NCBI GenBank assembly: GCA_963702845.1
Contig: OY969763.1
Location: 2,208,001 to 2,272,000, forward strand
Reading direction: 5' to 3'
Source: an uncultured Verrucomicrobiae bacterium
GTDB lineage: Bacteria; Verrucomicrobiota; Verrucomicrobiia; Limisphaerales; Palsa-1400
DNA: 64,000 bases
A program made the translations under genes and the position numbers. This document shows, one piece after another, positions 1 through 64,000 of this stretch. Each line of letters begins with the position of its first letter. The first letter of the stretch is position 1. Under the pieces are notes generated by a model. It was given only the letters and a program-made list of their open reading frames with translations. It was not told where the DNA came from and did not search any database.

Positions 1-504
1 ACGTATTATCGAATTCAATCGTCGAGCAATCTTACTGATTGGACGGACGAACGCAGTTTCCCGCTGGGACAGCATTATATTGGAGTCACATCGGTCATTT
101 TAAACAGACAGTCGGCCACTTCGTTTACTGTTCCGTTTGGCGAGCAAAGCAAGTTTTTCCGGGCTTTAGTCTACCAACCAACGTTCGACGCCTCGAATAG
201 CACATATGCGGAAAGCCAACTCTGCGTTAACGACTTGCGCAAAGCCCGATTTGCCAAGGAGTTTTGGTCCTCACTCCGCATTGAAGACGGTCCTGGCCGC
301 TGGCCCGGTGAAATGCTGGGTGATAATCCATCGAACGATTTAGAGAACTACGTTGCTTTGTATGCAGTCATTAACGGGCCTCATTGCAGTCAGGATCTGG
401 ATTGCGTTGAAGCCACCTACTTCTTGAGTTACGTGGGCGACTATCCGCAGTGCAAAGTTGACGGGCTACATCACGTGCTCGAAGAGCCGCCGGATGAGTA
501 TTGA
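1..504 (+). CDS. Partial (5'-truncated) secreted-type hypothetical protein
   Basis: Frame 1 is open from base 1 into ORF 235..504; TYYRIQSSSNLTDW...SKFFRA resembles the C-terminal module of Verrucomicrobia extracellular proteins. Confidence 0.6.
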   Translation, partial: TYYRIQSSSNLTDWTDERSFPLGQHYIGVTSVILNRQSATSFTVPFGEQSKFFRALVYQPTFDASNSTYAESQLCVNDLRKARFAKEFWSSLRIEDGPGRWPGEMLGDNPSNDLENYVALYAVINGPHCSQDLDCVEATYFLSYVGDYPQCKVDGLHHVLEEPPDEY

Positions 505-534
505 TCGGACATCGACCAAGGGTAGCTTCACTCA

Positions 535-562
535 TTGACGCACCGTTACTTTACAGTATAAT
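535..562 (+). promoter_or_regulatory. Near-consensus sigma70 promoter
   Basis: TTGACG(535-540)-N16-TATAAT(557-562); followed by two short hairpins and no long ORF. Confidence 0.45.
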
Positions 563-630
563 CCCCTTAGTCGCTGGTCTTTACCAGCACTCCGTTTTCC
601 TCCAGAAACGGGAGACGATCTTTGACAAAA

Positions 631-709
631 AGTAGCAACAAATAACAAATGCTTCTACAAAATGGCTAACAGTTGCAAGAAGTAGTGGGTAGTAGCAACT
701 AGTAGCAAC
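631..709 (+). repeat. AGTAGCAAC direct repeats (x3)
   Basis: Exact copies at 631-639, 691-699 and 701-709 in AT-rich intergenic DNA. Confidence 0.6.
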
Positions 710-887
710 ATTCCCGCAATATTTTCGCAACCATCTTTACCGTTATAGTTGCAATCGAAAGCACATTGACATTTGTAGCAGCGGTAATCTATTAACTACC
801 GCTACTGCACTGGCTTGCGAGGCAGAGCCTGGATGTGAAAGTGAGTAAGGTAGGTTGAAGTTTGAAATGTATATACATGATTTATTT

Positions 888-1310
888 CTAGGTGGACGTT
901 GAACGTAAATGGCAACGACGAGAGTATCTGACTGACGTAATAGGAGGTTCACGAATGGCAACAGACTGGATGATGGGACTGTTGTCGACGCAAAATAAAA
1001 GTGCACGGGAAGTTGCACAAACGCCTTTGAGATTAGAGGTGAGATTGAAAACGTGAGTGGAGGAAATGCGGTAGGATCGAGAGAAGTAAGGACGAGTCGC
1101 AGAAAGAACAAGCGCAGACGAATAGGTAACGATCGTAAATGATAAGAGAGAATGGGGCGGGAGAAGGCTTGTAGTTCGCGCTGCGGAATTAATGGCGTCG
1201 GACGAAATGAGCACGGTGCCATTGTCGCAGACTGCCAGAAAGATCGCGTTACCATAGGCGACACCAAGAATGTTGTTTATCACAGTAGAGGACTGACCCG
1301 ACCATGACAA
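888..1310 (-). pseudogene. Degenerate fragment of a beta-propeller/BNR-like repeat protein
   Basis: N-terminal GVAYGNAIFLAVCDNGTVLISSDAIN resembles the GVAYGNGxFVAVGxxGTILxSxDG repeat; the rest of the ORF looks non-coding. Confidence 0.35.
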
Positions 1311-1350
1311 CGAATCGGTTGAGGTAAGGATCTGTTCCTCTATCTGAGTC

Positions 1351-2721
1351 TTAAGTACGGTAATCTATTAATAGATACGGAATTTGGACGCGCCATTTTT
1401 CTACGCGGTCTTTGATTTTCTTTTCGGTCCCCTGCTCTGTTGGTTCGTAATATTTTTTCGCGGCACCTAAATAGTCTTGTGGGACGAAGTGGTCGGGATG
1501 GTCGTGGGAGTATTGGTAGCCTTCGCCATGGCCCAATTTTTTTGCGCCTTTGTAGTGAGTGTCTTTGAGGTGTTGCGGGACGGCCAGGGTGCGGCCGCTG
1601 CGGACGTCTTCGAGCGCGGCGTCGATGGCGAGGTAGGCGCTGTTGCTTTTGTTGGCGGTGGCGATGTAGATGGCGGCTTCGGCAATCGGGATGCGCGCTT
1701 CGGGCCAACCGACGAATTCAGCAGTTTGATGGGCGGCCATGGTGAGGACGAGGGCCATGGGATCGGCGAGGCCGACGTCTTCGGCGGCGCAGATGAGCAT
1801 GCGTCGGGTGATGAAGCGTGGGTCTTCACCGGCATGAATCATTTTGGCGAGCCAATAGAGGGAGGCGTCGGGATCGCTGCCCCGCATGGATTTGATGAAG
1901 GCGGAAATGGTGTCGTAATGGGCGTCTTCATCGCCGTCGTAAACGATGGCTTTTTTCTGGATGCATTGTTCGGCGACACTGAGCGTGATGTGGATCGTAC
2001 CGTCAGCAGCGGGCGCAGTGGTGAGCGCGGCAATTTCGAGGGAGTTGAGGGACTTGCGGGCGTCGCCATCGGCAACTCTCGCCAGATGACGGAGCGCGTC
2101 GTCGTCGGCTTTGATTTTCATGAAGCCGAGGCCGCGTTCTTCGTCGCGCAAGGCGCGGTTGAGAAGTTCTAGGAGGTCGTCTTCAGTGAGGGATTGAAGT
2201 TCAAAAATTTGCGAGCGCGAGACGAGCGGCGAGTTGACGAAGAAAAATGGATTGTGGGTGGTCGCGCCGATGAGCCGCACGACGCCGCTTTCAACGTCGG
2301 GTAAGAGAATGTCTTGCTGGGCTTTGTTAAAGCGATGGATTTCGTCGATGAACAGAATTGTCGTCAGGCCGGTGTTTTCCTGGCGATTGGAGGCGGCGGC
2401 GAGGACGCGGCGCATGTCGGCGACGTTGGATTCGACGCCGCTAAGGCGCTCGAATTTGCTGCGGGTTTGGTTGGCAATGATTTGCGCGAGGGACGTTTTG
2501 CCGGTGCCGGGTGGGCCGTAGAAAATGAGGGATTGGATGCGGTCGGCTTCGATGGCGCGGCGGAGCAACTGGCCGGGAGCGAGGATGTGTTTTTGGCCGG
2601 CGAATTCGTCGAGATTGCGCGGGCGCATGCGCGCGGCGAGCGGTTTTTGGGAAACGACGTGATCCTGCGGCGAGGGGTTGGTCGCAGGTTCTTCGCGTGG
2701 GGCGGAGAAAAGGTCGTTCAC
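1351..2721 (-). CDS. rarA: Replication-associated recombination protein A (AAA+ ATPase, MgsA)
   Basis: PLAARMRP, Walker A GPPGTGKT, LFIDEIHRFNKAQQD, HYDTISAFIKSMRGSDPD; likely GTG start at 2721. Confidence 0.95.
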   Translation of the reverse strand: MNDLFSAPREEPATNPSPQDHVVSQKPLAARMRPRNLDEFAGQKHILAPGQLLRRAIEADRIQSLIFYGPPGTGKTSLAQIIANQTRSKFERLSGVESNVADMRRVLAAASNRQENTGLTTILFIDEIHRFNKAQQDILLPDVESGVVRLIGATTHNPFFFVNSPLVSRSQIFELQSLTEDDLLELLNRALRDEERGLGFMKIKADDDALRHLARVADGDARKSLNSLEIAALTTAPAADGTIHITLSVAEQCIQKKAIVYDGDEDAHYDTISAFIKSMRGSDPDASLYWLAKMIHAGEDPRFITRRMLICAAEDVGLADPMALVLTMAAHQTAEFVGWPEARIPIAEAAIYIATANKSNSAYLAIDAALEDVRSGRTLAVPQHLKDTHYKGAKKLGHGEGYQYSHDHPDHFVPQDYLGAAKKYYEPTEQGTEKKIKDRVEKWRVQIPYLLIDYRT

Positions 2722-2746
2722 GTGTTTAACATAGGAGAAGAAAGCG

Positions 2747-2797
2747 CCAAACACCAAGCTCCAAGCTCCAGAGAAACTTCAAACCTCAAGCACCAAA
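2747..2797 (+). repeat. Degenerate heptamer tract (CCAAGCT/CAAGCAC-type)
   Basis: ccaaacaccaagctccaagctccagagaaacttcaaacctcaagcaccaaa shows 7-nt periodicity. Confidence 0.45.
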
Positions 2798-2832
2798 GAG
2801 CTAGCGATAGACATCTTTACGATGCCTGACAC

Positions 2833-2868
2833 AAAAAAAGCTCCAGACGCGGAAGCATCTGGAGCTTT
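2833..2868 (-). terminator. Rho-independent terminator downstream of the 6S RNA
   Basis: Minus strand AAAGCTCCAGATGC-TTCC-GCGTCTGGAGC followed by T7. Confidence 0.8.
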
Positions 2869-2874
2869 GAAAAA

Positions 2875-3057
2875 TTAACCCCACCGTAATGCCGTGTATA
2901 AACAGTTCCTTTGAACGCTCAGGAACAAAGGTGGAGCCGAGTCGATCGATTTCAACTTCCAGTCAAGGCCTGTCGGCCACGACCGAGGTTAGGGCTCCTG
3001 TATGTTTTATTTACGGTTCAAGGACTTTGTTTCTAAGCACGAACATGGCAGGGTTAA
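2875..3057 (-). ncRNA. ssrS: 6S RNA
   Basis: About 183-nt rod whose ends pair (TTAACCC...GGGTTAA); CTTGAACC/GCGTTCAAAG and GGAGCC/GGCTCCACC motifs around a central A-rich bubble; followed by a terminator; next to rarA. Confidence 0.8.
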
Positions 3058-3252
3058 ATCCTTAAAATCTTTTGCAAAGAACAATCTAAACTACGCTTCA
3101 ACTTTTGCAGATAACGGGTTTTCCACAAGGGAAAAACTTTTAAAAAGTTTCTAACGCGACAGAGTTTGGCATATTCCAAGCATCTTTGCGTCGGTGGATT
3201 TGCTGAAAAAAAGGCGCGACTGCACCACGGTTTCTGTTATACTCGGCCCCCT

Positions 3253-4539
3253 GTGAAAATTGCGATTATTGGTCTCGGCTATGTTGGTCTTCCGTTGTGC
3301 CTGCAATTTGCGCGCAATGGCGTGCAGGTGGTCGGGCTGGACATCGACGGCGCGAAGGTCAAAGCGATCAACGCGGGCAAGAGCTACATCCAACATATTG
3401 AGTCCGCTACGATCGCCGCGGAAGTGAAAGCGAAGCGCTTGTCGGCTTCGACGGATTTCAGCAATATTGCCAAAATCGATGCGGTGATTATTTGCGTGCC
3501 AACGCCACTGAACAAAAATCGCGAACCGGATATTTCTTACATCATCAAGACCGGGGAAGCGATGGCGCCGTATTTGCAAAAGGGCACGCTCGTGTCGCTG
3601 GAGTCGACGACTTATCCCGGCACGACTGACGAAGATTTGAGGGCGGTTTTGGAGAATGGTTCCGGGTTGAAGGCCGGGTCGGATTTTTATTTGGCGTTCT
3701 CGCCTGAGCGTGAAGACCCGGGTAATCCGGACAGCAAGGTTGCGCTAATTCCGAAGGTGGTTGGTGGTTTGACGCCGACGTGTTTGAAGAAGGCAGTCGA
3801 GCTTTATTCGAAGGCGATTAAGACGATCGTTCCTGTTTCATCCTGCCGCGCAGCCGAAGCGACCAAGTTGCTCGAGAATATTTTCCGCGGTGTGAATATC
3901 GCGTTGGTAAATGAATTGAAGGTGGTTTACGACGCCATGGGTATTGATGTTTGGGAAGTGATCAATGCGGCGAAGACCAAGCCATTTGGTTTTATGCCCT
4001 TCTATCCGGGGCCTGGTCTTGGTGGTCACTGTATTCCAATTGATCCGTTTTATTTGACGTGGAAGGCGCGCGAGTACGGACAAAATACGCGCTTCATTGA
4101 GCTCGCCGGCGAAATCAATACGGCGATGCCGCATTATGTCGTTGAACGCACTGGAGCGGCATTGAATGCGAAGCGCAAATCTATCAACGGCAGCCGGATT
4201 TTGTTGGTTGGTTTGGCGTATAAGCCGAACGTGGATGATATGCGTGAGTCGCCGACGTTTGTGTTGATGGATCTTTTCAAGCAGCGCGGCGCGAAGATTT
4301 CTTATTACGACCCGCACATTCCGTTCATCGGAATGACGCGCGAACATGCGCATTGGGCGGGGACGAAGTCGATTGCGTGGAATAAAAAGGCTGTCGCCGC
4401 CTATGATGTCGTCGTGATTGCGACGGCGCACAAGACGGTTGATTACAAGGAACTGGCGGGTTGGTCGAAGTGCATTGTGGATACGCGGAATGCGATGGCG
4501 AGCGTTAAGACGGCAGACGGACAAGTTTGGAAGGCGTAA
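3253..4539 (+). CDS. UDP-N-acetylglucosamine/mannosamine 6-dehydrogenase (WbpA/WecC family)
   Basis: GLGYVG Rossmann motif, [44 protein letters not shown] start at 3253. Confidence 0.92.
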
Positions 4540-5567
4540 TGTCTCAGTACGATCAACTCGAGGGAACGTTACGTGCGTCGCCTAAGAGTTGGCTCGTGAC
4601 AGGCGCAGCCGGTTTTATTGGTTCCAATCTGGTCGAGGCTTTGTTGAAGCTCGATCAGAAAGTGGTGGGGTTCGACAATTTTTCCACCGGTTATTTAAAA
4701 AACCTTCAAGAAGTTCAGCAGATCGTTGGTCCGAAGCGCTGGACGAATTTCAAACTAATCGAGAACGACACTCGCGATGGGGCTGCCTGCCAGAGCGCGT
4801 GTGCTGGCATTGATTATGTCTTGCACCAGGCGGCGCTGGGTTCGGTGCCGCGATCGATGGCGGATCCAATTGCGTCGCACGAATCGAATGTGACGGGTTT
4901 CCTCAACATGCTCGTCGCTGCGCGGGACCAAAAGGCGAAGCGATTGGTGTATGCGTCCAGCAGCGCCATCTATGGCGATCATCCCGGGTTGCCGAAAGTC
5001 GAAGATAAGACCGGTAATCTCCTTTCCCCTTACGCGGCGACGAAGTTGATCAACGAAGTTTATGCGGGAACGTTTGCGACGGCGTATGAATTCAAAAGCA
5101 TCGGGTTGCGATATTTCAATGTGTTCGGCCCGCGACAGGATCCTGATGGAGCTTACGCCGCGGTGATTCCCAAGTGGATTGCGGCGTTGATTAAACAAGA
5201 GCCAGTCACAATCAACGGCGATGGCGAGACGAGCCGGGATTTTTGTTTCGTTGATAACGTGGTGCAGGCGAACTTGCTCGCGGCGACAGCGACCAATCGG
5301 GAATCGGTTAATCAAGCCTACAATATTGCTATCAGTGAGCGCACGACGCTGAACGAGTTGTTTGACTTACTTCAGACAAGCTTGCGCAAGCTCGACGCCA
5401 AACTTCCGTTGCAGAAGCCGAAGTATCAGGATTTCAGGGCCGGTGATGTGCGACATTCTTTGGCGGATATCAGCAAAGCGCGCAAGTTGCTCGGCTACGA
5501 GCCGAAATACCAGATTGCGGATGGAATTAACATCGCGCTGGATTGGTATTTGAAGAACGTGGTGTAA
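4539..5567 (+). CDS. UDP-GlcNAc(A) C4-epimerase, SDR family (WbpP/TviC-like)
   Basis: [42 protein letters not shown] overlaps the upstream stop codon. Confidence 0.92.
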
Positions 5568-5584
5568 AACTCTACTAAGGCTCT

Positions 5585-5830
5585 GTGGATATTCGCGTGC
5601 ATTTCTATTCGTGGTTTAAAGACCTGACACATTGCGATGATGTATTGGTCCAAGTTGATTCCGGCGCTTCCATTGCGGAATTGAAGACGGCTGTTTTTGA
5701 AAAATTCCCAAAACTTTCGGCGGTCCAAAACTCCATGCTTGTTGCGGTAGGCGTGGATTATCAGGCGGGCGATTATGTTTTGCGCGAGGGTGATGAGGTT
5801 TCCCTTTTCCCTCCGGTTCAAGGCGGTTGA
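5585..5830 (+). CDS. moaD: Molybdopterin synthase sulfur carrier subunit
   Basis: 81-aa ubiquitin-like protein ending GDEVSLFPPVQGG; adjacent to moaE. Confidence 0.9.
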   Translation: MDIRVHFYSWFKDLTHCDDVLVQVDSGASIAELKTAVFEKFPKLSAVQNSMLVAVGVDYQAGDYVLREGDEVSLFPPVQGG

Positions 5831-5833
5831 ATT

Positions 5834-6226
5834 ATGCATCGCGAAGTGACCATAACGGCTGAAGCAATCGATGAACCGACACTGCTGCAAAAGCGCGTTT
5901 TGCCTACGAATATGGGGGCGGTGATTTATTTTATCGGCGCGGTACGTAATTCAGAGTCAGGCGCGCCGATTAAGGCGATCGAATACGAAGCGTTCGATAA
6001 AATGGCGCGACATCAATTTGAGTTGTTGTTTGCCCAAATTGAAAAGCGCTGGCCCATTCAGTCGATTCGCCTGGTGCATCGTATCGGGCGCGTTGATGCG
6101 GGTGTGCCTTCGCTATGGGTGGAATTAATTGCGCCGCATCGCGGAGAAGCGTTCGCAGCATGTCAGTGGTTGATCGACGAGATGAAAAAAGTCGTGCCGA
6201 TCTGGAAAAAGCCGATCGCTAGTTAG
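5834..6226 (+). CDS. moaE: Molybdopterin synthase catalytic subunit
   Basis: GAVIYFIGAVRN, IEYEAF, HRIG, HRGEAF, KKVVPIWKK. Confidence 0.92.
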   Translation: MHREVTITAEAIDEPTLLQKRVLPTNMGAVIYFIGAVRNSESGAPIKAIEYEAFDKMARHQFELLFAQIEKRWPIQSIRLVHRIGRVDAGVPSLWVELIAPHRGEAFAACQWLIDEMKKVVPIWKKPIAS

Positions 6227-6767
6227 GAAGAGTCTGAAGCAGATCGTCAATATTCTTCGTCATGCGTTGGCATGCTTGGCCGGCGTCCATACTGCCGCTA
6301 TCGCGAATGTGCCAATAGTGAACCTTGCGCTCTTCGTAGTTTGGATACCGCTTTTCAAACCTGGCGCGGTGTTCAGTTTCATCCATGAGAACGATGTAGT
6401 CGCTTTGTTCGAGGTCTTTCTGCGTCAGAGTTTTTGGCGCTCCCTTGCACAGAGCCAGTGGCACACCTCTCCGCTTTAATTCCCGAAGCGCAATGGGTGA
6501 AATTCCATGTTGCCATGACACTAACGCCAAGCCCCGCGACATTGCTCTCCAGTGAACGTGGGAGGTGCTGGCCTTTTGGTTAAAAAGCACTTCGGCAAAA
6601 CGGCTGCGATAGAAATTTCCCGTGCAGATAAATAGGATTTGTTTAGGCGAACTTGACGAAGTCTGTCGCGTATCTGCGCCAACATTGCTGCATAAGACGA
6701 GCAAAAGAATTGTCGCGGCAACCGATAATTTTAGAAATGAACGGAGCATGTGGCGGATTATTACCAA
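6219..6767 (-). CDS. Low-molecular-weight phosphotyrosine phosphatase family protein with signal peptide
   Basis: [17 protein letters not shown]-loop; N-terminal hydrophobic leader. Confidence 0.85.
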
Positions 6768-7492
6768 ATTTTACGCCGAGATTGGTCGATGGTGTTAAAT
6801 TCCGAATGTGCGTCAACGAAGAGGACATAGCCAGCGGGCTCGGGACGATGCCAACCCTTCTTAATTGCCGGATCGGAGAACACAGCACAGCCAAACATCA
6901 CGGTTTGAGAAGCATTCGTCACAGATGATGCGAGTTTCCCATCGGGGCCGCCGAACCCACTACCGACTGCATCCGGAGGCCCGCCGCAATTAAACAAGTA
7001 TGAGTTGCCGACGGCGTCAAATGTGGTGCCGGTCGGTTCGCTGGTTCGGCCGATGTCATTCGGGCAAGTCACGGTTTTTGCCGTCAGGCCATAGTGGTTC
7101 AGGGGGCGATCGGTGCGATTGAAGATGTTTTGCTGATTTGGGTTCGCGTTGCCGTTGGTGCGGCCGGCCCAGACGAACCATTCCATACCGTTCGTGGCCA
7201 TTGATGGGAGGTCGTTGATGTCGCCCCAAAACAAACGGTCGCGAAAATCGGACAAATAAAGATGCATCGCGATACCGGCCTGGCGGAGATTGGAAATGCA
7301 TTTTGCGTCGAGAGCGCGTTGCTTGGCACGAGCAAGTGACGGCAGAAGCATTGCGGCGAGAATTGCGATGATGGCAATCACCGTCAGCAATTCGATCAAA
7401 GTAAACGCGGTCGAGTGCCGGTTGCATTCACGCGAGTCAAACATCATTGAACGTTCGACGCGTGCTCGACGGTGTCTCTTCAAAAAATCCAC
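6761..7492 (-). CDS. Prepilin-type N-terminal cleavage/methylation domain protein
   Basis: [37 protein letters not shown]-terminal H...LFVDAH. Confidence 0.9.
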
Positions 7493-7525
7493 GCTGTGAA
7501 GTGCCGCGGTCTCGCAATTTCGGAT

Positions 7526-7894
7526 TTAGCGTGCTGGAGCAGCGCGCTGGTCGGTGCCCCCGCGTTGCCATGGCCATTTTCCTTCTAGCTCAACTTCCAG
7601 CGACATGCTCAGAAATGTTCGGATAAAAACGATCAGACCGAGGACAGCGACGTTCTGAATGGTCGGGGAGACAACGACGGTTTTGATAATGTCGCCTGCG
7701 ACGAGGAACTCCAACCCGAGGAGGATGGCTCGACCGATGTTTTGGCGGTAAACGCGATACGGCGTTGCGGGCAGTTGTTCCTTTCTGAAGAAGAATCGGG
7801 TCGTCGAGTAAACGGCGCCAACAATGACTACCAGCACGCCTACTGCATCGACCGCCGTGCCGACATATTCCATCAACGCCCGAAACCGCTCCAT
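7526..7894 (-). CDS. DUF1622 membrane protein
   Basis: GRAILLGLEFLVAGDIIKTV, IRTFLSMSLEVELEGKWPW. Confidence 0.88.
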   Translation of the reverse strand: MERFRALMEYVGTAVDAVGVLVVIVGAVYSTTRFFFRKEQLPATPYRVYRQNIGRAILLGLEFLVAGDIIKTVVVSPTIQNVAVLGLIVFIRTFLSMSLEVELEGKWPWQRGGTDQRAAPAR

Positions 7895-7945
7895 GAAGCA
7901 AGCTGTGCTATTCGAGCGATCTTTGCAACCGAGTTGCTCTCACAG

Positions 7946-9411
<1,466 letters not shown>

Positions 9412-9415
<4 letters not shown>

Positions 9416-12400
9416 TTGTTCAAGACTTCGTCCAGGTTCATCATTTCGTTGGCGACCATCGTATAGGCGGCGAGCGTTGGCGTATCGAGTTTTGGATCCG
9501 GTTTGGACTCGCCAACAGTCACCAGTGCTTCGGCGTCTTTCGGAGCCGTTTTGTAATGTGCCAGCAAATCGTTATAGGTTGATGCAGTGATTTTACGTTC
9601 CGCAGGTTTTAGCGGTCGATCCAAAAGATGTTCGGCGATGAAGTCGATTGCTTTGTCATTTTTCGTTTGTTTCAGGGCGGCTTGTGCAAGGTTGCGAGCC
9701 GCTTCAATAAATTGTGGATCATCCAATGCCGCGAGCGCCTGCAGCGGCGTATCGGTGCGCTCGCGACGAACGGTGCAGGTTTCACGGCTGGGCGCATTGA
9801 AAATTTCCATCGATGCGGGCGGGGCCGTGCGTTTCCAGAACGTGTAGAGGCTGCGACGGTAGAGGTTCTCGCCGGAATCGCGTTTGTAGACACGCGTGTC
9901 GCTGCCGATCATGGCAATGGCCTCCCAAACACCATCGGGTTGATACGGTCTCACACTTGGGCCACCGATTTTCGGAACAAGCAAACCGCTGGTGGCAAGC
10001 GCGTAGTCGCGAATCATTTCGGCATCCATGCGGTATCGTGGGCCGCGCGCGAGCAAACGATTCTCCGGGTCCTTTGCCAGTTTTTCAGGCGACACATTAG
10101 CAGCCTGACGATAGGTGGCGCTCATAACGATTTGTTTAAAGAATCGTTTCACATCCCAGTTATGTTCGCGGAAGTCGATGGCGAGCCAATCCAGAAGTTC
10201 GGGATGGGATGGCATCTCGCCGCTCACGCCCAGGTCGCCGACAGTGCGGACGATTCCTGTTCCAAAAACTTCCTGCCAAAAACGATTTACTGTAACGCGC
10301 GCGGTCAGTGGGTTCTCCGGTGCGACAAGCCATTTGGCGAGACCGAGGCGATTTTTTGGCCAATCCTTCGCCATGGGCGACAGTGCGGTTGGAGTTTCAG
10401 GAGTCACGCGATCTTTGCGTTTGGTGTATTCGCCACGCGAAAGAATATATGCTTCAGGCGCGTTGGTGCGCTCGTGCATGACGTGTGCCTCGGTGCCTCG
10501 AGCTTTGATAGCTGCCTCTTCTTCGTTCAGTTTGGCCACGGCTGCGGTGAGCCCCTGATAATTTGTGTCGAAACCGCTCAACCAGGAATTATAAAGATCG
10601 GAACGTTCTGTTTTGGTGCGTTTGTCGGCAGGCTTCGACAAAAGCCAGGCAAGGTGCATCCCCTGCCCTAGCGAAGTAACTTCGTCCGGTTTGAGCACGC
10701 GCGTATAAAAACGGAGATCTTGCAGGCCGGCTTTTTCGAGGGGCGACGATGTATTACGTTGGCCAATCGAAAGCGGGACTGTACGTACGGGTGGTGCTTT
10801 GAAGTTTATCGGCAGCAACTTCGATTTCTTGTGATTGACCATCTACGAAGATTTTCACACCCGCGGCCTTGTTCGCCCCATCGTAAGTAAGGCACAAGTG
10901 GGTCCAGCGGTTTGTCACGAACGCCTTTTTGCCGACTACCTTCCAAGCGTCGTCAGGCCATTGATGAATCAGGTGCGCTGCCGGCCGGCCGGCCTCAAAG
11001 CGGAGGTCCCAGCCAGTGAACCCGTTTTTGTCGTCCATGCGTGAGACCAACGTGCCATCGAGCGAATTCAGTTTTACCCAAACGCTAATACTATAAGGCT
11101 GATTATTATCGAAATCCCCGGGTTCTTTGAGCCGCGGAACATTACTGCTGCTTATCGTAAATGCTTTCTTCGCGATAACGCCATCTTGCCAAACGGTGTT
11201 TGTCGCCAAAGTCAGCAAGTTTGTTGCGCCCGAATATGTGTATCTGATCGTTCGGTCTTTATCCGCGAGCAAGGCATGAAAGACAGGCTCATCAGTAGGC
11301 ACATGTTTTTCGAACGCATTCGGTTTAGCGGTCGCCGAGGAATGTTTTGTAATCGGGACGAGCGCTCTTGCGGCGCTGCTTGACTTGTTTGTCAGCGGCG
11401 ATTTTGTCCTTTGGTAGACCTTCCCAGCGAACGCGATCTTCTGCTTTTGGAAGGACGATAGTGGGCGGCGTATTACGGATATTGCCGTCCATCGCCTTTT
11501 GTGTCGTATTATTGAAGAACGCTGACAATGAGTAAAAATCCTTTTGAGTAATCCGATCAAATTTGTGGTCGTGACAAACGGCGCAACCCGTCGTCAGCCC
11601 AAGGAAAACTTGCGAGGTGGTTTCGGTCCGGTCGCGCGCGTAAAGAACGAGATATTCATCATCGATTGCTCCGCCTTCGCTCGTGGTGATATTGCAACGG
11701 TTAAAGCCAGTGGCGATTTGTTGTTCGATGGTCGGTTTAGGGAGGAGGTCCCCGGCGATTTGCTCGATTGTAAATTGGTCGAATGGTTTGTTTGTATTGA
11801 AAGCGTTTATAACCCAATCGCGGTATGACCAAATCTCCCGGTAAAAATCCATGTGTATGCCATGGGTATCAGCGTAACGTGCGGCATCCAGCCAATAGCG
11901 CGCACGATGTTCGCCGTAGGCGAGTGAGGAGAGCAGATGGTCGACAAACTTTTCGTAAGCATTGGTCGATTTATCGTTAATAAATGCTTCCAGATCTTCG
12001 GTCTTGGGAGGCAGCCCGGTAAGATCGAGACTCACACGACGTGCCAACGTTCGGCGATCAGCTTCAGGATTTGGTTTGAGCTTTTCTTTTTCTAATCGAG
12101 CGAGAATGAAATTGTCGATTGGGTTTTGGACCCACCGTTTGTCCTTCACTTCGGGAACGGCTGGCATTTGTGGAGCTATGTAAGACCAATGCAGCTGATA
12201 CTTGGCTCCAGATGCGACCCATTGTTTCAACAAATCCTTCTGCGCCGGTGTGAGAACTTTATGAACCTTTTGAGGCGGCATCTGGTCTTCGTCGACCGCG
12301 CAGATGCGTCTGACCAACTCACTGGCGTCCATTTTCCCAGGAACGATCGCGATCTTCCCATCTTTAGCGGGCGCGGTTGCGTCTTCAAAACGATCGAGGC

Positions 12401-12578
12401 GCAGCCCGGCCTTGCGCGACGCCGAATCCGCGCCATGACATGGAAAGCAATTCTCGGAAAGAATTGGGCGAACGTCGCGATTAAACTCAATGCCTTTCGG
12501 TGCTTGCGGCGTGGCGCCCAATGGCAGCGTAACGCAGGCAAACATCAACATCATTATTAATAACCAGCGCGTAAACAT
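9412..12578 (-). CDS. Planctomycete cytochrome c / DUF1549 / LamG / DUF1553 protein, split into three overlapping ORFs by two frameshifts
   Basis: ORFs 11325..12578 (CFPCHG, WLDAARYADT, CAVCHDHK), 10754..11560 (LamG-like) and 9412..10842 (NPLTARVTVNRFW, PSHPELLDWLA, TPLQAL) form one collinear protein. Confidence 0.85.
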
Positions 12579-12824
12579 TCGATCAGCAGACGGTTAGGAC
12601 TATTACTTTGACGCACTCCACGCGCATATTCTTCAACAATTGATGCGCGGGATTTCCTATAGATTGTGCCGCAAATATAAAGCGCTTCCAACAAATGTTT
12701 CGGAGTATCCCTAGCTAATCTTCTGTTCGAGGCCTAGACGGAGTTTCCTTGAGGCCGATTAAAAACATAACGATAGGAACCCGTGATCAATTGTGAAGAA
12801 GAGGGCCATCTTCCTCTCGCCAAC

Positions 12825-13304
12825 TTATTTCACAGAACCGATTTCATATTTGAAAGTCGATCCGCCGATTTCGGCTGTCCACCGATCCCCCGCTTTTTTG
12901 CCCATCAAGTTTTGGCCAAGGGGTGATTGAGGAGTGATGACAATGATTTCCTTTTTGTCGAATTGCACTTCCAGTCCGCCGCCTTTTGGACCGATGAAAT
13001 AAGTCGACGTCGCCCCGTTCGTTTTTAATTCGATCACCGCACTGAGATCGATAGGTTCGCCCTTTGCGAAATCGCGGCCTTCGGATGTTTCATAGAGCTT
13101 GATCGCATCGATGATATCCTTGGCGGCGCGAGCTTGTCCGCCGGCAAGATAGGCAGCTTCAAGTCCGCGCGTATCATACTTCGATTCGGCTTTGCTACTT
13201 TCGTGCGTTGCCTCAGCGTGCGAGGCGCGCGCGGCTTTTTCGAGGACAGCAAGATTTTCGGACAGGCTGGCGATAATTTGAATTATTAATCGGCGTTTCT
13301 TCAT
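12825..13304 (-). CDS. GreA/GreB family elongation factor-like protein
   Basis: ATHESSKAESKYDTRGLEAAYLA, VITPQSPLGQNLMGKKAGD; start at MKKRR (13304). Confidence 0.85.
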   Translation of the reverse strand: MKKRRLIIQIIASLSENLAVLEKAARASHAEATHESSKAESKYDTRGLEAAYLAGGQARAAKDIIDAIKLYETSEGRDFAKGEPIDLSAVIELKTNGATSTYFIGPKGGGLEVQFDKKEIIVITPQSPLGQNLMGKKAGDRWTAEIGGSTFKYEIGSVK

Positions 13305-13353
13305 TAAGACGAAGGCCAATTGTAATCCAACTGAACGAGGTATGGAATCTAGA

Positions 13354-13403
13354 AATGGAGCCAGCTGTCGGGATTGAACCGACGACCGACGGTTTACAAA
13401 ACC
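13354..13403. repeat. att core (left), duplicated 3' part of tRNA-Thr
   Basis: aatggagccagctgtcgggattgaaccgacgaccgacggtttacaaaacc is identical to 45833-45882. Confidence 0.95.
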
Positions 13404-13453
13404 AACTACCACAATCAGAAAAGCCTTATTTTACAGCCTTTTTCATTATATAG

Positions 13454-13483
13454 TTTACATTTGCCCAATTATTTGCCCATAAT
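13454..13483 (+). promoter_or_regulatory. Putative integrase promoter containing tandem ATTTGCCCA arm-type sites
   Basis: TTTACA(13454)-N18-CATAAT(13478), 6 nt before the ATG; the 21-mer ATTTGCCCAATTATTTGCCCA recurs at 45689-45709. Confidence 0.6.
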
Positions 13484-13489
13484 GCGCGC

Positions 13490-14824
13490 ATGAAACCACA
13501 TGCAGGCAAATCCAAAACCAAACGGGCCGGCAAAGAACGTTTTCACATCATCCACTTTACCAACCCGAGCGGCGAGAAAGTTTTTCGCCTCGCTGGTTAC
13601 AAATCGGACGGCTCCCGTGTTCGCGAGAACCACAAGACCCACGAAGAGGCCATCGCCCGCAAAGCCGAACTCGACATCGAAGCTGCCAACATCATCACCA
13701 CCACGGCCACGCGCTTGAAAGCCACGCGCCTGACCGACGAGCAAGTCAAAGACGCCGAGCGCGCCTATGCCAAAGCCGGCAAACATCCCCTGCTCTTCAT
13801 TGTCGAATACTTCAATGCCAACTACCGCGAGCCTTTCCGCCAAATCACCGTTTCTGACGCAGTCGAAAAGTTCGTCGCGGACCGCAAAAAACAGAACCGC
13901 CGCCCGGACACGCTGCGCAATCTAAAAGGACGCCTGGGAATGTTCGTTCGCTTCTACGGCAAAAAAAATGTAGCCGAGATTACCACCGAGGATTGCCGCG
14001 ATTTCGTTTTCCGCAATGGCACATCGCCCCGCAATCAGATCAACGACCGCCTTGCAGCCTCAAACTTTCTCAATTGGTGCGTGCAGCGCCAGTATACCAC
14101 CACCAACCTCATGGCCGGCGTGGACAAGCCCGGCGTGGACACCGAGGAGCCATCCGTCCTTTCCGTCGCCGATTGCCGCAGCCTCCTTTCCGCAGCACGC
14201 GACTACAAAGATGGCCACATGCTGCCGTATGTCACCCTATCCTTGTTCGCTGGACTGCGGCCAACCGAAATCGCCCGCGTGACATGGGACCGCATTGACC
14301 TCACCGAAGGCACCATCACCCTGGATGGAAGCATGGCCAAGACTCGCCAACGTCGCATTGTCAAACTGCCAGACAACGCGCTCGAATGGCTGGTGCCGAT
14401 CGCTCCGAAGCGCCAGAAACTCAAGCCCGCCTCATTCAAACGCCACTTCGGCAGGGTCCAAAAAGCCGCTGGATTCGGGAATCAGGAGCTCGAAGAAAAG
14501 AGACAGGCCAAGAAATACGCCAAAGCCGTTGCCAAGGCCAACAAAGCCGGAAGGCCAACGCCGCCAGAGCCCGTGAAAGCCAATGCGCTCCGCCCGTGGA
14601 TTCAAGACTACATGCGGCACACGGCCATCTCGATGTATCTGGCCAAGCACAAACACGAAGGCGAAGCGGCAAGCTGGGCCGGCAACTCGCCCAACGTCAT
14701 TCATTCTCATTACAAGGGCCTTGTCAAAGAAACCGACGCCACCGAGTTTTGGAGCATCACACCGGCCAACGTAAAAAGCGACGTGGCCAAACTACCGACC
14801 GCAACCAAAGCTGCCGCCGCCTAA
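13490..14824 (+). CDS. int: Tyrosine recombinase / phage integrase
   Basis: LSLFAGLRPTEIARVTWDRIDL (box I), AKTRQRR, MRHTAISM, AGNS...HY (box II); adjacent to the att site. Confidence 0.93.
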   Translation: MKPHAGKSKTKRAGKERFHIIHFTNPSGEKVFRLAGYKSDGSRVRENHKTHEEAIARKAELDIEAANIITTTATRLKATRLTDEQVKDAERAYAKAGKHPLLFIVEYFNANYREPFRQITVSDAVEKFVADRKKQNRRPDTLRNLKGRLGMFVRFYGKKNVAEITTEDCRDFVFRNGTSPRNQINDRLAASNFLNWCVQRQYTTTNLMAGVDKPGVDTEEPSVLSVADCRSLLSAARDYKDGHMLPYVTLSLFAGLRPTEIARVTWDRIDLTEGTITLDGSMAKTRQRRIVKLPDNALEWLVPIAPKRQKLKPASFKRHFGRVQKAAGFGNQELEEKRQAKKYAKAVAKANKAGRPTPPEPVKANALRPWIQDYMRHTAISMYLAKHKHEGEAASWAGNSPNVIHSHYKGLVKETDATEFWSITPANVKSDVAKLPTATKAAAA

Positions 14825-14888
14825 CACGCGGCGGTAGGCACGCGCCAGAACGCAACTAAGCAATAAAAACCGCCTCACCGGCAGCCAC

Positions 14889-17800
14889 ATGCAATCGAAT
14901 GATTGTCAAGGCGCATGCCTCGTGCAATCATCGCCTCTTAGCATACAAGCAGTGACAACCGATGCACAAAATCTTCCCATTGGCCAGCAGGTCTCCCTGC
15001 CCGGACATTTCGACGTGCTCGTCACGCTTGAAGCCGCTCGCCCACTGGCCAAGGGGTTCGAGTGCCGCGTCCGCATGCCTAATGGCACGCTTGAGGAAGC
15101 AGTAATCTCAGCCGAGGAAGCGGAGGCTTTATCGGGCACCGCACCAACAGCCAATGCAGCACCCGCATTGGGTGACGCTGACCAACTCCGCCTGCTCGTT
15201 GAATCGGCTCGCATCCGTCTCGCTTACGCTCACGACCGCCACTTCGCCGTCAGCCTGTCCGGCATACGCACATTGCCTCACCAGATCGAGGCGGTCTATC
15301 TGAAGATGCTACCCCAGCCCCGTTTGCGCTTCCTGCTTGCGGACGACCCTGGTGCCGGCAAGACCATCATGGCCGGTTTGCTAATTAAAGAGATGAAGCT
15401 CCGTGAAGCCATTGAGCGCATTTTGATTCTTTGCCCGTCCCCGCTGACCATCCAATGGCAGGACGAAATGCTCCGCTGGTTTGGCGAACCGTTCGACATG
15501 ATTTTTTCAGCGGTGGATCAACAGCAACTCACCAACCCTTGGCAGCGTTCGAACCAGGTCATTGCCTCCATTGACTACGCCAAGCAGGACGACGTCCGTG
15601 AGCGCGTCTGGCAACAGCGATGGGATTTGGTCATCATCGATGAGGCGCACAAATGCAGTGCCTACACAAAAAGCTCCTCCGGGCGTGGTGACGAAGTCTC
15701 CAAGACTAAGCGTTACCAACTGGCTGAACACCTCACGGCCCAACCCGCAGGCCACGTCCTCTTGCTTACAGCAACGCCTCATCATGGCGACGACGACCGC
15801 TTTGCCCATTTTATTCGACTATTAGACCCTGACCTGTTCCCCGAACCCCATCGCCTCGCAGCCAAGTCAGGCGAAATCCGCCGCGACATTCTTCGCTTGG
15901 GGCCCGATTGCCCTTGGGCTTTGCGCCGATTGAAAGAAGACCTTAAAGATATGCAAGGTCGCCGCCTCTTTCCCGACCGCCACGCCCATACACTCGCCTT
16001 TCGCCTTAATCGTGACGAATACGATCTCTACAAAGCGGTCACTGCCTACATCAATGAATTTCTTCCCCAAGCCAGCGGCAGCAAGAAACAAAGTGTTGCG
16101 CTCATTCGCACCGTCCTGCAACGCCGGCTCGCCAGTTCGACGCTGGCCATTTTTGAGTCCATCCGGCGACGTCTCGAAAAACAACAGACTCTTTTGACCG
16201 ACCTTGAAAATCTCCCGCCCGCGCAACGCGCCCGCCGCCTTGCCCAACTACAGGGCCGCCTGACCGATGCCGAGCAGGACGAGGACGACCTTGATGAAGC
16301 GGAGCGCGACCACCTGACCGACGAGTTCACCGTTGCGGTTGAACTTGATCAACTCCGGACCGAAATCGCCGCGCTACAGGAATTACTTTCCCGCGCCCGC
16401 CGTGTGCGCGACCAGGCCGGCGACTCCAAACTCGCCGCCCTTCAGGAGTGTCTCAAGCGCGCCGAGTTCAAGGAACTAACCGATGGGCGTGGCAAGCTCC
16501 TCATCTTTACCGAACACCGCGACACGCTTAGACACTTACGCCAACATCTGGAAACGTGGGGCTACACCGTCACCGAGATTCACGGCGGCATGAACCCGCA
16601 CGAGCGCAAACGGGCTCAGGAGGATTTTCGCACTTCACGTCAGATTTGTGTCGCGACCGAAGCAGCGGGCGAAGGCATCAATCTTCAATTTTGCCGCTTG
16701 ATGATCAACTATGACCTGCCTTGGAACCCAACGCGCTTAGAACAACGGCTTGGCCGCATTCACCGCATTGGGCAGGAACGCGACTGCCATGCCTTCAATT
16801 TCGTCGCGGCTCAATCCGAGGAAGGGCAGGACATCGTGGAGGGAAAAATTCTAACCCGGCTCCTCGAGAAGCTCGAACAAATGCGCGAGGTCTTGGCCGA
16901 CCGCGTCTTCGACGTGATCGGAGAAGTGCTTTCGCTCAACGACGTAAATTTGCCGGAAATGCTGCGCGAAGCTGCCCACGACCCCCGGCGCCTTGAGGAA
17001 TACCTCGACAAAATCGAGCAGGTTGACCCGGCGCGCCTCACCCAATACGAACAGGCCACCGGTATTGCGCTCGCCCGCGCCAACGTGGATTTCTCTGGCT
17101 TCCAGCGCGCCAACGTCGAATCCGAAGAACGCCGCCTGATGCCGCGTTATGTCGAGGAGCAGTTCGTCAAATCATGCGCTGAGCTTGGTCTCAAAATCGA
17201 ACTTCGTGCCGATGGACTTTGGCGGATTGAACACGTCCTGGCCGACTTGCGCTCCGACCGGCTTGAAGCCGTTCGCCGGTTGGGTAAACCCGACGCCGCC
17301 TATCGCAAGCTCACATTCCACAAGGGCGACTTGGACGAGGATCAGCATCTGGACGCCGTCCTGTTTGGGCCTGGCCATCCGCTGTACGCCGCCCTCGATG
17401 AAAAGCTCAATGAGAAGCTGATGCCGCTCGTTGGCGGCATGGCCGTTTATGTGGACGCCAAAACTCAATCTCCCTACCGCGTGCATTTTTTTGAGTTCAG
17501 CATTCGCGGGCAAAACAGCAAAGGCGACACTCAGACACTTTACGCTGAGCTTCTCGCCATTCGCGAGGAACCCAGCGTGCCGCTCGCCGAACGCTTCGCG
17601 ATTGTCCCTGCTGACTGTCTGATCGACTTGGCCGCTCACCCCGCGCCGCCGGAAAGTTTCAGCCCGCTTGCCCCCGGTCCGGCCGCTGATTTCCTGAAAA
17701 GCAGCTATCAAAGCGAACGTCGCCAAGCCTGTCAGGATGAACGGAAGCACTTTGTCGAAGTCTGCCGCGACTACCTGCAGAAATCTTTCAACGCTCGTTT

Positions 17801-18485
17801 GCGCGCGGCTCAGGACCGAGTCATGACTCTTCGCGCCCGCGAAGCGGCTGCACCGGAAGTGGCCGTCGCGCGCCAGCGCGCCGAGAATGACTTGGCTGAC
17901 TTGCAACGCACCCAAAAAGAACGCATGGCAGGCTTGGACCGTCTGGCGATCGCTCGGCATGGCCCCGTCCGGCACATCGCCACCGCCCTCGTTGTCCCGA
18001 CCACCGATGGCCCGCACACAGCGCTTACCGACTTGCTTACCGAGTTGGACCCTGAACTGAATCGCCAATGCGAACTGGCGGCGGAAGATGTAGTTATAGC
18101 TTACGAAACCGCTCGAGGCTGGGATTGTACCCGCGTTGGCCACGAAAAAATCGGCTTCGACATCCGCAGCATGGGCCGGTCCGACCCGCAGACCGGCTAT
18201 CGTGACCCGGTCACTAGCATTCGTCGCATCGAGGTCAAAGGACGGAAACGTGGCGCGACTATCCGCCTTACCACAAACGAATGGTACAAAGCCGTCCAGC
18301 TTGGCGACTCTTATTGGCTTTACGTAGTTTGGGATCCGTTGGGCACACCGGACGCCGAGCCGCTCCGCATCCAAAACCCGGCCAAGTATCTAGACCACGC
18401 CAAGAAGGAAGTCGTGGCAGCCAGGTATTTTGACATTCCCGCCAACGCCATTGAGCAGGCGGCCATAAGGATAAAGGAGCTATGA
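14889..18485 (+). CDS. SNF2-family helicase with C-terminal DUF3883 (NO VEIN-like) nuclease domain
   Basis: LLADDPGAGKT, IIDEAH, LTATPH, TEAAGEGINLQ, EQRLGRIHRIGQ; C-terminal GFDIRS...IEVKGR...LTTNEW...YWLYVV; true start may be slightly downstream. Confidence 0.92.
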   Translation: MQSNDCQGACLVQSSPLSIQAVTTDAQNLPIGQQVSLPGHFDVLVTLEAARPLAKGFECRVRMPNGTLEEAVISAEEAEALSGTAPTANAAPALGDADQLRLLVESARIRLAYAHDRHFAVSLSGIRTLPHQIEAVYLKMLPQPRLRFLLADDPGAGKTIMAGLLIKEMKLREAIERILILCPSPLTIQWQDEMLRWFGEPFDMIFSAVDQQQLTNPWQRSNQVIASIDYAKQDDVRERVWQQRWDLVIIDEAHKCSAYTKSSSGRGDEVSKTKRYQLAEHLTAQPAGHVLLLTATPHHGDDDRFAHFIRLLDPDLFPEPHRLAAKSGEIRRDILRLGPDCPWALRRLKEDLKDMQGRRLFPDRHAHTLAFRLNRDEYDLYKAVTAYINEFLPQASGSKKQSVALIRTVLQRRLASSTLAIFESIRRRLEKQQTLLTDLENLPPAQRARRLAQLQGRLTDAEQDEDDLDEAERDHLTDEFTVAVELDQLRTEIAALQELLSRARRVRDQAGDSKLAALQECLKRAEFKELTDGRGKLLIFTEHRDTLRHLRQHLETWGYTVTEIHGGMNPHERKRAQEDFRTSRQICVATEAAGEGINLQFCRLMINYDLPWNPTRLEQRLGRIHRIGQERDCHAFNFVAAQSEEGQDIVEGKILTRLLEKLEQMREVLADRVFDVIGEVLSLNDVNLPEMLREAAHDPRRLEEYLDKIEQVDPARLTQYEQATGIALARANVDFSGFQRANVESEERRLMPRYVEEQFVKSCAELGLKIELRADGLWRIEHVLADLRSDRLEAVRRLGKPDAAYRKLTFHKGDLDEDQHLDAVLFGPGHPLYAALDEKLNEKLMPLVGGMAVYVDAKTQSPYRVHFFEFSIRGQNSKGDTQTLYAELLAIREEPSVPLAERFAIVPADCLIDLAAHPAPPESFSPLAPGPAADFLKSSYQSERRQACQDERKHFVEVCRDYLQKSFNARLRAAQDRVMTLRAREAAAPEVAVARQRAENDLADLQRTQKERMAGLDRLAIARHGPVRHIATALVVPTTDGPHTALTDLLTELDPELNRQCELAAEDVVIAYETARGWDCTRVGHEKIGFDIRSMGRSDPQTGYRDPVTSIRRIEVKGRKRGATIRLTTNEWYKAVQLGDSYWLYVVWDPLGTPDAEPLRIQNPAKYLDHAKKEVVAARYFDIPANAIEQAAIRIKEL

Positions 18486-19423
18486 ATCTGCCAATCCGAG
18501 CTGACACCCACATCACCGAAAGCGAATCTCGAAAGGTGCTCGCAGCCAAAGCGCCCAAGACTTGGCTGATTCGCGAATTGAACGAACGTGATTATGGAGT
18601 TGATGCCTACATTGAAATTTGTTTGAAGATGGACGAAGTCAATGTGGTCACCGGCGACTTCTTCCTTGCTCAACTTAAAGGCACAGAAACAGCCATCAAA
18701 TGGTTGAACGATACGCCGCCGAGACCCCGCTATTTCACTTTTTCTGGAACCAAGCAGGAAACCGTGAATTACTGGATGCGGCTTGGGGTACCTGTGTTCC
18801 TATTAGTGGTTGAATGCAATACTAACCGGGTATTTTTTGCCAATATCAAAGACCAGGTGCGCTCGCGATATAGCGAATTTTTAGGGCAAGGCAGTTTCGG
18901 CTTCCAGATGATTGAAGCTGCCGAACTCGGAACTTCGAACGGAGATAGGGTCCTGCATTGTGAATATGATCTGGAGAAAAATTTCGCGGAGTTTCAATCA
19001 AAGGCAGTCACCCTACTGTGTAGTTGGCAGAAATACCTCGATTTCATCGAAGCAAAGTCGGGTCTCGACTACCACATGGAAGTTGAGCCGGAAGACGAGC
19101 TTCATTTTATCCATATCTACCGAACGTGTAATTTTCTAGCCGCTTGGCTGGGTATTGAGTGGAATATCCGTCCGGTGAATCAACTTTATATCGACGAGGC
19201 CGCAAATTTTGGCGACATCTACGCGCTGCATAATCATACATTAAACGAGGTGTTGCCGCAGATTAACAAAAAGGTGATCGAAATTCTCCGGGAACTGTTG
19301 AAACTGGTGATGGTCACTGAGCGAGACTATTGGGAAGAACAAAATCCAGTCGTTTCACGGTTATGCTCGAATTTTTGGCATAACCAACATAACTACCCAA
19401 ACATTTTTCCTGACCCTAAATGA
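18482..19423 (+). CDS. DUF4365 domain protein (PD-(D/E)XK nuclease-like)
   Basis: ERDYGVDAYIEI...FLAQLKGT...VNYWMRLGVPVFLLVV; overlaps both neighbours. Confidence 0.78.
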   Translation: MNLPIRADTHITESESRKVLAAKAPKTWLIRELNERDYGVDAYIEICLKMDEVNVVTGDFFLAQLKGTETAIKWLNDTPPRPRYFTFSGTKQETVNYWMRLGVPVFLLVVECNTNRVFFANIKDQVRSRYSEFLGQGSFGFQMIEAAELGTSNGDRVLHCEYDLEKNFAEFQSKAVTLLCSWQKYLDFIEAKSGLDYHMEVEPEDELHFIHIYRTCNFLAAWLGIEWNIRPVNQLYIDEAANFGDIYALHNHTLNEVLPQINKKVIEILRELLKLVMVTERDYWEEQNPVVSRLCSNFWHNQHNYPNIFPDPK

Positions 19424-22407
19424 TCGACGACAAACGCCTCATTGAAGATTACCTGCCGATTGTCGCCATTAGCGCCGAGGCGTCGCGGGAAAAATCCGTC
19501 CGCAAGGGTCACATTTCTACGCTGCATTTGTGGTGGGCGCGGCGTCCGCTCGTCGCCTGCCGCGCCGCTGTCTATGGTGCGCTCGTTCCCGCCTCGCAAT
19601 TCGTACCGAACGGCGGGTCAGACGCGCAAAAGAAATCGCTTGGCCGCGCCAATGCCGCCAAGTTCATCACTGCACTTTGTAAATACCCCGGCTCACCGCA
19701 GGTCATCAAAGAGGCACAGGCGCACATATTGAAGGCACATGCGGAACGGCTTTCTGCGGAACAGGGAAAGAGCGTCAGCGTCGAGGAAATTCTCGCCGGG
19801 CGCGCGCCGCGTCCGCGGGTACTGGATATGTTTGCCGGCGGCGGCGCAATTCCGTTGGAGGCTTTGCGACTTGGTTGCGAAGCCTACGCCAACGACCTTA
19901 ATCCCGTCGCCCACATCATCCAGCTTTGCACGCTCGTCTATCCGCAGAAATTCGGCAAACCCGATCCGACCGCTCGCGGCATGACCGGGCCGAAAGACGA
20001 AAACGGCAAAACGACTTGGGGCGGACTCGCCGAAGAAGTTCGGTATTGGGGGAATTGGGTGCTGGAAAAAGTTCGCGCCGAGATTGGCGATTTGTATCCA
20101 CTCATTCCTGATCCCGATTTTACGCCGCCGAACAAAAGCAAAGGCGGCGATGCCGACAATGCCTTTGCCGAACCGCAGCACGTCATGGGCTTTGCCGATG
20201 ACCCGCAACAGAAGCTCAAAGCGACACGCGGCTTTCTGACGCCGGTGGCCTACCTGTGGACGCGTACGGTGCAATGCAAAAATCCGAATTGCGGCGCGAC
20301 CGTGCCTCTGGTGAAACAAACCTGGCTGTGCAAAAAAAATGGACGCTGCGTCGCGCTCAAAATGGTTGCTCCTAAAGGCGAGAAACGCGTGCGCTTTGAA
20401 GTCGTTGAAGCATCAACAGAACAGGGTTTGGGATTCGACCCGACTGCATTTTCGAAAGCGGGCAACGCAACTTGTCTTTTTTGTGGTGCGGTCGCGGACA
20501 GTGACTATGTGATGGTGCAAGGTTGCTCTTCCGGGTTGAGAGAACAGGCTATGGCGGTTGTCTGTAGCCGACCGGGCAAAACTGGTAAGGTCTATTTGAG
20601 TATTGAGAATGCACAGGAGGCCGTCAGTCCTGACGAAATTTCTTCACGACTTAGGAACTTTTGCGATGAAAATGGGGTCGAAGTTCCCAACGAACCGATC
20701 AGCCCACTGCGCCCTTCGCCAAATGCGCGAGGGTTATCTGGGTTGACCCGCTACGGAGTCAACAATTTCGGAAAACTTTTCAACGCCCGACAACATTTGC
20801 TTCTCCTTTCCCTTTCTTCAGCGGCAAAGAGCGTCGCCTCGGATAGCGAACGATCTGTCGCACTTGGGGCGTACTTAGCTCTCCTCGTTGGAAGGGTTGC
20901 GAATCAGAATTGCGCCTTCACAGTTTACAATACAATTGGGGAAAAGATTGAAGGACCGATGGGTGATAAGAAAGTACCTATGGTATGGGATTACCCGGAA
21001 ACAAATCCTTTTTCTGGTCTAACTGGTGGCGGTGACAACGCGCTCAAATGGATTTTTGAGGTGGTAAAATCTTTGAGCGAAATTACCACCGCCGGAACTG
21101 TCGCAAGGGGAGACGCGACAAAACTTTTATTCGACGACAATATTTTCGACACGATCATAACCGATCCGCCTTATTACGATAATGTTCCTTATGCCGACAT
21201 TTCAGATTTTTTTTACGTCTGGTTCAAAAGATGTGTTGGCCATCTCTTTCCTGAGCATTTTTCGTCGCTACTGACACCCAAAAAAGCAGAAGCCACGGCT
21301 TTGGCGTCGCAACATGGAGGCGACATGTCGAAAGCGACAGGTTCTTACGAGGACAAAATGCTTCTTTCGCTGAAGGAAGCCAACAGGGTTCTCAAATTTG
21401 GCGGTGAACTCGTCGTGGTTTATGCCCACAAGACAACACTGGGTTGGGCCACGCTTGTTGATGCCTTGCGAAAAGCAAACTTTGAAGTTTCTGAAGCTTG
21501 GCCACTCCAGACCGAAATGCCCGCAGGAAAAGTCAAACTTGACAAAGCGATGCTTGCTTCAAGCATTTTTCTTATTGCACGCAAGCGCGGCGGAGAATCC
21601 GTCGGACACGAAGATCAAGTTCGCCCCGAATTGGAATCCATTGTTCGCGAGCGCGTAGAGACGCTTTGGGATATGGGTATTTCCGGTGCGGATTTGGTGA
21701 TTGCCAGTGTCGGAGCGGGCTTGCGCGCGTTCACCCGTTTCGCTCGCGTGGAATATTCTAACGGAGAGGAAGTCCCTGCCGAGCGGTTTCTCACCGAGGT
21801 TGAGACCGTCGTGCTGGAAACCATTCTCGCGCGACTTTCCAAAGAAGTCGGCAGCAAAGGTACCAGCTTGGCCGGCCTTGACTCAGCGACACGTTTTTAC
21901 ATTCTCTGGCGTTACACCTACAAATTCGCTCCACTCGACGCTGGCGAAGCCATCATCTTTGCCAACGGTACCCACGTCGAACTCGACGGCCAAGGCAGCC
22001 TGTCCGCTGGCAGCCATGCCCTCGTTTCCAAAACCAAAGCCAAATACAGCCTCCTTGATTACACTGGGCGCGGCAGTGATGACACAATCGGCCTTCCCAA
22101 AGAGAACGGCGATGCCGCACCGCTCGTTGACGTTTTGCACCGCATGCTCTGGCTCATGGAGAAACGCCCCGCCGAACTTCCCAAGTTTTTGCGCGAAGCG
22201 CAGGTGAACCGCGAACAGTTGCGCCTTGTCGCCCAAGCCCTCGCCGGGCCCGCATTAAAAGGCGGCGAAATGGATGACGTCTCACCCGCTGCCGAACTTT
22301 CCGCCCTCGGCAAACTGATGGCCAACTGGCAAAGTGTCGTGGAAGACGCCGCACAGACGCCGGGCGAGAAGGAAGAACGCAAGAAAGGCCAGAAACAATT
22401 GATCTGA
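19420..22407 (+). CDS. DUF1156 adenine-specific DNA methyltransferase
   Basis: REKSVRKGHISTLHLWWARRPL, LDMFAGGGAIPLEA, Cys-pair zinc ribbon, TDPPYYDNVPYAD. Confidence 0.92.
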   Translation: MIDDKRLIEDYLPIVAISAEASREKSVRKGHISTLHLWWARRPLVACRAAVYGALVPASQFVPNGGSDAQKKSLGRANAAKFITALCKYPGSPQVIKEAQAHILKAHAERLSAEQGKSVSVEEILAGRAPRPRVLDMFAGGGAIPLEALRLGCEAYANDLNPVAHIIQLCTLVYPQKFGKPDPTARGMTGPKDENGKTTWGGLAEEVRYWGNWVLEKVRAEIGDLYPLIPDPDFTPPNKSKGGDADNAFAEPQHVMGFADDPQQKLKATRGFLTPVAYLWTRTVQCKNPNCGATVPLVKQTWLCKKNGRCVALKMVAPKGEKRVRFEVVEASTEQGLGFDPTAFSKAGNATCLFCGAVADSDYVMVQGCSSGLREQAMAVVCSRPGKTGKVYLSIENAQEAVSPDEISSRLRNFCDENGVEVPNEPISPLRPSPNARGLSGLTRYGVNNFGKLFNARQHLLLLSLSSAAKSVASDSERSVALGAYLALLVGRVANQNCAFTVYNTIGEKIEGPMGDKKVPMVWDYPETNPFSGLTGGGDNALKWIFEVVKSLSEITTAGTVARGDATKLLFDDNIFDTIITDPPYYDNVPYADISDFFYVWFKRCVGHLFPEHFSSLLTPKKAEATALASQHGGDMSKATGSYEDKMLLSLKEANRVLKFGGELVVVYAHKTTLGWATLVDALRKANFEVSEAWPLQTEMPAGKVKLDKAMLASSIFLIARKRGGESVGHEDQVRPELESIVRERVETLWDMGISGADLVIASVGAGLRAFTRFARVEYSNGEEVPAERFLTEVETVVLETILARLSKEVGSKGTSLAGLDSATRFYILWRYTYKFAPLDAGEAIIFANGTHVELDGQGSLSAGSHALVSKTKAKYSLLDYTGRGSDDTIGLPKENGDAAPLVDVLHRMLWLMEKRPAELPKFLREAQVNREQLRLVAQALAGPALKGGEMDDVSPAAELSALGKLMANWQSVVEDAAQTPGEKEERKKGQKQLI

Positions 22408-22408
22408 T

Positions 22409-23475
22409 ATGAGCGCCGCACCGAGAAAGAAAACCACCGGAACTCCCGCCGCAGCGGGCGACCAACCGCAAACGGATTTAATGTTCTATCAAGCCGAGGA
22501 CGGCAAGACCAAGATTGACGTGCGTTTGCAAAACGACACTGTCTGGCTGTCGCAGAAACAGATGTCGGAGTTGTTCCAAAAAGACGTCCGCACTGTCAAC
22601 GAGCACATTCAAAACGTATTTGAGGAGAAGGAGTTACCCGAAAAATCAGTTATCCGGAATTTCCGGATAACTGCCGCCGACGGCAAACTCTACGAAACCA
22701 TGCACTATAACCTGGATGTCGTCATTTCTGTCGGCTACCGGGTAAAATCCCATCGCGGCACTCAGTTCCGCATCTGGGCCACACAGCGGTTGCGCGAATA
22801 CATCGTCAAAGGCTTTGCGCTCGACGATGAACGCCTGAAAAAAGGCGGCGGTGACCATTTCGACGAGTTGCTGGAGAGAATCCGCGAATCCGCTCGTCGG
22901 AAAAGAACTTTTACCAAAAGATCAAAGATATCTACGCGACCAGCGAGGATTACGACGCACACTCAGAAGTCACCGTAGATTTTTTCTCCATCGCTCAAAA
23001 CAAAATCCATTGGGCGATCCACGGCCACACCGCCGCCGAACTCATCGCTTCGCGAGCTGATTCGACCAAACCAAATATGGGATTGACCGCTTGGAGCGGC
23101 GCGAAGGTCCGCAAACACGATGTCCATGTCGCCAAAAATTATCTTACCAAGGAAGAAATGGAACTTCTGAATCTGATCGTAACTCAATATCTGGACTTTG
23201 CTGAGTTCCAAGCCCGGACCAGAAAGACGATGTATATGCGCGATTGGGCCAGAAAACTTGACGATTTTTTGCGCCTCAACGACCGGGAAGTTCTGAACGG
23301 CCTCGGCAAAATCTCCGCCCAACTCGCCAAAGAAAAAGCCGACCGGCAATTCGACAAGTTTGACCAGCAACGGCGCGAGCTTGAGGACGCGCTAGCAGCC
23401 GAGGAGTTCGCCAGAGAAGTCTCCGAACTTGAAAGTAAAACAAAGCAAATTGCGGAGCCGCCGCCCGAGGATTAA
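22409..23475 (+). CDS. RhuM/virulence family DNA-binding protein, frameshifted near 22886
   Basis: TVWLSQKQMSELF, YNLDVVISVGYRVKSHRGTQFRIWAT; continues in another frame as IRSSEKNFYQKIKDIYATS...MGLTAW...AKNYL. Confidence 0.85.
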
Positions 23476-23490
23476 CAGCCAACCAAAACC

Positions 23491-26334
23491 ATGTCAACGA
23501 ATGTCATCAAACCCTGGGTCGAGTCAGTCATCCTACACCCGGATGTTTTGTCACCGAACTTTTCCGAGGATATATTCGCCCTTGACTTGGGACCGCTTGC
23601 TGACGGCAACAAAAACGTGCCTCCCGTCTATCGCGACCCGGAGCAATTTTTCCGCGCCTCCTATCTCACCACCGGGCTAAAGTCTCTTTTGCAAGACGTG
23701 CTTTCCCGGCTAGCCGGAGGCCCCGGCAATCGCGTCATGAAGCTCATCACGCCTTTCGGCGGCGGCAAGTCCCACACGCTCGCGTCGCTGCTGCATGCCG
23801 CCCGCACTCGCAACGCGCTAGACGTGATCCCCGAAGGCAAGCCTCTCCCCAAACCCGGATACGTAAATACCGCTGTCTTTGACGGCCAATTTTTCAGTCC
23901 TGCCAACGGTAAAGACTTCCCAGACGGGAAAGGTAAAGCGCACACGGTGTGGGGCTGGATCGCTTGGTCGCTCCGGGGAAAGGCTGGGTATGAAATTGTC
24001 CGCAAGGATGACGAAGCACGCGTTGCGCCCGGAGGCGACGACATCATGAAGCTTCTTGGCGATGATGCGAACCTTATCCTGCTGGATGAAGTTCTTGAAT
24101 ATTTGATCAGCGCCGGCGGAATCAAATTGCATGACACAACGTTGCGCGACGAGACGCTCAACTTTCTCAAACGACTTACCGTTGCGGTGGTTAACACTCC
24201 TAAGAGCGTGCTCGTCTTCTCGCTGCAGTCCAGCAAACGGGAGTCGCTTGATTATATCAATTTGCTGCAAACAATTGACCATCTTGCCGCCCGCAAGGAT
24301 CAGCGCCGCGAGCCTGTGGAAGGGAACGAAGTATTGCTGGTCATTCAACGCCGCCTGTTGGCCCAAATGCCCGACGAAGCCGAATCCACCCCAGCAGCGA
24401 GCGCTTACCAAGAAGTTGTCACGGCCATGCGCCGAGCTTACGCCAAGGGCCCCGCCGAGCAGCAACAAGCAGAACAGGAAGGCGTCGAATTGCGTGATCG
24501 TATCCGTGCCGCGTACCCGTTCCACCCGGCTTTGATCGATTTGATGCGCGAACGCTGGGCGGCCCTTCCAGACTTCCAACGAACGCGCGGCGCGCTTCGC
24601 TTCCTCGCCACTTGTTTGCGCGCAGGACATGCCGCCGGAACTAGTCGCGCCGTCCTCGGGCCGGGCGACGTTCCTTTTCACGACCCAGGAGTGCGTCTGG
24701 CCTTTTTCAAAGAAGTCGGCCAGCAAGCAGATTTTCAAGCCTGTCTTGAACACGATTTTGTTGGTGCGAATGCTAGAGCTCGTCGCATTGACGAACGCCG
24801 CGCCAAAGAATTTCCCGCCGAGGCGCTTAAGAAGCCTGCCACCCGCATCGCCACGGCCATTCTCATGTATTCGTTCGGTGGACTCCGGCGCGAGGGCGCC
24901 AGCGTGACGGAGACGTTGCCTCCCGGCATCACTGAAGCCGATTTGCTCGCCATCTCCGTTGGCCCAAGCCTCGACAGCACAACGATTTTGGCCTGTCTCA
25001 AGGAGCTCAAAGAACAGTGCCTTTATCTCCACTTTGACGGCGTTCGCTATTGCTTCAAAAAGGATCCCAACATCACGTTGCTCGTGGAGCAGGAAGCTGA
25101 TGCTATCGGTCGGGACGAAGGCGCGGTGCAGGACACAATCAAAGAAATGCTGGAGGCCAGACTCGCGGGACACAACGTCCATATCTGGCCGAACAAGTCG
25201 GGCGAAGTGCCAGACAAAGAACCGGAGTTCATCATCGGTTACTTGCCGCTCGCATTTGCGGCGGCGACGAAGGGTGAGCAGGAAAAGATAGCCAAAGACA
25301 TCTTTGAAACATTCGGCGACAAACCCCGCTTGTTTCGCAATGGCATTGGTCTTGCCGTACCATCTGGCGACCAGATCGAAATCTTGCGCCGCTCCGTCCG
25401 CTACCTCTCCGCCATCGAGCGGGTCAAAACAAAATCCAAGCAGCACAACTTGACCGATGAACAAAAAGGCCAGTTACGCGAGCGCGAATCCACCGAAAAA
25501 GCCGCCGCCGAATCCGCCTTCTTGAAACTCTACACAGAGGCTTGGTTGCCCAAGCTGGACGGCTCAGCTATTGGCATTGATGCCGTCGCCGTCGGCGGAC
25601 GGCCGTTGCAGACCACCTTGAACGAAAAGAAAGAGGCGCGCATCCATGAGCGCGTCATGGAACTTTTGACTCAGGTGCAGAAGCGCGTCTTCGCCAGCGT
25701 GACACCGGGCAAAATTGTGGAATTTTTCAAACTTGGAGAAGGCACACCGGTAGCGTTAGGAATCCGCATTGGAGAAATCGTAAACGGCTTTTATTCATTC
25801 CTTGGCTTTACTAGGCTCCTCTCAGAAAAAGTCGTAGCGAAGGCCATCGCCGACGGCGTTGCGAACCGCACATTTGCTTATATTGGCGGCGGAACACCGC
25901 CCCTTTCCGCGGACGGCAAATACCAAGTCACGCCCGGCAAAATCCGCTTCGACACTACCATAGCCCTGGACGAAATTGATCTCGAATCGGGTTTTGTGAT
26001 GCTGCCACAAGCCATCCCCCAGCCCGCACCCACAGTTGCGACCGGCGAGCCAGCCGCAGCTACACCCACGTCGATAAACCCGGTCACAGCCGGAGCAACG
26101 GTTTCTGAAACGCCAACGTCACCCGCAGCCGCCGCGCTCCAAACCTTGGTGGACCTGAAATTCACCGCCAATAAGGACAAGATTTTCAGCGCGTGGAACG
26201 CCATCGCAAACCTCGCCGATATGGCCGGCGAAGTCACCGTCACCGTCCATGCCGAAAAAAAAGACGGCTTCGACAAAAGCAAACTGCAAAATGGCGTCCT
26301 CGAGCCGCTACGCGAGGCGGACCTGACTCAATAA
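23491..26334 (+). CDS. DUF499 AAA+ ATPase
   Basis: YRDPEQFFRASYLT, TPFGGGKSH Walker A, LILLDEV, YPFHP, FQRTRGALR. Confidence 0.92.
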   Translation: MSTNVIKPWVESVILHPDVLSPNFSEDIFALDLGPLADGNKNVPPVYRDPEQFFRASYLTTGLKSLLQDVLSRLAGGPGNRVMKLITPFGGGKSHTLASLLHAARTRNALDVIPEGKPLPKPGYVNTAVFDGQFFSPANGKDFPDGKGKAHTVWGWIAWSLRGKAGYEIVRKDDEARVAPGGDDIMKLLGDDANLILLDEVLEYLISAGGIKLHDTTLRDETLNFLKRLTVAVVNTPKSVLVFSLQSSKRESLDYINLLQTIDHLAARKDQRREPVEGNEVLLVIQRRLLAQMPDEAESTPAASAYQEVVTAMRRAYAKGPAEQQQAEQEGVELRDRIRAAYPFHPALIDLMRERWAALPDFQRTRGALRFLATCLRAGHAAGTSRAVLGPGDVPFHDPGVRLAFFKEVGQQADFQACLEHDFVGANARARRIDERRAKEFPAEALKKPATRIATAILMYSFGGLRREGASVTETLPPGITEADLLAISVGPSLDSTTILACLKELKEQCLYLHFDGVRYCFKKDPNITLLVEQEADAIGRDEGAVQDTIKEMLEARLAGHNVHIWPNKSGEVPDKEPEFIIGYLPLAFAAATKGEQEKIAKDIFETFGDKPRLFRNGIGLAVPSGDQIEILRRSVRYLSAIERVKTKSKQHNLTDEQKGQLRERESTEKAAAESAFLKLYTEAWLPKLDGSAIGIDAVAVGGRPLQTTLNEKKEARIHERVMELLTQVQKRVFASVTPGKIVEFFKLGEGTPVALGIRIGEIVNGFYSFLGFTRLLSEKVVAKAIADGVANRTFAYIGGGTPPLSADGKYQVTPGKIRFDTTIALDEIDLESGFVMLPQAIPQPAPTVATGEPAAATPTSINPVTAGATVSETPTSPAAAALQTLVDLKFTANKDKIFSAWNAIANLADMAGEVTVTVHAEKKDGFDKSKLQNGVLEPLREADLTQ

Positions 26335-26422
26335 GAAAGACGAAGGACGACTAACGAATCACGCGGGAACTGCCTTCACGTCGCGGTCTTTCTTCGAGAG
26401 TATTGCGCAACTATCATGTCGT

Positions 26423-27010
26423 TCACGCCCTGACCAACTTCACCGTCGATTTACCAGGACTTCCCGCCAGAACGCGCCGCAACAAAGCCTCTACAACGGG
26501 CGTCAACACTCGACGCCGATCCAACTTGTCATAAACGTAAGTCGAACCTGACGACGGCGTCGTGGCCAACTTAATCGCAGCCGACTTCAAACCCTCTCCC
26601 AAAGGCGGCCCGGTGCGATCTGTAATCAGAAGCTCGCGCGCCAACTCACACGTCGCAGCGACGACACAAGGCGGAACAACATCGCTCGAAAGATACAATG
26701 GCGCGGCAGGTCCGAGCCCTATCACTAGCCCCGGCGCCCAAAAGACGCCGCTCGCTTCCCTGTCGGGCACCTGGACGCGCGGCCATTGCAGCGCTTGCGC
26801 ATTCGATTTGTGGAATCCCAGAAATTCACAGTGCGCGTCGATTAGCCGCGTTGCCATTACGAGCGCGATATCCTTGTTGCCGGCCGTCGCCCCCGTCCAC
26901 GCGGACGCGTATAGATGCGCGGCGTGGTAATCGTCGCCGTCCGCTGCAACGGCGTAACTGTTTGCATTCGGCAAACCCGTTCCATCCTCTTTGACAACGA
27001 CAAGCGCCAT
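26423..27010 (-). CDS. Phage head-tail adaptor / DnaT-like protein
   Basis: EDGTGLPNANSYA...AW...ALVMATRLID...QALQWPR...VVAATCELA; last gene of the head operon. Confidence 0.75.
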   Translation of the reverse strand: MALVVVKEDGTGLPNANSYAVAADGDDYHAAHLYASAWTGATAGNKDIALVMATRLIDAHCEFLGFHKSNAQALQWPRVQVPDREASGVFWAPGLVIGLGPAAPLYLSSDVVPPCVVAATCELARELLITDRTGPPLGEGLKSAAIKLATTPSSGSTYVYDKLDRRRVLTPVVEALLRRVLAGSPGKSTVKLVRA

Positions 27011-27327
27011 TAGGTCCTTTCCGGCAAAGTCACAATTTGCTTGAGCCCCAAATCTGAAATCGTCCGCTGCGGAAAACCAGCGTCGTTGTCGGCGTCATAT
27101 CCCTGCACGACAGCGAGCGGAAAAGCCGCTTGCGTGAGCGCAAGCTTCGTTGCGTTCTCATCCGTAAAAAGAGCCGAGCACCAATAATGCGTGGCAGGCG
27201 CTTGGCCGTTCGCCGACAGCCCAATAAAGAAAGTCCGAGCGCCGCCCGCCGCATCGAACTGATCAACAGCGACCGCATTCGCGCGTTCCCGATCTTCCGC
27301 AGCCACAATGATCAAAAAGCGGTTCAT
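27010..27327 (-). CDS. Hypothetical phage protein
   Basis: 105-aa ORF translationally coupled to both neighbours. Confidence 0.6.
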   Translation of the reverse strand: MNRFLIIVAAEDRERANAVAVDQFDAAGGARTFFIGLSANGQAPATHYWCSALFTDENATKLALTQAAFPLAVVQGYDADNDAGFPQRTISDLGLKQIVTLPERT

Positions 27328-28115
27328 AATTTCAAAAAGTTGTAACGCGATTGGAAATAGGCGCGCACACCGTCGGCCTCATCACCGGAAAGAAAGCGGT
27401 CGTAAATTAAAACCTCAGCGCAATCACCGTTACCCGGATAATTATTGGAACCTGATGCACCGAGCATTACTTGCTCAGGCGCAGCCGATGCAGCGGTCGG
27501 CTCAATTCCAGCCTGGACGCCGTTCATATAGATCGCATACGGGTGCACGCCTGGAACAATCCGAGCTTCGAAAAGGAAGAAATTAGTCGTGTCGACTGCC
27601 GACCCGGCCGTCCAACTCGTGAAATAACAAAGCATCCCATTGCCGTATGTTCCCATCGTCCAATCGAGCGAACCGGACGAAATGATTGCCGAGGAGGACC
27701 CACCGACAAGGACGGCCGGCCTCCAAATCACGAAAATCGAAAACGGCGTGCCGTCCGCAATGACCAGCGGCGTCTCCATCCCGTCATCAACCGTATCGAA
27801 ACGAAGCACCGGAAAAGTTTTTCCAGCAAACGTCACCTCCTGCAAAGTCGGCTGCATCGACGCACTGATTTGCGTCGCGTCATTGACGTTCCCGCTGTCG
27901 TCCTGCCAATTCGAAACCGAATCGCCGGGGCCTTCCCCCAAAGAACTCGCCTGCAGCCAGAGCTGCATATCCTCGGGAACAAAGCCGGGATCAGGCCCAA
28001 CATCCTGCGCACGCTTGCGCCGGCGCTTCTGTGCCCAAAGGGCCCACCAGCCATTTCGGCTAACGCTTCCGGGTTGCGGGAGTGGCGGAAAGATTTTGTA
28101 CGAACTTTGCTTCAT
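27324..28115 (-). CDS. Concanavalin A/LamG-like domain virion protein
   Basis: LWLQASSL...VSNWQDDSGNVNDATQ...LRFDTVDDGM...GDCAEVLIYDRFLS...RAYFQSRY; start uncertain (28115 or 28163). Confidence 0.72.
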   Translation of the reverse strand: MKQSSYKIFPPLPQPGSVSRNGWWALWAQKRRRKRAQDVGPDPGFVPEDMQLWLQASSLGEGPGDSVSNWQDDSGNVNDATQISASMQPTLQEVTFAGKTFPVLRFDTVDDGMETPLVIADGTPFSIFVIWRPAVLVGGSSSAIISSGSLDWTMGTYGNGMLCYFTSWTAGSAVDTTNFFLFEARIVPGVHPYAIYMNGVQAGIEPTAASAAPEQVMLGASGSNNYPGNGDCAEVLIYDRFLSGDEADGVRAYFQSRYNFLKL

Positions 28116-28269
28116 CGGCTGGCTTGGGAACACCGGGCGAACTCGGCTTCGGCGGCATGACATCAGGCGCTTTCGCCGAAACCGCTAATGGCCCGACCGG
28201 TTCGGCCTCAACCAAAGGTTTCCGTTTCCGCCGAATGATTGGATAAAGACCTTCCATAAAAGCGATCAT
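28060..28269 (-). CDS. Small Pro/Lys-rich hypothetical protein
   Basis: 69-aa ORF coupled to the upstream stop codon; could be a frameshifted N-terminus of the LamG gene. Confidence 0.4.
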   Translation of the reverse strand: MIAFMEGLYPIIRRKRKPLVEAEPVGPLAVSAKAPDVMPPKPSSPGVPKPADEAKFVQNLSATPATRKR

Positions 28270-28889
28270 TCACCGGCGAACACAGTCACGACGTCTGTCG
28301 CCGCCAAATCCGTAGAACCTGTATTCGCGAGGTCAACGCGATCACCCGTTAGAGTAGTTGTCCCACCCCATGCTTTCGACGCGCCTGCCGCCGTGCGGAC
28401 CTGCACCAAAGCAGCCAGTGGATTGAACGGAAACGCAAACCGCATCGCGGCCAGCGCGACCTCATTTGCATTTACGGCACGCGCCTGTAATTGCACACCC
28501 TTGTAAATGTCAGACCCGCCATACATGGCACCAGCGGCCCACGCATTATTTGCGCCCGCCAACGTCTCACTGCATGCAAGCGCACGTCCCGCGATACCAA
28601 TTCGCGTTACAATCAGAATCTCATTTACGCTGATTGCCTTCGCCGTAATCCCCTGCTGAGTTCTCGCGTTGATCGTCGCAACGAGCGCCGCACCCGCGAG
28701 CGTCGGCGTCAATCCACCCGAACAATCCACGAGAATGTTTCCCGCCGTGACAGCCGCGTTGTTATCAATCTCGTAAACCTCATTCCCGATCGTCAGCGTT
28801 TCCGCGTCAGCGACGTTCGACGCCAACCGCAGCACGTTCGAATATCGCCGCCCAACATGAGCGGCCTTGTCTAACGAAATCGTTTTCAT
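28266..28889 (-). CDS. Putative capsid decoration/cement protein
   Basis: Ala/Thr/Gly-rich beta-type protein directly after the major capsid gene; start MKTISLDK. Confidence 0.55.
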   Translation of the reverse strand: MKTISLDKAAHVGRRYSNVLRLASNVADAETLTIGNEVYEIDNNAAVTAGNILVDCSGGLTPTLAGAALVATINARTQQGITAKAISVNEILIVTRIGIAGRALACSETLAGANNAWAAGAMYGGSDIYKGVQLQARAVNANEVALAAMRFAFPFNPLAALVQVRTAAGASKAWGGTTTLTGDRVDLANTGSTDLAATDVVTVFAGE

Positions 28890-28894
28890 ACTTC

Positions 28895-29902
28895 TCAGTT
28901 GTTGTGGACGACTGCGACAATGCGCACGTTCTTCGCCTCGTAAACACGAACCCAATTCGATTGCGTTTCGATTTCTGTGTCAGTCGGATTCTTTCCCGCG
29001 ACCGAAGCGCTCGTGAACTTCACACCGCGAGGATGCAGAATGTAACGGCGGCGATTGATAAGATTCGAATCACCATCAAGCGCCGACCGCGAAAGCTCAA
29101 CGCCTTCCGTTCCGAAACCACCTTGCACAGGATTGTTCAGTTTCGCCGAGCCCTGGCAGAACGCGCCCGGACCGAACAAGTAAGTCGTATAGACATTCCC
29201 GTCAGTTGTCCCAACGCGAACAGGGCAACCGTCGTCGATGATGACGCGCCGACCTTGAAACACCCGAATCACCGGCTTGCCCTCGCTGTCCGGGATGAAA
29301 TCAATCAAATCCAATTTGCGAAGTGCCGCCTCAGTCGCAGAATGCATCGCAACCGCAACGAGTCGATCCCCACGATCACCCAATTTGGCACAAGCATCCA
29401 CGAACGTGGAACCAGTTAAGCGCGTCGCCGATCCCGACCCGGCAATCGACTCACTCGCGATCGAAAGAAGGTTGCTCGACATCGAAGCCGCGCCGAACAT
29501 TCCCTTCAGCGAAGAAATCAAAACACCCTGATTCGTGCGCGCCCAATACGTGCCGACAAGGTTAAGAATCGCATCCATCGGATCATCACCGGCCAACGCT
29601 TTCGCCAGTTGATTCACAGACCACGCTTGGCCGTCGTTATGAATGCGGGAAATATCCTGGTCCGCTCCAATCTTCTGCGTCGTCAGCGGAGCGGCATCAC
29701 TCAGCGGCTGCCGAGCGCCCGAGATGTCGTTCCAAAAAGGCAAATGGGCTTCCGTGCCGCCCTGCTCTGCGAGCGAATCAAACTCCGAATCCATTTGCAC
29801 GATGCCGGATTGATAGAACGCCGACAACGTAGCCGTGCGTTGAATCGCATACTTCTCAAACTCTGTCGGGACGATTACGTCCGCGATTTGTGTCTTTGCC
29901 AT
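28895..29902 (-). CDS. Major capsid protein (HK97 fold, SPP1-like coat family)
   Basis: MAKTQIADVIVP.F..Y......SAFYQSGIV, LPFWNDISG, LAGDDPMDAI, AMHSAT, GRRVIIDD, RRRYILHPRG, NWVRVYEAKN. Confidence 0.88.
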   Translation of the reverse strand: MAKTQIADVIVPTEFEKYAIQRTATLSAFYQSGIVQMDSEFDSLAEQGGTEAHLPFWNDISGARQPLSDAAPLTTQKIGADQDISRIHNDGQAWSVNQLAKALAGDDPMDAILNLVGTYWARTNQGVLISSLKGMFGAASMSSNLLSIASESIAGSGSATRLTGSTFVDACAKLGDRGDRLVAVAMHSATEAALRKLDLIDFIPDSEGKPVIRVFQGRRVIIDDGCPVRVGTTDGNVYTTYLFGPGAFCQGSAKLNNPVQGGFGTEGVELSRSALDGDSNLINRRRYILHPRGVKFTSASVAGKNPTDTEIETQSNWVRVYEAKNVRIVAVVHNN

Positions 29903-29970
29903 AAAATTTCAGCTTTCTATATTCGTTTGCTGCTTTGCGCGAAGCGCCGTGGCCGTAGGTGGCCGACACG

Positions 29971-30744
29971 CTAGTGTCCGGCAGCCGCTTGCATTTGCGC
30001 GGCCAACTGCGGATTACTCCGCAGCAACTTCATTTGTTCGGTGACGTTTCGCGTTTCTGTCTTCCACGGATTTTTCACTGAGCCATTCCCGACACCACCG
30101 GGATTGCCAGCAGCACCGCCGCCAGCGTTCGATTCAAAAAGATGCGGAGCCTCTGCCGCTTGCGTGTTTACCCATTCCTCCAAAGTCAACGCCGCGACGC
30201 CATCTTTGCCGACACGCACCGTTTGCCCGTCGCTTTCAAATGCAGTGGGAACACCGTTCACCAGCTTGAAAACATTTCGGGCGCGGGAAGTGATGTCCGG
30301 GATTGCCGTTGCCCGAAGACCTCGCTTGCTCGCTGAAGCGATAACCCCCTGGTCGATCTGAATCGCCATCAACCGCGAATTGAGCGTGTCCCGTTCAGAA
30401 GTCACCGCCGTGAGTTGTTTGTCCCACTCGCCTTTTAGATTTTTGACCCGGTCACCAACGATGCGGTCGATCTCATCCGGCTTGTGGCCCTGTGCCAACA
30501 GTTCGAGCCTCTGCTTTTCTTCGCCAAGCTTGCGAACCTCATCGGGATCGATGCCTTCGAATTTCTTTCGCTGCTCTTCCAATTGCTTCAGCAGCGTCAC
30601 ATTGGTTTGGCGAAACTCATCCAACTTGCTTTTGTCCGCGACACCGTCAGCGTCCAATTGCCAAGCGCCATCACGCTCCGCGTAATGAGCAAGGAGCTCC
30701 GCCGGAATCTCCTCGCGTTTCTGGTATTTGAATTTCAATGGCAT
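29971..30744 (-). CDS. Capsid scaffolding protein
   Basis: Coiled-coil protein, FEGIDPDEVRKL, APHLFESNAGGGA, KNPWK...NVTEQMKL; immediately upstream of the capsid gene. Confidence 0.8.
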   Translation of the reverse strand: MPLKFKYQKREEIPAELLAHYAERDGAWQLDADGVADKSKLDEFRQTNVTLLKQLEEQRKKFEGIDPDEVRKLGEEKQRLELLAQGHKPDEIDRIVGDRVKNLKGEWDKQLTAVTSERDTLNSRLMAIQIDQGVIASASKRGLRATAIPDITSRARNVFKLVNGVPTAFESDGQTVRVGKDGVAALTLEEWVNTQAAEAPHLFESNAGGGAAGNPGGVGNGSVKNPWKTETRNVTEQMKLLRSNPQLAAQMQAAAGH

Positions 30745-30966
30745 AACTCGCCCGAAGGCGACTTCACCTTAGCACGATGTTTTTGAAGAATTTCCGGCGC
30801 GGAAAAACGCTGTGCATTCTACATGCAACGCGATGCCATCAAATGTTGTCGCGCGTCAGCAGCGGCACCCAGACACATTAAAAAAAGCGCAAATCGAAGT
30901 TGACAGATTTTCAAAACCTCAAAAAACACCTAGATAAGTGAATCCGACAGAAGAAGACGCCGCGAA

Positions 30967-31971
30967 TTAGGGGCGAGGGCGAACCCGTAACGATGACCGC
31001 TGAATCAAGTGTCCGTGCTTGCACTTGTACCGGGGGACACGGTCTCCCGGCAGTAAAGTGCCTTGTGTAACGTCATCGTGATTGAAGTAACGAAACGGCA
31101 CCGGATAGCGGGCATGTGGGTTGTGAAACAGATACAATCCATCGAGCAGGCTCTCACGATAATTCGCCTTCGTCGAATTGCGAAGAATCGGATCAGAACC
31201 TTCGGCATTGAAATGAAGGCTCGAAAAGAAAGTCATTTCATCATCCTCTGGGTTGAGAGCATGTACCTTACTCATCGTCGCTGTATTGCTGAACATAACC
31301 GCGCTAATCTCGGGCATTGATGGCTTCGCAAAAATCCCAAGTTCAATTTCCACTCCCGGTGCTTTTTCGACACTGCCTTTGAAACAATGCTCACCGCTAG
31401 CGCCAACACGATCGTAACCGTACAACACTTGGCGAATCGCATGATCGTTTTGAGCCCAAAAATATGGTTGTTCGAAAGGGCCGATAGCTAAGACAAACGG
31501 CCGCCTAATCACATGCGCCAACGAAGAGTACGAATCTAAATATTTCTTTCGTTTGCCATGAATAGCATTCGAAAGACGGATTGTTGCGGTTTTGAGTACC
31601 TCCTCCGGGTCCGGCGGCGGGAGCGGCGGCTTCATGTGACGCTCCCACTCAGCACTCTCTCCCCTCGCATTGCTGGCGATCACCGCTTCAATGCAAAACT
31701 CGTTCAAAAAGTTATCAATGACAAAATCCGGGGAACCGAAATCGAAATTCACGCGAAACCCAAGCTCCTTGCAACACGCAAAAACATAAAGTTCCCAGAA
31801 GGAGGAATTAAATGTCGTCTGAAATTCGCGAACGAACTTTCCGTCACGATCTATAAATCCGTCAGCCCAACCCCTAATAACAACACGCTCACCCTCGGCA
31901 GGCGAATCAAGCAGCGCCCGAAAATTCGGATGCAACTCTGAATCTGGCACGACCGGCGCGAACAAGTCCAT
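30967..31971 (-). CDS. Accessory protein, often annotated 'glycosaminoglycan attachment' family, with PD-(D/E)XK-like motif
   Basis: MDLFAP...LHPNF...WADGFIDRDGKFVREFQTTFNSSFWELY, SPDFVI...IEAVIA, DGLYLFHNPHA. Confidence 0.65.
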   Translation of the reverse strand: MDLFAPVVPDSELHPNFRALLDSPAEGERVVIRGWADGFIDRDGKFVREFQTTFNSSFWELYVFACCKELGFRVNFDFGSPDFVIDNFLNEFCIEAVIASNARGESAEWERHMKPPLPPPDPEEVLKTATIRLSNAIHGKRKKYLDSYSSLAHVIRRPFVLAIGPFEQPYFWAQNDHAIRQVLYGYDRVGASGEHCFKGSVEKAPGVEIELGIFAKPSMPEISAVMFSNTATMSKVHALNPEDDEMTFFSSLHFNAEGSDPILRNSTKANYRESLLDGLYLFHNPHARYPVPFRYFNHDDVTQGTLLPGDRVPRYKCKHGHLIQRSSLRVRPRP

Positions 31972-32048
31972 AAGAGCCAATGCTACCTGAGGAAATTTCA
32001 AACGCAAAGGAGACGCCGGCGATCTTTCTCAATGCGATGAATTTCATC

Positions 32049-32111
32049 AATTCTCCCCACCACCGCTCTGCCCGCAACTTCGCATCCCCGAGCGCAGCCG
32101 ATGGCGGATTC
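32049..32111. repeat. Degenerate duplicate of the portal gene 3' end
   Basis: About 63 bp matching 32618-32679; both copies encode ...GQSGGGEN* on the minus strand. Confidence 0.8.
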
Positions 32112-32226
32112 CTTGAATTGAATTGACAACGTTCAGAAAACGAACCAATACTAAAGCCGTGCGCGGCAATTTATGAAGCCTCACCGAGGACTGCCCCTGA
32201 AATGAATTTGAGAAGAAAAGGAAATT

Positions 32227-32619
32227 ATGACTTTCGACGAAATAAAAGAAAAAATCGCAATAGCCCTGAATCATAAATGCAATGAGAACTGGGCTAATAT
32301 ATTGGATGATACTACGCCCGGCCATTATGGCTTTTGGGATCTGGAATTTGACATCGCGCTAAAGGACATCTGGGTCGAAATACAGAAAAGGACGTTTACT
32401 TTTCAAAATGCCAGCCTGTCGTTTACTGCTCAACTAGGCTCTTCAAATCCAGATGACGGAATAGAGATGCCCACCACAAGAACTGTCTCCGGAGCGGGAA
32501 AGTTCGAGTTTTCGGACAACGGGGAAATTGAGGTCCTCGAGTTCAAAATCAATGAGCAGATTGATTTCTTTGAAGAGGAGCATCGGCCTCTCAGACCTCG
32601 CTTCCGAATTACAGCCTAA
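32227..32619 (+). CDS. Hypothetical moron gene (AT-rich, opposite strand to the head operon)
   Basis: 130-aa ORF with AAGGA ribosome-binding site, between the duplicated portal ends. Confidence 0.7.
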   Translation: MTFDEIKEKIAIALNHKCNENWANILDDTTPGHYGFWDLEFDIALKDIWVEIQKRTFTFQNASLSFTAQLGSSNPDDGIEMPTTRTVSGAGKFEFSDNGEIEVLEFKINEQIDFFEEEHRPLRPRFRITA

Positions 32620-34262
32620 TTCTCCCCACCACCACTCTGCCCCCAACTCGCACCCTTTAGCGCAGCCGTCGGTGGATTCGCTTTAATCAAAGCCATCTCC
32701 TCGGCAACACTGCGGCCAGGAGGAAGCACCTCGCCTCGTTCCATCTGGTGCAAAACCGTTTCCAAACTGATCGCTGACGACTGCCACGCCGTCACCAGCG
32801 CCTGAATCTCGCGGCCAGTCAAACGCACGATGTCAAAATCCCGATTCAACTCGATCAAAATATCCCCACCCGAAACCTCATCCGGATGCTCCTCAGTCGA
32901 GTGCCACCAATAAACCCATCGCAACGCCTGATTCAATGACTTCGACACCGCCACAGAAATTCCCGCAATCACACTGCTATCCGCTGACTGCCGAAGCTGG
33001 ATTGCCTCCGCGCTTTCCGAAGCCCGTTTCTGCGATTCCAACAATCGCGCTCCCAGCACTGCCAGCAATCGCTCCACCCGATCCAGCGCCCGCTCAAACG
33101 TCTGCAACCCATCGCCCTTAAATTCCAGGAACCCAGCCGTCGCGCCCGGCGTCTCCGTCACCCACGCCGTGTTAGAACCCATCCGCAGCGGATCATCCTT
33201 GGCAAAACCAGAAACCCACGCCGTCGGCAGCGCCGTGAAATGCATCCCGTGTTTGTAATCCGTCGTCATCCGGTAATGGTCCAGATTCGCCCCGACAATG
33301 TCCGTGATCGGCGACCGTTCCACCGTCGACTTCGACAAACTCGGCCCGTGGAAAATGAAAGGAATATTCGGCAGCGGCTTGCCGCGACGCAACGGAACCC
33401 TCGTTTCCAAAAGCGTCATACTCTTTGAATCAGTGCTGACATTATTCACCGCAGAAACAGCGGGATAAGTTCCCACCGTAGCAGAGGGTGCAGCCGAGCC
33501 CGGACTGATGCCGCTCCCAAGATCGCTCCCCACAGCGCCGTCCACATCAGCGCGCCGCACTCCATCATTCGACTTTTTAGCGCGACCCCAAACCTCAACC
33601 ACATAATGCCAACCAACATGCTTGCCTTTCTGCGCTGGGGCCGAACCTTGAGCCGCTGGCGCGTCCTGAACCAACCGCAACACCCGCAACCGCTCCACTT
33701 GCGCAGGTGCAAACTCATCACCGCCACCGCTTGTTTGATTGCCGTCCGAAAAAACTTCCCGAAGCACAACCAGCGTCAATTGCATCCGCCCGTTGATCCG
33801 TTGCTCACGCCAATTCAAAATATCTTCCGCCCGATAAAACGTGAAATAAGCGCGGTTCTCAGGCGCATCGCACCAGTCAATCAACGTGCCGCAACGCCCG
33901 AGCACCGTGACTTCCGTTGTCACCTCGCGTGCGTAACCGGACAATTCCTTGCCGAGCAAATCAGCGTCGTTAACAAATTCCCGCAGCACATTTCCCAAGA
34001 CACTGCCGGGCTTCGGCAACTTCAGCACCGGCTCGCGGCGAAAGATCATTCCCAAATAACCCAACACCGTGCGTGCGGTCGCATTGTAAAAAAATCCTCG
34101 TTCCACGTACCAGCGATATTCCAGATCATTCATCCCCTCCAATCGAGGAATGTAACGAATCCCGGAACGCTTCATGGCACGGTCTCCATCCATCACATCG
34201 CGCAACGTCCGCCACCAATCTTGGTGCAATTCGTATTCAGGATGTAGAGAGCTGACCGGCAC
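32616..34262 (-). CDS. Phage portal protein (DUF4055 family)
   Basis: HPEY...W...RDVMDG...YIPR...FYNATART, YRAEDILNW, IPFIF, NLDHYR...DYKHGMHFTALPT, LGARLL. Confidence 0.88.
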   Translation of the reverse strand: MPVSSLHPEYELHQDWWRTLRDVMDGDRAMKRSGIRYIPRLEGMNDLEYRWYVERGFFYNATARTVLGYLGMIFRREPVLKLPKPGSVLGNVLREFVNDADLLGKELSGYAREVTTEVTVLGRCGTLIDWCDAPENRAYFTFYRAEDILNWREQRINGRMQLTLVVLREVFSDGNQTSGGGDEFAPAQVERLRVLRLVQDAPAAQGSAPAQKGKHVGWHYVVEVWGRAKKSNDGVRRADVDGAVGSDLGSGISPGSAAPSATVGTYPAVSAVNNVSTDSKSMTLLETRVPLRRGKPLPNIPFIFHGPSLSKSTVERSPITDIVGANLDHYRMTTDYKHGMHFTALPTAWVSGFAKDDPLRMGSNTAWVTETPGATAGFLEFKGDGLQTFERALDRVERLLAVLGARLLESQKRASESAEAIQLRQSADSSVIAGISVAVSKSLNQALRWVYWWHSTEEHPDEVSGGDILIELNRDFDIVRLTGREIQALVTAWQSSAISLETVLHQMERGEVLPPGRSVAEEMALIKANPPTAALKGASWGQSGGGEN

Positions 34263-34442
34263 TGAAGAACCGTATCATGGCTCTTTTAACGCTATTGCCC
34301 CGCTACAGAAACCACATGCACGTCGATGCACCAAGCAACCGTTCCGATGCATCAACCGGCATGCAGTAACGTCCCATCCGAGCTTGACAGCTTTTAGGAC
34401 AACCTCAAAAACCCTTGTTCGCGGATTAAAATTATGCGAACA

Positions 34443-34462
34443 GTTGTCGCAGATTAATTGTT
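34443..34462 (+). other. attI-like recombination site, copy 1
   Basis: GTTGTCGCAGATTAATTGTT running into R' core GTTCGGC (34460-34466); 18/20 identical to the inverted copy at 39604-39623. Confidence 0.6.
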
Positions 34463-34478
34463 CGGCGTCGTGAAACAT

Positions 34479-34952
34479 ATGCCATCTTCCGAGCGCACAT
34501 TCCAAGAGGCAATGTCACCAGAGGTGCTAGCGGGCATCTCTGGCCGCGAATTGCTGATTCAGCACCTCGGCCACTGGCCCACCTTCCACGACTTTGAAGT
34601 GCTCTCTCTGATTCTAGAGCGAGCTGTTGTTTCAGCTGCCGCTTGTGACCTGAAAGCTACTTTCTTTGTGTTCGACCTCACCAAATCGCCGCACGACCCA
34701 GAGCGGAAGCAGGGCACGGCTGAGTTTCTGTTCGAGGACATCAACGCGCTGCACATCGACGGCTTCAACCATCAGAACCCAATCATGGGCTTATCGATTG
34801 TTCGTGCCGAGTCATCTGGAGAGGAGACGCGCTTTCGTGTGCAGTGGGGTGGCACCTGCATGCAGCACGAGGTGTCTTTCACCTGCTCGCGCGTTGCTGT
34901 TCTTCGAGTCGTCGACCTGAACCCATTTCGCAAGGCATTTCCGAGCCTATGA
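34479..34952 (+). CDS. Immunity protein Imm50-like, in an integron-type cassette
   Basis: GHWPTFHDFEV...FLFEDI..L.IDGFNHQNPIMGLSI; bounded by GTTCGGC and GCCGAAC. Confidence 0.75.
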   Translation: MPSSERTFQEAMSPEVLAGISGRELLIQHLGHWPTFHDFEVLSLILERAVVSAAACDLKATFFVFDLTKSPHDPERKQGTAEFLFEDINALHIDGFNHQNPIMGLSIVRAESSGEETRFRVQWGGTCMQHEVSFTCSRVAVLRVVDLNPFRKAFPSL

Positions 34953-34956
34953 GATC

Positions 34957-35001
34957 GCCGAACCACTCACTTCAGCCGGTGGCTGAGTTCGAGCGTTGGC
35001 C
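34957..35001 (+). other. Short (internally deleted) attC site
   Basis: GCCGAAC-CACTCACTTCAGCC-GGT-GGCTGAGTTCGAGC-GTTGGCC: R'', TCAGCC/GGCTGA inverted boxes, R'. Confidence 0.7.
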
Positions 35002-35010
35002 ATCAAATCC

Positions 35011-35508
35011 ATGACCGCTCGTCTCTCCATTAATTCGTGGTTTCTCCGCGCTATTCTTGCCTTTTCCGTCGCTCTGGGGTGTCACGCTCAGGACCCCGAC
35101 AATCCATTGGTGGGGCGGTGGCTGCTTCAGCGCAAAGGTTCGCTAGATGCCAGGTCTTACAAGGTTGAATGGCAGTTTACGAAGGATCAGGTAATAGTGC
35201 GGATTGTGAAGGACCGGGCAAAACCAGAGGAAGTGTCCCGGAACAATTACACGATCGACACGACCAAAAATCCCAAGTGGATCACAGTTACCTTGGTCGG
35301 TAAAGTGACCGAAGTGCGACAGGGTATTTTTCGCATAGTTGGAGACGAGCTTCACCTAAAACAGACCGTTGGCGGAGGCGCACGTCCCGTAGATTTCGTG
35401 AAAGACAATTATTCGGTTTTGAAGCGGCAGCCCCAAGCGGATGGCCAACCAAGCGGTCCAGCGAACCGTTCGCGTCCGCTCTCGGTGATTCAAACGCTGG
35501 TTAAATAA
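35011..35508 (+). CDS. TIGR03067-like secreted protein, in an integron-type cassette
   Basis: Signal peptide, LVGRW, YTIDTTKNPKWI, QGIFRIVGDELHL, RPVDF; bounded by GTTGGCC (34995) and GGCCAAC (35443). Confidence 0.72.
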   Translation: MTARLSINSWFLRAILAFSVALGCHAQDPDNPLVGRWLLQRKGSLDARSYKVEWQFTKDQVIVRIVKDRAKPEEVSRNNYTIDTTKNPKWITVTLVGKVTEVRQGIFRIVGDELHLKQTVGGGARPVDFVKDNYSVLKRQPQADGQPSGPANRSRPLSVIQTLVK

Positions 35509-35535
35509 CTGAACCGATAATCCCGCCGGAACAAA

Positions 35536-35952
35536 TCATTTGATTCGTGTCATCGAGGTTGCCTGACCATCCTTTGACAACGTCAGCTCGTTGGCGCTCG
35601 CTTTGACAATCTTGTAATGATCGGTAGTCCCAACAGGAATCTTCGCGCTAACTTTCTCCCCCGAATCATTCGTGGTGGTGACAGAAGCACCGGTGATGTT
35701 TGTAACAGTGGACACTAACATCGCGTTACTGACGCTCCACTTCCCATCATAATACATGACCTCGTCAGGAGCTTTTCGATTCTTGCAAGTAGTGCGAAAC
35801 TTTCCATCGGCTGAAATTGATGTCTTAACGATAAGTTGGCCACAATCAACATCGGCCCAAGAGCCAACGACCTGTTGCCGAAGTTTCGCATCCTGCGCAT
35901 GGCACGCGGCCACCATAATCCATAAGAACACAGTTGTGGTAATCAGTTTCAT
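35536..35952 (-). CDS. Secreted lipocalin-like hypothetical protein
   Basis: Signal peptide, VVGSW, ADGKF, GKWSV, ELTL. Confidence 0.65.
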   Translation of the reverse strand: MKLITTTVFLWIMVAACHAQDAKLRQQVVGSWADVDCGQLIVKTSISADGKFRTTCKNRKAPDEVMYYDGKWSVSNAMLVSTVTNITGASVTTTNDSGEKVSAKIPVGTTDHYKIVKASANELTLSKDGQATSMTRIK

Positions 35953-36093
35953 AGTCGACGCATTCTAGTGGGGGCAACAGAGCAATAATGACACTGCCAG
36001 AAGTGCTGACAAGGCGTAATTCCAACCACGGCTTCGGGTTTCCAGTCCGCAGCCTCCATAGCATTCTGACGTCCGCGTCCGGCATCGGACCAC

Positions 36094-36441
36094 TCATCGC
36101 TTGCTGGAAATACTTTCAAGAGCGATTGCAATTAGAACCACCACGATACACACCGCGAAGCCGCCCCAAATCAACTGCAACGCTCGCTTTCCACGGCGCT
36201 TCGTATCCTCCGACTTCGAACGGAAAGCAACCATCGCCAAGATATGCGCAACGACAAAAGACGGGCCTCCGATGAAGAAGGGAATGAATAACGTCTCGGG
36301 CTCGTAGCTTCGTCCGAGCAAATGTAACAACGGCCACAGAAGACCAAAGACAACAAAGACCGAGGCACAGCCTATGGAACAACCTCCCGAGCGACTGCTG
36401 GGTGCAGGTGTTGGCGTGTTCTCATTTTCCATGGGAGTCAA
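36094..36441 (-). CDS. Hypothetical membrane protein (3 predicted TM segments)
   Basis: Three hydrophobic segments in a 115-aa ORF. Confidence 0.6.
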   Translation of the reverse strand: MTPMENENTPTPAPSSRSGGCSIGCASVFVVFGLLWPLLHLLGRSYEPETLFIPFFIGGPSFVVAHILAMVAFRSKSEDTKRRGKRALQLIWGGFAVCIVVVLIAIALESISSKR

Positions 36442-37971
36442 ATCAGCTTGAAACTTTAATACGCGCCACTGTTCGCATAATTCTGACGCACGAACAAGAA
36501 TCTTCGCGCATGCTCAACGTCCGCGTCCGTCAGCGGCTCCGTCGCGGTGCTATCGCAACGCTCCTACGCCGCAGCCGTCCGCTCTCGGTAATTCCAACGC
36601 TGGTTACATAAGAAGTCAGTTGGTGCAATCCACAATCACGAAGCTTCGCCGGCTTGAACGTATGGGTCGCTGGGACCGAATAGGCCAGTGGCGCTGCCAC
36701 CAAAGACAACATCGGCTCGCTTCGCTCAACAACATGGACGGCCTATGCGCCGTGTTGATTTCCCCTCCGCACGCCGGCGGAACCCGCCCATTACCCCCTC
36801 GCGCCGGCCCGCGCATCGCCCGCCGCCTGCGCACGCCCCCCACCAACCCGGCGCCCCCTCCCCCGCTATTAACGTCGGTCGTTCCGCTAATCGCGGTCGA
36901 CGTTGGTTCAGCGGGGGCGGGGGCAGTGCTCGGCGCGGTACAGTCCAGTGTTCGCCCCCTCCCCGGCCATACTGAACGCGCGCCACGCGACCCCGTCAGA
37001 AAGAACCCCCTCGCTCCCCAGCTCGCCCCAAAAACAAAGACAACCCGAAAGACACCCACCACCCCATCAACCCCCGCTGTGCAAGCGTGACACCATCGAC
37101 TCGATTGTCGCTGACGCTCGATCGTGCCGCTGGCACCGTCGTTGTCGTCACCCTTGCGCAGCCCCAACAGAGCCAGACTCCGGCAGTTGCGCCGCTGCAC
37201 TACGCTGACGTTGCACGAGCGCCAATCGAACTGCTCCGCTTGGCTTGCTCGCTTCACTACCGCTCCGTTTCACGTCTCACCCTCCGGAGACTGGCCAATC
37301 CCCAAGGCCAGCACATCACTGCAACTAGCTCCAGAAACGCTTCGCTGACTTCCGCCGCGTCGCAGTCATGTGCAGGCCTCCCAAATTTAGTCTGACCTAT
37401 GCACGAAACATTCCGGTGCCGGGCCTAAACGCTTTCCACGCCACCATCAAAGCGACGGCCTTGCATCCTCACATTTCGCGCACAAGTCAGAGGGTGGCTG
37501 CATGCTAATGCCGCGACCACCGCGAACCCATACGATGCGACCCCGCGAGAAGTTGTTAAGCTCCGTTCCAGCATGTCATGAAGGATGCTTCCGATCTACA
37601 GACACAAGTGACGTTATATTACGTGCCGCCCCAACACCGGTATCCGCTTCGCAGAACCTCCGGTGTCGGGTCCCCGCCGTTTCACTGAGTCGATCGGAGG
37701 CTCCCACTCAACGGCCCGGTTCACTAAGATATAACATCGTCTTGTGTCCATAGACCTGGCCCGTTTGGCACGCTCACTGACAATGGCTGCTCCTTCCCCA
37801 CCGATCAGCCGCAGTGCCCGCGCCAACCAAGCCTTGCATCCTTCACGCCACGCCCTCACTCCGCAGCTGAAGCAGTTTGGCGGGGCCGCCAGTGAGTTCT
37901 CCGCATCAGGTAATGCACCAACACTCATTCGGGTATCTTCACCCTGCGTTTTTGCTAAAATCTAAACCGAA

Positions 37972-38145
37972 GTGAGCGGACACTTTCTCTCCCAGCAAAA
38001 CGCAGACTTAAAGCGCTTAATCGCAGCAAACAAAACTGCGCTTAAGCAGTTACGCAAGTCTATCGGTGACATTGATCGTCGCCTCAAAGCTAAACTTCCT
38101 TCACAGCAAACACCCAAACAGCAAGCGCCCAGCGCCCGCAAATAG
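37972..38145 (+). CDS. Small basic coiled-coil protein (57 aa, below the ORF-track cut-off)
   Basis: VSGHFLSQQNADLKRLIAANKTALKQLRKSIGDIDRRLKAK...; preceded by extended -10 TGCTAAAAT (37953-37961). Confidence 0.45.
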   Translation: MSGHFLSQQNADLKRLIAANKTALKQLRKSIGDIDRRLKAKLPSQQTPKQQAPSARK

Positions 38146-38415
38146 TAAGCCCGTCCTCTGTTTGATTCGCTCAGTCGGCGCTCGCCATTCCCCTGAGCCC
38201 TAATCGAGTCCAGAAAAAGTGAGTCCAGACACCGTCTGGTTCCTTTTTACCCTCTGCTAGCCACTCGACCATCGCCCTCACCGGGCCGCTTTCCGTCAGG
38301 GGACAACGTGGCGCCTTCTGAAGACTACTTCCACTGTCCGCCATGCCGACGCGGCCTCTTTCGGATGAAGGGCGACAGTCCGAGAGCGCACAGCAGAGCA
38401 GTCAAAAAAAAGAAC

Positions 38416-38697
38416 ATGAAAACCAATACAAAACAAAATTCGGAATCGAGGCTCATGAACCGGATCGCACAGTCGAGCAGTGATGCATTTAGGGCGGTGT
38501 TTTTCCGGGGGCCGGAATCCAGCAGAAACAAAGACGGTGACGAAATCCCCGTCTGGAATGTTTTCCTCGGCGACGAGCACGGCGAACCAGTGCGCACCGT
38601 TTACGGAATCTACGACTTCAAACGCGCCGAGTCCCTCGCGCAGGTCATGTCTTCAGACCGCAAACTTGAACTCATCCACGAAGCCCAGCCCGCCTAA
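38416..38697 (+). CDS. Hypothetical protein downstream of a long hairpin
   Basis: 93-aa ORF starting MKTNTKQ directly after the stem-loop. Confidence 0.6.
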   Translation: MKTNTKQNSESRLMNRIAQSSSDAFRAVFFRGPESSRNKDGDEIPVWNVFLGDEHGEPVRTVYGIYDFKRAESLAQVMSSDRKLELIHEAQPA

Positions 38698-38748
38698 TTC
38701 CCGCTCGGCTCGCGTCCGTCCAGGGCGCGAGCCATTCGCCAACCTCGT

Positions 38749-39009
38749 ATGAAAAATCCTTTGTTCGACAATACGCCTCGCTGGCGTCAGTGCATTTTGC
38801 AGCTGACACGCACCGTCACGATCGAGACCCGTCGCCGCCTCATGTGCATCCCGCACCGCCAAGACGCCAAAGAAGAAGCCAACCACCTCCGCCGTCAATA
38901 CGGCGACGCGCTCGTCGCAGTGAACATTTCCAAAAACGGCAAAGGCCCGACAGCCACATACACGTGCTCCTACACACTGCGCGAAACCCGCACCGAGGAA
39001 TTATTCTGA
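38749..39009 (+). CDS. Hypothetical protein
   Basis: 86-aa ORF, co-oriented, preceded by a GC-rich hairpin. Confidence 0.55.
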   Translation: MKNPLFDNTPRWRQCILQLTRTVTIETRRRLMCIPHRQDAKEEANHLRRQYGDALVAVNISKNGKGPTATYTCSYTLRETRTEELF

Positions 39010-39076
39010 TCTACCTTGTCGCGCCATAGCCTTCGGCGACGGCGGAACGCCAGAGATTTGCCACCGCTGCACTCCG

Positions 39077-39110
39077 CCTTTAACGACGCAATCTCAGCGC
39101 ATGGTTAGGC
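39077..39110 (-). other. Collapsed attC site
   Basis: Minus strand GCCTAAC-CATGC-GCTGAGATTGCGTC-GTTAAAG just after the stop codon of 39118..39576. Confidence 0.55.
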
Positions 39111-39117
39111 GGCACGG

Positions 39118-39576
39118 TCATGTCTGTCGCTGATAACCTAAAGCTCTCAAAAAGTCGTCTGAACCCCGGAGCAAAAGCGACAGCCGGTGAGTTTGCCCCT
39201 GCTGATCGCGGTAATCCAACAACAGCGAACGTCCTGAATCGCTCGGCTGAACACTAATGATGGAAGCTCTCGGAATGCGATGCTCCATGTCAGATAGCGA
39301 TCCGATGACGTTAAACGGAAACCCGCTGCGAACCCAAACCTCATCGTCGGTGACAGTGACCTGCAAACAGCCAGCCGGTCCACCAAGCCGAGTGAATGTC
39401 GTTTTATGCGAGCTCCCCGACGCGCGCACCTCGTGAAAGCGAATGCGGTCTGATGAAACTTGCGGGAAAACTATGCCGTGTCGCTTGTGGTGCCGCCAAC
39501 GCATCGCAAAGATCCAGAGAACCAGCAGCATCGCACCCAGATTTAACCAGATGATGTATTTTTGAAAATGGTCCAT
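39118..39576 (-). CDS. Hypothetical membrane-anchored protein in an integron-type cassette
   Basis: N-terminal TM helix; preceded by GTTAGGC (39602-39596) and followed by the complementary GCCTAAC (39110-39104). Confidence 0.7.
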   Translation of the reverse strand: MDHFQKYIIWLNLGAMLLVLWIFAMRWRHHKRHGIVFPQVSSDRIRFHEVRASGSSHKTTFTRLGGPAGCLQVTVTDDEVWVRSGFPFNVIGSLSDMEHRIPRASIISVQPSDSGRSLLLDYRDQQGQTHRLSLLLRGSDDFLRALGYQRQT

Positions 39577-39603
39577 CGCCTAAGCGCCTAATATCGCCTA
39601 ACA

Positions 39604-39623
39604 AACAATTAATACGCGACAAC
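39604..39623 (-). other. attI-like recombination site, copy 2
   Basis: Minus strand GTTGTCGCGTATTAATTGTT followed by TGTTAGGC; 35 bp after the terL stop. Confidence 0.6.
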
Positions 39624-39657
39624 CACTAGATTCCGCAATTGATCCTTCATCCTTTCT

Positions 39658-41040
39658 TCAAAGCCCCCTCAACTTCCGATGCACGATAACGCGCGGCTTA
39701 GTCGCAATCAGATAACGCAACGCATCCGCCGCATCGTCGCCGCCGACGCCATCTTCGTCTGCGTCGACCTTCAGCACGTCCTCAGGCCGGTTCGGATCAT
39801 GTTGCAGCGCCGGCAACGTCTCAACTAACCGCCCGCACTTTTTGTGAATGAAAAGCGTCGGACGGATACCGGCTTCGGCGTCACCGAAGCGTGTCAGAAT
39901 TTCCGCCCACCCATTGATGCGATCCGTGTTCGCGCAGCGCAAAGTAATCCCGTGCTTCGCATACTGCGCGGCAATCGTTGTGCCGTCGCTCTGGCGCGAA
40001 AACACATCCGCACCAGCCACGCACCGTTTCAAACTGCTTGGTTGCAGGCCATGCCTGCCGAGCATCGCCTTGATTGCCGCCGCGTGACGTTGCGGCAACC
40101 ACATCCGCTCCGCGTGTTCATCCACGACGAACACGTTCCCGTCACAATCCGTGCAGCCGAGCAACACTACCGTGTAATGCGCGAAGCCATAGTCCAGCGC
40201 ACAAAACCATTCACGCGCCCGCTTGTCGTCGAAGTCCTCGATGACATGCACTTCCCTCCGCAGCGTCGTGAAGAACTGCCCCGCCGCGATGTCCCAATCC
40301 CCATCCAGCCACGCGCGACGCTGCCAACCGCTCAACCCCTGCAGTACCCGGATATATTCCGGGTTGTTCCAACGGTTGTCAGTCACACGCGCCGCCACAA
40401 ACCTCGTCTCCGTCTCGGCCTTGTTCAAAAAAGGCAGGACGAACCTCGACCGATACCACCCGTGACCGACGCCGCCCGGATTCGTCGTCGAATAGATACG
40501 TGGTCGCCAATTCGGTTTGCTTGTCCGACAACACGTCGTGATGTCCTGGTATTTCCGCGCCGTCAACGTCGTCGCCTCCTCGATGCCTATGACGTCGTAT
40601 TCGAGGCCGAGATACGCGTCGATGTCCTTCTCGTTCTGAAAATGCCCGGCAATGATCCGCGAGCCGTTATTGAATGTGAGGATGCCCCGAAACGCCGAGA
40701 ACTCGTGACCGAGCTTCGTGAATAGCTTTCGCCGCAGATCCTCGAAGTGCTCAAGGTTCGCCTTGCCGACCTTGCGCAGCAGTAAACATTTCAATCCTGG
40801 CACACGCTGACAATCATCGACGCCCATCTGGCCAAGCAACCAATGTGACTTGCCACCGCCGCGCGCGCCGCCGTAGCCGATTGCTGTCGGCCCGTCGGTA
40901 GTGTCGCAGAGCCTCGCCGCCGCGCTGGCCGCAAGCTGACGCTCCTGCAATACCACGTCCGCGCGCTCAAACCGTTGCATCTGGTCCTTCGGACAACCAG
41001 CGCGCCGCCCGATCAGAAAATACCTTTCCCAAGGCGTCAT
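39658..41040 (-). CDS. terL: Terminase large subunit
   Basis: YGGARGGGKS Walker A, IGIEEAT Walker B, TTNPGGVGHGW, ALDYGF and DDAADALRY nuclease motifs. Confidence 0.93.
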   Translation of the reverse strand: MTPWERYFLIGRRAGCPKDQMQRFERADVVLQERQLAASAAARLCDTTDGPTAIGYGGARGGGKSHWLLGQMGVDDCQRVPGLKCLLLRKVGKANLEHFEDLRRKLFTKLGHEFSAFRGILTFNNGSRIIAGHFQNEKDIDAYLGLEYDVIGIEEATTLTARKYQDITTCCRTSKPNWRPRIYSTTNPGGVGHGWYRSRFVLPFLNKAETETRFVAARVTDNRWNNPEYIRVLQGLSGWQRRAWLDGDWDIAAGQFFTTLRREVHVIEDFDDKRAREWFCALDYGFAHYTVVLLGCTDCDGNVFVVDEHAERMWLPQRHAAAIKAMLGRHGLQPSSLKRCVAGADVFSRQSDGTTIAAQYAKHGITLRCANTDRINGWAEILTRFGDAEAGIRPTLFIHKKCGRLVETLPALQHDPNRPEDVLKVDADEDGVGGDDAADALRYLIATKPRVIVHRKLRGL

Positions 41041-41615
41041 TGCGTTTTCTCCGGTAGCACGGGCGTTGCTTCGATATCCACCACCTCGCCGGGCAACGGC
41101 TCGCCATAAATCTTCTCCAGCGCGACCGTGACCTCGACGCGCACCATTGGCAAATCGTCACCGTTATCGCGCTCGCCGTTCGTGCCAAGCCCTGTCGCCA
41201 GCCGCCCGAGCTTGCTCGCGATCTCCAGCATTCGCGCGATGTCCGAGAGATTCGCATAAACCTTTTCGCGCGCCATGTAGGCATCGAGACCCCGTTGCGC
41301 CGCAGCAATCGCACGCTCATGCATTGCCCATTCCGTCTCGCGCAACTTCTGCTCGCGCCCCTCCCACTCCGCCGCCTTGCTTCGCGCCGTCGCCTCGATC
41401 GCCTCGCGCTCCACAATCGCCAGATGCGCCGAGTGCGCCTGCACTCGCGCCGACCAATCAAACCGCCGCGACCACTTTTCCATTTGCCCCTTACTCTTGC
41501 CTAACTTTTGCCCTACCAATTCCAGCGACCGCTCTGGGCCCATTCCGAGATACAATCCAAACGCCGCAAACGCTTTAGCTGACTCTTTCGGCTGTTGCTC
41601 AAAAATTAACGCCAT
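41037..41615 (-). CDS. Terminase small subunit (putative)
   Basis: ESAKAFAAF..Y..MGPERSL HTH...WSRRFDW.AR; coupled to terL. Confidence 0.75.
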   Translation of the reverse strand: MALIFEQQPKESAKAFAAFGLYLGMGPERSLELVGQKLGKSKGQMEKWSRRFDWSARVQAHSAHLAIVEREAIEATARSKAAEWEGREQKLRETEWAMHERAIAAAQRGLDAYMAREKVYANLSDIARMLEIASKLGRLATGLGTNGERDNGDDLPMVRVEVTVALEKIYGEPLPGEVVDIEATPVLPEKTQ

Positions 41616-41657
41616 AGTCCAAACTCCTTTTCAACAATGCCCCGTCGCGTGAAAACC

Positions 41658-41813
41658 ACGGACGCTACGGACGCATCTCCGCCATACCTTTTTATAAAAT
41701 TTTGTTTTCTCCCCACGCGCGTGCGGAGGTGGAAATGATCCGTCCGAACCGTCCGAGATTCCGTCCCCTTTGAAATCTCAAACGACTTGTATCCATGCGT
41801 CCGAACCGTCCGA
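41658..41813. promoter_or_regulatory. Putative replication origin (CGTCCG iterons around an AT-rich core)
   Basis: ACGGACGC x2 (41658-41674), AT tract 41689-41708, CGTCCGAACCGTCCGA at 41741 and 41798; directly downstream of the helicase gene. Confidence 0.6.
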
Positions 41814-41829
41814 CAACTCATCCATAGAT

Positions 41830-43380
41830 TTATGTGCATCGGATTCCTTTCCAGCCGCGTTGCGGCTTTTCGGCGTCGTCGGGGATGTCATGCCTGACCG
41901 TTAACCCATGCAGCCTGGTCATCGTGTCACCAATCACATTTGAGAACTTCTTTTTCGCCATCACCGTCCAACTCCGCTCATTACAGAAGCCAACATATTT
42001 CTCGTAACACTGCGCCACCGTCAGCGACGCCTCCGCGTCTTTGCAGACACACTCAGTGACAAAGACCACATCCGCTTCGGATTCCATCAGAAGATCGTCG
42101 ACCGTCGTTTGTTGTCGGGATGTCAGCCGAAGCTGCCATTCGTCGGCTCGAATCTTTTCCAACCCTGCCAGCATCCAATTCAGCACCCCCGAACCTTCAT
42201 CGGCGAGGATTCGCTCGCTCAAATCCGCAATGACATTCGTCGTTTTCGGTTTCCGATATTCAATGATTGCCAACCGTCGGCGCCACGCGTCCGCGTCGCC
42301 CTCCAGTCGCACCGTTAGCCGCGAATTGCAGGTTGCAATCGCATTGAACCGGCAAGTGATTTCCGGCCGTTCATTACTGCCCTTAAATTCCAGGGTGACC
42401 GGATCACCACCCGTCAACGCCTTCAGAACCGATGCGCCTTTGCAGTTGAGAAAATTGTCCGGCACATCCGCACCGTAGAGGAGCGATTTTCCGAGCAACC
42501 GTCCCAACTCAAAACGTTCCGCCAACAAATCCGGTCGCACCGTCCCCACGTTCCTGGCTCCAATGATCCCGACAATCACACGGATCAGCGTCCCCTTCCC
42601 TCCGCCGGCCGTGCCGGTAAGAATGACGAACCGCTGCGCTAGGTTGACGCCAATCAGGGCCAGACCACACCAACGTTGCAGTAGTTCGATGTCTTCAGGT
42701 TCAAGCGCAGGCTCTAATAGCGTTTTCAGAAACAAAGGGCACTCAGCACCCGCACGAAATTCTACCCCAAGCTTATTCCGTCGCCGGTATTGCGGGCCGA
42801 AGTCGAGCAGCGTTCTGTCAGAAACGCGGAGCACGCCGTTTTTACACGGAACAAACTCCATCAAATCGGTTTGGAAAAAATCGGGACCGACCTCCAGCAA
42901 ACCGCGCGCTCGCGTCATAACCCCTTTCAGATTCGCCGAGTCCCGAAACTTAAATTCCAAATTCCGCACATCAAACTTCGGGGCGCAGTCGCGCGCACAA
43001 TTCAGCAGCAGCTCGCTCAACCTCGCTGTAAGCAGCGGTTCGCGTGTCTCGCAATAAATCCCCTCCTCCGGCGTATAGGTATAGAAGCGGTCCTCTGCCG
43101 CCGCAAAAACAGTCGGCCATTCTTTAGAACCGTCCTCACCCAGAGACGCCGCCAGAAAATCTTCCGACAAATCTTTGACGAACGGCTTTTCGCCCTCTTT
43201 GACCGGCACGACCTCTTGCGCCGCCGAACCATATTTGTTTTCCAAAGCCGGATATTTCGCCGCGAACCACGCCGCCGGAGTGTCCGGCGTTGCAGTGCCC
43301 GAGGGAATAGCGCCAGCGGGCGCGGCCTCAACTCCATTCGATTTCGCCCACTCCTGTAATTTCTCCAACGGCTCATTCAT
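41830..43380 (-). CDS. P4/D5-family SF3 DNA helicase
   Basis: VPCKNGVL (D5_N), LTGTAGGGKGT, LKALTGGD, AWRRRLAII. Confidence 0.88.
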   Translation of the reverse strand: MNEPLEKLQEWAKSNGVEAAPAGAIPSGTATPDTPAAWFAAKYPALENKYGSAAQEVVPVKEGEKPFVKDLSEDFLAASLGEDGSKEWPTVFAAAEDRFYTYTPEEGIYCETREPLLTARLSELLLNCARDCAPKFDVRNLEFKFRDSANLKGVMTRARGLLEVGPDFFQTDLMEFVPCKNGVLRVSDRTLLDFGPQYRRRNKLGVEFRAGAECPLFLKTLLEPALEPEDIELLQRWCGLALIGVNLAQRFVILTGTAGGGKGTLIRVIVGIIGARNVGTVRPDLLAERFELGRLLGKSLLYGADVPDNFLNCKGASVLKALTGGDPVTLEFKGSNERPEITCRFNAIATCNSRLTVRLEGDADAWRRRLAIIEYRKPKTTNVIADLSERILADEGSGVLNWMLAGLEKIRADEWQLRLTSRQQTTVDDLLMESEADVVFVTECVCKDAEASLTVAQCYEKYVGFCNERSWTVMAKKKFSNVIGDTMTRLHGLTVRHDIPDDAEKPQRGWKGIRCT

Positions 43381-44427
43381 GCCGCCACCTCCGGTGAGTA
43401 AAGCGCCACTCGCGCCCCTTGTTTCTCAATCGGAACGCCAGTCGGTTTCGGGTTGAGATACATCAGCCGTTGCAACCGCTCGCCTCGCATCGCCTGCGGC
43501 AACCGTGTCAAACGAACCGCCGACAACGCGCCCGGATCAGCCCCAAGCGTCACCAGCACCGGCTTCATTTTTCTGACAATCGAATCCCAGTCGCTTTTCG
43601 TCGCCGCATCAATCCGCACCAGCGCGTGAATCGATCGACCGCCCGAACTGCAAATGCAGGAAATCGGCAGCGGCATTTGCACCAGGCAACGCAACCACTC
43701 ATCCGGATTCGCTTCGTCACTTTCCAAAACGACGTATCGCCATGCCGTCACGGATTCTTCTGACCGCCGCGACATCTTCCCGCCGAGGCGGGGATTCTGA
43801 TGAAACACGCCGTCCACCGGTTGCGGCAGGAACCAAACGCCATCCGGGCCAGTCGGTAAATCTCGATTCTGAATCTCGTCATTGCGCTCCGTTTCCCAAA
43901 CAAACTGCCCTTGCGACTTCATGTCCGAAAAAATCAGGAGGCGTTCGCCCACATTTTTTTTGTAGAGCCACCGCAAGACACTCGCGCTGTCCTGCCTGTC
44001 AACTTGCACCGGCGACAGTCGCCCCGATTGCCGCAACAACGTCCCGGATCGTCACTTTTTCCGCGACCCGTTTCAAAACCTTCGGACAAAACGCCGGTTT
44101 GCGAACCGGTTGAACAGCAATCGCTCGTGCAGACGGAGTCGGCGCGCTTTCTGGATTTCCATCTCCCGAGAGATGACCCCGCGCAAACGCATGTTGTGCA
44201 TTTGCTGCCGACGTGATTTTGTGGATCAAATCGGATTCCGACCATGGCGGCACGCAACCTCGATTCCACTCCCGCAACAACACCAGCGCATCCGGTTCTG
44301 ATAGCGCAAAACCCCACGCTAAAATCGACGCGACATGAAACGTCGCATCATGCCCGTGCTGACCGCTGACCGCGACCGGACACTTTGCGATATACCGCCG
44401 CGCCCGTTCAAAGATAGGCAAGCTCAT
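43377..44427 (-). CDS. DNA primase (PriCT-1-like domain plus AEP-like domain), split by a frameshift near 44020
   Basis: ORF 43999..44427 (AVSGQHGHDATF...WN..CVPPWSESDL..KI) overlaps ORF 43377..44039 (VLESD, SSGGRSIHALVR, VRLTRLP). Confidence 0.72.
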
Positions 44428-44504
44428 GGTGTGTGTTGCCTACCCGCGTTCCTGAAAAGATCAGCGGCACCGATGCACCGCCCGCGAGGAAGCTTATGAA
44501 GTCG

Positions 44505-44747
44505 TTAGTTCGCCACTGGAGCGGATTGAGCCAACGTCCGACCGCGAACGAGCCGCGTGCCGGCAAGCGCCGCCCGGACCATATCGACATCAAAGAACAC
44601 TAGATGCCCGATTCGGATATGGGGAATCGCCTTCGCTTTGGTTTGAGAGCGCAGCCAGCGAATACTCGGTTTGCACTCGGGGGTGAACACTTCAGCAAGC
44701 ATTTGCTCTGCGTTCACCAGTTTTCCATTTACAGCTTTTTCGTTCAT
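44505..44747 (-). CDS. Excisionase/AlpA-like winged-helix protein
   Basis: 80-aa basic ORF PSIRWLR...IPHIRIGHLVFFD; divergent from the repressor. Confidence 0.7.
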   Translation of the reverse strand: MNEKAVNGKLVNAEQMLAEVFTPECKPSIRWLRSQTKAKAIPHIRIGHLVFFDVDMVRAALAGTRLVRGRTLAQSAPVAN

Positions 44748-44913
44748 TTCTAATACTCCGCAGTCAACGCTCCGCCTCCGCCCGGCTTGCCTTGCTCCGC
44801 TCCTGCGAATGCCGCTCACCGAATCTCTGCGCTGCGTCGCGTTGCCGGATATGTATGACAGATATGTATAAAAGGAGTAGATATTTAATGCGTATATGCT
44901 ATGCATCAGCTGA

Positions 44914-45648
44914 ATGAGAATATCGCCGCAGCGCCACACCCTAGCCGTCCTCCGCTCAATTATCGGCATTACGCAGAAGGAAATGGCGCAAGTTGCAGAA
45001 TGCTCTCCGCCTACCATTCAAGCCATCGAGCTGGGTAAGTTGAAGCTCAGCGAAAAGCTGGGCGGATTGATCGCGCTACGCACTGGCGTCGCGTTGAAGT
45101 GGCTTTTAGATGACAACGTTGCATCAGCTCCCGTTACCGACGAGGGTCATCCATTCACCAAAGACGTCTACCACCAGACCCAGGCATTTATTAACGCGCC
45201 ATCGCCGCCGCAATTCTCTTTGTTCCAGCCGATGGTTTCGTTTCAGTCCAACGTGTTTCGTTTGGCCAGCATCCTCTTAAAAGCACACAAGGATAAGAAG
45301 GTCACCCTTTGCGCATACAAAATTGCTAAAGCCATGGACGAACTGGATCGCGAGTTCGGCATAACCGACGACGACAGAGCCTTCTTCGCAACTAAAATGC
45401 TTGCCCCCAATCCCAACAAGCCGACGGGGTCACCCGGCGACACGCTGTTTACCACTTTCAACAAAACCATCCAATCGCTCAGCCCGAAATATAAGTCACC
45501 GGCATACGACGAACCTCTCCGTTTCACCATCACGCCGGACGGACAAGTCACTCAGTCGACCGCTCCGGACATTCAAGCCTTGGCGAAATCAGCGAAGAAT
45601 CGTCACGCAAAAAAAGCTGCGAAGAAGAAAAGCCCGCGTAATCAGTAG
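44914..45648 (+). CDS. XRE-family transcriptional repressor
   Basis: LRSIIGITQKEMAQVAECSPPTIQAIELGK HTH. Confidence 0.82.
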   Translation: MRISPQRHTLAVLRSIIGITQKEMAQVAECSPPTIQAIELGKLKLSEKLGGLIALRTGVALKWLLDDNVASAPVTDEGHPFTKDVYHQTQAFINAPSPPQFSLFQPMVSFQSNVFRLASILLKAHKDKKVTLCAYKIAKAMDELDREFGITDDDRAFFATKMLAPNPNKPTGSPGDTLFTTFNKTIQSLSPKYKSPAYDEPLRFTITPDGQVTQSTAPDIQALAKSAKNRHAKKAAKKKSPRNQ

Positions 45649-45688
45649 ATGAGTAATCGTTGGAAAGAGCTGCGAAACAGGCCTAAAA

Positions 45689-45709
45689 ATTTGCCCAATT
45701 ATTTGCCCA
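45689..45709. repeat. Tandem ATTTGCCCA arm-type site (right end)
   Basis: ATTTGCCCAATTATTTGCCCA, identical to 13459-13479. Confidence 0.75.
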
Positions 45710-45834
45710 AAATCGTTCACTTTTCGGCAAATACTTTCCCTTTCTCGCATTTTGCTTCACCGACCGACAAAAACCAAAACAGCAAGCAAACCCTTTATTT
45801 GCAGTGGTTTTAACGATTTCCACGTAGAAAAGAA

Positions 45835-45909
45835 TGGAGCCAGCTGTCGGGATTGAACCGACGACCGACGGTTTACAAAACCGTTGCTCTACCACTGAGC
45901 TAAGCTGGC
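45835..45909 (-). tRNA. tRNA-Thr(UGU), 75 nt with encoded CCA; integration target
   Basis: GCCAGCTTAGCTCAGTGGTAGAGCAACGGTTTTGTAAACCGTCGGTCGTCGGTTCAATCCCGACAGCTGGCTCCA folds as a cloverleaf with anticodon TGT. Confidence 0.97.
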
Positions 45910-45995
45910 CAAGTGCGGCGTAATATGGGGGCACGCTGGCTGAAATTCAAGGATTCAGTCCGCGTTTGTGATCAGAATTTTCGCGCTGCGGCCGC

Positions 45996-47303
45996 TTACG
46001 CCTTATACATCTTCAATTTCCACGGACTGCGATATTCGCGCTCGTAGGAAATGCAGTGTTTTACGTCGCTGTGATTGGTGATATCCTGCTTCGCGGCGTC
46101 CCATTGGACGGTCTTGCCGCATTCGTAGGAAATGTTGCCGAGGTGGCAAAGCATTGTTGTTTTGGCCATCGATTCGATGCCAGAACGTGGCGTTTCGCGC
46201 GTTTTGACGCAATCGAGGAAGTTTTGCCAATGAACGCTTTCGGTGCGCTCCAGTTTGGGCGGTTCTTCGACCTTCTTCGGATCACCGTTCGGGAAGAATT
46301 GATAACCTTCACGATCAACAATGAGCGTTCCTTTGGTCCCGATGAATTCGGAGCCGTGACTGCGACCGCCATCGACGCCGCGTTGATTGTTGAAGCGGTA
46401 TTCCCAATTCATCGTGAATTTCGGGAATTGATAGATCGCCTGCATCGTGTCCGGCGTATCGCGATCGTCGTCCATCGTGAACTTGCCGCCGCTAGTCGCG
46501 ACGCGGGTCGGTTCCTGTTGCATCGCGAGCAGGACGATGTCGATCATGTGGACGCCCCAATCGGTCATGAGACCGCCGCCGTATTCGTAAAACCAGCGCC
46601 ATGTATAATGACAACGGTTTGGCTGATACGGGCGTTTTGGCGCGGGCCCGAGCCACATGTCGTAATCGAGACCGGCTGGAACAGGTTGCGGGCTTTGATG
46701 GCCGATCGATTTATCCTGACCGGTAATCCATGCACGGCAGATATTGATGTCGCCCATCTTTCCAGACTGCACATATTCAATCGCTTTCTGGAAATGGTTC
46801 ATGCTGCGCTGCCAGGTGCCGATTTGCACAACCGGTTTGAAATGCCGCGCGGCGCTCAACATTGCTTTAGCTTCGACGAAACTTTGCGAAATTGGTTTTT
46901 CGCAGTAAATATCCTTCCCAGCTTCGCACGCTGCGATGAAAGGAATCGCGTGCCAATGGTCGGGCGTGCCGATGATGACCGCGTTGATATCTTTTTGTTC
47001 GAGCAGCTTGCGAAAATCTTTGTAACGCTTCGGAGCCGGTTGCCCCTTTTTCGTCACTTCATCCGAAGCGCGATCCATGTGTTTTTCGTCGACGTCGCAC
47101 ACCGCGGCAATCGAAATGCCGAGATCGAGAAAATGTTTCATATTCTCGCGGCCCATGCCACCACAACCGATGAGCCCCATCACCACGCGGTCATTCGCGC
47201 CTTTCGCCTGAGCATAAATGCGAGGCGCTAAGGAAAGGCCGAGGCCGAGGCCGGCGGCGGCAGTGCTGGTGCGGGTGAGGAATTGACGACGTGTAGTATT
47301 CAT
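45996..47303 (-). CDS. Gfo/Idh/MocA oxidoreductase, Tat-exported
   Basis: TRRQFL, IGCGGMG, TPDHWH, YCEKP, DWGVHMID. Confidence 0.92.
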   Translation of the reverse strand: MNTTRRQFLTRTSTAAAGLGLGLSLAPRIYAQAKGANDRVVMGLIGCGGMGRENMKHFLDLGISIAAVCDVDEKHMDRASDEVTKKGQPAPKRYKDFRKLLEQKDINAVIIGTPDHWHAIPFIAACEAGKDIYCEKPISQSFVEAKAMLSAARHFKPVVQIGTWQRSMNHFQKAIEYVQSGKMGDINICRAWITGQDKSIGHQSPQPVPAGLDYDMWLGPAPKRPYQPNRCHYTWRWFYEYGGGLMTDWGVHMIDIVLLAMQQEPTRVATSGGKFTMDDDRDTPDTMQAIYQFPKFTMNWEYRFNNQRGVDGGRSHGSEFIGTKGTLIVDREGYQFFPNGDPKKVEEPPKLERTESVHWQNFLDCVKTRETPRSGIESMAKTTMLCHLGNISYECGKTVQWDAAKQDITNHSDVKHCISYEREYRSPWKLKMYKA

Positions 47304-47382
47304 GGGCTACGCAGTTTAGGAGACGTTGTGAGCTGAGGTCAAATTTACAATTTTATTTTTGGCAGGACGTTAGCCCTCTTGG

Positions 47383-48684
47383 TCATTTCGGGGTCACTAC
47401 ATTCAATCCGATTTGAGCGCGGTCTTGGGCGTGGTTGATAACGAGGTTCTGGCCGCGCAGACGGTTGCCGACAATGATCGCAGCGTCCATTGCGTTTTCA
47501 ATCACGACTTGGGTTTTGCCGAGATCGATGAAATCGCAATTGCTCACGGTGACACCGCCGCGTTTGGCGTGGATGGCGGGAGCTTTGACATCTTTTTGGC
47601 CCCAACCGATGAAATGGCAACTGTTGAATGTCACGTGGCCGGAGCCATTGAGCATAGCATGGTAGTCGGTTGTGGCGATTCCCCAAAAACCGCAGGCAGT
47701 AAATTTCACGGGACCGGAATTTGATTCCGCGACTTCGACACCAGACATGAACTGGCCATTCACAAACGAAATCCCAGCGTGGGTCTGACTACTCTCGACG
47801 CGCACGGCAGTTGGGCCGATATCGGAACCGCATTGCGTGAGCAGACAATTGCCCGGGCCGCTTGCGCGTTGGGTGAATTGATAGCCGACGTGGTAACCAA
47901 TACAAAAGCAGTTGCTCAGGAATTCCCAATCGGTGCGGCAGAGAACGAATGCAATCGCTTCTTTGCGCATGAACTCGTAAAGCGGCCCGTCCCATCCGCC
48001 CCAGAACGACCAGAAATGGACGTTCTCAATGCGTCCGACGTCGTAACATTGGTCGACAAAAAGTCCGCGATAAAGTGGTTGGCCGTAAAGGCCGCTGATG
48101 AAATGTCGCCCAGCCGGTGTGGTTCCGAAATCAACTCCTTGATACGGATTCACCAGCAGCACGTTCAGCAAAGAAATGTTGTCGCCACTGCCGCGAATCG
48201 TCCATGGATACGCTACCGGCGGATTTGTCAGCGTCTGTTCGGGATAAAAAATCGTCATGCCACGGAGCGACGAATTGACCTGAAGCGTAATGAAGGGTGT
48301 GCCATCGGCCTTGCCGGCGTCGGCGGTGGCGAGGAGAACGCTGCCATCGTGAGCATTCCGCGACGGCGCTTGCGAACAGCCCTCGAGACAGACATTCGGC
48401 GGAACCGTCAGATTGCCTTTAATGAGATAACGACCAAACGGAACAAAAACCGTTTTGATATTCCCACTGGAAGCGGTTTTTAGTGCAGTCGCGAACGCTT
48501 CCGTGTCGTCGGTTTTTCCATCAGCAGTTGCGCCGAAATCGCGGACATTCAGGGCCGCACCGTTCACTTGCGCAGGCGGAGTTTGCCCCTGCCCTTGTGT
48601 CGATGAGGCGCCAAGAACACCTGCAACTGCACCGAAACTGATTCCGGTGAGCCAATCGCGACGAGACAAATCTTTATTGGTCAC
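47383..48684 (-). CDS. Right-handed beta-helix (pectate lyase 3-like) protein, Tat-exported
   Basis: SRRDWL, NVRDFGATADGKTDDTEAF, VFVPFGRY. Confidence 0.8.
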   Translation of the reverse strand: MTNKDLSRRDWLTGISFGAVAGVLGASSTQGQGQTPPAQVNGAALNVRDFGATADGKTDDTEAFATALKTASSGNIKTVFVPFGRYLIKGNLTVPPNVCLEGCSQAPSRNAHDGSVLLATADAGKADGTPFITLQVNSSLRGMTIFYPEQTLTNPPVAYPWTIRGSGDNISLLNVLLVNPYQGVDFGTTPAGRHFISGLYGQPLYRGLFVDQCYDVGRIENVHFWSFWGGWDGPLYEFMRKEAIAFVLCRTDWEFLSNCFCIGYHVGYQFTQRASGPGNCLLTQCGSDIGPTAVRVESSQTHAGISFVNGQFMSGVEVAESNSGPVKFTACGFWGIATTDYHAMLNGSGHVTFNSCHFIGWGQKDVKAPAIHAKRGGVTVSNCDFIDLGKTQVVIENAMDAAIIVGNRLRGQNLVINHAQDRAQIGLNVVTPK

Positions 48685-48789
48685 AAGTTATAGACAGAAT
48701 GAACGCAGTGATATTCACACAAGAGTAGGCGCTGATGATTTGATAAGAATCTCAAGCTGCAGGTGTCATCGACGGTAACGGATTGAAAC

Positions 48790-49986
48790 TCAGATTTTGA
48801 ATTGTGGGATTTTGAATAATTCGCCGTCTTTCATCGCGGACTTGTGCGCCACAATTCCCGCCACGGTCATATTTAATGCGGCGGCAATATCGACGAGCGG
48901 TTTACGATCTTGCAATATCGCGCTGACGAATTCGTTGCACAGATACCCATGCGACCCACCGTGGCCGCCCGGTGAAACACCCGGAGGCAACGGTGGCCGT
49001 TTGATCGAAGGAATTTGCGCCGCTGCAACTTCCGTGACGAACTCGCCGAAAAACGATCCCTTCTCGCCACGCATGCGTCCCATCTCACCGCCATGACCGG
49101 GAGTATCCCAACTCACTCCCATTCGCGACATTCCACCTTCACTCGTTCGGAAGAGCGCGATTTCGGTGCCGAACGGATTTTTGTAACGGTTCTTGTCCGG
49201 CTGCAAATAATCAAGACGGCTGCGCATTCCCTGGCATGAGACCTCGATGAAACTCCCGCCGGTGACGCATATATAATATGCATTGGAATGCGTCGGATAA
49301 AATTGCGGCGGCAACCCGATGCGCCAGCCCTTGAACGAATCGATCGGCTGCGGCATGAAATGGAAGTATTCGCCTTCGGAGTAAACGACTTTGCCGAATC
49401 CGCCTGCGTTATAGATTTGGCGCATGGCGTAGAGATCCTCGTGAAAGCACGACGTTTCAAACATCATGTATTTGAGGCCGCTCTTTTTAACCGCATCGAA
49501 CAACTTGTTCGCGTCCTCGATTGATCCAAACACTGCTGGCACCGCCGAAGCGACGTGTTTGCCATGTTTGAGCGCTTCCAAAGCGTGGCGCGCGTGACTT
49601 GGCGCATCCGTTGCGATGAAGACTGCTTCGATGCTGTCATCTTTCACCAACTCCTCAAGAGACGGATACGTCTTCGCACAACGACATTGTTTCGCCAACT
49701 CTGCGCAGCGGTCCGGCATTAAATCGCTGACTGCGACGACTTCGACGTTTGGGTGATCCTGGAACCCAAACGCAGAGCCGAATTTGCAAACACCATTTCC
49801 GATAATGCCGACGCGAATTTTGCGATCGGAGATCGGCTGCCAACCTGTGTGAGCGTCGGCTTTGTCTTTAGCGCGTTCAAAACCTTGAATTGTCTTTTCG
49901 GCGGCGCTCGCAGCAAAGCCAGCGGCCGCCGCAGACATCCCGGCGACTTGCAGGAAGGAACGTCGGGTAACTCGTTGAGTGGACAT
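48790..49986 (-). CDS. Gfo/Idh/MocA oxidoreductase, Tat-exported
   Basis: TRRSFL, IRVGIIG, GKHVASAVP, GGHGGSH. Confidence 0.88.
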   Translation of the reverse strand: MSTQRVTRRSFLQVAGMSAAAAGFAASAAEKTIQGFERAKDKADAHTGWQPISDRKIRVGIIGNGVCKFGSAFGFQDHPNVEVVAVSDLMPDRCAELAKQCRCAKTYPSLEELVKDDSIEAVFIATDAPSHARHALEALKHGKHVASAVPAVFGSIEDANKLFDAVKKSGLKYMMFETSCFHEDLYAMRQIYNAGGFGKVVYSEGEYFHFMPQPIDSFKGWRIGLPPQFYPTHSNAYYICVTGGSFIEVSCQGMRSRLDYLQPDKNRYKNPFGTEIALFRTSEGGMSRMGVSWDTPGHGGEMGRMRGEKGSFFGEFVTEVAAAQIPSIKRPPLPPGVSPGGHGGSHGYLCNEFVSAILQDRKPLVDIAAALNMTVAGIVAHKSAMKDGELFKIPQFKI

Positions 49987-50184
49987 GCAGCCAGCATCCG
50001 AAGTCGCGAGCGCTCGTCAAGCGCAAACGCGACTCACCCACCCCTGTTTGAGACTTTTCATTATCCCGAAAAACGACTGTTGCCGGATTCCCGCGTAACC
50101 CTGTCAATGCGACGATATTAAGGAAACTGGGTACAGTCTCGGGCTTCTTCGCCTGTGACGCGGCTCACTAACAGAGATGGCCCA

Positions 50185-50851
50185 ATGGCGCAGATTTTCC
50201 GAAAAAGTGCCAACAGCTTCGCTCGCGCGACGCTTGCGGGAATTGTTTTGCTCGTGTTTGGCTTCTTCGGAGTCACGTACGCGGTTTATTGGTCGCCTTA
50301 CACGACGGATGTGCATGTGCCTCGCTCGCAGCCGGTCCCGTTCAGTCACCAGCATCACGTTTCTGGCCTCGGCCTGGATTGCAGATATTGCCACACGTCA
50401 GTTGAGAAGTCCTCCTTCGCCGGTATTCCTCCGACGGAGACCTGCATGACATGTCATTCGCAAGTCTGGCGTGACGCGCCGGTCTTGGCGCCCGTGCGGG
50501 AAAGTTTGGCAACCGGCACACCGTTGCATTGGAAGCGCGTGAATCAAACGCCCGATTTCGTATTTTTCAATCACAGTATTCACGTGACCAAAGGGATTGG
50601 TTGTTCCACCTGTCATGGCGCTGTCAATCAGATGCCCATCACGTGGAAAGAACACTCGCTCTACATGCGCTGGTGCCTCAATTGTCACGCCAATCCGCAA
50701 GAGCATCTGCGGGCGAAAAGTGAAATTTACAACATGTATGTGGAAAGCGCCCCCCGACCAGGCCCAGCGCGGACACGATTTGCTAAAAACGTATCACATC
50801 AGCCAACAACGCCTCGATCAACTGCGCGATTGCAGCATGTGCCACCGATGA
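50185..50851 (+). CDS. actA: Alternative complex III pentaheme cytochrome c, frameshifted near 50738
   Basis: QPVPFSHQHH; CRYCH, CMTCH, CSTCH, CLNCH, with the fifth motif CSMCH in the second frame. Confidence 0.85.
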
Positions 50852-53835
50852 AGCAAACGAACCTCCATCGACCTCACCGAAATCCGCGCCAAATTGAACG
50901 GCGCGCGAGGCCAGGAGTATTGGCGCAGTTTGGACGAGGTCGCGCAAACACCGGAGTTCGAGGAAATGTTACACCGGGAATTTCCCAACGCCGCGTCCGA
51001 ATGGGAGCTCGACCTTCAGCCGTCGCGATTTCATGCGAATAGCAGCAGCGTCCATCGCGCTCGCGGGTGCGACGGCTTGCACGAAGCAGCCGGCCAAAGA
51101 AATCTTGCCCTACATTCGCCAACCTGAAGCGCTCGTTCCCGGCAAGCCGATGTATTACGCCACCGCGATGGCGCTGGATGGGTACGGCACGGGAGTGATC
51201 GTCAAAAACCGCGAAGGGCATCCCGTGAAGGTGGATGGGAATGACGATCATCCGGCGGTTGCGCGCGGTTCGAGCATTTGGATGCAGGCATCCATTCTCG
51301 ATCTGTACGACCCGGACCGTTCGCAATCCATCACGCACTTTGGCGAAATCAGCGACTGGGGTTTGTTTGTCGGCGACTTGAACGAACTGATTCGCGAGCA
51401 CGATCAGGACGGCGGCGCCGGTTTGCGATTCTTAAGCGAGACGATCACCTCGCCAACGCTTATTGGACAACTCGAATCTTTGCTCAAAAAATTCCCGAAG
51501 GCGCGCGCATATCAATACGACCCGGTTTGCCGCGATAACGTGCGCGAAGGTTCAAAACTCGCATTTGGGGAATACGTCGAACCTCACTACAAATTCGAAA
51601 ATGCGGCAGTTATCATGTCGCTGGAATCGGATTTTCTCTACACACATCCTGAGCGGCTGCGCTACACACTCGGATACACAAACGGAAGGCGGCTAGCCGC
51701 TGGTAAGCAACAGATGAACCGCCTGTATGTCGCCGAAAGCACTCCGAGCGTCACCGGCACAATGGCGGAACATCGCTTACCAATCGAGAGCGGCAGGATC
51801 GAAGAGCTTGCATTTGAAATCGCGCGAGCCGTTGGCAGTGTCTCGGAGCTGCCAAAAGACGCGGGGTCGTGGGTTCGCGCCGTCGTCGCTGATTTGAAAA
51901 GCAATCGAGGCAAAAGCGTCGTCATTGCCGGAGAATCTCAGCCGCCTATGGTCCATGCCATTGCGCATCGTTTAAACGAAATGCTCGGTAATGTCGGAAG
52001 CACCGTTTCCTATTCAAAGCCCGTCGAGTTTCAAACTGCGAACCAGATTGCAGCGTCTGCGAGATTTCGCCCGTGACCTCCAGCAAGGCCATGTGCAAAC
52101 AGTTTTTGTCCTCGGCACGAACCACGTTTACTCAGCGCCGGCCGACCTCAATTTAGGGGCTTTGCTCGCGAAGGTTAAACGGAGCATTCACATCGGTTTG
52201 GATTACAACGAAACGGCCGCCGTCTGCACCTGGCACATTCCGCAAGCCCATTATCTCGAATCCTGGGGCGATGTGCGGTCGTTCGATGGCACCGTCTCAT
52301 TACAACAGCCGCTCATCGCGCCGCTTTATGGTGGAAGAACAATTTGCGAAGTGCTCGGCGTGCTCCATCAACAACAACCCATTCGCGCCGACTACGAAAT
52401 CGTACGCGAGCATTGGCGCAACAAAAACCAATGGCAGGATTTCGAGAAGGGTTGGCGCAAGGCGTTGCACGATGGATTTATCGCTGACACGGCTGAACCT
52501 GCACAACAAATCACCATGCACGTTCAGTCGCTCGATGATCTAAAAACACAGCAACGAATTAACCCCAGTGGCCAGATCGAAGTCGTGTTTCGACCCGACC
52601 CAAGTATTTGGGACGGTCGCTTTGCCAACAACGGTTGGCTACAGGAATGCGCCAAACCGGTGAGCAAGATGGTTTGGGACAACGCGGTGTTGGTCAGTGG
52701 CGCGTTGGCTGAACGCGAGCGGTTGAACAATGATGACGTTGTTGAGTTGAGCGTTGGCGGAAGGACGATTCGTGGCCCGGTCTGGATTACTCCCGGCCAG
52801 GCCGAGAACACCATCACGCTACAGCTTGGCTATGGACGCGAACGCGTCGGGCGTGTCGGTTCCGGTGTCGGTTTCAATGCGTATGCCCTTCGGACTTCCG
52901 ACGCGTTATGGACTCAAACCGGCGCGCAACTCGCGAAGACAGGACGCACGCACAAGCTGGTCACGACGCAAATTCATCACAATCTAGCCAGTCCAGAGCG
53001 TGAGGTTTACCGCAGCGGCACGCTGGCCGAATTAAAAACTGATCCAGAATTCGTAAAACAATCGCTTGAGGAACCACGTCCCGACGAGACTCTCTACGAC
53101 CCATACGAATACCCCGGCTACAAATGGGCGATGTCGATCGACCTCACGACCTGCATCGGATGCAACGCCTGTCTCCTCGCGTGCAACGTTGAAAACAACA
53201 TTCCCGTCGTCGGTAAAAACCAGGTCGACAAGCATCGCGAGATGTATTGGATTCGCATCGATACCTATTACAAAGGGCCGCTGGAAAATCCCTCGTTCAA
53301 TCACATGCCCGTCCCCTGCATGCACTGCGAGCATGCACCCTGTGAATTGGTTTGTCCGGTTGCGGCAACTGTTCACGATCACGAAGGTCTCAATCTCCAG
53401 GTTTACAACCGATGCGTTGGAACCCGGTTTTGTTCCAACAACTGTCCCTACAAAGTTCGCCGATTCAATTTCCTGCAATACACCGACTATCACACGCCGG
53501 CGTTAAAACCGCTCTACAATCCCGACGTGACCGTGCGTTGGCGCGGCGTCATGGAAAAATGCACCTACTGCGTGCAACGCATCGCTTCGGCGCGAATCAC
53601 TGCGGAAGAGCAAAACCGCCGTATTCGCGAAGGCGAAGTCAGGACCGCGTGCCAGCAAGCGTGCCCGGCCGACGCCATCGTTTTCGGCGACCTCAACGCG
53701 CCTGACAGCAAAGTCGCAAAATTGAAAAAGCGTTCGCTCGATTACTCGATGCTGGGCGACTTAAACACGCGTCCGCGCACAACTTATTTGGCCAAGGTGC
53801 AGAACCCGAATCCTGACCTGGAGGGCAAAACGTAG
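50848..53835 (+). CDS. actB: Alternative complex III molybdopterin-like/Fe-S subunit, with several frameshifts
   Basis: YWRSLDE..REFP leader (50894 ORF), 51033..52076 ORF, and 51991..53835 ORF with CIGCNAC, CMHCEHAPC, CVGTRFC, MEKCTYC. Confidence 0.85.
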
Positions 53836-53836
53836 T

Positions 53837-55252
53837 ATGGAAACGATTCAAGGTTCAGAACCACGGATACCAGACGCCAAAGCGCCCTACCCTGTAACCG
53901 TGCTCGGGTATCCAGCCGAGATGATCGGTCCTGACGAATCGTATCGCAAAATCAGCGACCAGGTTGCCGACATTAATCTCAAACATCCGCGACCCAAGTT
54001 TTGGTTCATTGGGTTTACAGCGGCATTCACACTGTTTCTAGTGCTGTGCGGTTCGGTCAGTTATTTGCTTTATCGCGGCGTCGGAATTTGGGGCATCAAC
54101 ATCCCCGTCGCATGGGGCTTTGCCATCACCAACTTCGTTTGGTGGATTGGAATCGGTCACGCCGGAACGTTTATTTCCGCAATCTTGCTGCTGCTGTTCC
54201 AGAAATGGCGCACGACGATCAATCGGTTCACCGAAGCAATGACACTGTTCGCGGTCATGTGCGCCGGTCTGTTCCCGCTGTTACATCTCGGTCGTCCATG
54301 GGTTTTCTTCTGGCTGCTTCCCTACCCTGACACGATGAATTTGTGGCCGCAGTTTCGCAGTCCGCTCGTGTGGGACGTGTTCGCGGTCAGCACCTACTTC
54401 ACCGTTTCCTTGCTGTTTTGGTATTTGGGCGTCATGCCGGATCTGGCGACAGTGCGCGACAAAGCCGTGACAAAATGGAAGCGCCTGCTTTACGGCGTCT
54501 TCTCGATGGGTTGGCGCGGTTCGGCCAGGCACTGGAAAAACCACCAATCGGCTTACCTGCTGCTCGGCGGATTAGCGACCCCACTGGTATTGTCGGTGCA
54601 CAGCGTCGTCAGCTTCGACTTCGCCGTCGCCCAGGTCCCCGGATGGCATTCCACAATTTTCCCGCCTTACTTCGTCGCCGGCGCCATCTATTCGGGTTTT
54701 GCGATGGTGTTGAATTTGATCATCCCGATCCGGCGCATTTACGGTCTCCAGAATCTGATCACCACGCGAACGCTCAACAACATGGCCGTCATCACGCTCG
54801 TGACCTGCTGGATGGTGACTTACGGCTATATTATGGAAGCGTTCATGGCCTGGTATAGCGGCGATGTTTATGACAAAGGGACGATGCACGACCGGGCTTT
54901 TGGCGCTTACGCGTGGATCTTCTGGATTCTCATGACGGTTAATTGCGTCATCCCTCAACTTCTTTGGTCCCGCAAAATCCGCACCAACGACATCGCTCTA
55001 TTCTTCGTCGCGCTCTCCGCCAACATCGGCATGTGGATCGAGCGCTTTGTCATCGTCGTGCAAAGCCTTCACCATGATTTCGTGCCGTCCTCGTGGAAGA
55101 TGTATCGTCCGACGATTTGGGATTGGGCGACTCTATTTGGAAGCATCGGACTTTTTCTCACGTTACAATTTTTATTTATCCGCTATGTGCCGATGATCTC
55201 GATGTCGGAATCGCGTGAACTCGTCGCGCAACGCAAGGAGGGCCAACTGTGA
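53837..55252 (+). CDS. actC: Alternative complex III NrfD-like membrane subunit
   Basis: NFVWWIGIGHAGTFISA, HLGRPW, FRSPLVWD, PGWHSTIFPPYFV. Confidence 0.93.
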   Translation: METIQGSEPRIPDAKAPYPVTVLGYPAEMIGPDESYRKISDQVADINLKHPRPKFWFIGFTAAFTLFLVLCGSVSYLLYRGVGIWGINIPVAWGFAITNFVWWIGIGHAGTFISAILLLLFQKWRTTINRFTEAMTLFAVMCAGLFPLLHLGRPWVFFWLLPYPDTMNLWPQFRSPLVWDVFAVSTYFTVSLLFWYLGVMPDLATVRDKAVTKWKRLLYGVFSMGWRGSARHWKNHQSAYLLLGGLATPLVLSVHSVVSFDFAVAQVPGWHSTIFPPYFVAGAIYSGFAMVLNLIIPIRRIYGLQNLITTRTLNNMAVITLVTCWMVTYGYIMEAFMAWYSGDVYDKGTMHDRAFGAYAWIFWILMTVNCVIPQLLWSRKIRTNDIALFFVALSANIGMWIERFVIVVQSLHHDFVPSSWKMYRPTIWDWATLFGSIGLFLTLQFLFIRYVPMISMSESRELVAQRKEGQL

Positions 55253-55851
55253 TCGAGCCAGTCGGAGCAGACGTCCGCACGATGCCTCAGGCAGAGGTTG
55301 TTTCTCACACCGAAACGTTTTCAAAAAAACTTTACGGTTTGATGGCCGAATTTGTCGAGCACGACCAATTGCTCCACGCCGCGCGCAAGACGTATGCGCA
55401 AGGTTATCGCGAGATTGACGCCTTCTCGCCGTTTCCAATCGATGGCTTACCCGAGGCAATCGGCCACGAGCACAGCAATATTCCGTTCGTCACATTGATC
55501 GGCGGCATGATTGGCGGACTGGGCGGGTATTTCATGCAGTGGATCGCAAATGCGCACCTCTATCCGTTGAACGTCGGTGGTCGCCCGTTCAATAGCTGGC
55601 CAAATTTCATTCCGATTACATTCGAGCTGACGATCCTCCTCGCGGCCTTAACAGCGTTCCTGGCGGTGTTTGTTTTCAACAAACTTCCACAATTGAACCA
55701 TCCGGTCTTCAATGTGCCAGAATTCCATCGTGCATCGATCGATCGATTTTTCCTGTTGATAGAAGTGGAGGACCCTGAGTTTGACCTGGAACGCACACGC
55801 GATTTTCTCGACAGCCTTCAACCTCGAAAAATATCGGAGGTAGAGGAATGA
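55249..55851 (+). CDS. actD: Alternative complex III subunit D (DUF3341)
   Basis: DAFSPFPIDGL, NVGGRP, FIPITFELTIL. Confidence 0.9.
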   Translation: MIEPVGADVRTMPQAEVVSHTETFSKKLYGLMAEFVEHDQLLHAARKTYAQGYREIDAFSPFPIDGLPEAIGHEHSNIPFVTLIGGMIGGLGGYFMQWIANAHLYPLNVGGRPFNSWPNFIPITFELTILLAALTAFLAVFVFNKLPQLNHPVFNVPEFHRASIDRFFLLIEVEDPEFDLERTRDFLDSLQPRKISEVEE

Positions 55852-56420
55852 GCCAAACGCGATGGATGCTCCTCATTTGCGTGATAGCCGCCTCGGTCGG
55901 TTGCCGGCGCGACATGTTCATTCAACCGTCGCTCCATCCGCTCGAACGAACCGATGCATTCAAAAATGACATGGCCTCGCGCCCAGTGGTGGCAAACACC
56001 GTCGCGCGCGATCAACTGGACGAAGACACGGAATTTTACACCGGCAAAATCGGAACAAACCTCGTCACCACTTTGCCCTCTCCCGTCACGCGCGAAATGC
56101 TCCAACGCGGACAAGAGCAATTCGACATTTATTGTTCGCCCTGCCACGGACGCACCGGCGACGGAAACGGCATGATTGCGCAACGCGGCTTTACGCGGCC
56201 TCCCTCCTATCACAGCGATCGATTGCGCCAGGCGCCCATCGGCCATTTTTACGACGTCATCACGCACGGCTACGGCGTGATGTATCCGTACGCCGCGCGC
56301 GTAGAACCCGCCGATCGCTGGGCCATCGCCGCATACATTCGCGTCCTCCAAACCAGTCAAAATACGCGACTGGCAGAGGTTCCGGCGGAAGAACGCAGCA
56401 AGCTCGAGGCAAAGAAATGA
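55848..56420 (+). CDS. actE: Alternative complex III monoheme cytochrome c lipoprotein
   Basis: Lipobox VGC, DMFIQP, CSPCHG, DRWAIAAYIR. Confidence 0.9.
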   Translation: MSQTRWMLLICVIAASVGCRRDMFIQPSLHPLERTDAFKNDMASRPVVANTVARDQLDEDTEFYTGKIGTNLVTTLPSPVTREMLQRGQEQFDIYCSPCHGRTGDGNGMIAQRGFTRPPSYHSDRLRQAPIGHFYDVITHGYGVMYPYAARVEPADRWAIAAYIRVLQTSQNTRLAEVPAEERSKLEAKK

Positions 56421-57589
56421 ATGAGGACGCACAACATCGGGTATCGAAAATCCAACTGATCGCCTTGGTAATCGGTTTGCTTGCCTCGGTTGCGACCGTG
56501 ATCGGTGCATTCACTGACACGAAACAATTTTTCTATTCCTACCTCTTCGGTTTTTTGTTCTGGCTCGGTTTATCAATGGGCTGCTTCGCCGTCAGTATGT
56601 TGCATCAATTAACCGGTGGACGTTGGGGTTGGCCGACGCGGCGCTTTCTCGAAGCCGGTTTCATGGTGCTGCCGTTGATGCTGGTCTTGTTCATCCCAAT
56701 CTTCTTCGGATTGCATCAACTTTATCCGTGGGCGAGACCGCATGAATTCGGCGCTGATAAATTACTCCAGGACCGTCATCCGTACGAGAACGGGCTGTGG
56801 TACATCGTCCGTCAGATCGCTTTTTTATTAGTCTTCATTTGGATGGCTGCGCGAATTCGCGTTTGGTCTCTGCGACAAGACGCCACGACCGATGCTCTAC
56901 CCACGCGGCGCTCCCGCTTCATCAGCGGACCAGGGTTGGTTATTTATGGATTGCTCGGCACGTTCGCGTCGATCGATTGGATCATGTCGCTCGAACCGCA
57001 TTGGTATTCGACCATGTTCGGCGTCATCGTGCTGATTGGGCAAATCCTCACCGCCTACGCGTTCTCAGTGATCATGGTTTTACTGTTTAAACGCGATCCG
57101 TCGATTGCCGCGGTCTTAAGCAAAACCCAATATCATCAACTCGGAAACCTGCTTTTGGCCTTCGTGCTCTTCTGGACCTACGTGTCGTTTGGCGAATTTC
57201 TCATCATTTACTCTGGCGACATTCCGCATGAACTGGAGTGGTATCTGCATCGCATCGCCGGCAACTGGAAATTCGTTCTCGCCACCGTCGCCGCGTTTCA
57301 CTTCTTCGTTCCGTTTTTCCTGCTGTTGTTTCGAGCGGTGAAAAAGCATGGAACACCGCTGACTACCTTGGCTGTGATCATCTTCGTGATGCACATCGTC
57401 CACACGTATTGGCTGGTCATGCCGGCCTTTCACCACGATAACTTGAAAGTCAGTTGGATGGACTTCACTGCGCCTTTGGCTATCGGCGGTCTGTGGTTCG
57501 CCTTTTTCCTGGCGCGGCTGAAAGCCGCCCCATTGATTCCTCGGAACGATCCCGGACTCCAATTCGCATTTGCTTATGTCGAAGCCTAG
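56417..57589 (+). CDS. actF: Alternative complex III membrane subunit F
   Basis: Multi-TM; DWIMSLEPHWYSTMFG, LGNLLLAF. Confidence 0.9.
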   Translation: MNEDAQHRVSKIQLIALVIGLLASVATVIGAFTDTKQFFYSYLFGFLFWLGLSMGCFAVSMLHQLTGGRWGWPTRRFLEAGFMVLPLMLVLFIPIFFGLHQLYPWARPHEFGADKLLQDRHPYENGLWYIVRQIAFLLVFIWMAARIRVWSLRQDATTDALPTRRSRFISGPGLVIYGLLGTFASIDWIMSLEPHWYSTMFGVIVLIGQILTAYAFSVIMVLLFKRDPSIAAVLSKTQYHQLGNLLLAFVLFWTYVSFGEFLIIYSGDIPHELEWYLHRIAGNWKFVLATVAAFHFFVPFFLLLFRAVKKHGTPLTTLAVIIFVMHIVHTYWLVMPAFHHDNLKVSWMDFTAPLAIGGLWFAFFLARLKAAPLIPRNDPGLQFAFAYVEA

Positions 57590-58073
57590 CGCAAACCCCC
57601 AAGGCAAGCAGCAAGTCGACGCGGTCGGCTACGAAAAGCGCGACGCAAATGCTAAAGGTATTTTCCTGGCTGTCCTCGGCCTGTTTGTCGCGCTGCTCCT
57701 GGTCGACCTCATTGTGCGTTGGATTGTCCACGATTTCAAAAAATCACCAACGCCCGGCGATCGCTTCAGCGGCTCCGTCCGGCAAAAGCAAGCTGCCGCA
57801 ACGGAACCCGCCTTTCCACGATTGCAAATCTCGCCGCCAGCGGACCTGAGGAAACTTCGTGAAGAAGAAGCGCAGGAACTCAACACCTACGGCTGGATTA
57901 ACCAAACAGCCGGAGTCGTGCGCATCCCGGTTGATCGCGCGATGGACTTGGTATTGCAAAAAGGTTTGCCTGCACGTCAGAAAGGACAACCCGGCAAAGC
58001 CGGAGCGTCCAGTTACGAATTACAGTTACAACGCGCGAAAGAAAAACAGCCGGAGACTGGAGGGCCCCGATGA
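57576..58073 (+). CDS. actG: Alternative complex III subunit G-like protein
   Basis: GYEKRD, TM helix, PRLQ, YGWINQTAGVVRIPVDRAM; position in the operon. Confidence 0.7.
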   Translation: MSKPSANPQGKQQVDAVGYEKRDANAKGIFLAVLGLFVALLLVDLIVRWIVHDFKKSPTPGDRFSGSVRQKQAAATEPAFPRLQISPPADLRKLREEEAQELNTYGWINQTAGVVRIPVDRAMDLVLQKGLPARQKGQPGKAGASSYELQLQRAKEKQPETGGPR

Positions 58074-58903
58074 AGTGCTTGCTCCTGTTGATTATCGCTC
58101 TACTGCTGAATCTCTTGTCGGCCCCCGCGCAAATGCTCACGGATAAACAGCTTTCTGAAGTCAATTTTGATCAAAAACTCGGCGCGCAGCTTTCGTTGAA
58201 TTTGTGGTTCCGAGACGAAGCAGGCAAGGACGTAAGGCTCGGAGACTATTTCGGTAGCAAGCCCGTCATTCTCGTGCTCGGTTATTACCGGTGTCCGATG
58301 CTGTGCAACGCCACCTTCAACGGGATGATCGAAGCATTGAACGACATGCGTTGGAGCATCGGGCGCGAATTCCAAGTGGTCCATGTCAGCATCGATCCAA
58401 CGGAAACCTCTGAACTCGCGCGCAAAAAAAAGCAAACGTATCTCAAACGTTATGGTCGATTGGGCGCGAGCGATGGCTGGCATTTTCTGACGGGCGACCA
58501 ACAATCGATTCAACTCTTAACCGAGCAAGCCGGTTTCCGTTACGTCTATGACCCGGAGGTCAAGCAATACGCGCACCCTGGCGGCCTGATCATCGTCACG
58601 ACACAGGGAAAAATCACAAAATATCTCGCTGGCGTCACCTATTCGCCGGAACAAGTATTCAACTCCCTCAAGGACGCCTCAAAGGAGGGAATTGGCCAAC
58701 GCGTCCAGGAACTGTTCCTGCTCTGCTTCTCGCACAATCCAAGTCGAGGCAAATATGGGACCACAATCATGATCGCGGCGCGCACGCTTGGAGTCAGCAC
58801 TTGTGTAGGATTGACCTGTTTAATCGTGGTGCTGGTCCGTCGTGAGCACAGGAAGCCAACGGAACAACGTGACGACGCCAAACCAAAGGAGCCTGCTTCA
58901 TGA
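58070..58903 (+). CDS. SCO1/SenC copper chaperone
   Basis: YYRCPMLC, VSIDP, WHFLTG, YAHP. Confidence 0.9.
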   Translation: MKCLLLLIIALLLNLLSAPAQMLTDKQLSEVNFDQKLGAQLSLNLWFRDEAGKDVRLGDYFGSKPVILVLGYYRCPMLCNATFNGMIEALNDMRWSIGREFQVVHVSIDPTETSELARKKKQTYLKRYGRLGASDGWHFLTGDQQSIQLLTEQAGFRYVYDPEVKQYAHPGGLIIVTTQGKITKYLAGVTYSPEQVFNSLKDASKEGIGQRVQELFLLCFSHNPSRGKYGTTIMIAARTLGVSTCVGLTCLIVVLVRREHRKPTEQRDDAKPKEPAS

Positions 58904-59859
58904 ACATCCCGCTCCTGCCACGCGCGGCTTCGCAAACCGCCATTCAGGTCGATCACCTTGGCTGGGGCTTGCTGTTGATTAGCGCGGTAGTCCTCCTGGT
59001 CGTCTTCGTTCCGATGATGATATTTCTTTTCAAATATCGTCACGGCAAACCAGCCAACCGGGCGCCAGCCGAACTACCCACGTTCAAGATCGAAACCACA
59101 TGGACGCTCGTCACGTTGGTCGTAATGCTCGGTCTTTTCGCCTGGGGCGCAAACGTCTACTGGAACATCGAAACGCCTCCGGACGACGCCATGGAAATCA
59201 ACGTCATTGGCAAACAATGGATGTGGAAACTGCAACATCCGGAAGGCAATCGCGAGATTAACGAACTGCACGTGCCAGTCGGCCGAAATGTAAAATTCAC
59301 TCTCGCCTCGCAGGATGTGATTCACAGCTTTTACTTGCCCGAATTTCGCATCAAACAAGACGTCGTGCCCGGGTGGTATCGCAACATCTGGATCAAGGCG
59401 ACCAAAGTCGGAACCTATCATCTCTTCTGCTCAGAATTTTGCGGCACTCACCATTCCGCGATGAATGGTCACGTCATTGTGATGGAACCAGAGGAGTATC
59501 AACGATGGCTCGTGCAAGGCCAGCCGGGCAGCACGTTGGCGGAGTCAGGCCAGAAACTCTTCCGTGATCTTGGCTGCAGCGGTTGCCACGAGAACAGCAC
59601 CGTCGTTCGCGCGCCGCCGCTACAGGGACTCTTTGGCAAACCCGTCCCACTCCAATCCGGCCAGGTGATCACCGCCGATGAGGCCTATATTCGCGACTCC
59701 GTTCTTCTCCCGGCAAAAGACATCGCCGCCGGTTATACGAATGGCATGCCCTCCTACCAGGGTCGCGTGGATGAAGAACAGCTTTTGGAATTGGTTGCCT
59801 ACATCAAGAGCATCGGCGATCAGCCGGCGCAAACCCCAATCACCTTCAAACAAGAATGA
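58900..59859 (+). CDS. coxB: Cytochrome c oxidase subunit II with fused cytochrome c (caa3)
   Basis: [18 protein letters not shown]uA site, C-terminal CSGCH. Confidence 0.94.
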
Positions 59860-61508
59860 ACTCTACTGATCAACTTAACGTCACGCAGTTCGTTCAGGAA
59901 GAACCGTCCAAGAACTACCTGACCGAGGAGCGCACGCTTTGGTCCTGGCTCACCACCACCGACCACAAACGCATCGGCCTGCTCTATCTTTTCTCAATCA
60001 TCTTCTATTTCCTCATCGCAGCAGTCGCGGCGGCTCTGATGCGCATCGAGTTACTCACGCCTGCTGGCGACCTCGTCACGTCCGAAACTTACAATCGCCT
60101 GTTCACCATTCACGGCACGCTCATGGTTTGGTTCTTCTTGATTCCATCCATCCCGGCCGTATTGGGAAATTTCGTCCTGCCAATGATGATCGGTGCACGC
60201 GACGTCGCGTTTCCACGACTCAATTTATTTAGTTGGTATTTGTTCAATCTCGGCGGAATGTTCGCAATCTATTCAGTTGTGTTTGGCGGCGCCGACACGG
60301 GCTGGACCTTTTACACGCCATACAGTAGCACCTACTCAAACTCCCACGTTACCATGCTCGCTGCCGGAGTATTCATCACCGGCTTCAGTTCAATTATCAC
60401 CGGCCTCAATTTCATCGTCACCGTTCACAAGCTTCGCGCCCCCGGCCTGACGTGGTTTCGGCTGCCCCTCTTCATCTGGTCGATGTATTCGACAAGCGTC
60501 ATCATGGTGCTCGCTACGCCGGTATTGGCCATGACGCTGACGCTGATGGCTATTGAACGCCTCTGGGGTGTGGGTGTTTTCGACCCAAGACTCGGCGGCG
60601 ACCCGGTCCTGTTCCAACACTTGTTCTGGTTCTACTCGCACCCAGCCGTTTACATCATGATTTTGCCGGGCATGGCGGTGGTCAGCGAAGTCATCACCTG
60701 CTTTTCACGAAAACCGATTTTTGGCTACGAGTTCGTCGCGTTTTCATCCATCGCCATCGCGGCCTTCGGATTTCTCGTCTGGGGCCATCACATGTTTGTC
60801 GCCGGCCAATCGGTCTATGCCGGAATCGTTTTCTCGCTCTTGAGTTATTTGGTGGCCGTGCCGTCAGCAATTAAAGTGTTCAACTGGACAATGACCTTGT
60901 ATCGAGGGTCAATATCCTTTGAGACGCCGATGCTCTATATCCTCGGTTTCATCGGGCTATTTACGATCGGCGGGCTTACCGGCTTATTCCTCGCGGCACT
61001 TGGATTCGACGTTCATGTCACCGACACCTATTTCGTCGTCGCGCACTTTCATTACATCATGGTCGGCGGCATGGTCCTCGCGTTTTTGGGCGGACTGCAT
61101 TACTGGTGGCCGAAAATTACCGGCCGCATGTATCCCGAGAAACTCGGACAACTCGCGGCGCTAGTTTCATTCATCGGATTCAACCTGACATTCTTCCCGC
61201 AATTCATCGTCGGTTACCTTGGAATGCCTCGACGCTATCACGCCTATTCGCCAGAGTTTCAAATTTACAATGTCCTCTCCACCGCCGGCGCATCGATCCT
61301 CGGTGTCGCGTATCTCCTGCCACTCATCTACCTGACCTGGTCACTCAAATACGGCAAGCGCGCGCCGCAAAATCCCTGGAACGCCACCGGTCTCGAATGG
61401 CAAACAACCTCACCGCCCGACAAACACAACTTCAAAGAGACGCCCATTGTCACCGGGCCGCCCTACCAATACAGCCCTCAAGCCGAGGAGGAAATGGTGC
61501 ATGGATAG
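59856..61508 (+). CDS. coxA: Cytochrome c oxidase subunit I (type A2)
   Basis: [34 protein letters not shown]. Confidence 0.95.
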
Positions 61509-62145
61509 CGCGTATTCACCACTGGCGACGCCTTACGAGGAAATGCCGCAACAAAAAGATGCGGCCACACTGGGGATGTGGACTTTTCTCGCGACCGAAA
61601 TCCTGTTCTTCGGCGTGATGTTTCTGAGTTACATCGTTTACCGAAGCACCTATCCAGAGGCATTCGCAATCGCGAGCCATCATACGATTGTCCTCTTTGG
61701 CACCATCAACACAGCCATTTTGCTGACGAGCAGCTTGACGATGGCGCTCGCTGTTCATGCCGCCAAGGAAGGAAACAACCAACTCGTGTTTCGCTTTTTG
61801 GCGGTGACAGTTCTGTTCGGCATTGCGTTCCTCGGCGTCAAAGGCATCGAGTATCACCAGGACCTCGACGAACGCCTTTGGCCGGGCCCACACTTCCGGG
61901 AAGGCTTGCCGCCGCAGGCGCAAATCTTTTGGGTGCTCTACTGGATCATGACCGGTGTTCATGCCGTCCATGTCACCGTGGGCGTTTGTCTGATTTCCTA
62001 CATCGCGCACATGGCGGCGAAGCGGAAGTTCTCGCCTGAATACCATACGCCGGTTGAGATCACCGGTTTGTATTGGCACTTCGTCGACATCATTTGGATA
62101 TTCCTTTATCCCCTGCTCTACCTCATCAATCGCTATTCCGCATGA
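61501..62145 (+). CDS. coxC: Cytochrome c oxidase subunit III
   Basis: [40 protein letters not shown]. Confidence 0.93.
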
Positions 62146-62447
62146 GCACGATCCACCTTTCGAAAAAAACTTACTTCCTCGTTTGGGCCGCGCTCTTGCT
62201 GTTGCTCTTTGCGACCTGGGCGGCGGCGGAAGTGAACCTCGGCAAATTCAACAACGTCGTGGCGTTGACGATTGGGTTTGCGAAAATGTTTTTAGTCCTG
62301 CTGTTTTTCATGCACCTGAAATATGAAAAACGGCTGACCTGGGTCTTCGCCGCAGCCGGATTCATTTGGCTGGTCATCATGATTGGCCTGACGATGGGCG
62401 ATTACATCACGCGCTACGGGCCGTGGCACACTTTGCTGACGCGCTAG
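62142..62447 (+). CDS. coxD: Cytochrome c oxidase subunit IV
   Basis: AKMFLVLLFFMHLKYE. Confidence 0.88.
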   Translation: MSTIHLSKKTYFLVWAALLLLLFATWAAAEVNLGKFNNVVALTIGFAKMFLVLLFFMHLKYEKRLTWVFAAAGFIWLVIMIGLTMGDYITRYGPWHTLLTR

Positions 62448-63052
62448 CGGGCAAGCGTCCCACCAAACGGACCTTCGCAGATCGATTGTGCGAGAGGGCG
62501 GCGATCACTCGGCTTTTCACGCTCCCTGAGTTCTTGACTAAGATCGTCGGGATTGCCGTGTTTACCGAGAGCAAACATCGCGCAAACGGCAAATTCGTCG
62601 GGAACATTCAATGCGGTGCGCGCTTTATCGTAGTCAAACCCGGCCATGCCGTGTGAAACGAGTCCCATTGCCGTTGCCTGAAGCGCGAGATTTTCCCATG
62701 CCGAACCGGCATCAAACACATGCACCGGATTCGGGCTGCCATTTCGCGTAAAGGTTTTACGCGAAATGACCACGCAGAGAACAGCGGCGTTCTTGCACCA
62801 TACTTTATTGGCGTCCATCAGCAGGTCCAAAAACATTTGGAAATGCGGCGTATCGCGACGCCCATACAGAAAGCGCCATTCCTGTTCGTTGCGGGTCGAT
62901 GGCGCCCAACGCGCAGCTTCGAACAGACACATCGTCTCGCGCTCGCTCAGCGACTCTCCACTCATCGCACGTGGAGACCAACGTTTGACGAACAACGACT
63001 CGATCGGATAATCCGCTTTGCGGTGCTCTTCAGCATTCGGTAGCTTGCTCAT
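62444..63052 (-). CDS. Nitroreductase family protein
   Basis: RWSPRAM, EAARWAPS..NEQEWRF, HGMAGFD. Confidence 0.9.
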   Translation of the reverse strand: MSKLPNAEEHRKADYPIESLFVKRWSPRAMSGESLSERETMCLFEAARWAPSTRNEQEWRFLYGRRDTPHFQMFLDLLMDANKVWCKNAAVLCVVISRKTFTRNGSPNPVHVFDAGSAWENLALQATAMGLVSHGMAGFDYDKARTALNVPDEFAVCAMFALGKHGNPDDLSQELREREKPSDRRPLAQSICEGPFGGTLAR

Positions 63053-63069
63053 GAAAACGAATTTAACGC

Positions 63070-63459
63070 ATGTCCGCTGTAAAACAAAACTCCGATGACG
63101 AACTCTCGGCCGCCGTCAAGACGTATGGCCTCAACGAATACACACGCCACATCTTCCTTTGCGCCGATCAAACCGAAGCCAAGTGCTGCTCGAAGGAACA
63201 AGGATTAGCGTCGTGGGACTATTTGAAACGCCGTTTAAAAGAACTGAATCTTTCCAGTTCCAAAAATGTCGTATTCCGCACCAAAGCAAATTGCCTGCGC
63301 GTTTGCGCCAAAGGACCGATAGCCGTCGTTTACCCCGAAGCCGTTTGGTATCACTCCTGCACGCCTGAAGTGCTCGAGCGCATCATTCAGGAGCACCTCA
63401 TTAACGGACAAATTGTCCAGGACTTCGCCTTCGCTAAAAACCCGAATTGCGCTCAGTGA
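63070..63459 (+). CDS. Thioredoxin-like [2Fe-2S] ferredoxin
   Basis: RHIFLC...CC...[25 protein letters not shown]. Confidence 0.88.
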
Positions 63460-64000
63460 TTGCGACTACGAATGTGCGATTGCGCGCCGGCTGGTTCGTT
63501 GAATGCATTTGGCGTGCTGTTCGTTACGACGCCCGCACCCAGTGGCGGCATTATCTGACCCGTGCGCGAATCCGTTACCACCGCTGCCCCCAGCGGCGGA
63601 ACAATTTTTCCAGTCTTCGGATCGGTAACTACCTCTGCGCCTAAAGGTGGCAAAATTTGTCCCGTTTTCGGATCGGTTACCACCGCCGCGCCTGGAGTCT
63701 GGACCACGTCCGATCGAGTGCCTCTGTTTCCGTCGACGCCGCGGCTATCGTTCACCGCAAATTGCACACCGTCGGGCAAAACGATCGTCACGTGCGCCGC
63801 CCGCGGAAACGCGAATGTCACATTGCCCCTCACTTGCGACGGATCGATCGTGACGTTCTCGTCGTCCCTAAATTCAGTCGGAAAGGCTGGATGCGCATCC
63901 GGCGTCAGCGCTGGATGCGGATTTCCGAAATTTGCCGGGTGCGGATTTCCGAAATCAGCAGGGTGCGGATCGCCAAAATTGGCAGGGTGCGCATTACCAA
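63453..64000 (-). CDS. Partial (5'-truncated) hypothetical protein with tandem peptide repeats
   Basis: Frame is open to the window end; HPA(N/D)FG(N/D)P repeats and PPLGAxVVTDxxTGxI repeats. Confidence 0.65.

Follow-up and report, generated by a model that had tools for sequence, protein, structure and literature searches.

It is established that heads made without tails can obtain them from helper phages, as happens in capsid-forming PICIs (cf-PICIs: EcCIEDL933, KpCIDSM30104), in which adaptor and connector set the tail specificity (bioRxiv 10.1101/2025.02.11.637232, PMC10085698). The cf-PICIs measure about 10-18 kb, occur in Proteobacteria and Firmicutes and encode an HK97 capsid with protease, an HNH endonuclease in the packaging operon, and an adaptor together with a connector (stopper); their small T=4 capsid makes a head of 15.5-kb size. 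Similarly tail-lacking and helper-reliant are the cf-PISP of Vibrio, a plasmid with a cf-PICI-type capsid (PMC13230959), and the EPIPs of Mycolicibacterium, which encode a tape measure (PMC12822802). These are elements of 11-16 kb and both retain adaptor and closure/stopper. The IME1 and Charybdis elements were set aside as unrelated, having no HK97 head.

The window analysed here, a stretch of 64,000 nucleotides from an uncultured Verrucomicrobiae bacterium, carries an island of 32,479 bp inserted at tRNA-Thr. Like the cf-PICIs, it is chromosomal and has an integrase, a regulator and a primase-helicase; it encodes capsid, portal, TerS, TerL and adaptor itself, has no tail, and carries defence cargo beyond the packaging operon. 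Its features are:

13354-13403, left att core, partial copy of the 3' part of tRNA-Thr(tgt), exact 50-nt direct repeat (100%)
13459-13483, left arm-type repeat, 25 nt, 96% to 45689-45713, putatively integrase-binding
13490-14824, plus, tyrosine integrase, 444 aa (PF00589, phrog_1)
14889-18485, plus, HmaA SNF2 helicase (PADLOC HmaA 1e-187)
18482-19423, plus, DUF4365 gene inside the Hma cluster (Pfam)
19420-22407, plus, HmaB DUF1156 methylase (PADLOC HmaB 2e-118)
22409-23475, plus, frameshifted RhuM/PDC-S05 inside the Hma cluster
23491-26334, plus, HmaC DUF499 ATPase (PADLOC HmaC 2e-91)
26423-27010, minus, Ad1, the head-tail adaptor, whose gene closes the head operon (phrog_477 2e-27)
27010-27327, minus, 105-aa protein, found solely behind LamG genes
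27324-28115, minus, LamG-domain surface protein, 263 aa (phrog_10356 virion structural 4e-11; PF13385 weak)
28060-28269, minus, 69-aa Pro/Ala-rich protein, kept downstream of the capsid gene
28266-28889, minus, 207-aa two-domain virion surface/decoration protein, homologues after the capsid gene in tailed relatives
28895-29902, minus, major capsid protein, SPP1 gp13 type (phrog_247 1e-94)
29971-30744, minus, scaffolding protein (phrog_206 2e-35)
30967-32007, minus, PD-T7-5, between portal and scaffold (PADLOC 6e-104)
32227-32619, plus, 130-aa gene flanked by a 31-nt duplicate of the portal gene end
32616-34262, minus, DUF4055 portal (phrog_145 1e-101, PF13264)
within 34263-39657, cassette-like cargo: Imm50, TIGR03067-like and small membrane genes
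within 34263-39657, stretch conserved in the family and in part non-coding, carrying two small ORFs on the opposite strand
39658-41040, minus, terminase large subunit TerL (phrog_2 3e-25)
41037-41615, minus, terminase small subunit TerS (phrog_6299 2e-19)
41741-41812, minus, candidate origin iterons, a 15-nt sequence repeated without change at 41741 and 41798
41830-43380, minus, P4/D5-type helicase (TIGR01613 over cut-off; PF19263, PF08706)
43377-44427, minus, primase, frameshift-split near 44,020 (phrog_2597)
44505-44747, minus, excisionase-like HTH protein (phrog_1840 1.5e-4)
44914-45648, plus, divergent repressor (phrog_2328 3e-9)
45689-45713, right arm-type repeat, 25-nt partner of 13459-13483, just within the right end
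45833-45882, right att core, within the intact tRNA-Thr(tgt), repeat spacing 32,479
45835-45909, minus, tRNA-Thr(tgt), full copy (tRNA call)

The direct repeat at both ends bears out the earlier note, which had described the att repeats as intact. The integrase, the repressor/excisionase pair, the primase and the helicase that it had named all have family matches, the primase being frameshifted; the two 15-nt repeats would fit the origin that it had also named, a candidate by position. Across the family, att repeats and an empty site show integration at tRNA or tmRNA ends. In the empty site, found in a genome of the same genus, tRNA-Thr(tgt) lies about 1.1 kb from a greA-like gene. The integrase matches at 64% that of the G003 element, where an analogous doubled repeat adjoins the integrase gene and the insertion site is tRNA-Ser-like.

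The Hma-type defence cluster spans 14889-26334 and differs from the Hma system by its extra DUF4365 and RhuM genes; the likeness to the PADLOC systems (HmaA, HmaB, HmaC, PD-T7-5) concerns the cargo only. Defence genes amount to 35% of the island length, or 38% counting PD-T7-5, in line with the claim of over a third. The cargo between portal and scaffold (30967-32619) sits where MuF lies in tailed sisters. The stretch at 34263-39657 has no Rfam family, and a strict attC scan of the cargo in this copy gave 0 sites; short palindromes follow some genes.

The head was expected to lie outside the HK97/cos type, and indeed combines an SPP1 gp13 capsid (PDB 4an5/6r3a match at 6e-103) with a scaffold and a DUF4055 portal. 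The nearest isolates by capsid are Enterococcus phiFL3A (49%) and SPP1 (42%). TerS, TerL, portal, scaffold, major capsid protein and the single adaptor each have a PHROG match, and TerL reaches up to 89% to other family members. A decoration protein is present as proposed, but four genes (207, 69, 263 (LamG) and 105 aa), not one, lie between capsid and adaptor. The 69-aa protein has 74 distinct homologues in the fetched loci. The LamG protein occupies the variable slot of the family, with a basic N-terminal W-x-x-W-x-Q-RRR-type anchor as read by eye. The 105-aa protein, which gave no family match in profile searches and no match to the Hc1 profile (hhalign probability 0.1), shows a dN/dS of 0.11 against the E2 copy and is a possible fibre chaperone. 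The AF2 model of Ad1 has a pLDDT of 88, and its 12 best fold matches are neck/adaptor chains (Z 5.1-7.4). No match was obtained by Foldseek with the Ad1 and 207-aa models at E<=0.001, by a PDB sequence search with Ad1, or by a viral scan with the single Ad1 sequence, and the ESM Atlas returned nothing beyond unnamed clusters for the family lipoprotein and the 105-aa protein. About 7 kb of cargo and non-coding DNA break into the head operon, which ends at 26423 as claimed, convergent with the defence operon and 89 bp from the HmaC stop at 26334. This copy has no stopper (Hc1) and no MuF/gp7 gene, and 38 of its proteins, when scanned, gave no protease or HNH match.

Judged by its genes, the island works like a cf-PICI, yet it is not a member of that group: it is larger (32.5 kb; 29-55 kb in the family), has a different head with neither protease nor HNH endonuclease, and keeps the adaptor only, most family members being without stopper. 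Its family differs further in its decoration/surface proteins, in the membrane-protein/lipoprotein pair of many members and in its Verrucomicrobiota hosts, and a head of 15.5-kb size would be too small for the island. Known tail-borrowing heads belong to small HK97-type islands of Proteobacteria and Firmicutes; here we see an independent, phage-sized origin from another head lineage, and in a phylum about whose phages very little is known.

None of 38 island proteins scanned matched a tail or lysis PHROG at E<=0.01, and stopper, terminator, tail tube and tape measure, which would mark a siphovirus prophage, were not found. Gene transfer agents occupy a fixed host locus, have their own tail and lack an integrase or replication of their own; the island carries att sites and genes for integrase and replication but none for a tail, its sites vary and its spread is patchy. 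A short tail built from the small post-capsid genes, i.e. an unrecognised podovirus, is the least probable explanation and a very remote one. Structure comparison did relate domain 1 of the 207-aa protein (residues 14-124) to an accessory domain, inserted in podovirus nozzles (Z 8.5-9.4) and also present in tail sheaths (Z 11.2), domain 2 being Ig-like, but this covers only about 90-130 residues of chains of 464-806 aa. Moreover, the 207-aa and 105-aa genes are absent from most members, the former also occurs in tailed siphoviruses, no gene has the size of a nozzle or ejection protein, and PF11134 was not found in this genome. The small ORFs, whose identity as podovirus tail parts had been named as one challenge to the earlier note, are too short for nozzle or ejection proteins and not universal in the family.

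The same genome holds four further att-bounded tail-less relatives. The five copies span 29-55 kb, so that the size of about 32 kb first given for the lineage is not fixed. A tail is absent from all five, and from 85/85 informative clade loci, some of which represent one contig counted twice. No tail family turned up among 110 proteins encoded upstream in other members, with working positive controls. Relatives with a tail operon, which would have spoken for a deleted prophage, therefore do not occur within the clade; tails first appear at capsid identity <=64%. The absence of lysis genes, also claimed, holds for this copy but perhaps not for the family, as 58/80 tail-less loci have a holin-like membrane-protein and/or lipoprotein gene after the adaptor, with a putative lysis role. 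The pair is absent from this copy and 18/80 loci. In a tailed prophage of these hosts, four small late genes likewise lack a lysis family match.

The closest tailed relatives are uncultured siphoviruses of IMG/VR (L089, L173, L174 and kin; phrog_247 capsid, phrog_145 portal) at 52-64% capsid identity. Head operon order, decoration slot and adaptor are as in the island, whereas they retain MuF, stopper, Ne1, terminator, tube, chaperone and tape measure. In an IQ-TREE analysis of capsid plus adaptor, the tail-less rows form one clade nested among tailed siphoviruses (SH-aLRT 98; second tree 99/97), in agreement with the independent lineage proposed beforehand. This separation was obtained solely in that setting: FastTree gave no support to the split between tailed L089 and the clade (0.13 capsid alone, 0.31 concatenated), and in an Ad1-only tree L089 and L174 fall among the tail-less rows.

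These comparisons bear on whether the island is a decayed prophage with a recent tail deletion. Its primase and RhuM (near 22,890) are frameshifted, and truncated members exist (L010, L026, L264). Against decay, tail absence is common to a clade with capsids 64-98% identical and saturating synonymous divergence, and purifying selection acts on every head gene including the adaptor (dN/dS of 0.05-0.18 in comparison with E2 and of 0.05-0.16 in comparison with another genus), which implies that the portal-vertex adaptor is still needed. Split genes are also frequent in this assembly, with 50 candidates compared with 639 paralogous genes of full length, and the primase frameshift is possibly an assembly error. 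A relative has one primase ORF of 352 aa. For the family, recent deletion is largely refuted; the island is not a lone deleted prophage, and decay as such appears very unlikely. Since relatives do not share the same break, a programmed frameshift in the primase was rejected.

Stoppers retain DNA inside the head and connect it to the tail. The stopper is missing from 68/80 tail-less loci and from all five copies of this genome; Hc1 (alignment A7) was not matched in this genome, in a search without a positive control genome. The MuF pilot occurs in 0/108 clade loci against 6/8 comparison loci. As counted from the alignment, the stopper-binding loop of the adaptor is hydrophobic in 27/27 stopper-bearing rows but only 2/69 stopper-less rows, the other 67/69 having a polar loop or an S/T/G-rich insert; in Ad1 the loop, about residues 142-159, is polar. 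Early-branching members keep both stopper and hydrophobic loop, which is what a tail-borrowing stage would need. The idea of MuF toxin delivery (PMC3482391) was rejected since the clade has no MuF.

This joint loss of tail, pilot, stopper and loop hydrophobicity, a pattern seen again on repetition, could suggest a tail-independent particle: the remodelled adaptor alone would close the head, which would be the transmitted form and bind cells by its own surface proteins, DNA entering via competence, pilus uptake or vesicles and the membrane-protein/lipoprotein pair serving release or entry. In 5/25 loci the same end state (adaptor, membrane pair, xis, integrase) goes with an unrelated HK97/Mu-type head, and tail-less L159, outside the main clade, suggests that loss occurred more than once within this host order. 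Few resident tails were seen: a sister-type tail tube in 3/39 host genomes and a tape-measure match above cut-off in 5/47 carrier genomes. On the other hand, the literature search found no precedent, and loop change and stopper loss are linked by phylogeny, probably representing few events. Tailed sisters have the variable surface slot too, so that it is no proof of self-adsorption, this copy is among those without the membrane pair, and the comEC of the host says little, as 10/14 control genomes have it. We regard such a particle as possible, though doubtful. Equally tentative is its wider form, an HK97-fold, portal-packaged virus lineage spreading tail-free, in which siphoviruses of one Verrucomicrobiota order, with at least two unrelated head types, time and again shed tail, pilot and stopper, the loop closes the head and hosts take up 30-55 kb of defence-laden DNA. 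If true, this would concern a family found in 47/401 genomes of the order, compared with 24/401 with PF10145-detected tape-measure prophages.

We give a probability of about one half to the reading that a helper phage supplies neck, tail and lysis to filled heads made by the island. The element would be a capsid-forming, tail-less temperate one, descended from siphoviruses with SPP1-type heads. Judging from its genes, induction would lead to excision and replication. It would then assemble its own head, probably T=7, filled by its own terminase; packaging is probably headful, given the SPP1-type capsid and the lack of a protease or HNH gene. A co-infecting tailed phage, usually non-resident, would finish and release the filled head, contributing neck and tail and, for this copy, lysis. 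Docking would be unlike that of cf-PICIs, whose ordinary mode is doubtful here because the stopper is gone and the adaptor loop has lost its stopper-binding character. The ancestor shed tail and MuF pilot, and most descendants, including this copy, also the stopper while remodelling the adaptor loop. The room left by tail genes may have been taken by defence systems and cassettes, repaying the host for the upkeep of the island. Against the helper stand the absent stopper, the altered loop, the lack of any candidate helper, the provirus class of the four IMG/VR members checked and the frameshifted primase. No candidate helper emerged: resident tails are few in the host and carrier genomes, and profile searches of this genome, which is 89.8% complete, matched no tail family; the phrog_179 control gave no signal.

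The large defence cargo also raises the question whether heads are the main vehicle at all, or whether the elements travel in other phages' particles or as free DNA, with head genes serving interference or host benefit. Non-virion uses are hinted at by terminase pairs standing alone and head modules lacking parts, both numerous in this genome, and by two portal genes in 10/25 HK97-type loci. But selection keeps the head operon complete and in order, decoration genes included, and elements of 29-55 kb fit a single head of SPP1 size (SPP1 44 kb), which makes this unlikely.

With helper-dependent transfer as the preferred reading, the family appears from sequence comparison to be still spreading: members have many att sites and integrase types, presence is patchy (7/61 relatives), and the capsid is closer in another genus (92%) than within the same genus (80-83%). 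Spread is apparent although tail, head plug and DNA pilot protein have been lost. The adaptor is present in 47/401, or about 1 in 9, of the sampled genomes of the order, with up to eight copies per genome; a phylum-wide 401-genome sample, containing few genomes of this order, gave no other capsid above 36% identity. The family is widespread in Verrucomicrobia and apparently undescribed, and among these bacteria it is a major carrier of both defence systems and gene cassettes. As the lineage holds tailed sisters, stopper-keeping early branches and a stopper-less crown, with the matching change of the adaptor loop, the path from phage to satellite and the need of a portal virus for a tail become testable.

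Eight whole IMG/VR contigs showed no terminal repeats. Virus pipelines will rate such elements as incomplete proviruses: all four IMG/VR members checked were classed as provirus (CheckV 31-62%). In L281 a right end is joined to a left end, with a partial tRNA core at the junction, as could come from either a circle or a tandem arrangement.

E1, the tail-less head island at window 13354-45882, is real and probably belongs to the capsid-forming satellite kind. Its two ends carry identical 50-nt copies of the 3' part of tRNA-Thr(tgt), and arm-type repeats lie close inside each end. A genome of the same genus has the oxidoreductase gene from upstream of E1, tRNA-Thr(tgt) and a greA-like gene within ~1.5 kb, and its site holds ~1.1 kb of other DNA; given this compact arrangement, the 32,479 bp are an insertion. 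All E1 genes named in the earlier note are backed by family matches, and the head operon indeed ends at 26423 with the adaptor as its last gene. The operon order is TerS, TerL, cargo, portal, cargo, scaffold, capsid, a 207-aa protein, a 69-aa protein, LamG, a 105-aa protein and adaptor. In line with the claimed lack of tail and lysis genes, none of 38 E1 proteins scanned matches a tail or lysis PHROG. Sequence features of E1 are, by window position:

13354-13403 and 45833-45882: the 50-nt end repeat
32049-32079 and 32618-32648: 31-nt portal gene end, duplicated beside cargo
34395-34470: short repeat with 38 matches genome-wide, forming an inverted pair with 36468-36498 that encloses Imm50 and TIGR03067-like cargo
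36700-38900: TerL-portal gap, family-conserved and largely non-coding, with DNA matches near 38300-38450 in as many as 34 loci, a folding z of -3 to -4 for some of its 200-nt windows, and no Rfam match
39650-39800: TerL 3' end, with 18 TerL-end copies across the genome

The duplicated gene ends beside cargo suggest that cassettes are gained by recombination at gene ends.

The defence block consists of an Hma system enclosing DUF4365 and RhuM, and PD-T7-5 is located between portal and scaffold. Together they occupy 35-38% of the element, in agreement with the proposed share of over one third. Both the primase gene and the RhuM gene are interrupted at a short homopolymer run; assembly error is the likely reason, because split genes are frequent in this assembly (50 candidates versus 639 full-length paralogous genes).

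The small ORFs had been considered in the earlier note as possible podovirus-type tail components, which would have undone its reading. Models of the 207-aa protein reach a pLDDT of 80 at best (others 55-67); one domain resembles accessory insertions of sheaths and podovirus nozzles, the other is Ig-like. It is a short module, found behind the capsid gene in tailed sisters as well and lacking in most members. For the 105-aa protein, comparison with the stopper profile gave no match. A hidden short tail in E1 appears unlikely, and that E1 is a cryptic podovirus is the most improbable of the explanations weighed here.

Capsid searches yielded the best 80 of 101 genome loci and 51 viral loci, followed by 80 viral and 80 metagenome loci. 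To be called tail-less, a locus needed at least 3 kb, or the lipoprotein or integrase gene, after the adaptor and no Ne1, terminator, tube or chaperone gene there. At a capsid identity to E1 of at least 63.5%, 85 loci were tail-less (including five of this genome and a few contigs fetched twice), one was tailed and 88 were too short. The single tailed locus (L090, 63.6%) lies outside the tail-less clade in every tree. No informative locus of the clade shows the tail operon that would have marked E1 as a deleted prophage. Between 50 and 63% identity, nine loci were tailed and eight too short; L159 (61%), whose sequence was retrieved from the opposite strand and is outside this count, is tail-less. 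Four further members with tRNA-end repeats measure 36.0, 38.6, 39.4 and 51.2 kb. Among the upstream proteins of such members, 0 of 110 scanned (of 132 unlabelled) match a tail family, while tape-measure, terminator and stopper control genes matched. Of 401 genomes sampled from the order, 47 match the adaptor profile, with up to 8 copies each; 30 loci from these genomes show no tail genes in the 0.5-1.5 kb after the adaptor, a sample leaning towards stopper-less loci because the best-scoring matches were taken. Record titles of family loci are mostly Verrucomicrobiota, and a few give other taxa. In L281:14000-18300, a right element end is joined to a left end via a partial tRNA core with arm-like repeats, representing either an excised circle or a tandem. 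At L019 and L030, two elements share one site, end to end in opposite orientation.

Regarding descent, the tail-less rows form one clade amid tailed siphoviruses in a capsid and adaptor tree (38 of 84 rows, SH-aLRT 98) and again in a second such tree (21 rows, 99/97), with weaker support from FastTree and an adaptor-only tree. L159 falls outside, its branching with L089 and L174 not settled by the tree, and is perhaps a second tail loss. MuF (SPP1 gp7), a pilot of DNA ejection, lies between portal and scaffold in 6 of 8 tailed-sister loci (50-63% identity) versus 0 of 108 in the clade. Of 80 tail-less loci, 12 have a stopper gene after the adaptor; most of these are early branches, whose stopper carries a C-terminal extension and precedes an Mtd_N fibre gene, and these fibres are possibly anchored at the neck. 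In L004, L006, L007, L011, L014, L028, L039, L241, L249 and L298 the extension is of a repeated DWG type, mostly followed by the Mtd_N fibre gene and sometimes by a collar-domain gene. All head genes are under purifying selection, and simple decay is a highly improbable account of the family. The E1 capsid is 92% identical to an other-genus copy versus 80-83% to own-genus copies, and it is present in no more than 7 of 61 relatives; horizontal spread fits these data.

The adaptor model (AF2, pLDDT 88) matches neck adaptors of the YqbG, Mu, HK97 gp6 and RcGTA type (Z 6.7-7.4, rmsd 4-8) and places a hairpin, residues 141-160, between its last two helices. The adaptor loop at this position in phage R4C binds the stopper, which retains DNA in the head (PMC10276861). 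Judged by topology, the E1 hairpin is probably the same element. Large hydrophobic residues make up at least 25% of the loop in 15/15 tailed rows, 12/12 tail-less rows with a stopper and 2/69 without, counts reflecting few events rather than many independent ones because related rows share loop and stopper states. Among new loci, five tail-less ones with a stopper score 0.27-0.58 and stopper-less ones 0-0.25. In stopper-less rows the loop is polar and 11 residues long, or is an S/T/G-rich insert that can reach 30 residues. Most simply read, these members no longer bind an ancestral-type stopper.

The head module is present five times in this genome. The four co-resident elements are att-bounded, at tRNA-Met (29.0 kb, adaptor end ~150 bp from att), tRNA-Asp (46.9 kb), a tmRNA-type end (55.4 kb, site name read from sequence) and tRNA-Thr(cgt) (48.6 kb, extending to 58.5 kb if an outer repeat is taken as the end). 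A scan of 126 of their ~190 unlabelled proteins, omitting most below ~95 aa and five crossing locus borders, together with 4 small E1 ORFs, found no tail family; one cargo protein gave a weak Rz-like match. In the genome, 89.8% complete, PF10145, PF04984, PF13550, PF04865, PF11134 and PF18906 gave no matches with working positive controls, phrog_179 gave none with its control also silent, and a set of 330 late proteins from distant viral relatives detected no tail gene. The scarcity of resident tails, the missing stopper, the altered loop and repeated tail loss lend tail-independent entry serious weight, though it is less likely than supply by a helper; if true, the family would be categorically new.

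The analysis shows the integration site, the gene set, the selection on the head, the loop change, and a loss of tail and MuF, and in most members of the stopper, that is conserved in the family. E1 would further excise, replicate, package DNA by headful into T=7 particles and enter cells by some route. Supply of neck and tail by a helper phage is the best single explanation, with a probability of about one half, because a precedent exists and the early branches look ready. Interference or host use of the head genes is unlikely. E1 resembles cf-PICIs (capsid-forming PICIs) in making its own tail-less head and differs in size, in the HK97 protease/HNH operon and in the stopper. No paper describing the E1 family was found in the open-access literature.

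Other phage-type genes and islands occur in this genome (contig G000:C1):

~2,814,000; 6,002,500; 2,924,000; 5,404,400; also 2,183,000; 2,302,700; 2,595,000; 2,758,800; 3,497,700; 4,753,900; 5,247,800; 5,838,400: many isolated terminase genes or gene pairs, falling into two types, with a TerS-TerL-portal trio at 2.30 Mb and a scrambled HK97-type head set at 5.24 Mb
4,847,332-4,854,628: 7.3-kb island at tRNA-Arg(cct) adjoining E2, a co-resident relative, with integrase and split primase-helicase, no head genes
tRNA-Arg(tcg): 27.9-kb repeat-bounded island

Among the cargo genes of the co-resident E5 (L132-L133) and E2 (L145) are a Dnd-like phosphorothioation cluster, with PAPS reductase and a cysteine desulfurase-like gene, and a defence pair that contains QueC, system names being read by eye.

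A small membrane protein and/or lipoprotein gene follows the adaptor in 58 of 80 loci; E1 is without this pair, and three co-resident elements have it. By eye, the lipoprotein sequence has a lipobox plus three hydrophobic segments. Because its homologues also occur in 72-kb phage contigs, amid genes for fibres and internal virion proteins, a holin/spanin-like role may be proposed. These contigs (L164-L168), with collagen-like fibres and an internal-virion match, have the lipoprotein and fibre family in common with tail-less elements and are candidate phages of the same hosts. The same chassis is also combined with a portal, protease, capsid and adaptor of HK97/Mu type: in 5 of 25 such loci the adaptor is followed by the membrane pair, 10 of 25 also retain the DUF4055 portal, and 4 of 25 look tailed (read from sequence by eye). 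Two-portal elements in IMG/VR (L362, L363, L366-L369, L372-L374, L384) carry the DUF4055 portal, then the HK97/Mu-type portal, protease, capsid and adaptor, and five of them end in the same membrane pair.

What the first reader, a model, noticed from the sequence alone, without database searches (positions are those of the whole stretch)
34443..39623. Integron-style cassette capture region inside a phage packaging module, with no integron integrase
Seen: terL and portal, usually adjacent, are about 5.4 kb apart. Three genes in the gap have integron cassette architecture, where the 7-bp core before the gene is the exact reverse complement of the core after it. These are GTTCGGC(34460)-Imm50-GCCGAAC(34957), GTTGGCC(34995)-TIGR03067-GGCCAAC(35443), and on the minus strand GTTAGGC(39602)-gene-GCCTAAC(39110). 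Established: this R'/R'' complementarity is the signature of IntI-mobilised cassettes. Inference: the element loads cargo from a host chromosomal integron using IntI supplied in trans, so a phage or satellite acts as a cassette vector. This is my best candidate for an undescribed system.
Basis: partly seen in the sequence, partly recalled or inferred. Interest (0 to 1): 0.9.

Follow-up and report, generated by a model that had tools for sequence, protein, structure and literature searches.

The report
Integron cassettes in tail-less phage island
A head-only, phage-like island carries real integron gene cassettes at copies of the integron docking site, between its DNA-packaging genes, in a bacterium where no integron enzyme was found, so it looks like a cassette carrier loaded in the past rather than a working new system.

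Summary
All six cores are where stated, and the three genes are integron cassettes. It has 47 copies in the genome, 15 in the terL-portal gaps of five sister elements. In two sister pairs the cargo switches at that core. The inference needs correcting. No intI was found in the 6.03-Mb single-contig genome. Only one attC passes a model, and it is shrunk to 45 nt; the other two are a half site and a collapsed site. About 2.5 kb of the gap is conserved backbone. The gap is family-wide (31 of 32 relatives, at least 2.4 kb), but only 1 of those 32 holds a clear cassette. Best reading: a 32.5-kb tail-less capsid island whose cargo hotspot acquired orphan attI sites, was loaded by IntI in the past, and is now decaying. 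An attI-headed, integrase-less array among prophage structural genes is published (Shewanella M16-3). This scan already reported the same system on a sister element of this genome.

The parts
13354..13403 (.). left attachment repeat of the element (50 bp, copy of the tRNA-Thr 3' end)
   Evidence: 100% identical to 45833-45882
13490..14824 (+). phage-type tyrosine integrase of the element, not IntI
   Evidence: PF00589, phrog_1; no TIGR02249 match
14889..26334 (+). Hma-like defence block (HmaA, HmaB, HmaC) with DUF4365 and two RhuM-family ORFs
   Evidence: PADLOC HmaA 624 bits, HmaB 394, HmaC 306; Pfam
26423..30744 (-). head module: head-tail adaptor Ad1, virion structural protein, major capsid protein, scaffold
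   Evidence: phrog_477, phrog_10356, phrog_247, phrog_206
30967..32615 (.). second cargo slot (portal to scaffold): PD-T7-5-like gene and a small ORF, with a duplicated portal 3' end; no cassette sites
   Evidence: PADLOC PD-T7-5 346 bits; 83-bp portal-end repeat 32039-32118 / 32606-32687
32616..34262 (-). portal
   Evidence: phrog_145, PF13264; 77 synonymous against 11 non-synonymous codon differences to the sister element over 530 codons
34408..34462 (+). attI-like site 1 (portal side); crossover G at 34460
   Evidence: best of 47 genome copies (67 bits); aligns with family attI sites; homology to the sister element ends at the core
34460..34994 (+). cassette 1: Imm50-like gene (ATG 34479 to 34952)
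   Evidence: GTTCGGC/GCCGAAC pair; weak PF15594 match; 14 homologues in 300 other genomes, 2 of them integron-associated
34957..35001 (+). attC of cassette 1, 45 nt: R and L boxes intact with one unpaired base, central stem lost
   Evidence: 29.3 bits with the foreign-built model; bottom strand folds into a hairpin, -8.8 kcal/mol
34995..35508 (+). cassette 2: TIGR03067-like gene (ATG 35011 to 35508); attC left arm only (35443-35466), right arm replaced by a backbone repeat (35467-35509)
   Evidence: left-arm score 20.0 bits; no full-model hit; repeat matches 36576-36611 and portal-side backbone of sister elements
35536..36441 (-). two further cargo ORFs (138 and 115 aa) without cassette boundaries
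   Evidence: no core pair, no attC, no family match over cut-off
36451..36498 (-). degenerate attI-like site heading those two ORFs
   Evidence: nhmmer 24.5 bits, E 1e-4; core matrix only 10.9 bits
36515..39014 (.). conserved element backbone inside the gap: non-coding blocks and two small ORFs (38416-38697, 38749-39009); not cassette DNA
   Evidence: blocks shared with all four sister elements and, in part, with 29 of 32 gaps from other genomes
38240..38415 (+). conserved structured leader (candidate regulatory RNA) before the ORF at 38416
   Evidence: block found in 24 of 32 foreign gaps; folding z -3.4; 11 of 24 pairs with compensatory changes; no Rfam match
39078..39110 (-). collapsed attC of cassette 3 (33 nt: inverse core, spacer, one L box, spacer, core)
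   Evidence: first 16 nt identical to full attC sites of a chromosomal array in G000 and of a complete integron in G229; two other such collapsed sites in the genome; no hairpin; 12.6 bits, E 0.5
39111..39602 (-). cassette 3: 152-aa hypothetical gene (39576 to 39118)
   Evidence: GTTAGGC/GCCTAAC pair; no Pfam family; 2 homologues in 300 other genomes, neither with an attC
39604..39623 (-). 3' part of an attI-like site (terL side); its core G is at 39606, 4 bp before the cassette core
   Evidence: 31.7 bits with the core matrix; the 5' half of the repeat is missing
39658..41615 (-). terL and terS
   Evidence: phrog_2, phrog_6299, PF03237
41830..45648 (.). P4-type primase/helicase, excisionase-like and repressor-like genes
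   Evidence: TIGR01613, phrog_1840, phrog_2328
45833..45909 (-). right attachment repeat and tRNA-Thr(TGT)

Best explanation
The 32.5-kb element is a tRNA-integrated, head-only (cf-PICI-like) island of a family spread through Verrucomicrobiota. Shown: the family keeps a multi-kb terL-portal interval made of a conserved regulatory backbone with a cargo slot on each side. Shown: in this genome those slots hold orphan copies of an attI-derived site, followed by genes with cassette boundaries. Inferred: IntI from an integron since lost from this lineage, or met in another host, inserted cassettes at the element's own portal-side attI by attI x attC recombination, TIGR03067 first and Imm50 last. 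Inferred: with no IntI present the arrays are frozen, and their attC sites are being erased by slippage and by recombination with neighbouring repeats. The element could carry the cassettes onward in its own capsid, but packaging and transfer are not shown.
For: A 20-nt matrix built only from 22 G000 repeat copies picks the attI at the intI start as the top site on 3 of 5 family integron contigs (20-24.5 bits) and a degenerate one on a fourth (15 bits); at most 14.9 bits in 30 integron loci of other families; genome background at 20 bits is 3e-6 per position. The consensus of 37 copies continues into GTTAGGC, the usual cassette core, then loses conservation. Window and sister E4830 are 90% identical for 297 bp up to the core and unrelated from +5; E1717 and E4284 are 95% identical for 299 bp up to +4 and carry different first genes. 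15 of 47 attI-like sites and 8 of 48 attC sites lie in five gaps that make up 0.7% of the genome (binomial p 3e-21 and 2e-9; sites are not independent). The array order attI-Imm50-attC-TIGR03067 has matched cores, as IntI insertion leaves them. Two elements from other assemblies carry arrays with different heads: L090 in the gap (attC 77.5 bits) and L142 beyond the portal (3 attC; its head is 75% identical over 61 nt to the attI of integron L042, ending at the GTT). IntI is common in the lineage: 5 of 31 family and 121 of 301 order genomes. Decay: 45-nt, half and collapsed attC sites; mutated cores in both E4830 and E1717 portal-side sites.
Against: Breakpoints at the core are also what homologous exchange through a 47-copy repeat that ends at the core would leave. 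One attI-plus-cassette unit is duplicated as a block with flanks (178998 / 4310181, 96% over 747 bp), and a 146-bp spacer is shared between chromosomal arrays and three sister elements (31 hits), so non-IntI transfer does occur here. Only 11 of 47 attI-like sites have a model-scored attC within 1.5 kb, and 9 of 47 first genes have an inverse core within one mismatch. No integron with this exact attI subtype beside an intI was found: the pattern hit only G000 and one site in G015 among 31 family genomes, only G000 among 401 order genomes, and nothing in viral contigs. The terL-side site is partial and 4 bp out of register with its cassette. No recombination was measured.
Confidence: 0.5

Rival explanations
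1. Block transfer without IntI acting on the element. IntI built attI-headed arrays in the chromosome; whole attI-plus-cassette blocks then entered the element's hotspot and were swapped between sisters by homologous or microhomology recombination through the attI repeat on one side and backbone or terL-end repeats on the other.
For: Block duplication 178998 / 4310181. Shared 146-bp spacer in chromosomal arrays and elements. terL 3' stubs lie within 6 kb of 8 of the 27 attI-like sites outside the five elements. The TIGR03067 attC right arm is replaced by a backbone repeat. 40 of 48 attC sites and 32 of 47 attI-like sites lie outside the gaps.
Against: In 24 of the 26 pairwise rows with extended flanks, homology stops between -16 and +6 of the core; the other 2 rows are one duplicated block. 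None of the window's cargo genes has a chromosomal donor copy today.
Confidence: 0.3
2. One reading: a working, selected platform. The element keeps functional attI sites and reloads cassettes whenever it enters a host that expresses IntI, then carries them on in its capsid.
For: The window's portal-side site is the best-scoring copy and has an intact core. Head genes are under purifying selection and both attachment repeats are intact. All five G000 elements have an attI-like site in the gap. Independent cases L090 and L142, and same-type sites beside head modules in metagenome loci L068 and L069.
Against: No intI in G000, nor found in the two incomplete congeners (73% and 67% complete). No intI in 126 portal loci. 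Cores are mutated in sisters, 2 of 3 window attC sites are broken, and 31 of 32 foreign gaps lack a clear cassette.
Confidence: 0.15
3. The repeat is the target of another recombinase (XerCD or the element integrase) or a promoter/operator for cargo, and resembles attI only by descent.
For: The repeat has inverted arms that resemble a XerC arm (motif recalled, not from a call). Upstream positions are better conserved than the core: 22 of 37 strong copies keep a GTT near the expected place.
Against: The match to the true attI at intI starts, the GTTAGGC consensus after the core, and downstream attC sites all point to IntI. The dif-type pattern was not found in the genome. The sigma-70 scan found no promoter at the repeat.
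Confidence: 0.04
4. Chance matches of 7-mers.
For: About 2% of ORFs show such a pair by chance; both family names are below curated cut-offs.
Against: Model-scored attC, attC left arms and attI homology coincide at the same three genes.
Confidence: 0.01

Closest known systems
attI-headed CALIN in Shewanella prophage M16-3 (Qi et al. 2023, PMC9892861; read parts 1-3 of 7 of the text, including section 3.3, plus passages)
   Same: Integrase-less cassette array with its own attI, flanked by phage tail, scaffolding and terminase genes; the paper also shows that phage-borne attC sites recombine with attI1.
   Different: M16-3 is a tailed, cryptic prophage that also carries a complete integron. Here the element is head-only with intact attachment sites, no intI was found in the genome, three attI-like sites sit in one gap, and sister elements show cargo exchange at the core.
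CALIN and SALIN elements (Cury et al., 10.1101/030866, passages; Loot et al., 10.1101/2022.09.11.507474, passages; review PMC11389934, passages)
   Same: attC-bounded genes without intI; half of CALINs lie in genomes lacking intI; mobilisation in trans is already proposed; loss of attC by slippage is proposed.
   Different: Those elements are defined by attC alone. Here the distinctive part is a 47-copy attI-derived head concentrated in the packaging interval of mobile islands. By the two-attC rule the window scores only as a single-attC element.
Unusual cassettes of mobile integrons: truncated-attC and delta-attI types (PMC12901181, read abstract and introduction; Partridge et al. 2009 known only as cited there)
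   Same: Cassettes in which only the inverse core of attC survives, as for cassettes 2 and 3; attI copies that spread inside arrays.
   Different: In the window no gene ends in an attI; the attI copies head the arrays. Tandem attI-gene-attI units occur in sister E4284 but with extra spacer DNA.
Capsid-forming PICI satellites (PMC10085698, passages)
   Same: Integrase, regulator, primase, terS, terL, portal, capsid and head-tail adaptor without tail or holin; defence cargo.
   Different: No HNH nuclease, head protease or separate head-tail connector detected; a scaffold-type capsid; a multi-kb conserved interval between terL and portal; Verrucomicrobiota host; 32.5 kb with cargo.

Membership tests
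Complete integron | intI gene next to the array | tested here: not met
   No TIGR02249 match over cut-off in G000; best hits are XerC/XerD-like
Complete integron | attI site with GTT crossover heading the first cassette | tested here: met
   By homology to the attI of family integrons; activity not tested
Complete integron | Pc promoter driving the cassettes | tested here: inconclusive
   Sigma-70 consensus scan found 1 site in 34200-39750 against 2.5 expected, none at the repeat; other promoter types are not covered
Integron gene cassette | core before the gene complementary to inverse core at its end | tested here: met
   3 of 3 claimed genes; for TIGR03067 the inverse core is inside the ORF
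Integron gene cassette | foldable attC with R and L boxes and an unpaired base | tested here: met
   Met for cassette 1 only; cassettes 2 and 3 fail
Integron gene cassette | attC length 57-141 bp (range as stated in PMC12901181) | tested here: not met
   45 nt and 33 nt
Integron gene cassette | IntI-catalysed excision or insertion | not testable with these tools
   Needs a recombination assay
CALIN | at least two attC sites in a cluster | tested here: not met
   One model hit in the window; met in sister E1717 with 5. IntegronFinder itself was not run.
CALIN | no intI nearby | tested here: met
cf-PICI | integrase, regulator, primase, terS, terL, portal, capsid, head-tail adaptor | tested here: met
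cf-PICI | HNH nuclease, head protease, head-tail connector | tested here: inconclusive
   Not detected among 24 element ORFs scanned; SatelliteFinder profiles not available
cf-PICI | no tail or holin genes | tested here: met
   None in the element; no tape-measure or sheath family in G000; no tail annotation among 78 downstream ORFs of 10 relatives, most of them unannotated
cf-PICI | transfer with tails taken from a helper phage | not testable with these tools
   Needs induction and particle analysis
delta-attI-type cassette | gene ends in an attI fragment in place of attC | tested here: not met
   No window gene is followed by an attI copy on its strand

The most novel reading that the evidence does not exclude
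A family of head-only satellites in Verrucomicrobiota has repeatedly co-opted orphan attI sites, from at least two and probably more integron lineages, as docking ports beside its packaging genes. It reloads cassettes whenever it passes through a host with IntI and so serves as the between-cell vehicle for chromosomal integron cassettes, a hitcher of integrons that is itself a hitcher of phages.
Probability: 0.2. Interest if true: 0.75.

Novelty: new variant of a known kind. Interest (0 to 1): 0.45.

Why it matters
How cassettes of chromosomal integrons move between cells is an open question, and integrase-less arrays are usually read as debris. Here sister islands in one genome share a docking site at a fixed place and differ from the crossover onward. 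That makes a direct test possible: does an orphan attI on a satellite accept cassettes from IntI in trans? If it does, phage satellites become a transport route for cassettes in a phylum where 40% of the sampled order genomes encode IntI. If it does not, the locus still documents how cassettes are fixed: loss of intI, then stepwise erasure of attC.

Tried and rejected
Host intI: profile search, two IntI proteins by tblastn and intI DNA by blastn found none in G000. Donor array: no second copy of any of the five cargo genes. Xer/dif reading: a recalled dif-type pattern gave no full match in the genome, although the element sits at the GC-skew maximum. Family-wide cassette loading: rejected. The model was run on 68 of 126 portal loci (the longer ones) and hit only L090 and L142. 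The left-arm matrix gave 4 hits in 32 gaps against 3.6 expected at the genome rate, only L090 convincing. The 32 gaps exclude four duplicate loci (L080, L110, L111, L118), one with a partial terL (L134) and all loci without terL in reach; the 10-kb flank hides gaps above about 8.5 kb. Cargo as habitual cassettes: 12 of 14 Imm50 homologues and both homologues of cassette 3 show no cassette context at the gene. Defence function of the gap cargo: no PADLOC match beyond one weak hit at E 0.005. Sequencing runs: none was listed, so excision, replication and expression were not examined. Rfam: nothing in the gap. The genome attC count of 48 is a lower bound (150 of 1,788 candidates scored). The attI-like model was built from G000 copies, so its score for the window site is circular; the non-circular test is. 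Literature searches; none listed a paper on attI-bearing satellites or on these Verrucomicrobiota elements, but the library lacks most subscription papers. Supplementary Tables S1-S2 of PMC9892861, which give the contexts of 17 phage CALINs, were not read and could hold a terminase-portal case.

Full report
OBSERVATION. The six 7-bp cores are at the stated places and each pair is an exact reverse complement. Portal (32616-34262) and terL (39658-41040) are on the minus strand, 5,395 bp apart. The names Imm50 and TIGR03067 are weak matches below their curated cut-offs. GGCCAAC lies inside the TIGR03067 frame, which stops at 35508. Core complementarity alone is modest evidence: 123 of 5,232 genome ORFs show it, against 90-102 in shuffled pairings. 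I therefore built an attC covariance model from 26 sites taken from complete integrons of other genomes. In the window it finds one site, 34957-35001 (29.3 bits, E 2e-5), which keeps both boxes but is only 45 nt. The TIGR03067 cassette keeps a true left arm (top window score with a foreign-built matrix), but its right arm is replaced by a backbone repeat. The minus-strand cassette has a 33-nt collapsed site whose first 16 nt are identical to full attC sites of a chromosomal array in this genome and of a complete integron in G229. All three genes are cassettes by origin; one still has a foldable attC.

THE ELEMENT. A perfect 50-bp repeat (13354-13403 and 45833-45882, the end of tRNA-Thr) bounds 32.5 kb. 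It encodes a phage-type integrase, an Hma-like defence block, head-tail adaptor, capsid, scaffold, a PD-T7-5-like gene, portal, terL, terS, a P4-type primase and repressor-like genes. No tail or holin was detected in it, and no tape-measure or sheath family in the genome. The genome holds four more elements with full head modules. The closest, near 4.83 Mb, has a portal 97% identical, with 77 synonymous and 11 non-synonymous codon differences over 530 codons. Titled relatives are mostly Verrucomicrobiota assemblies, from which I infer the host phylum.

Directly before the first core lies a ~55-bp repeat with 47 copies in the genome. Five of 31 genomes of the family have an intI match. In three of them the sequence between the intI start and the cassette core resembles the 3' part of the repeat, a fourth has a degenerate form, and the fifth has an assembly gap there. 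A matrix made only from 22 G000 copies ranks that attI first on the G005, G012 and G018 contigs (20-24.5 bits) and on G025 (15 bits); on G023 it picks a copy about 2.5 kb away; it reaches at most 14.9 bits in 30 integron loci of other families. The consensus of 37 strong copies runs on into GTTAGGC and then decays. The window has a full copy at 34408-34462, a 3' part at 39604-39623 and a degenerate copy at 36451-36498. Extra attI copies are a family habit: the family-type pattern hits 15 of 30 other genomes, up to five times each. The G000 subtype was found only in G000, once in G015, and in metagenome loci L068 and L069.

DOES CARGO CHANGE AT THE CORE? Yes, in the two pairs that can be tested. 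Window and E4830 are 90% identical from -297 to +5 of the portal-side site and then carry unrelated genes; E1717 and E4284 are 95% identical from -299 to +4 and also differ after it. Fifteen of 47 attI-like sites and 8 of 48 attC sites fall in the five gaps, 0.7% of the genome. This is what loading at an attI predicts. It is also what exchange through a repeat that ends at the core would leave, and such exchange does occur here: one unit is duplicated with its cassette and flanks, and a 146-bp spacer is shared by chromosomal arrays and three sister elements.

There is no host integron to supply IntI. Profile, protein and DNA searches find only XerC/XerD-like and phage-type integrases in G000, a single 6.03-Mb contig whose cumulative GC skew returns to about zero (completeness by markers 89.8%). 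None of the five cargo genes has another copy in the genome. The gap is not made by cassettes. In 32 distinct relatives with terL and portal on one locus it measures 0.5-7.5 kb (31 of 32 at least 2.4 kb, median 4.65 kb), and 29 of 32 share backbone blocks with 36.7-39.0 kb of the window. Only L090 has a clear cassette array there. L142 has a three-attC array beyond the portal whose head matches the attI of another integron lineage. No intI was found in any of 126 portal loci. Cassette loading is thus recurrent but rare in the family and intense in this genome.

MECHANISM. Shown: hotspot, backbone, attI homology, cassette boundaries, exchange at the core, absence of intI, attC decay. Inferred: an attI copy entered the slot; IntI from a lost or transient integron inserted TIGR03067 and then Imm50; after IntI was gone, slippage and repeat-mediated recombination trimmed the attC sites. 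I put in-place loading in the past at 0.5, block transfer without IntI on the element at 0.3, and a platform still in use across hosts at 0.15. How attI first multiplied is unexplained; attI-bearing cassettes, shown mobile for class 1 integrons (PMC12901181, abstract and introduction), are one route. Packaging, transfer and expression were not examined.

COMPARISON. It works like a CALIN with its own attI on a mobile element. Qi et al. describe such an array among tail, scaffold and terminase genes of Shewanella prophage M16-3. Mobilisation of CALINs in trans, their abundance in genomes without intI, and attC loss by slippage are in print (passages). It is not a complete integron, and with one model-scored attC the window itself misses the CALIN rule. 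The carrier has the cf-PICI layout (passages of PMC10085698) but three core parts were not detected, so membership is open. What I did not find in seven searches is a head-only island family with multiplied orphan attI sites at fixed slots. Earlier notes of this scan describe the same repeat and a cassette array in the 1.72-Mb sister element; I re-tested the attI identity and the missing intI myself.

VERDICT. Real and well supported as anatomy, a new variant of a known kind, most likely frozen. Interest 0.45. The bold reading, satellites as reloadable cassette vectors, stays at 0.2 and is testable with one recombination assay.

Noticed in passing
Candidate regulatory RNA of the element family; a likeness to the c4/CI immunity RNAs of P1 and P4 is recalled, not tested.
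   Followed up: partly
window 37574-37750: Second conserved non-coding block shared with about ten foreign gaps; not folded or modelled.
   Followed up: no
window 30967-32007 and 32039-32118: PD-T7-5-like defence gene in the portal-scaffold slot behind a duplicated portal 3' end; the sister element has cassettes and a similar portal-end duplication in the same slot.
   Followed up: partly
window 14889-26334: Hma-like three-gene defence system between integrase and head module, with DUF4365 and a RhuM-family gene in two ORFs.
   Followed up: no
G000:C1:4836256-4836328: A second repeated array head, unlike the main one, with 7 other matches in the genome; it ends in a GTTAGGC core and heads cassettes in the sister's portal-scaffold slot. 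Probably another orphan attI type.
   Followed up: partly
window 12000-13400: The cumulative GC-skew maximum of the genome (2,220,183) lies about 1 kb left of the element's left repeat, so the element sits at the likely replication terminus; no dif-type match was found.
   Followed up: partly
window 39575-39602: Three near-copies of TTAGGC in tandem between the core and the start of cassette 3, and a 4-bp offset between the attI core and the cassette core; looks like slippage.
   Followed up: no
window 34408-34462 (-): Read on the minus strand, family attI sites hold a promoter-like pair facing the intI start; the same position in the window faces the portal gene. Seen by eye; the consensus scan did not call it.
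   Followed up: no
G000 genome-wide: Many terL 3' stubs and two lone near-complete terL genes (near 2.81 and 6.00 Mb) outside the five elements; several stubs lie next to attI-like sites.
   Followed up: partly
L014:976-1002 (G023): An attI copy preceded by only the first ~80 bp of intI, 2.5 kb from the intact intI, whose own attI falls in an assembly gap; either a duplicated integron head or a scaffolding artefact.
   Followed up: no
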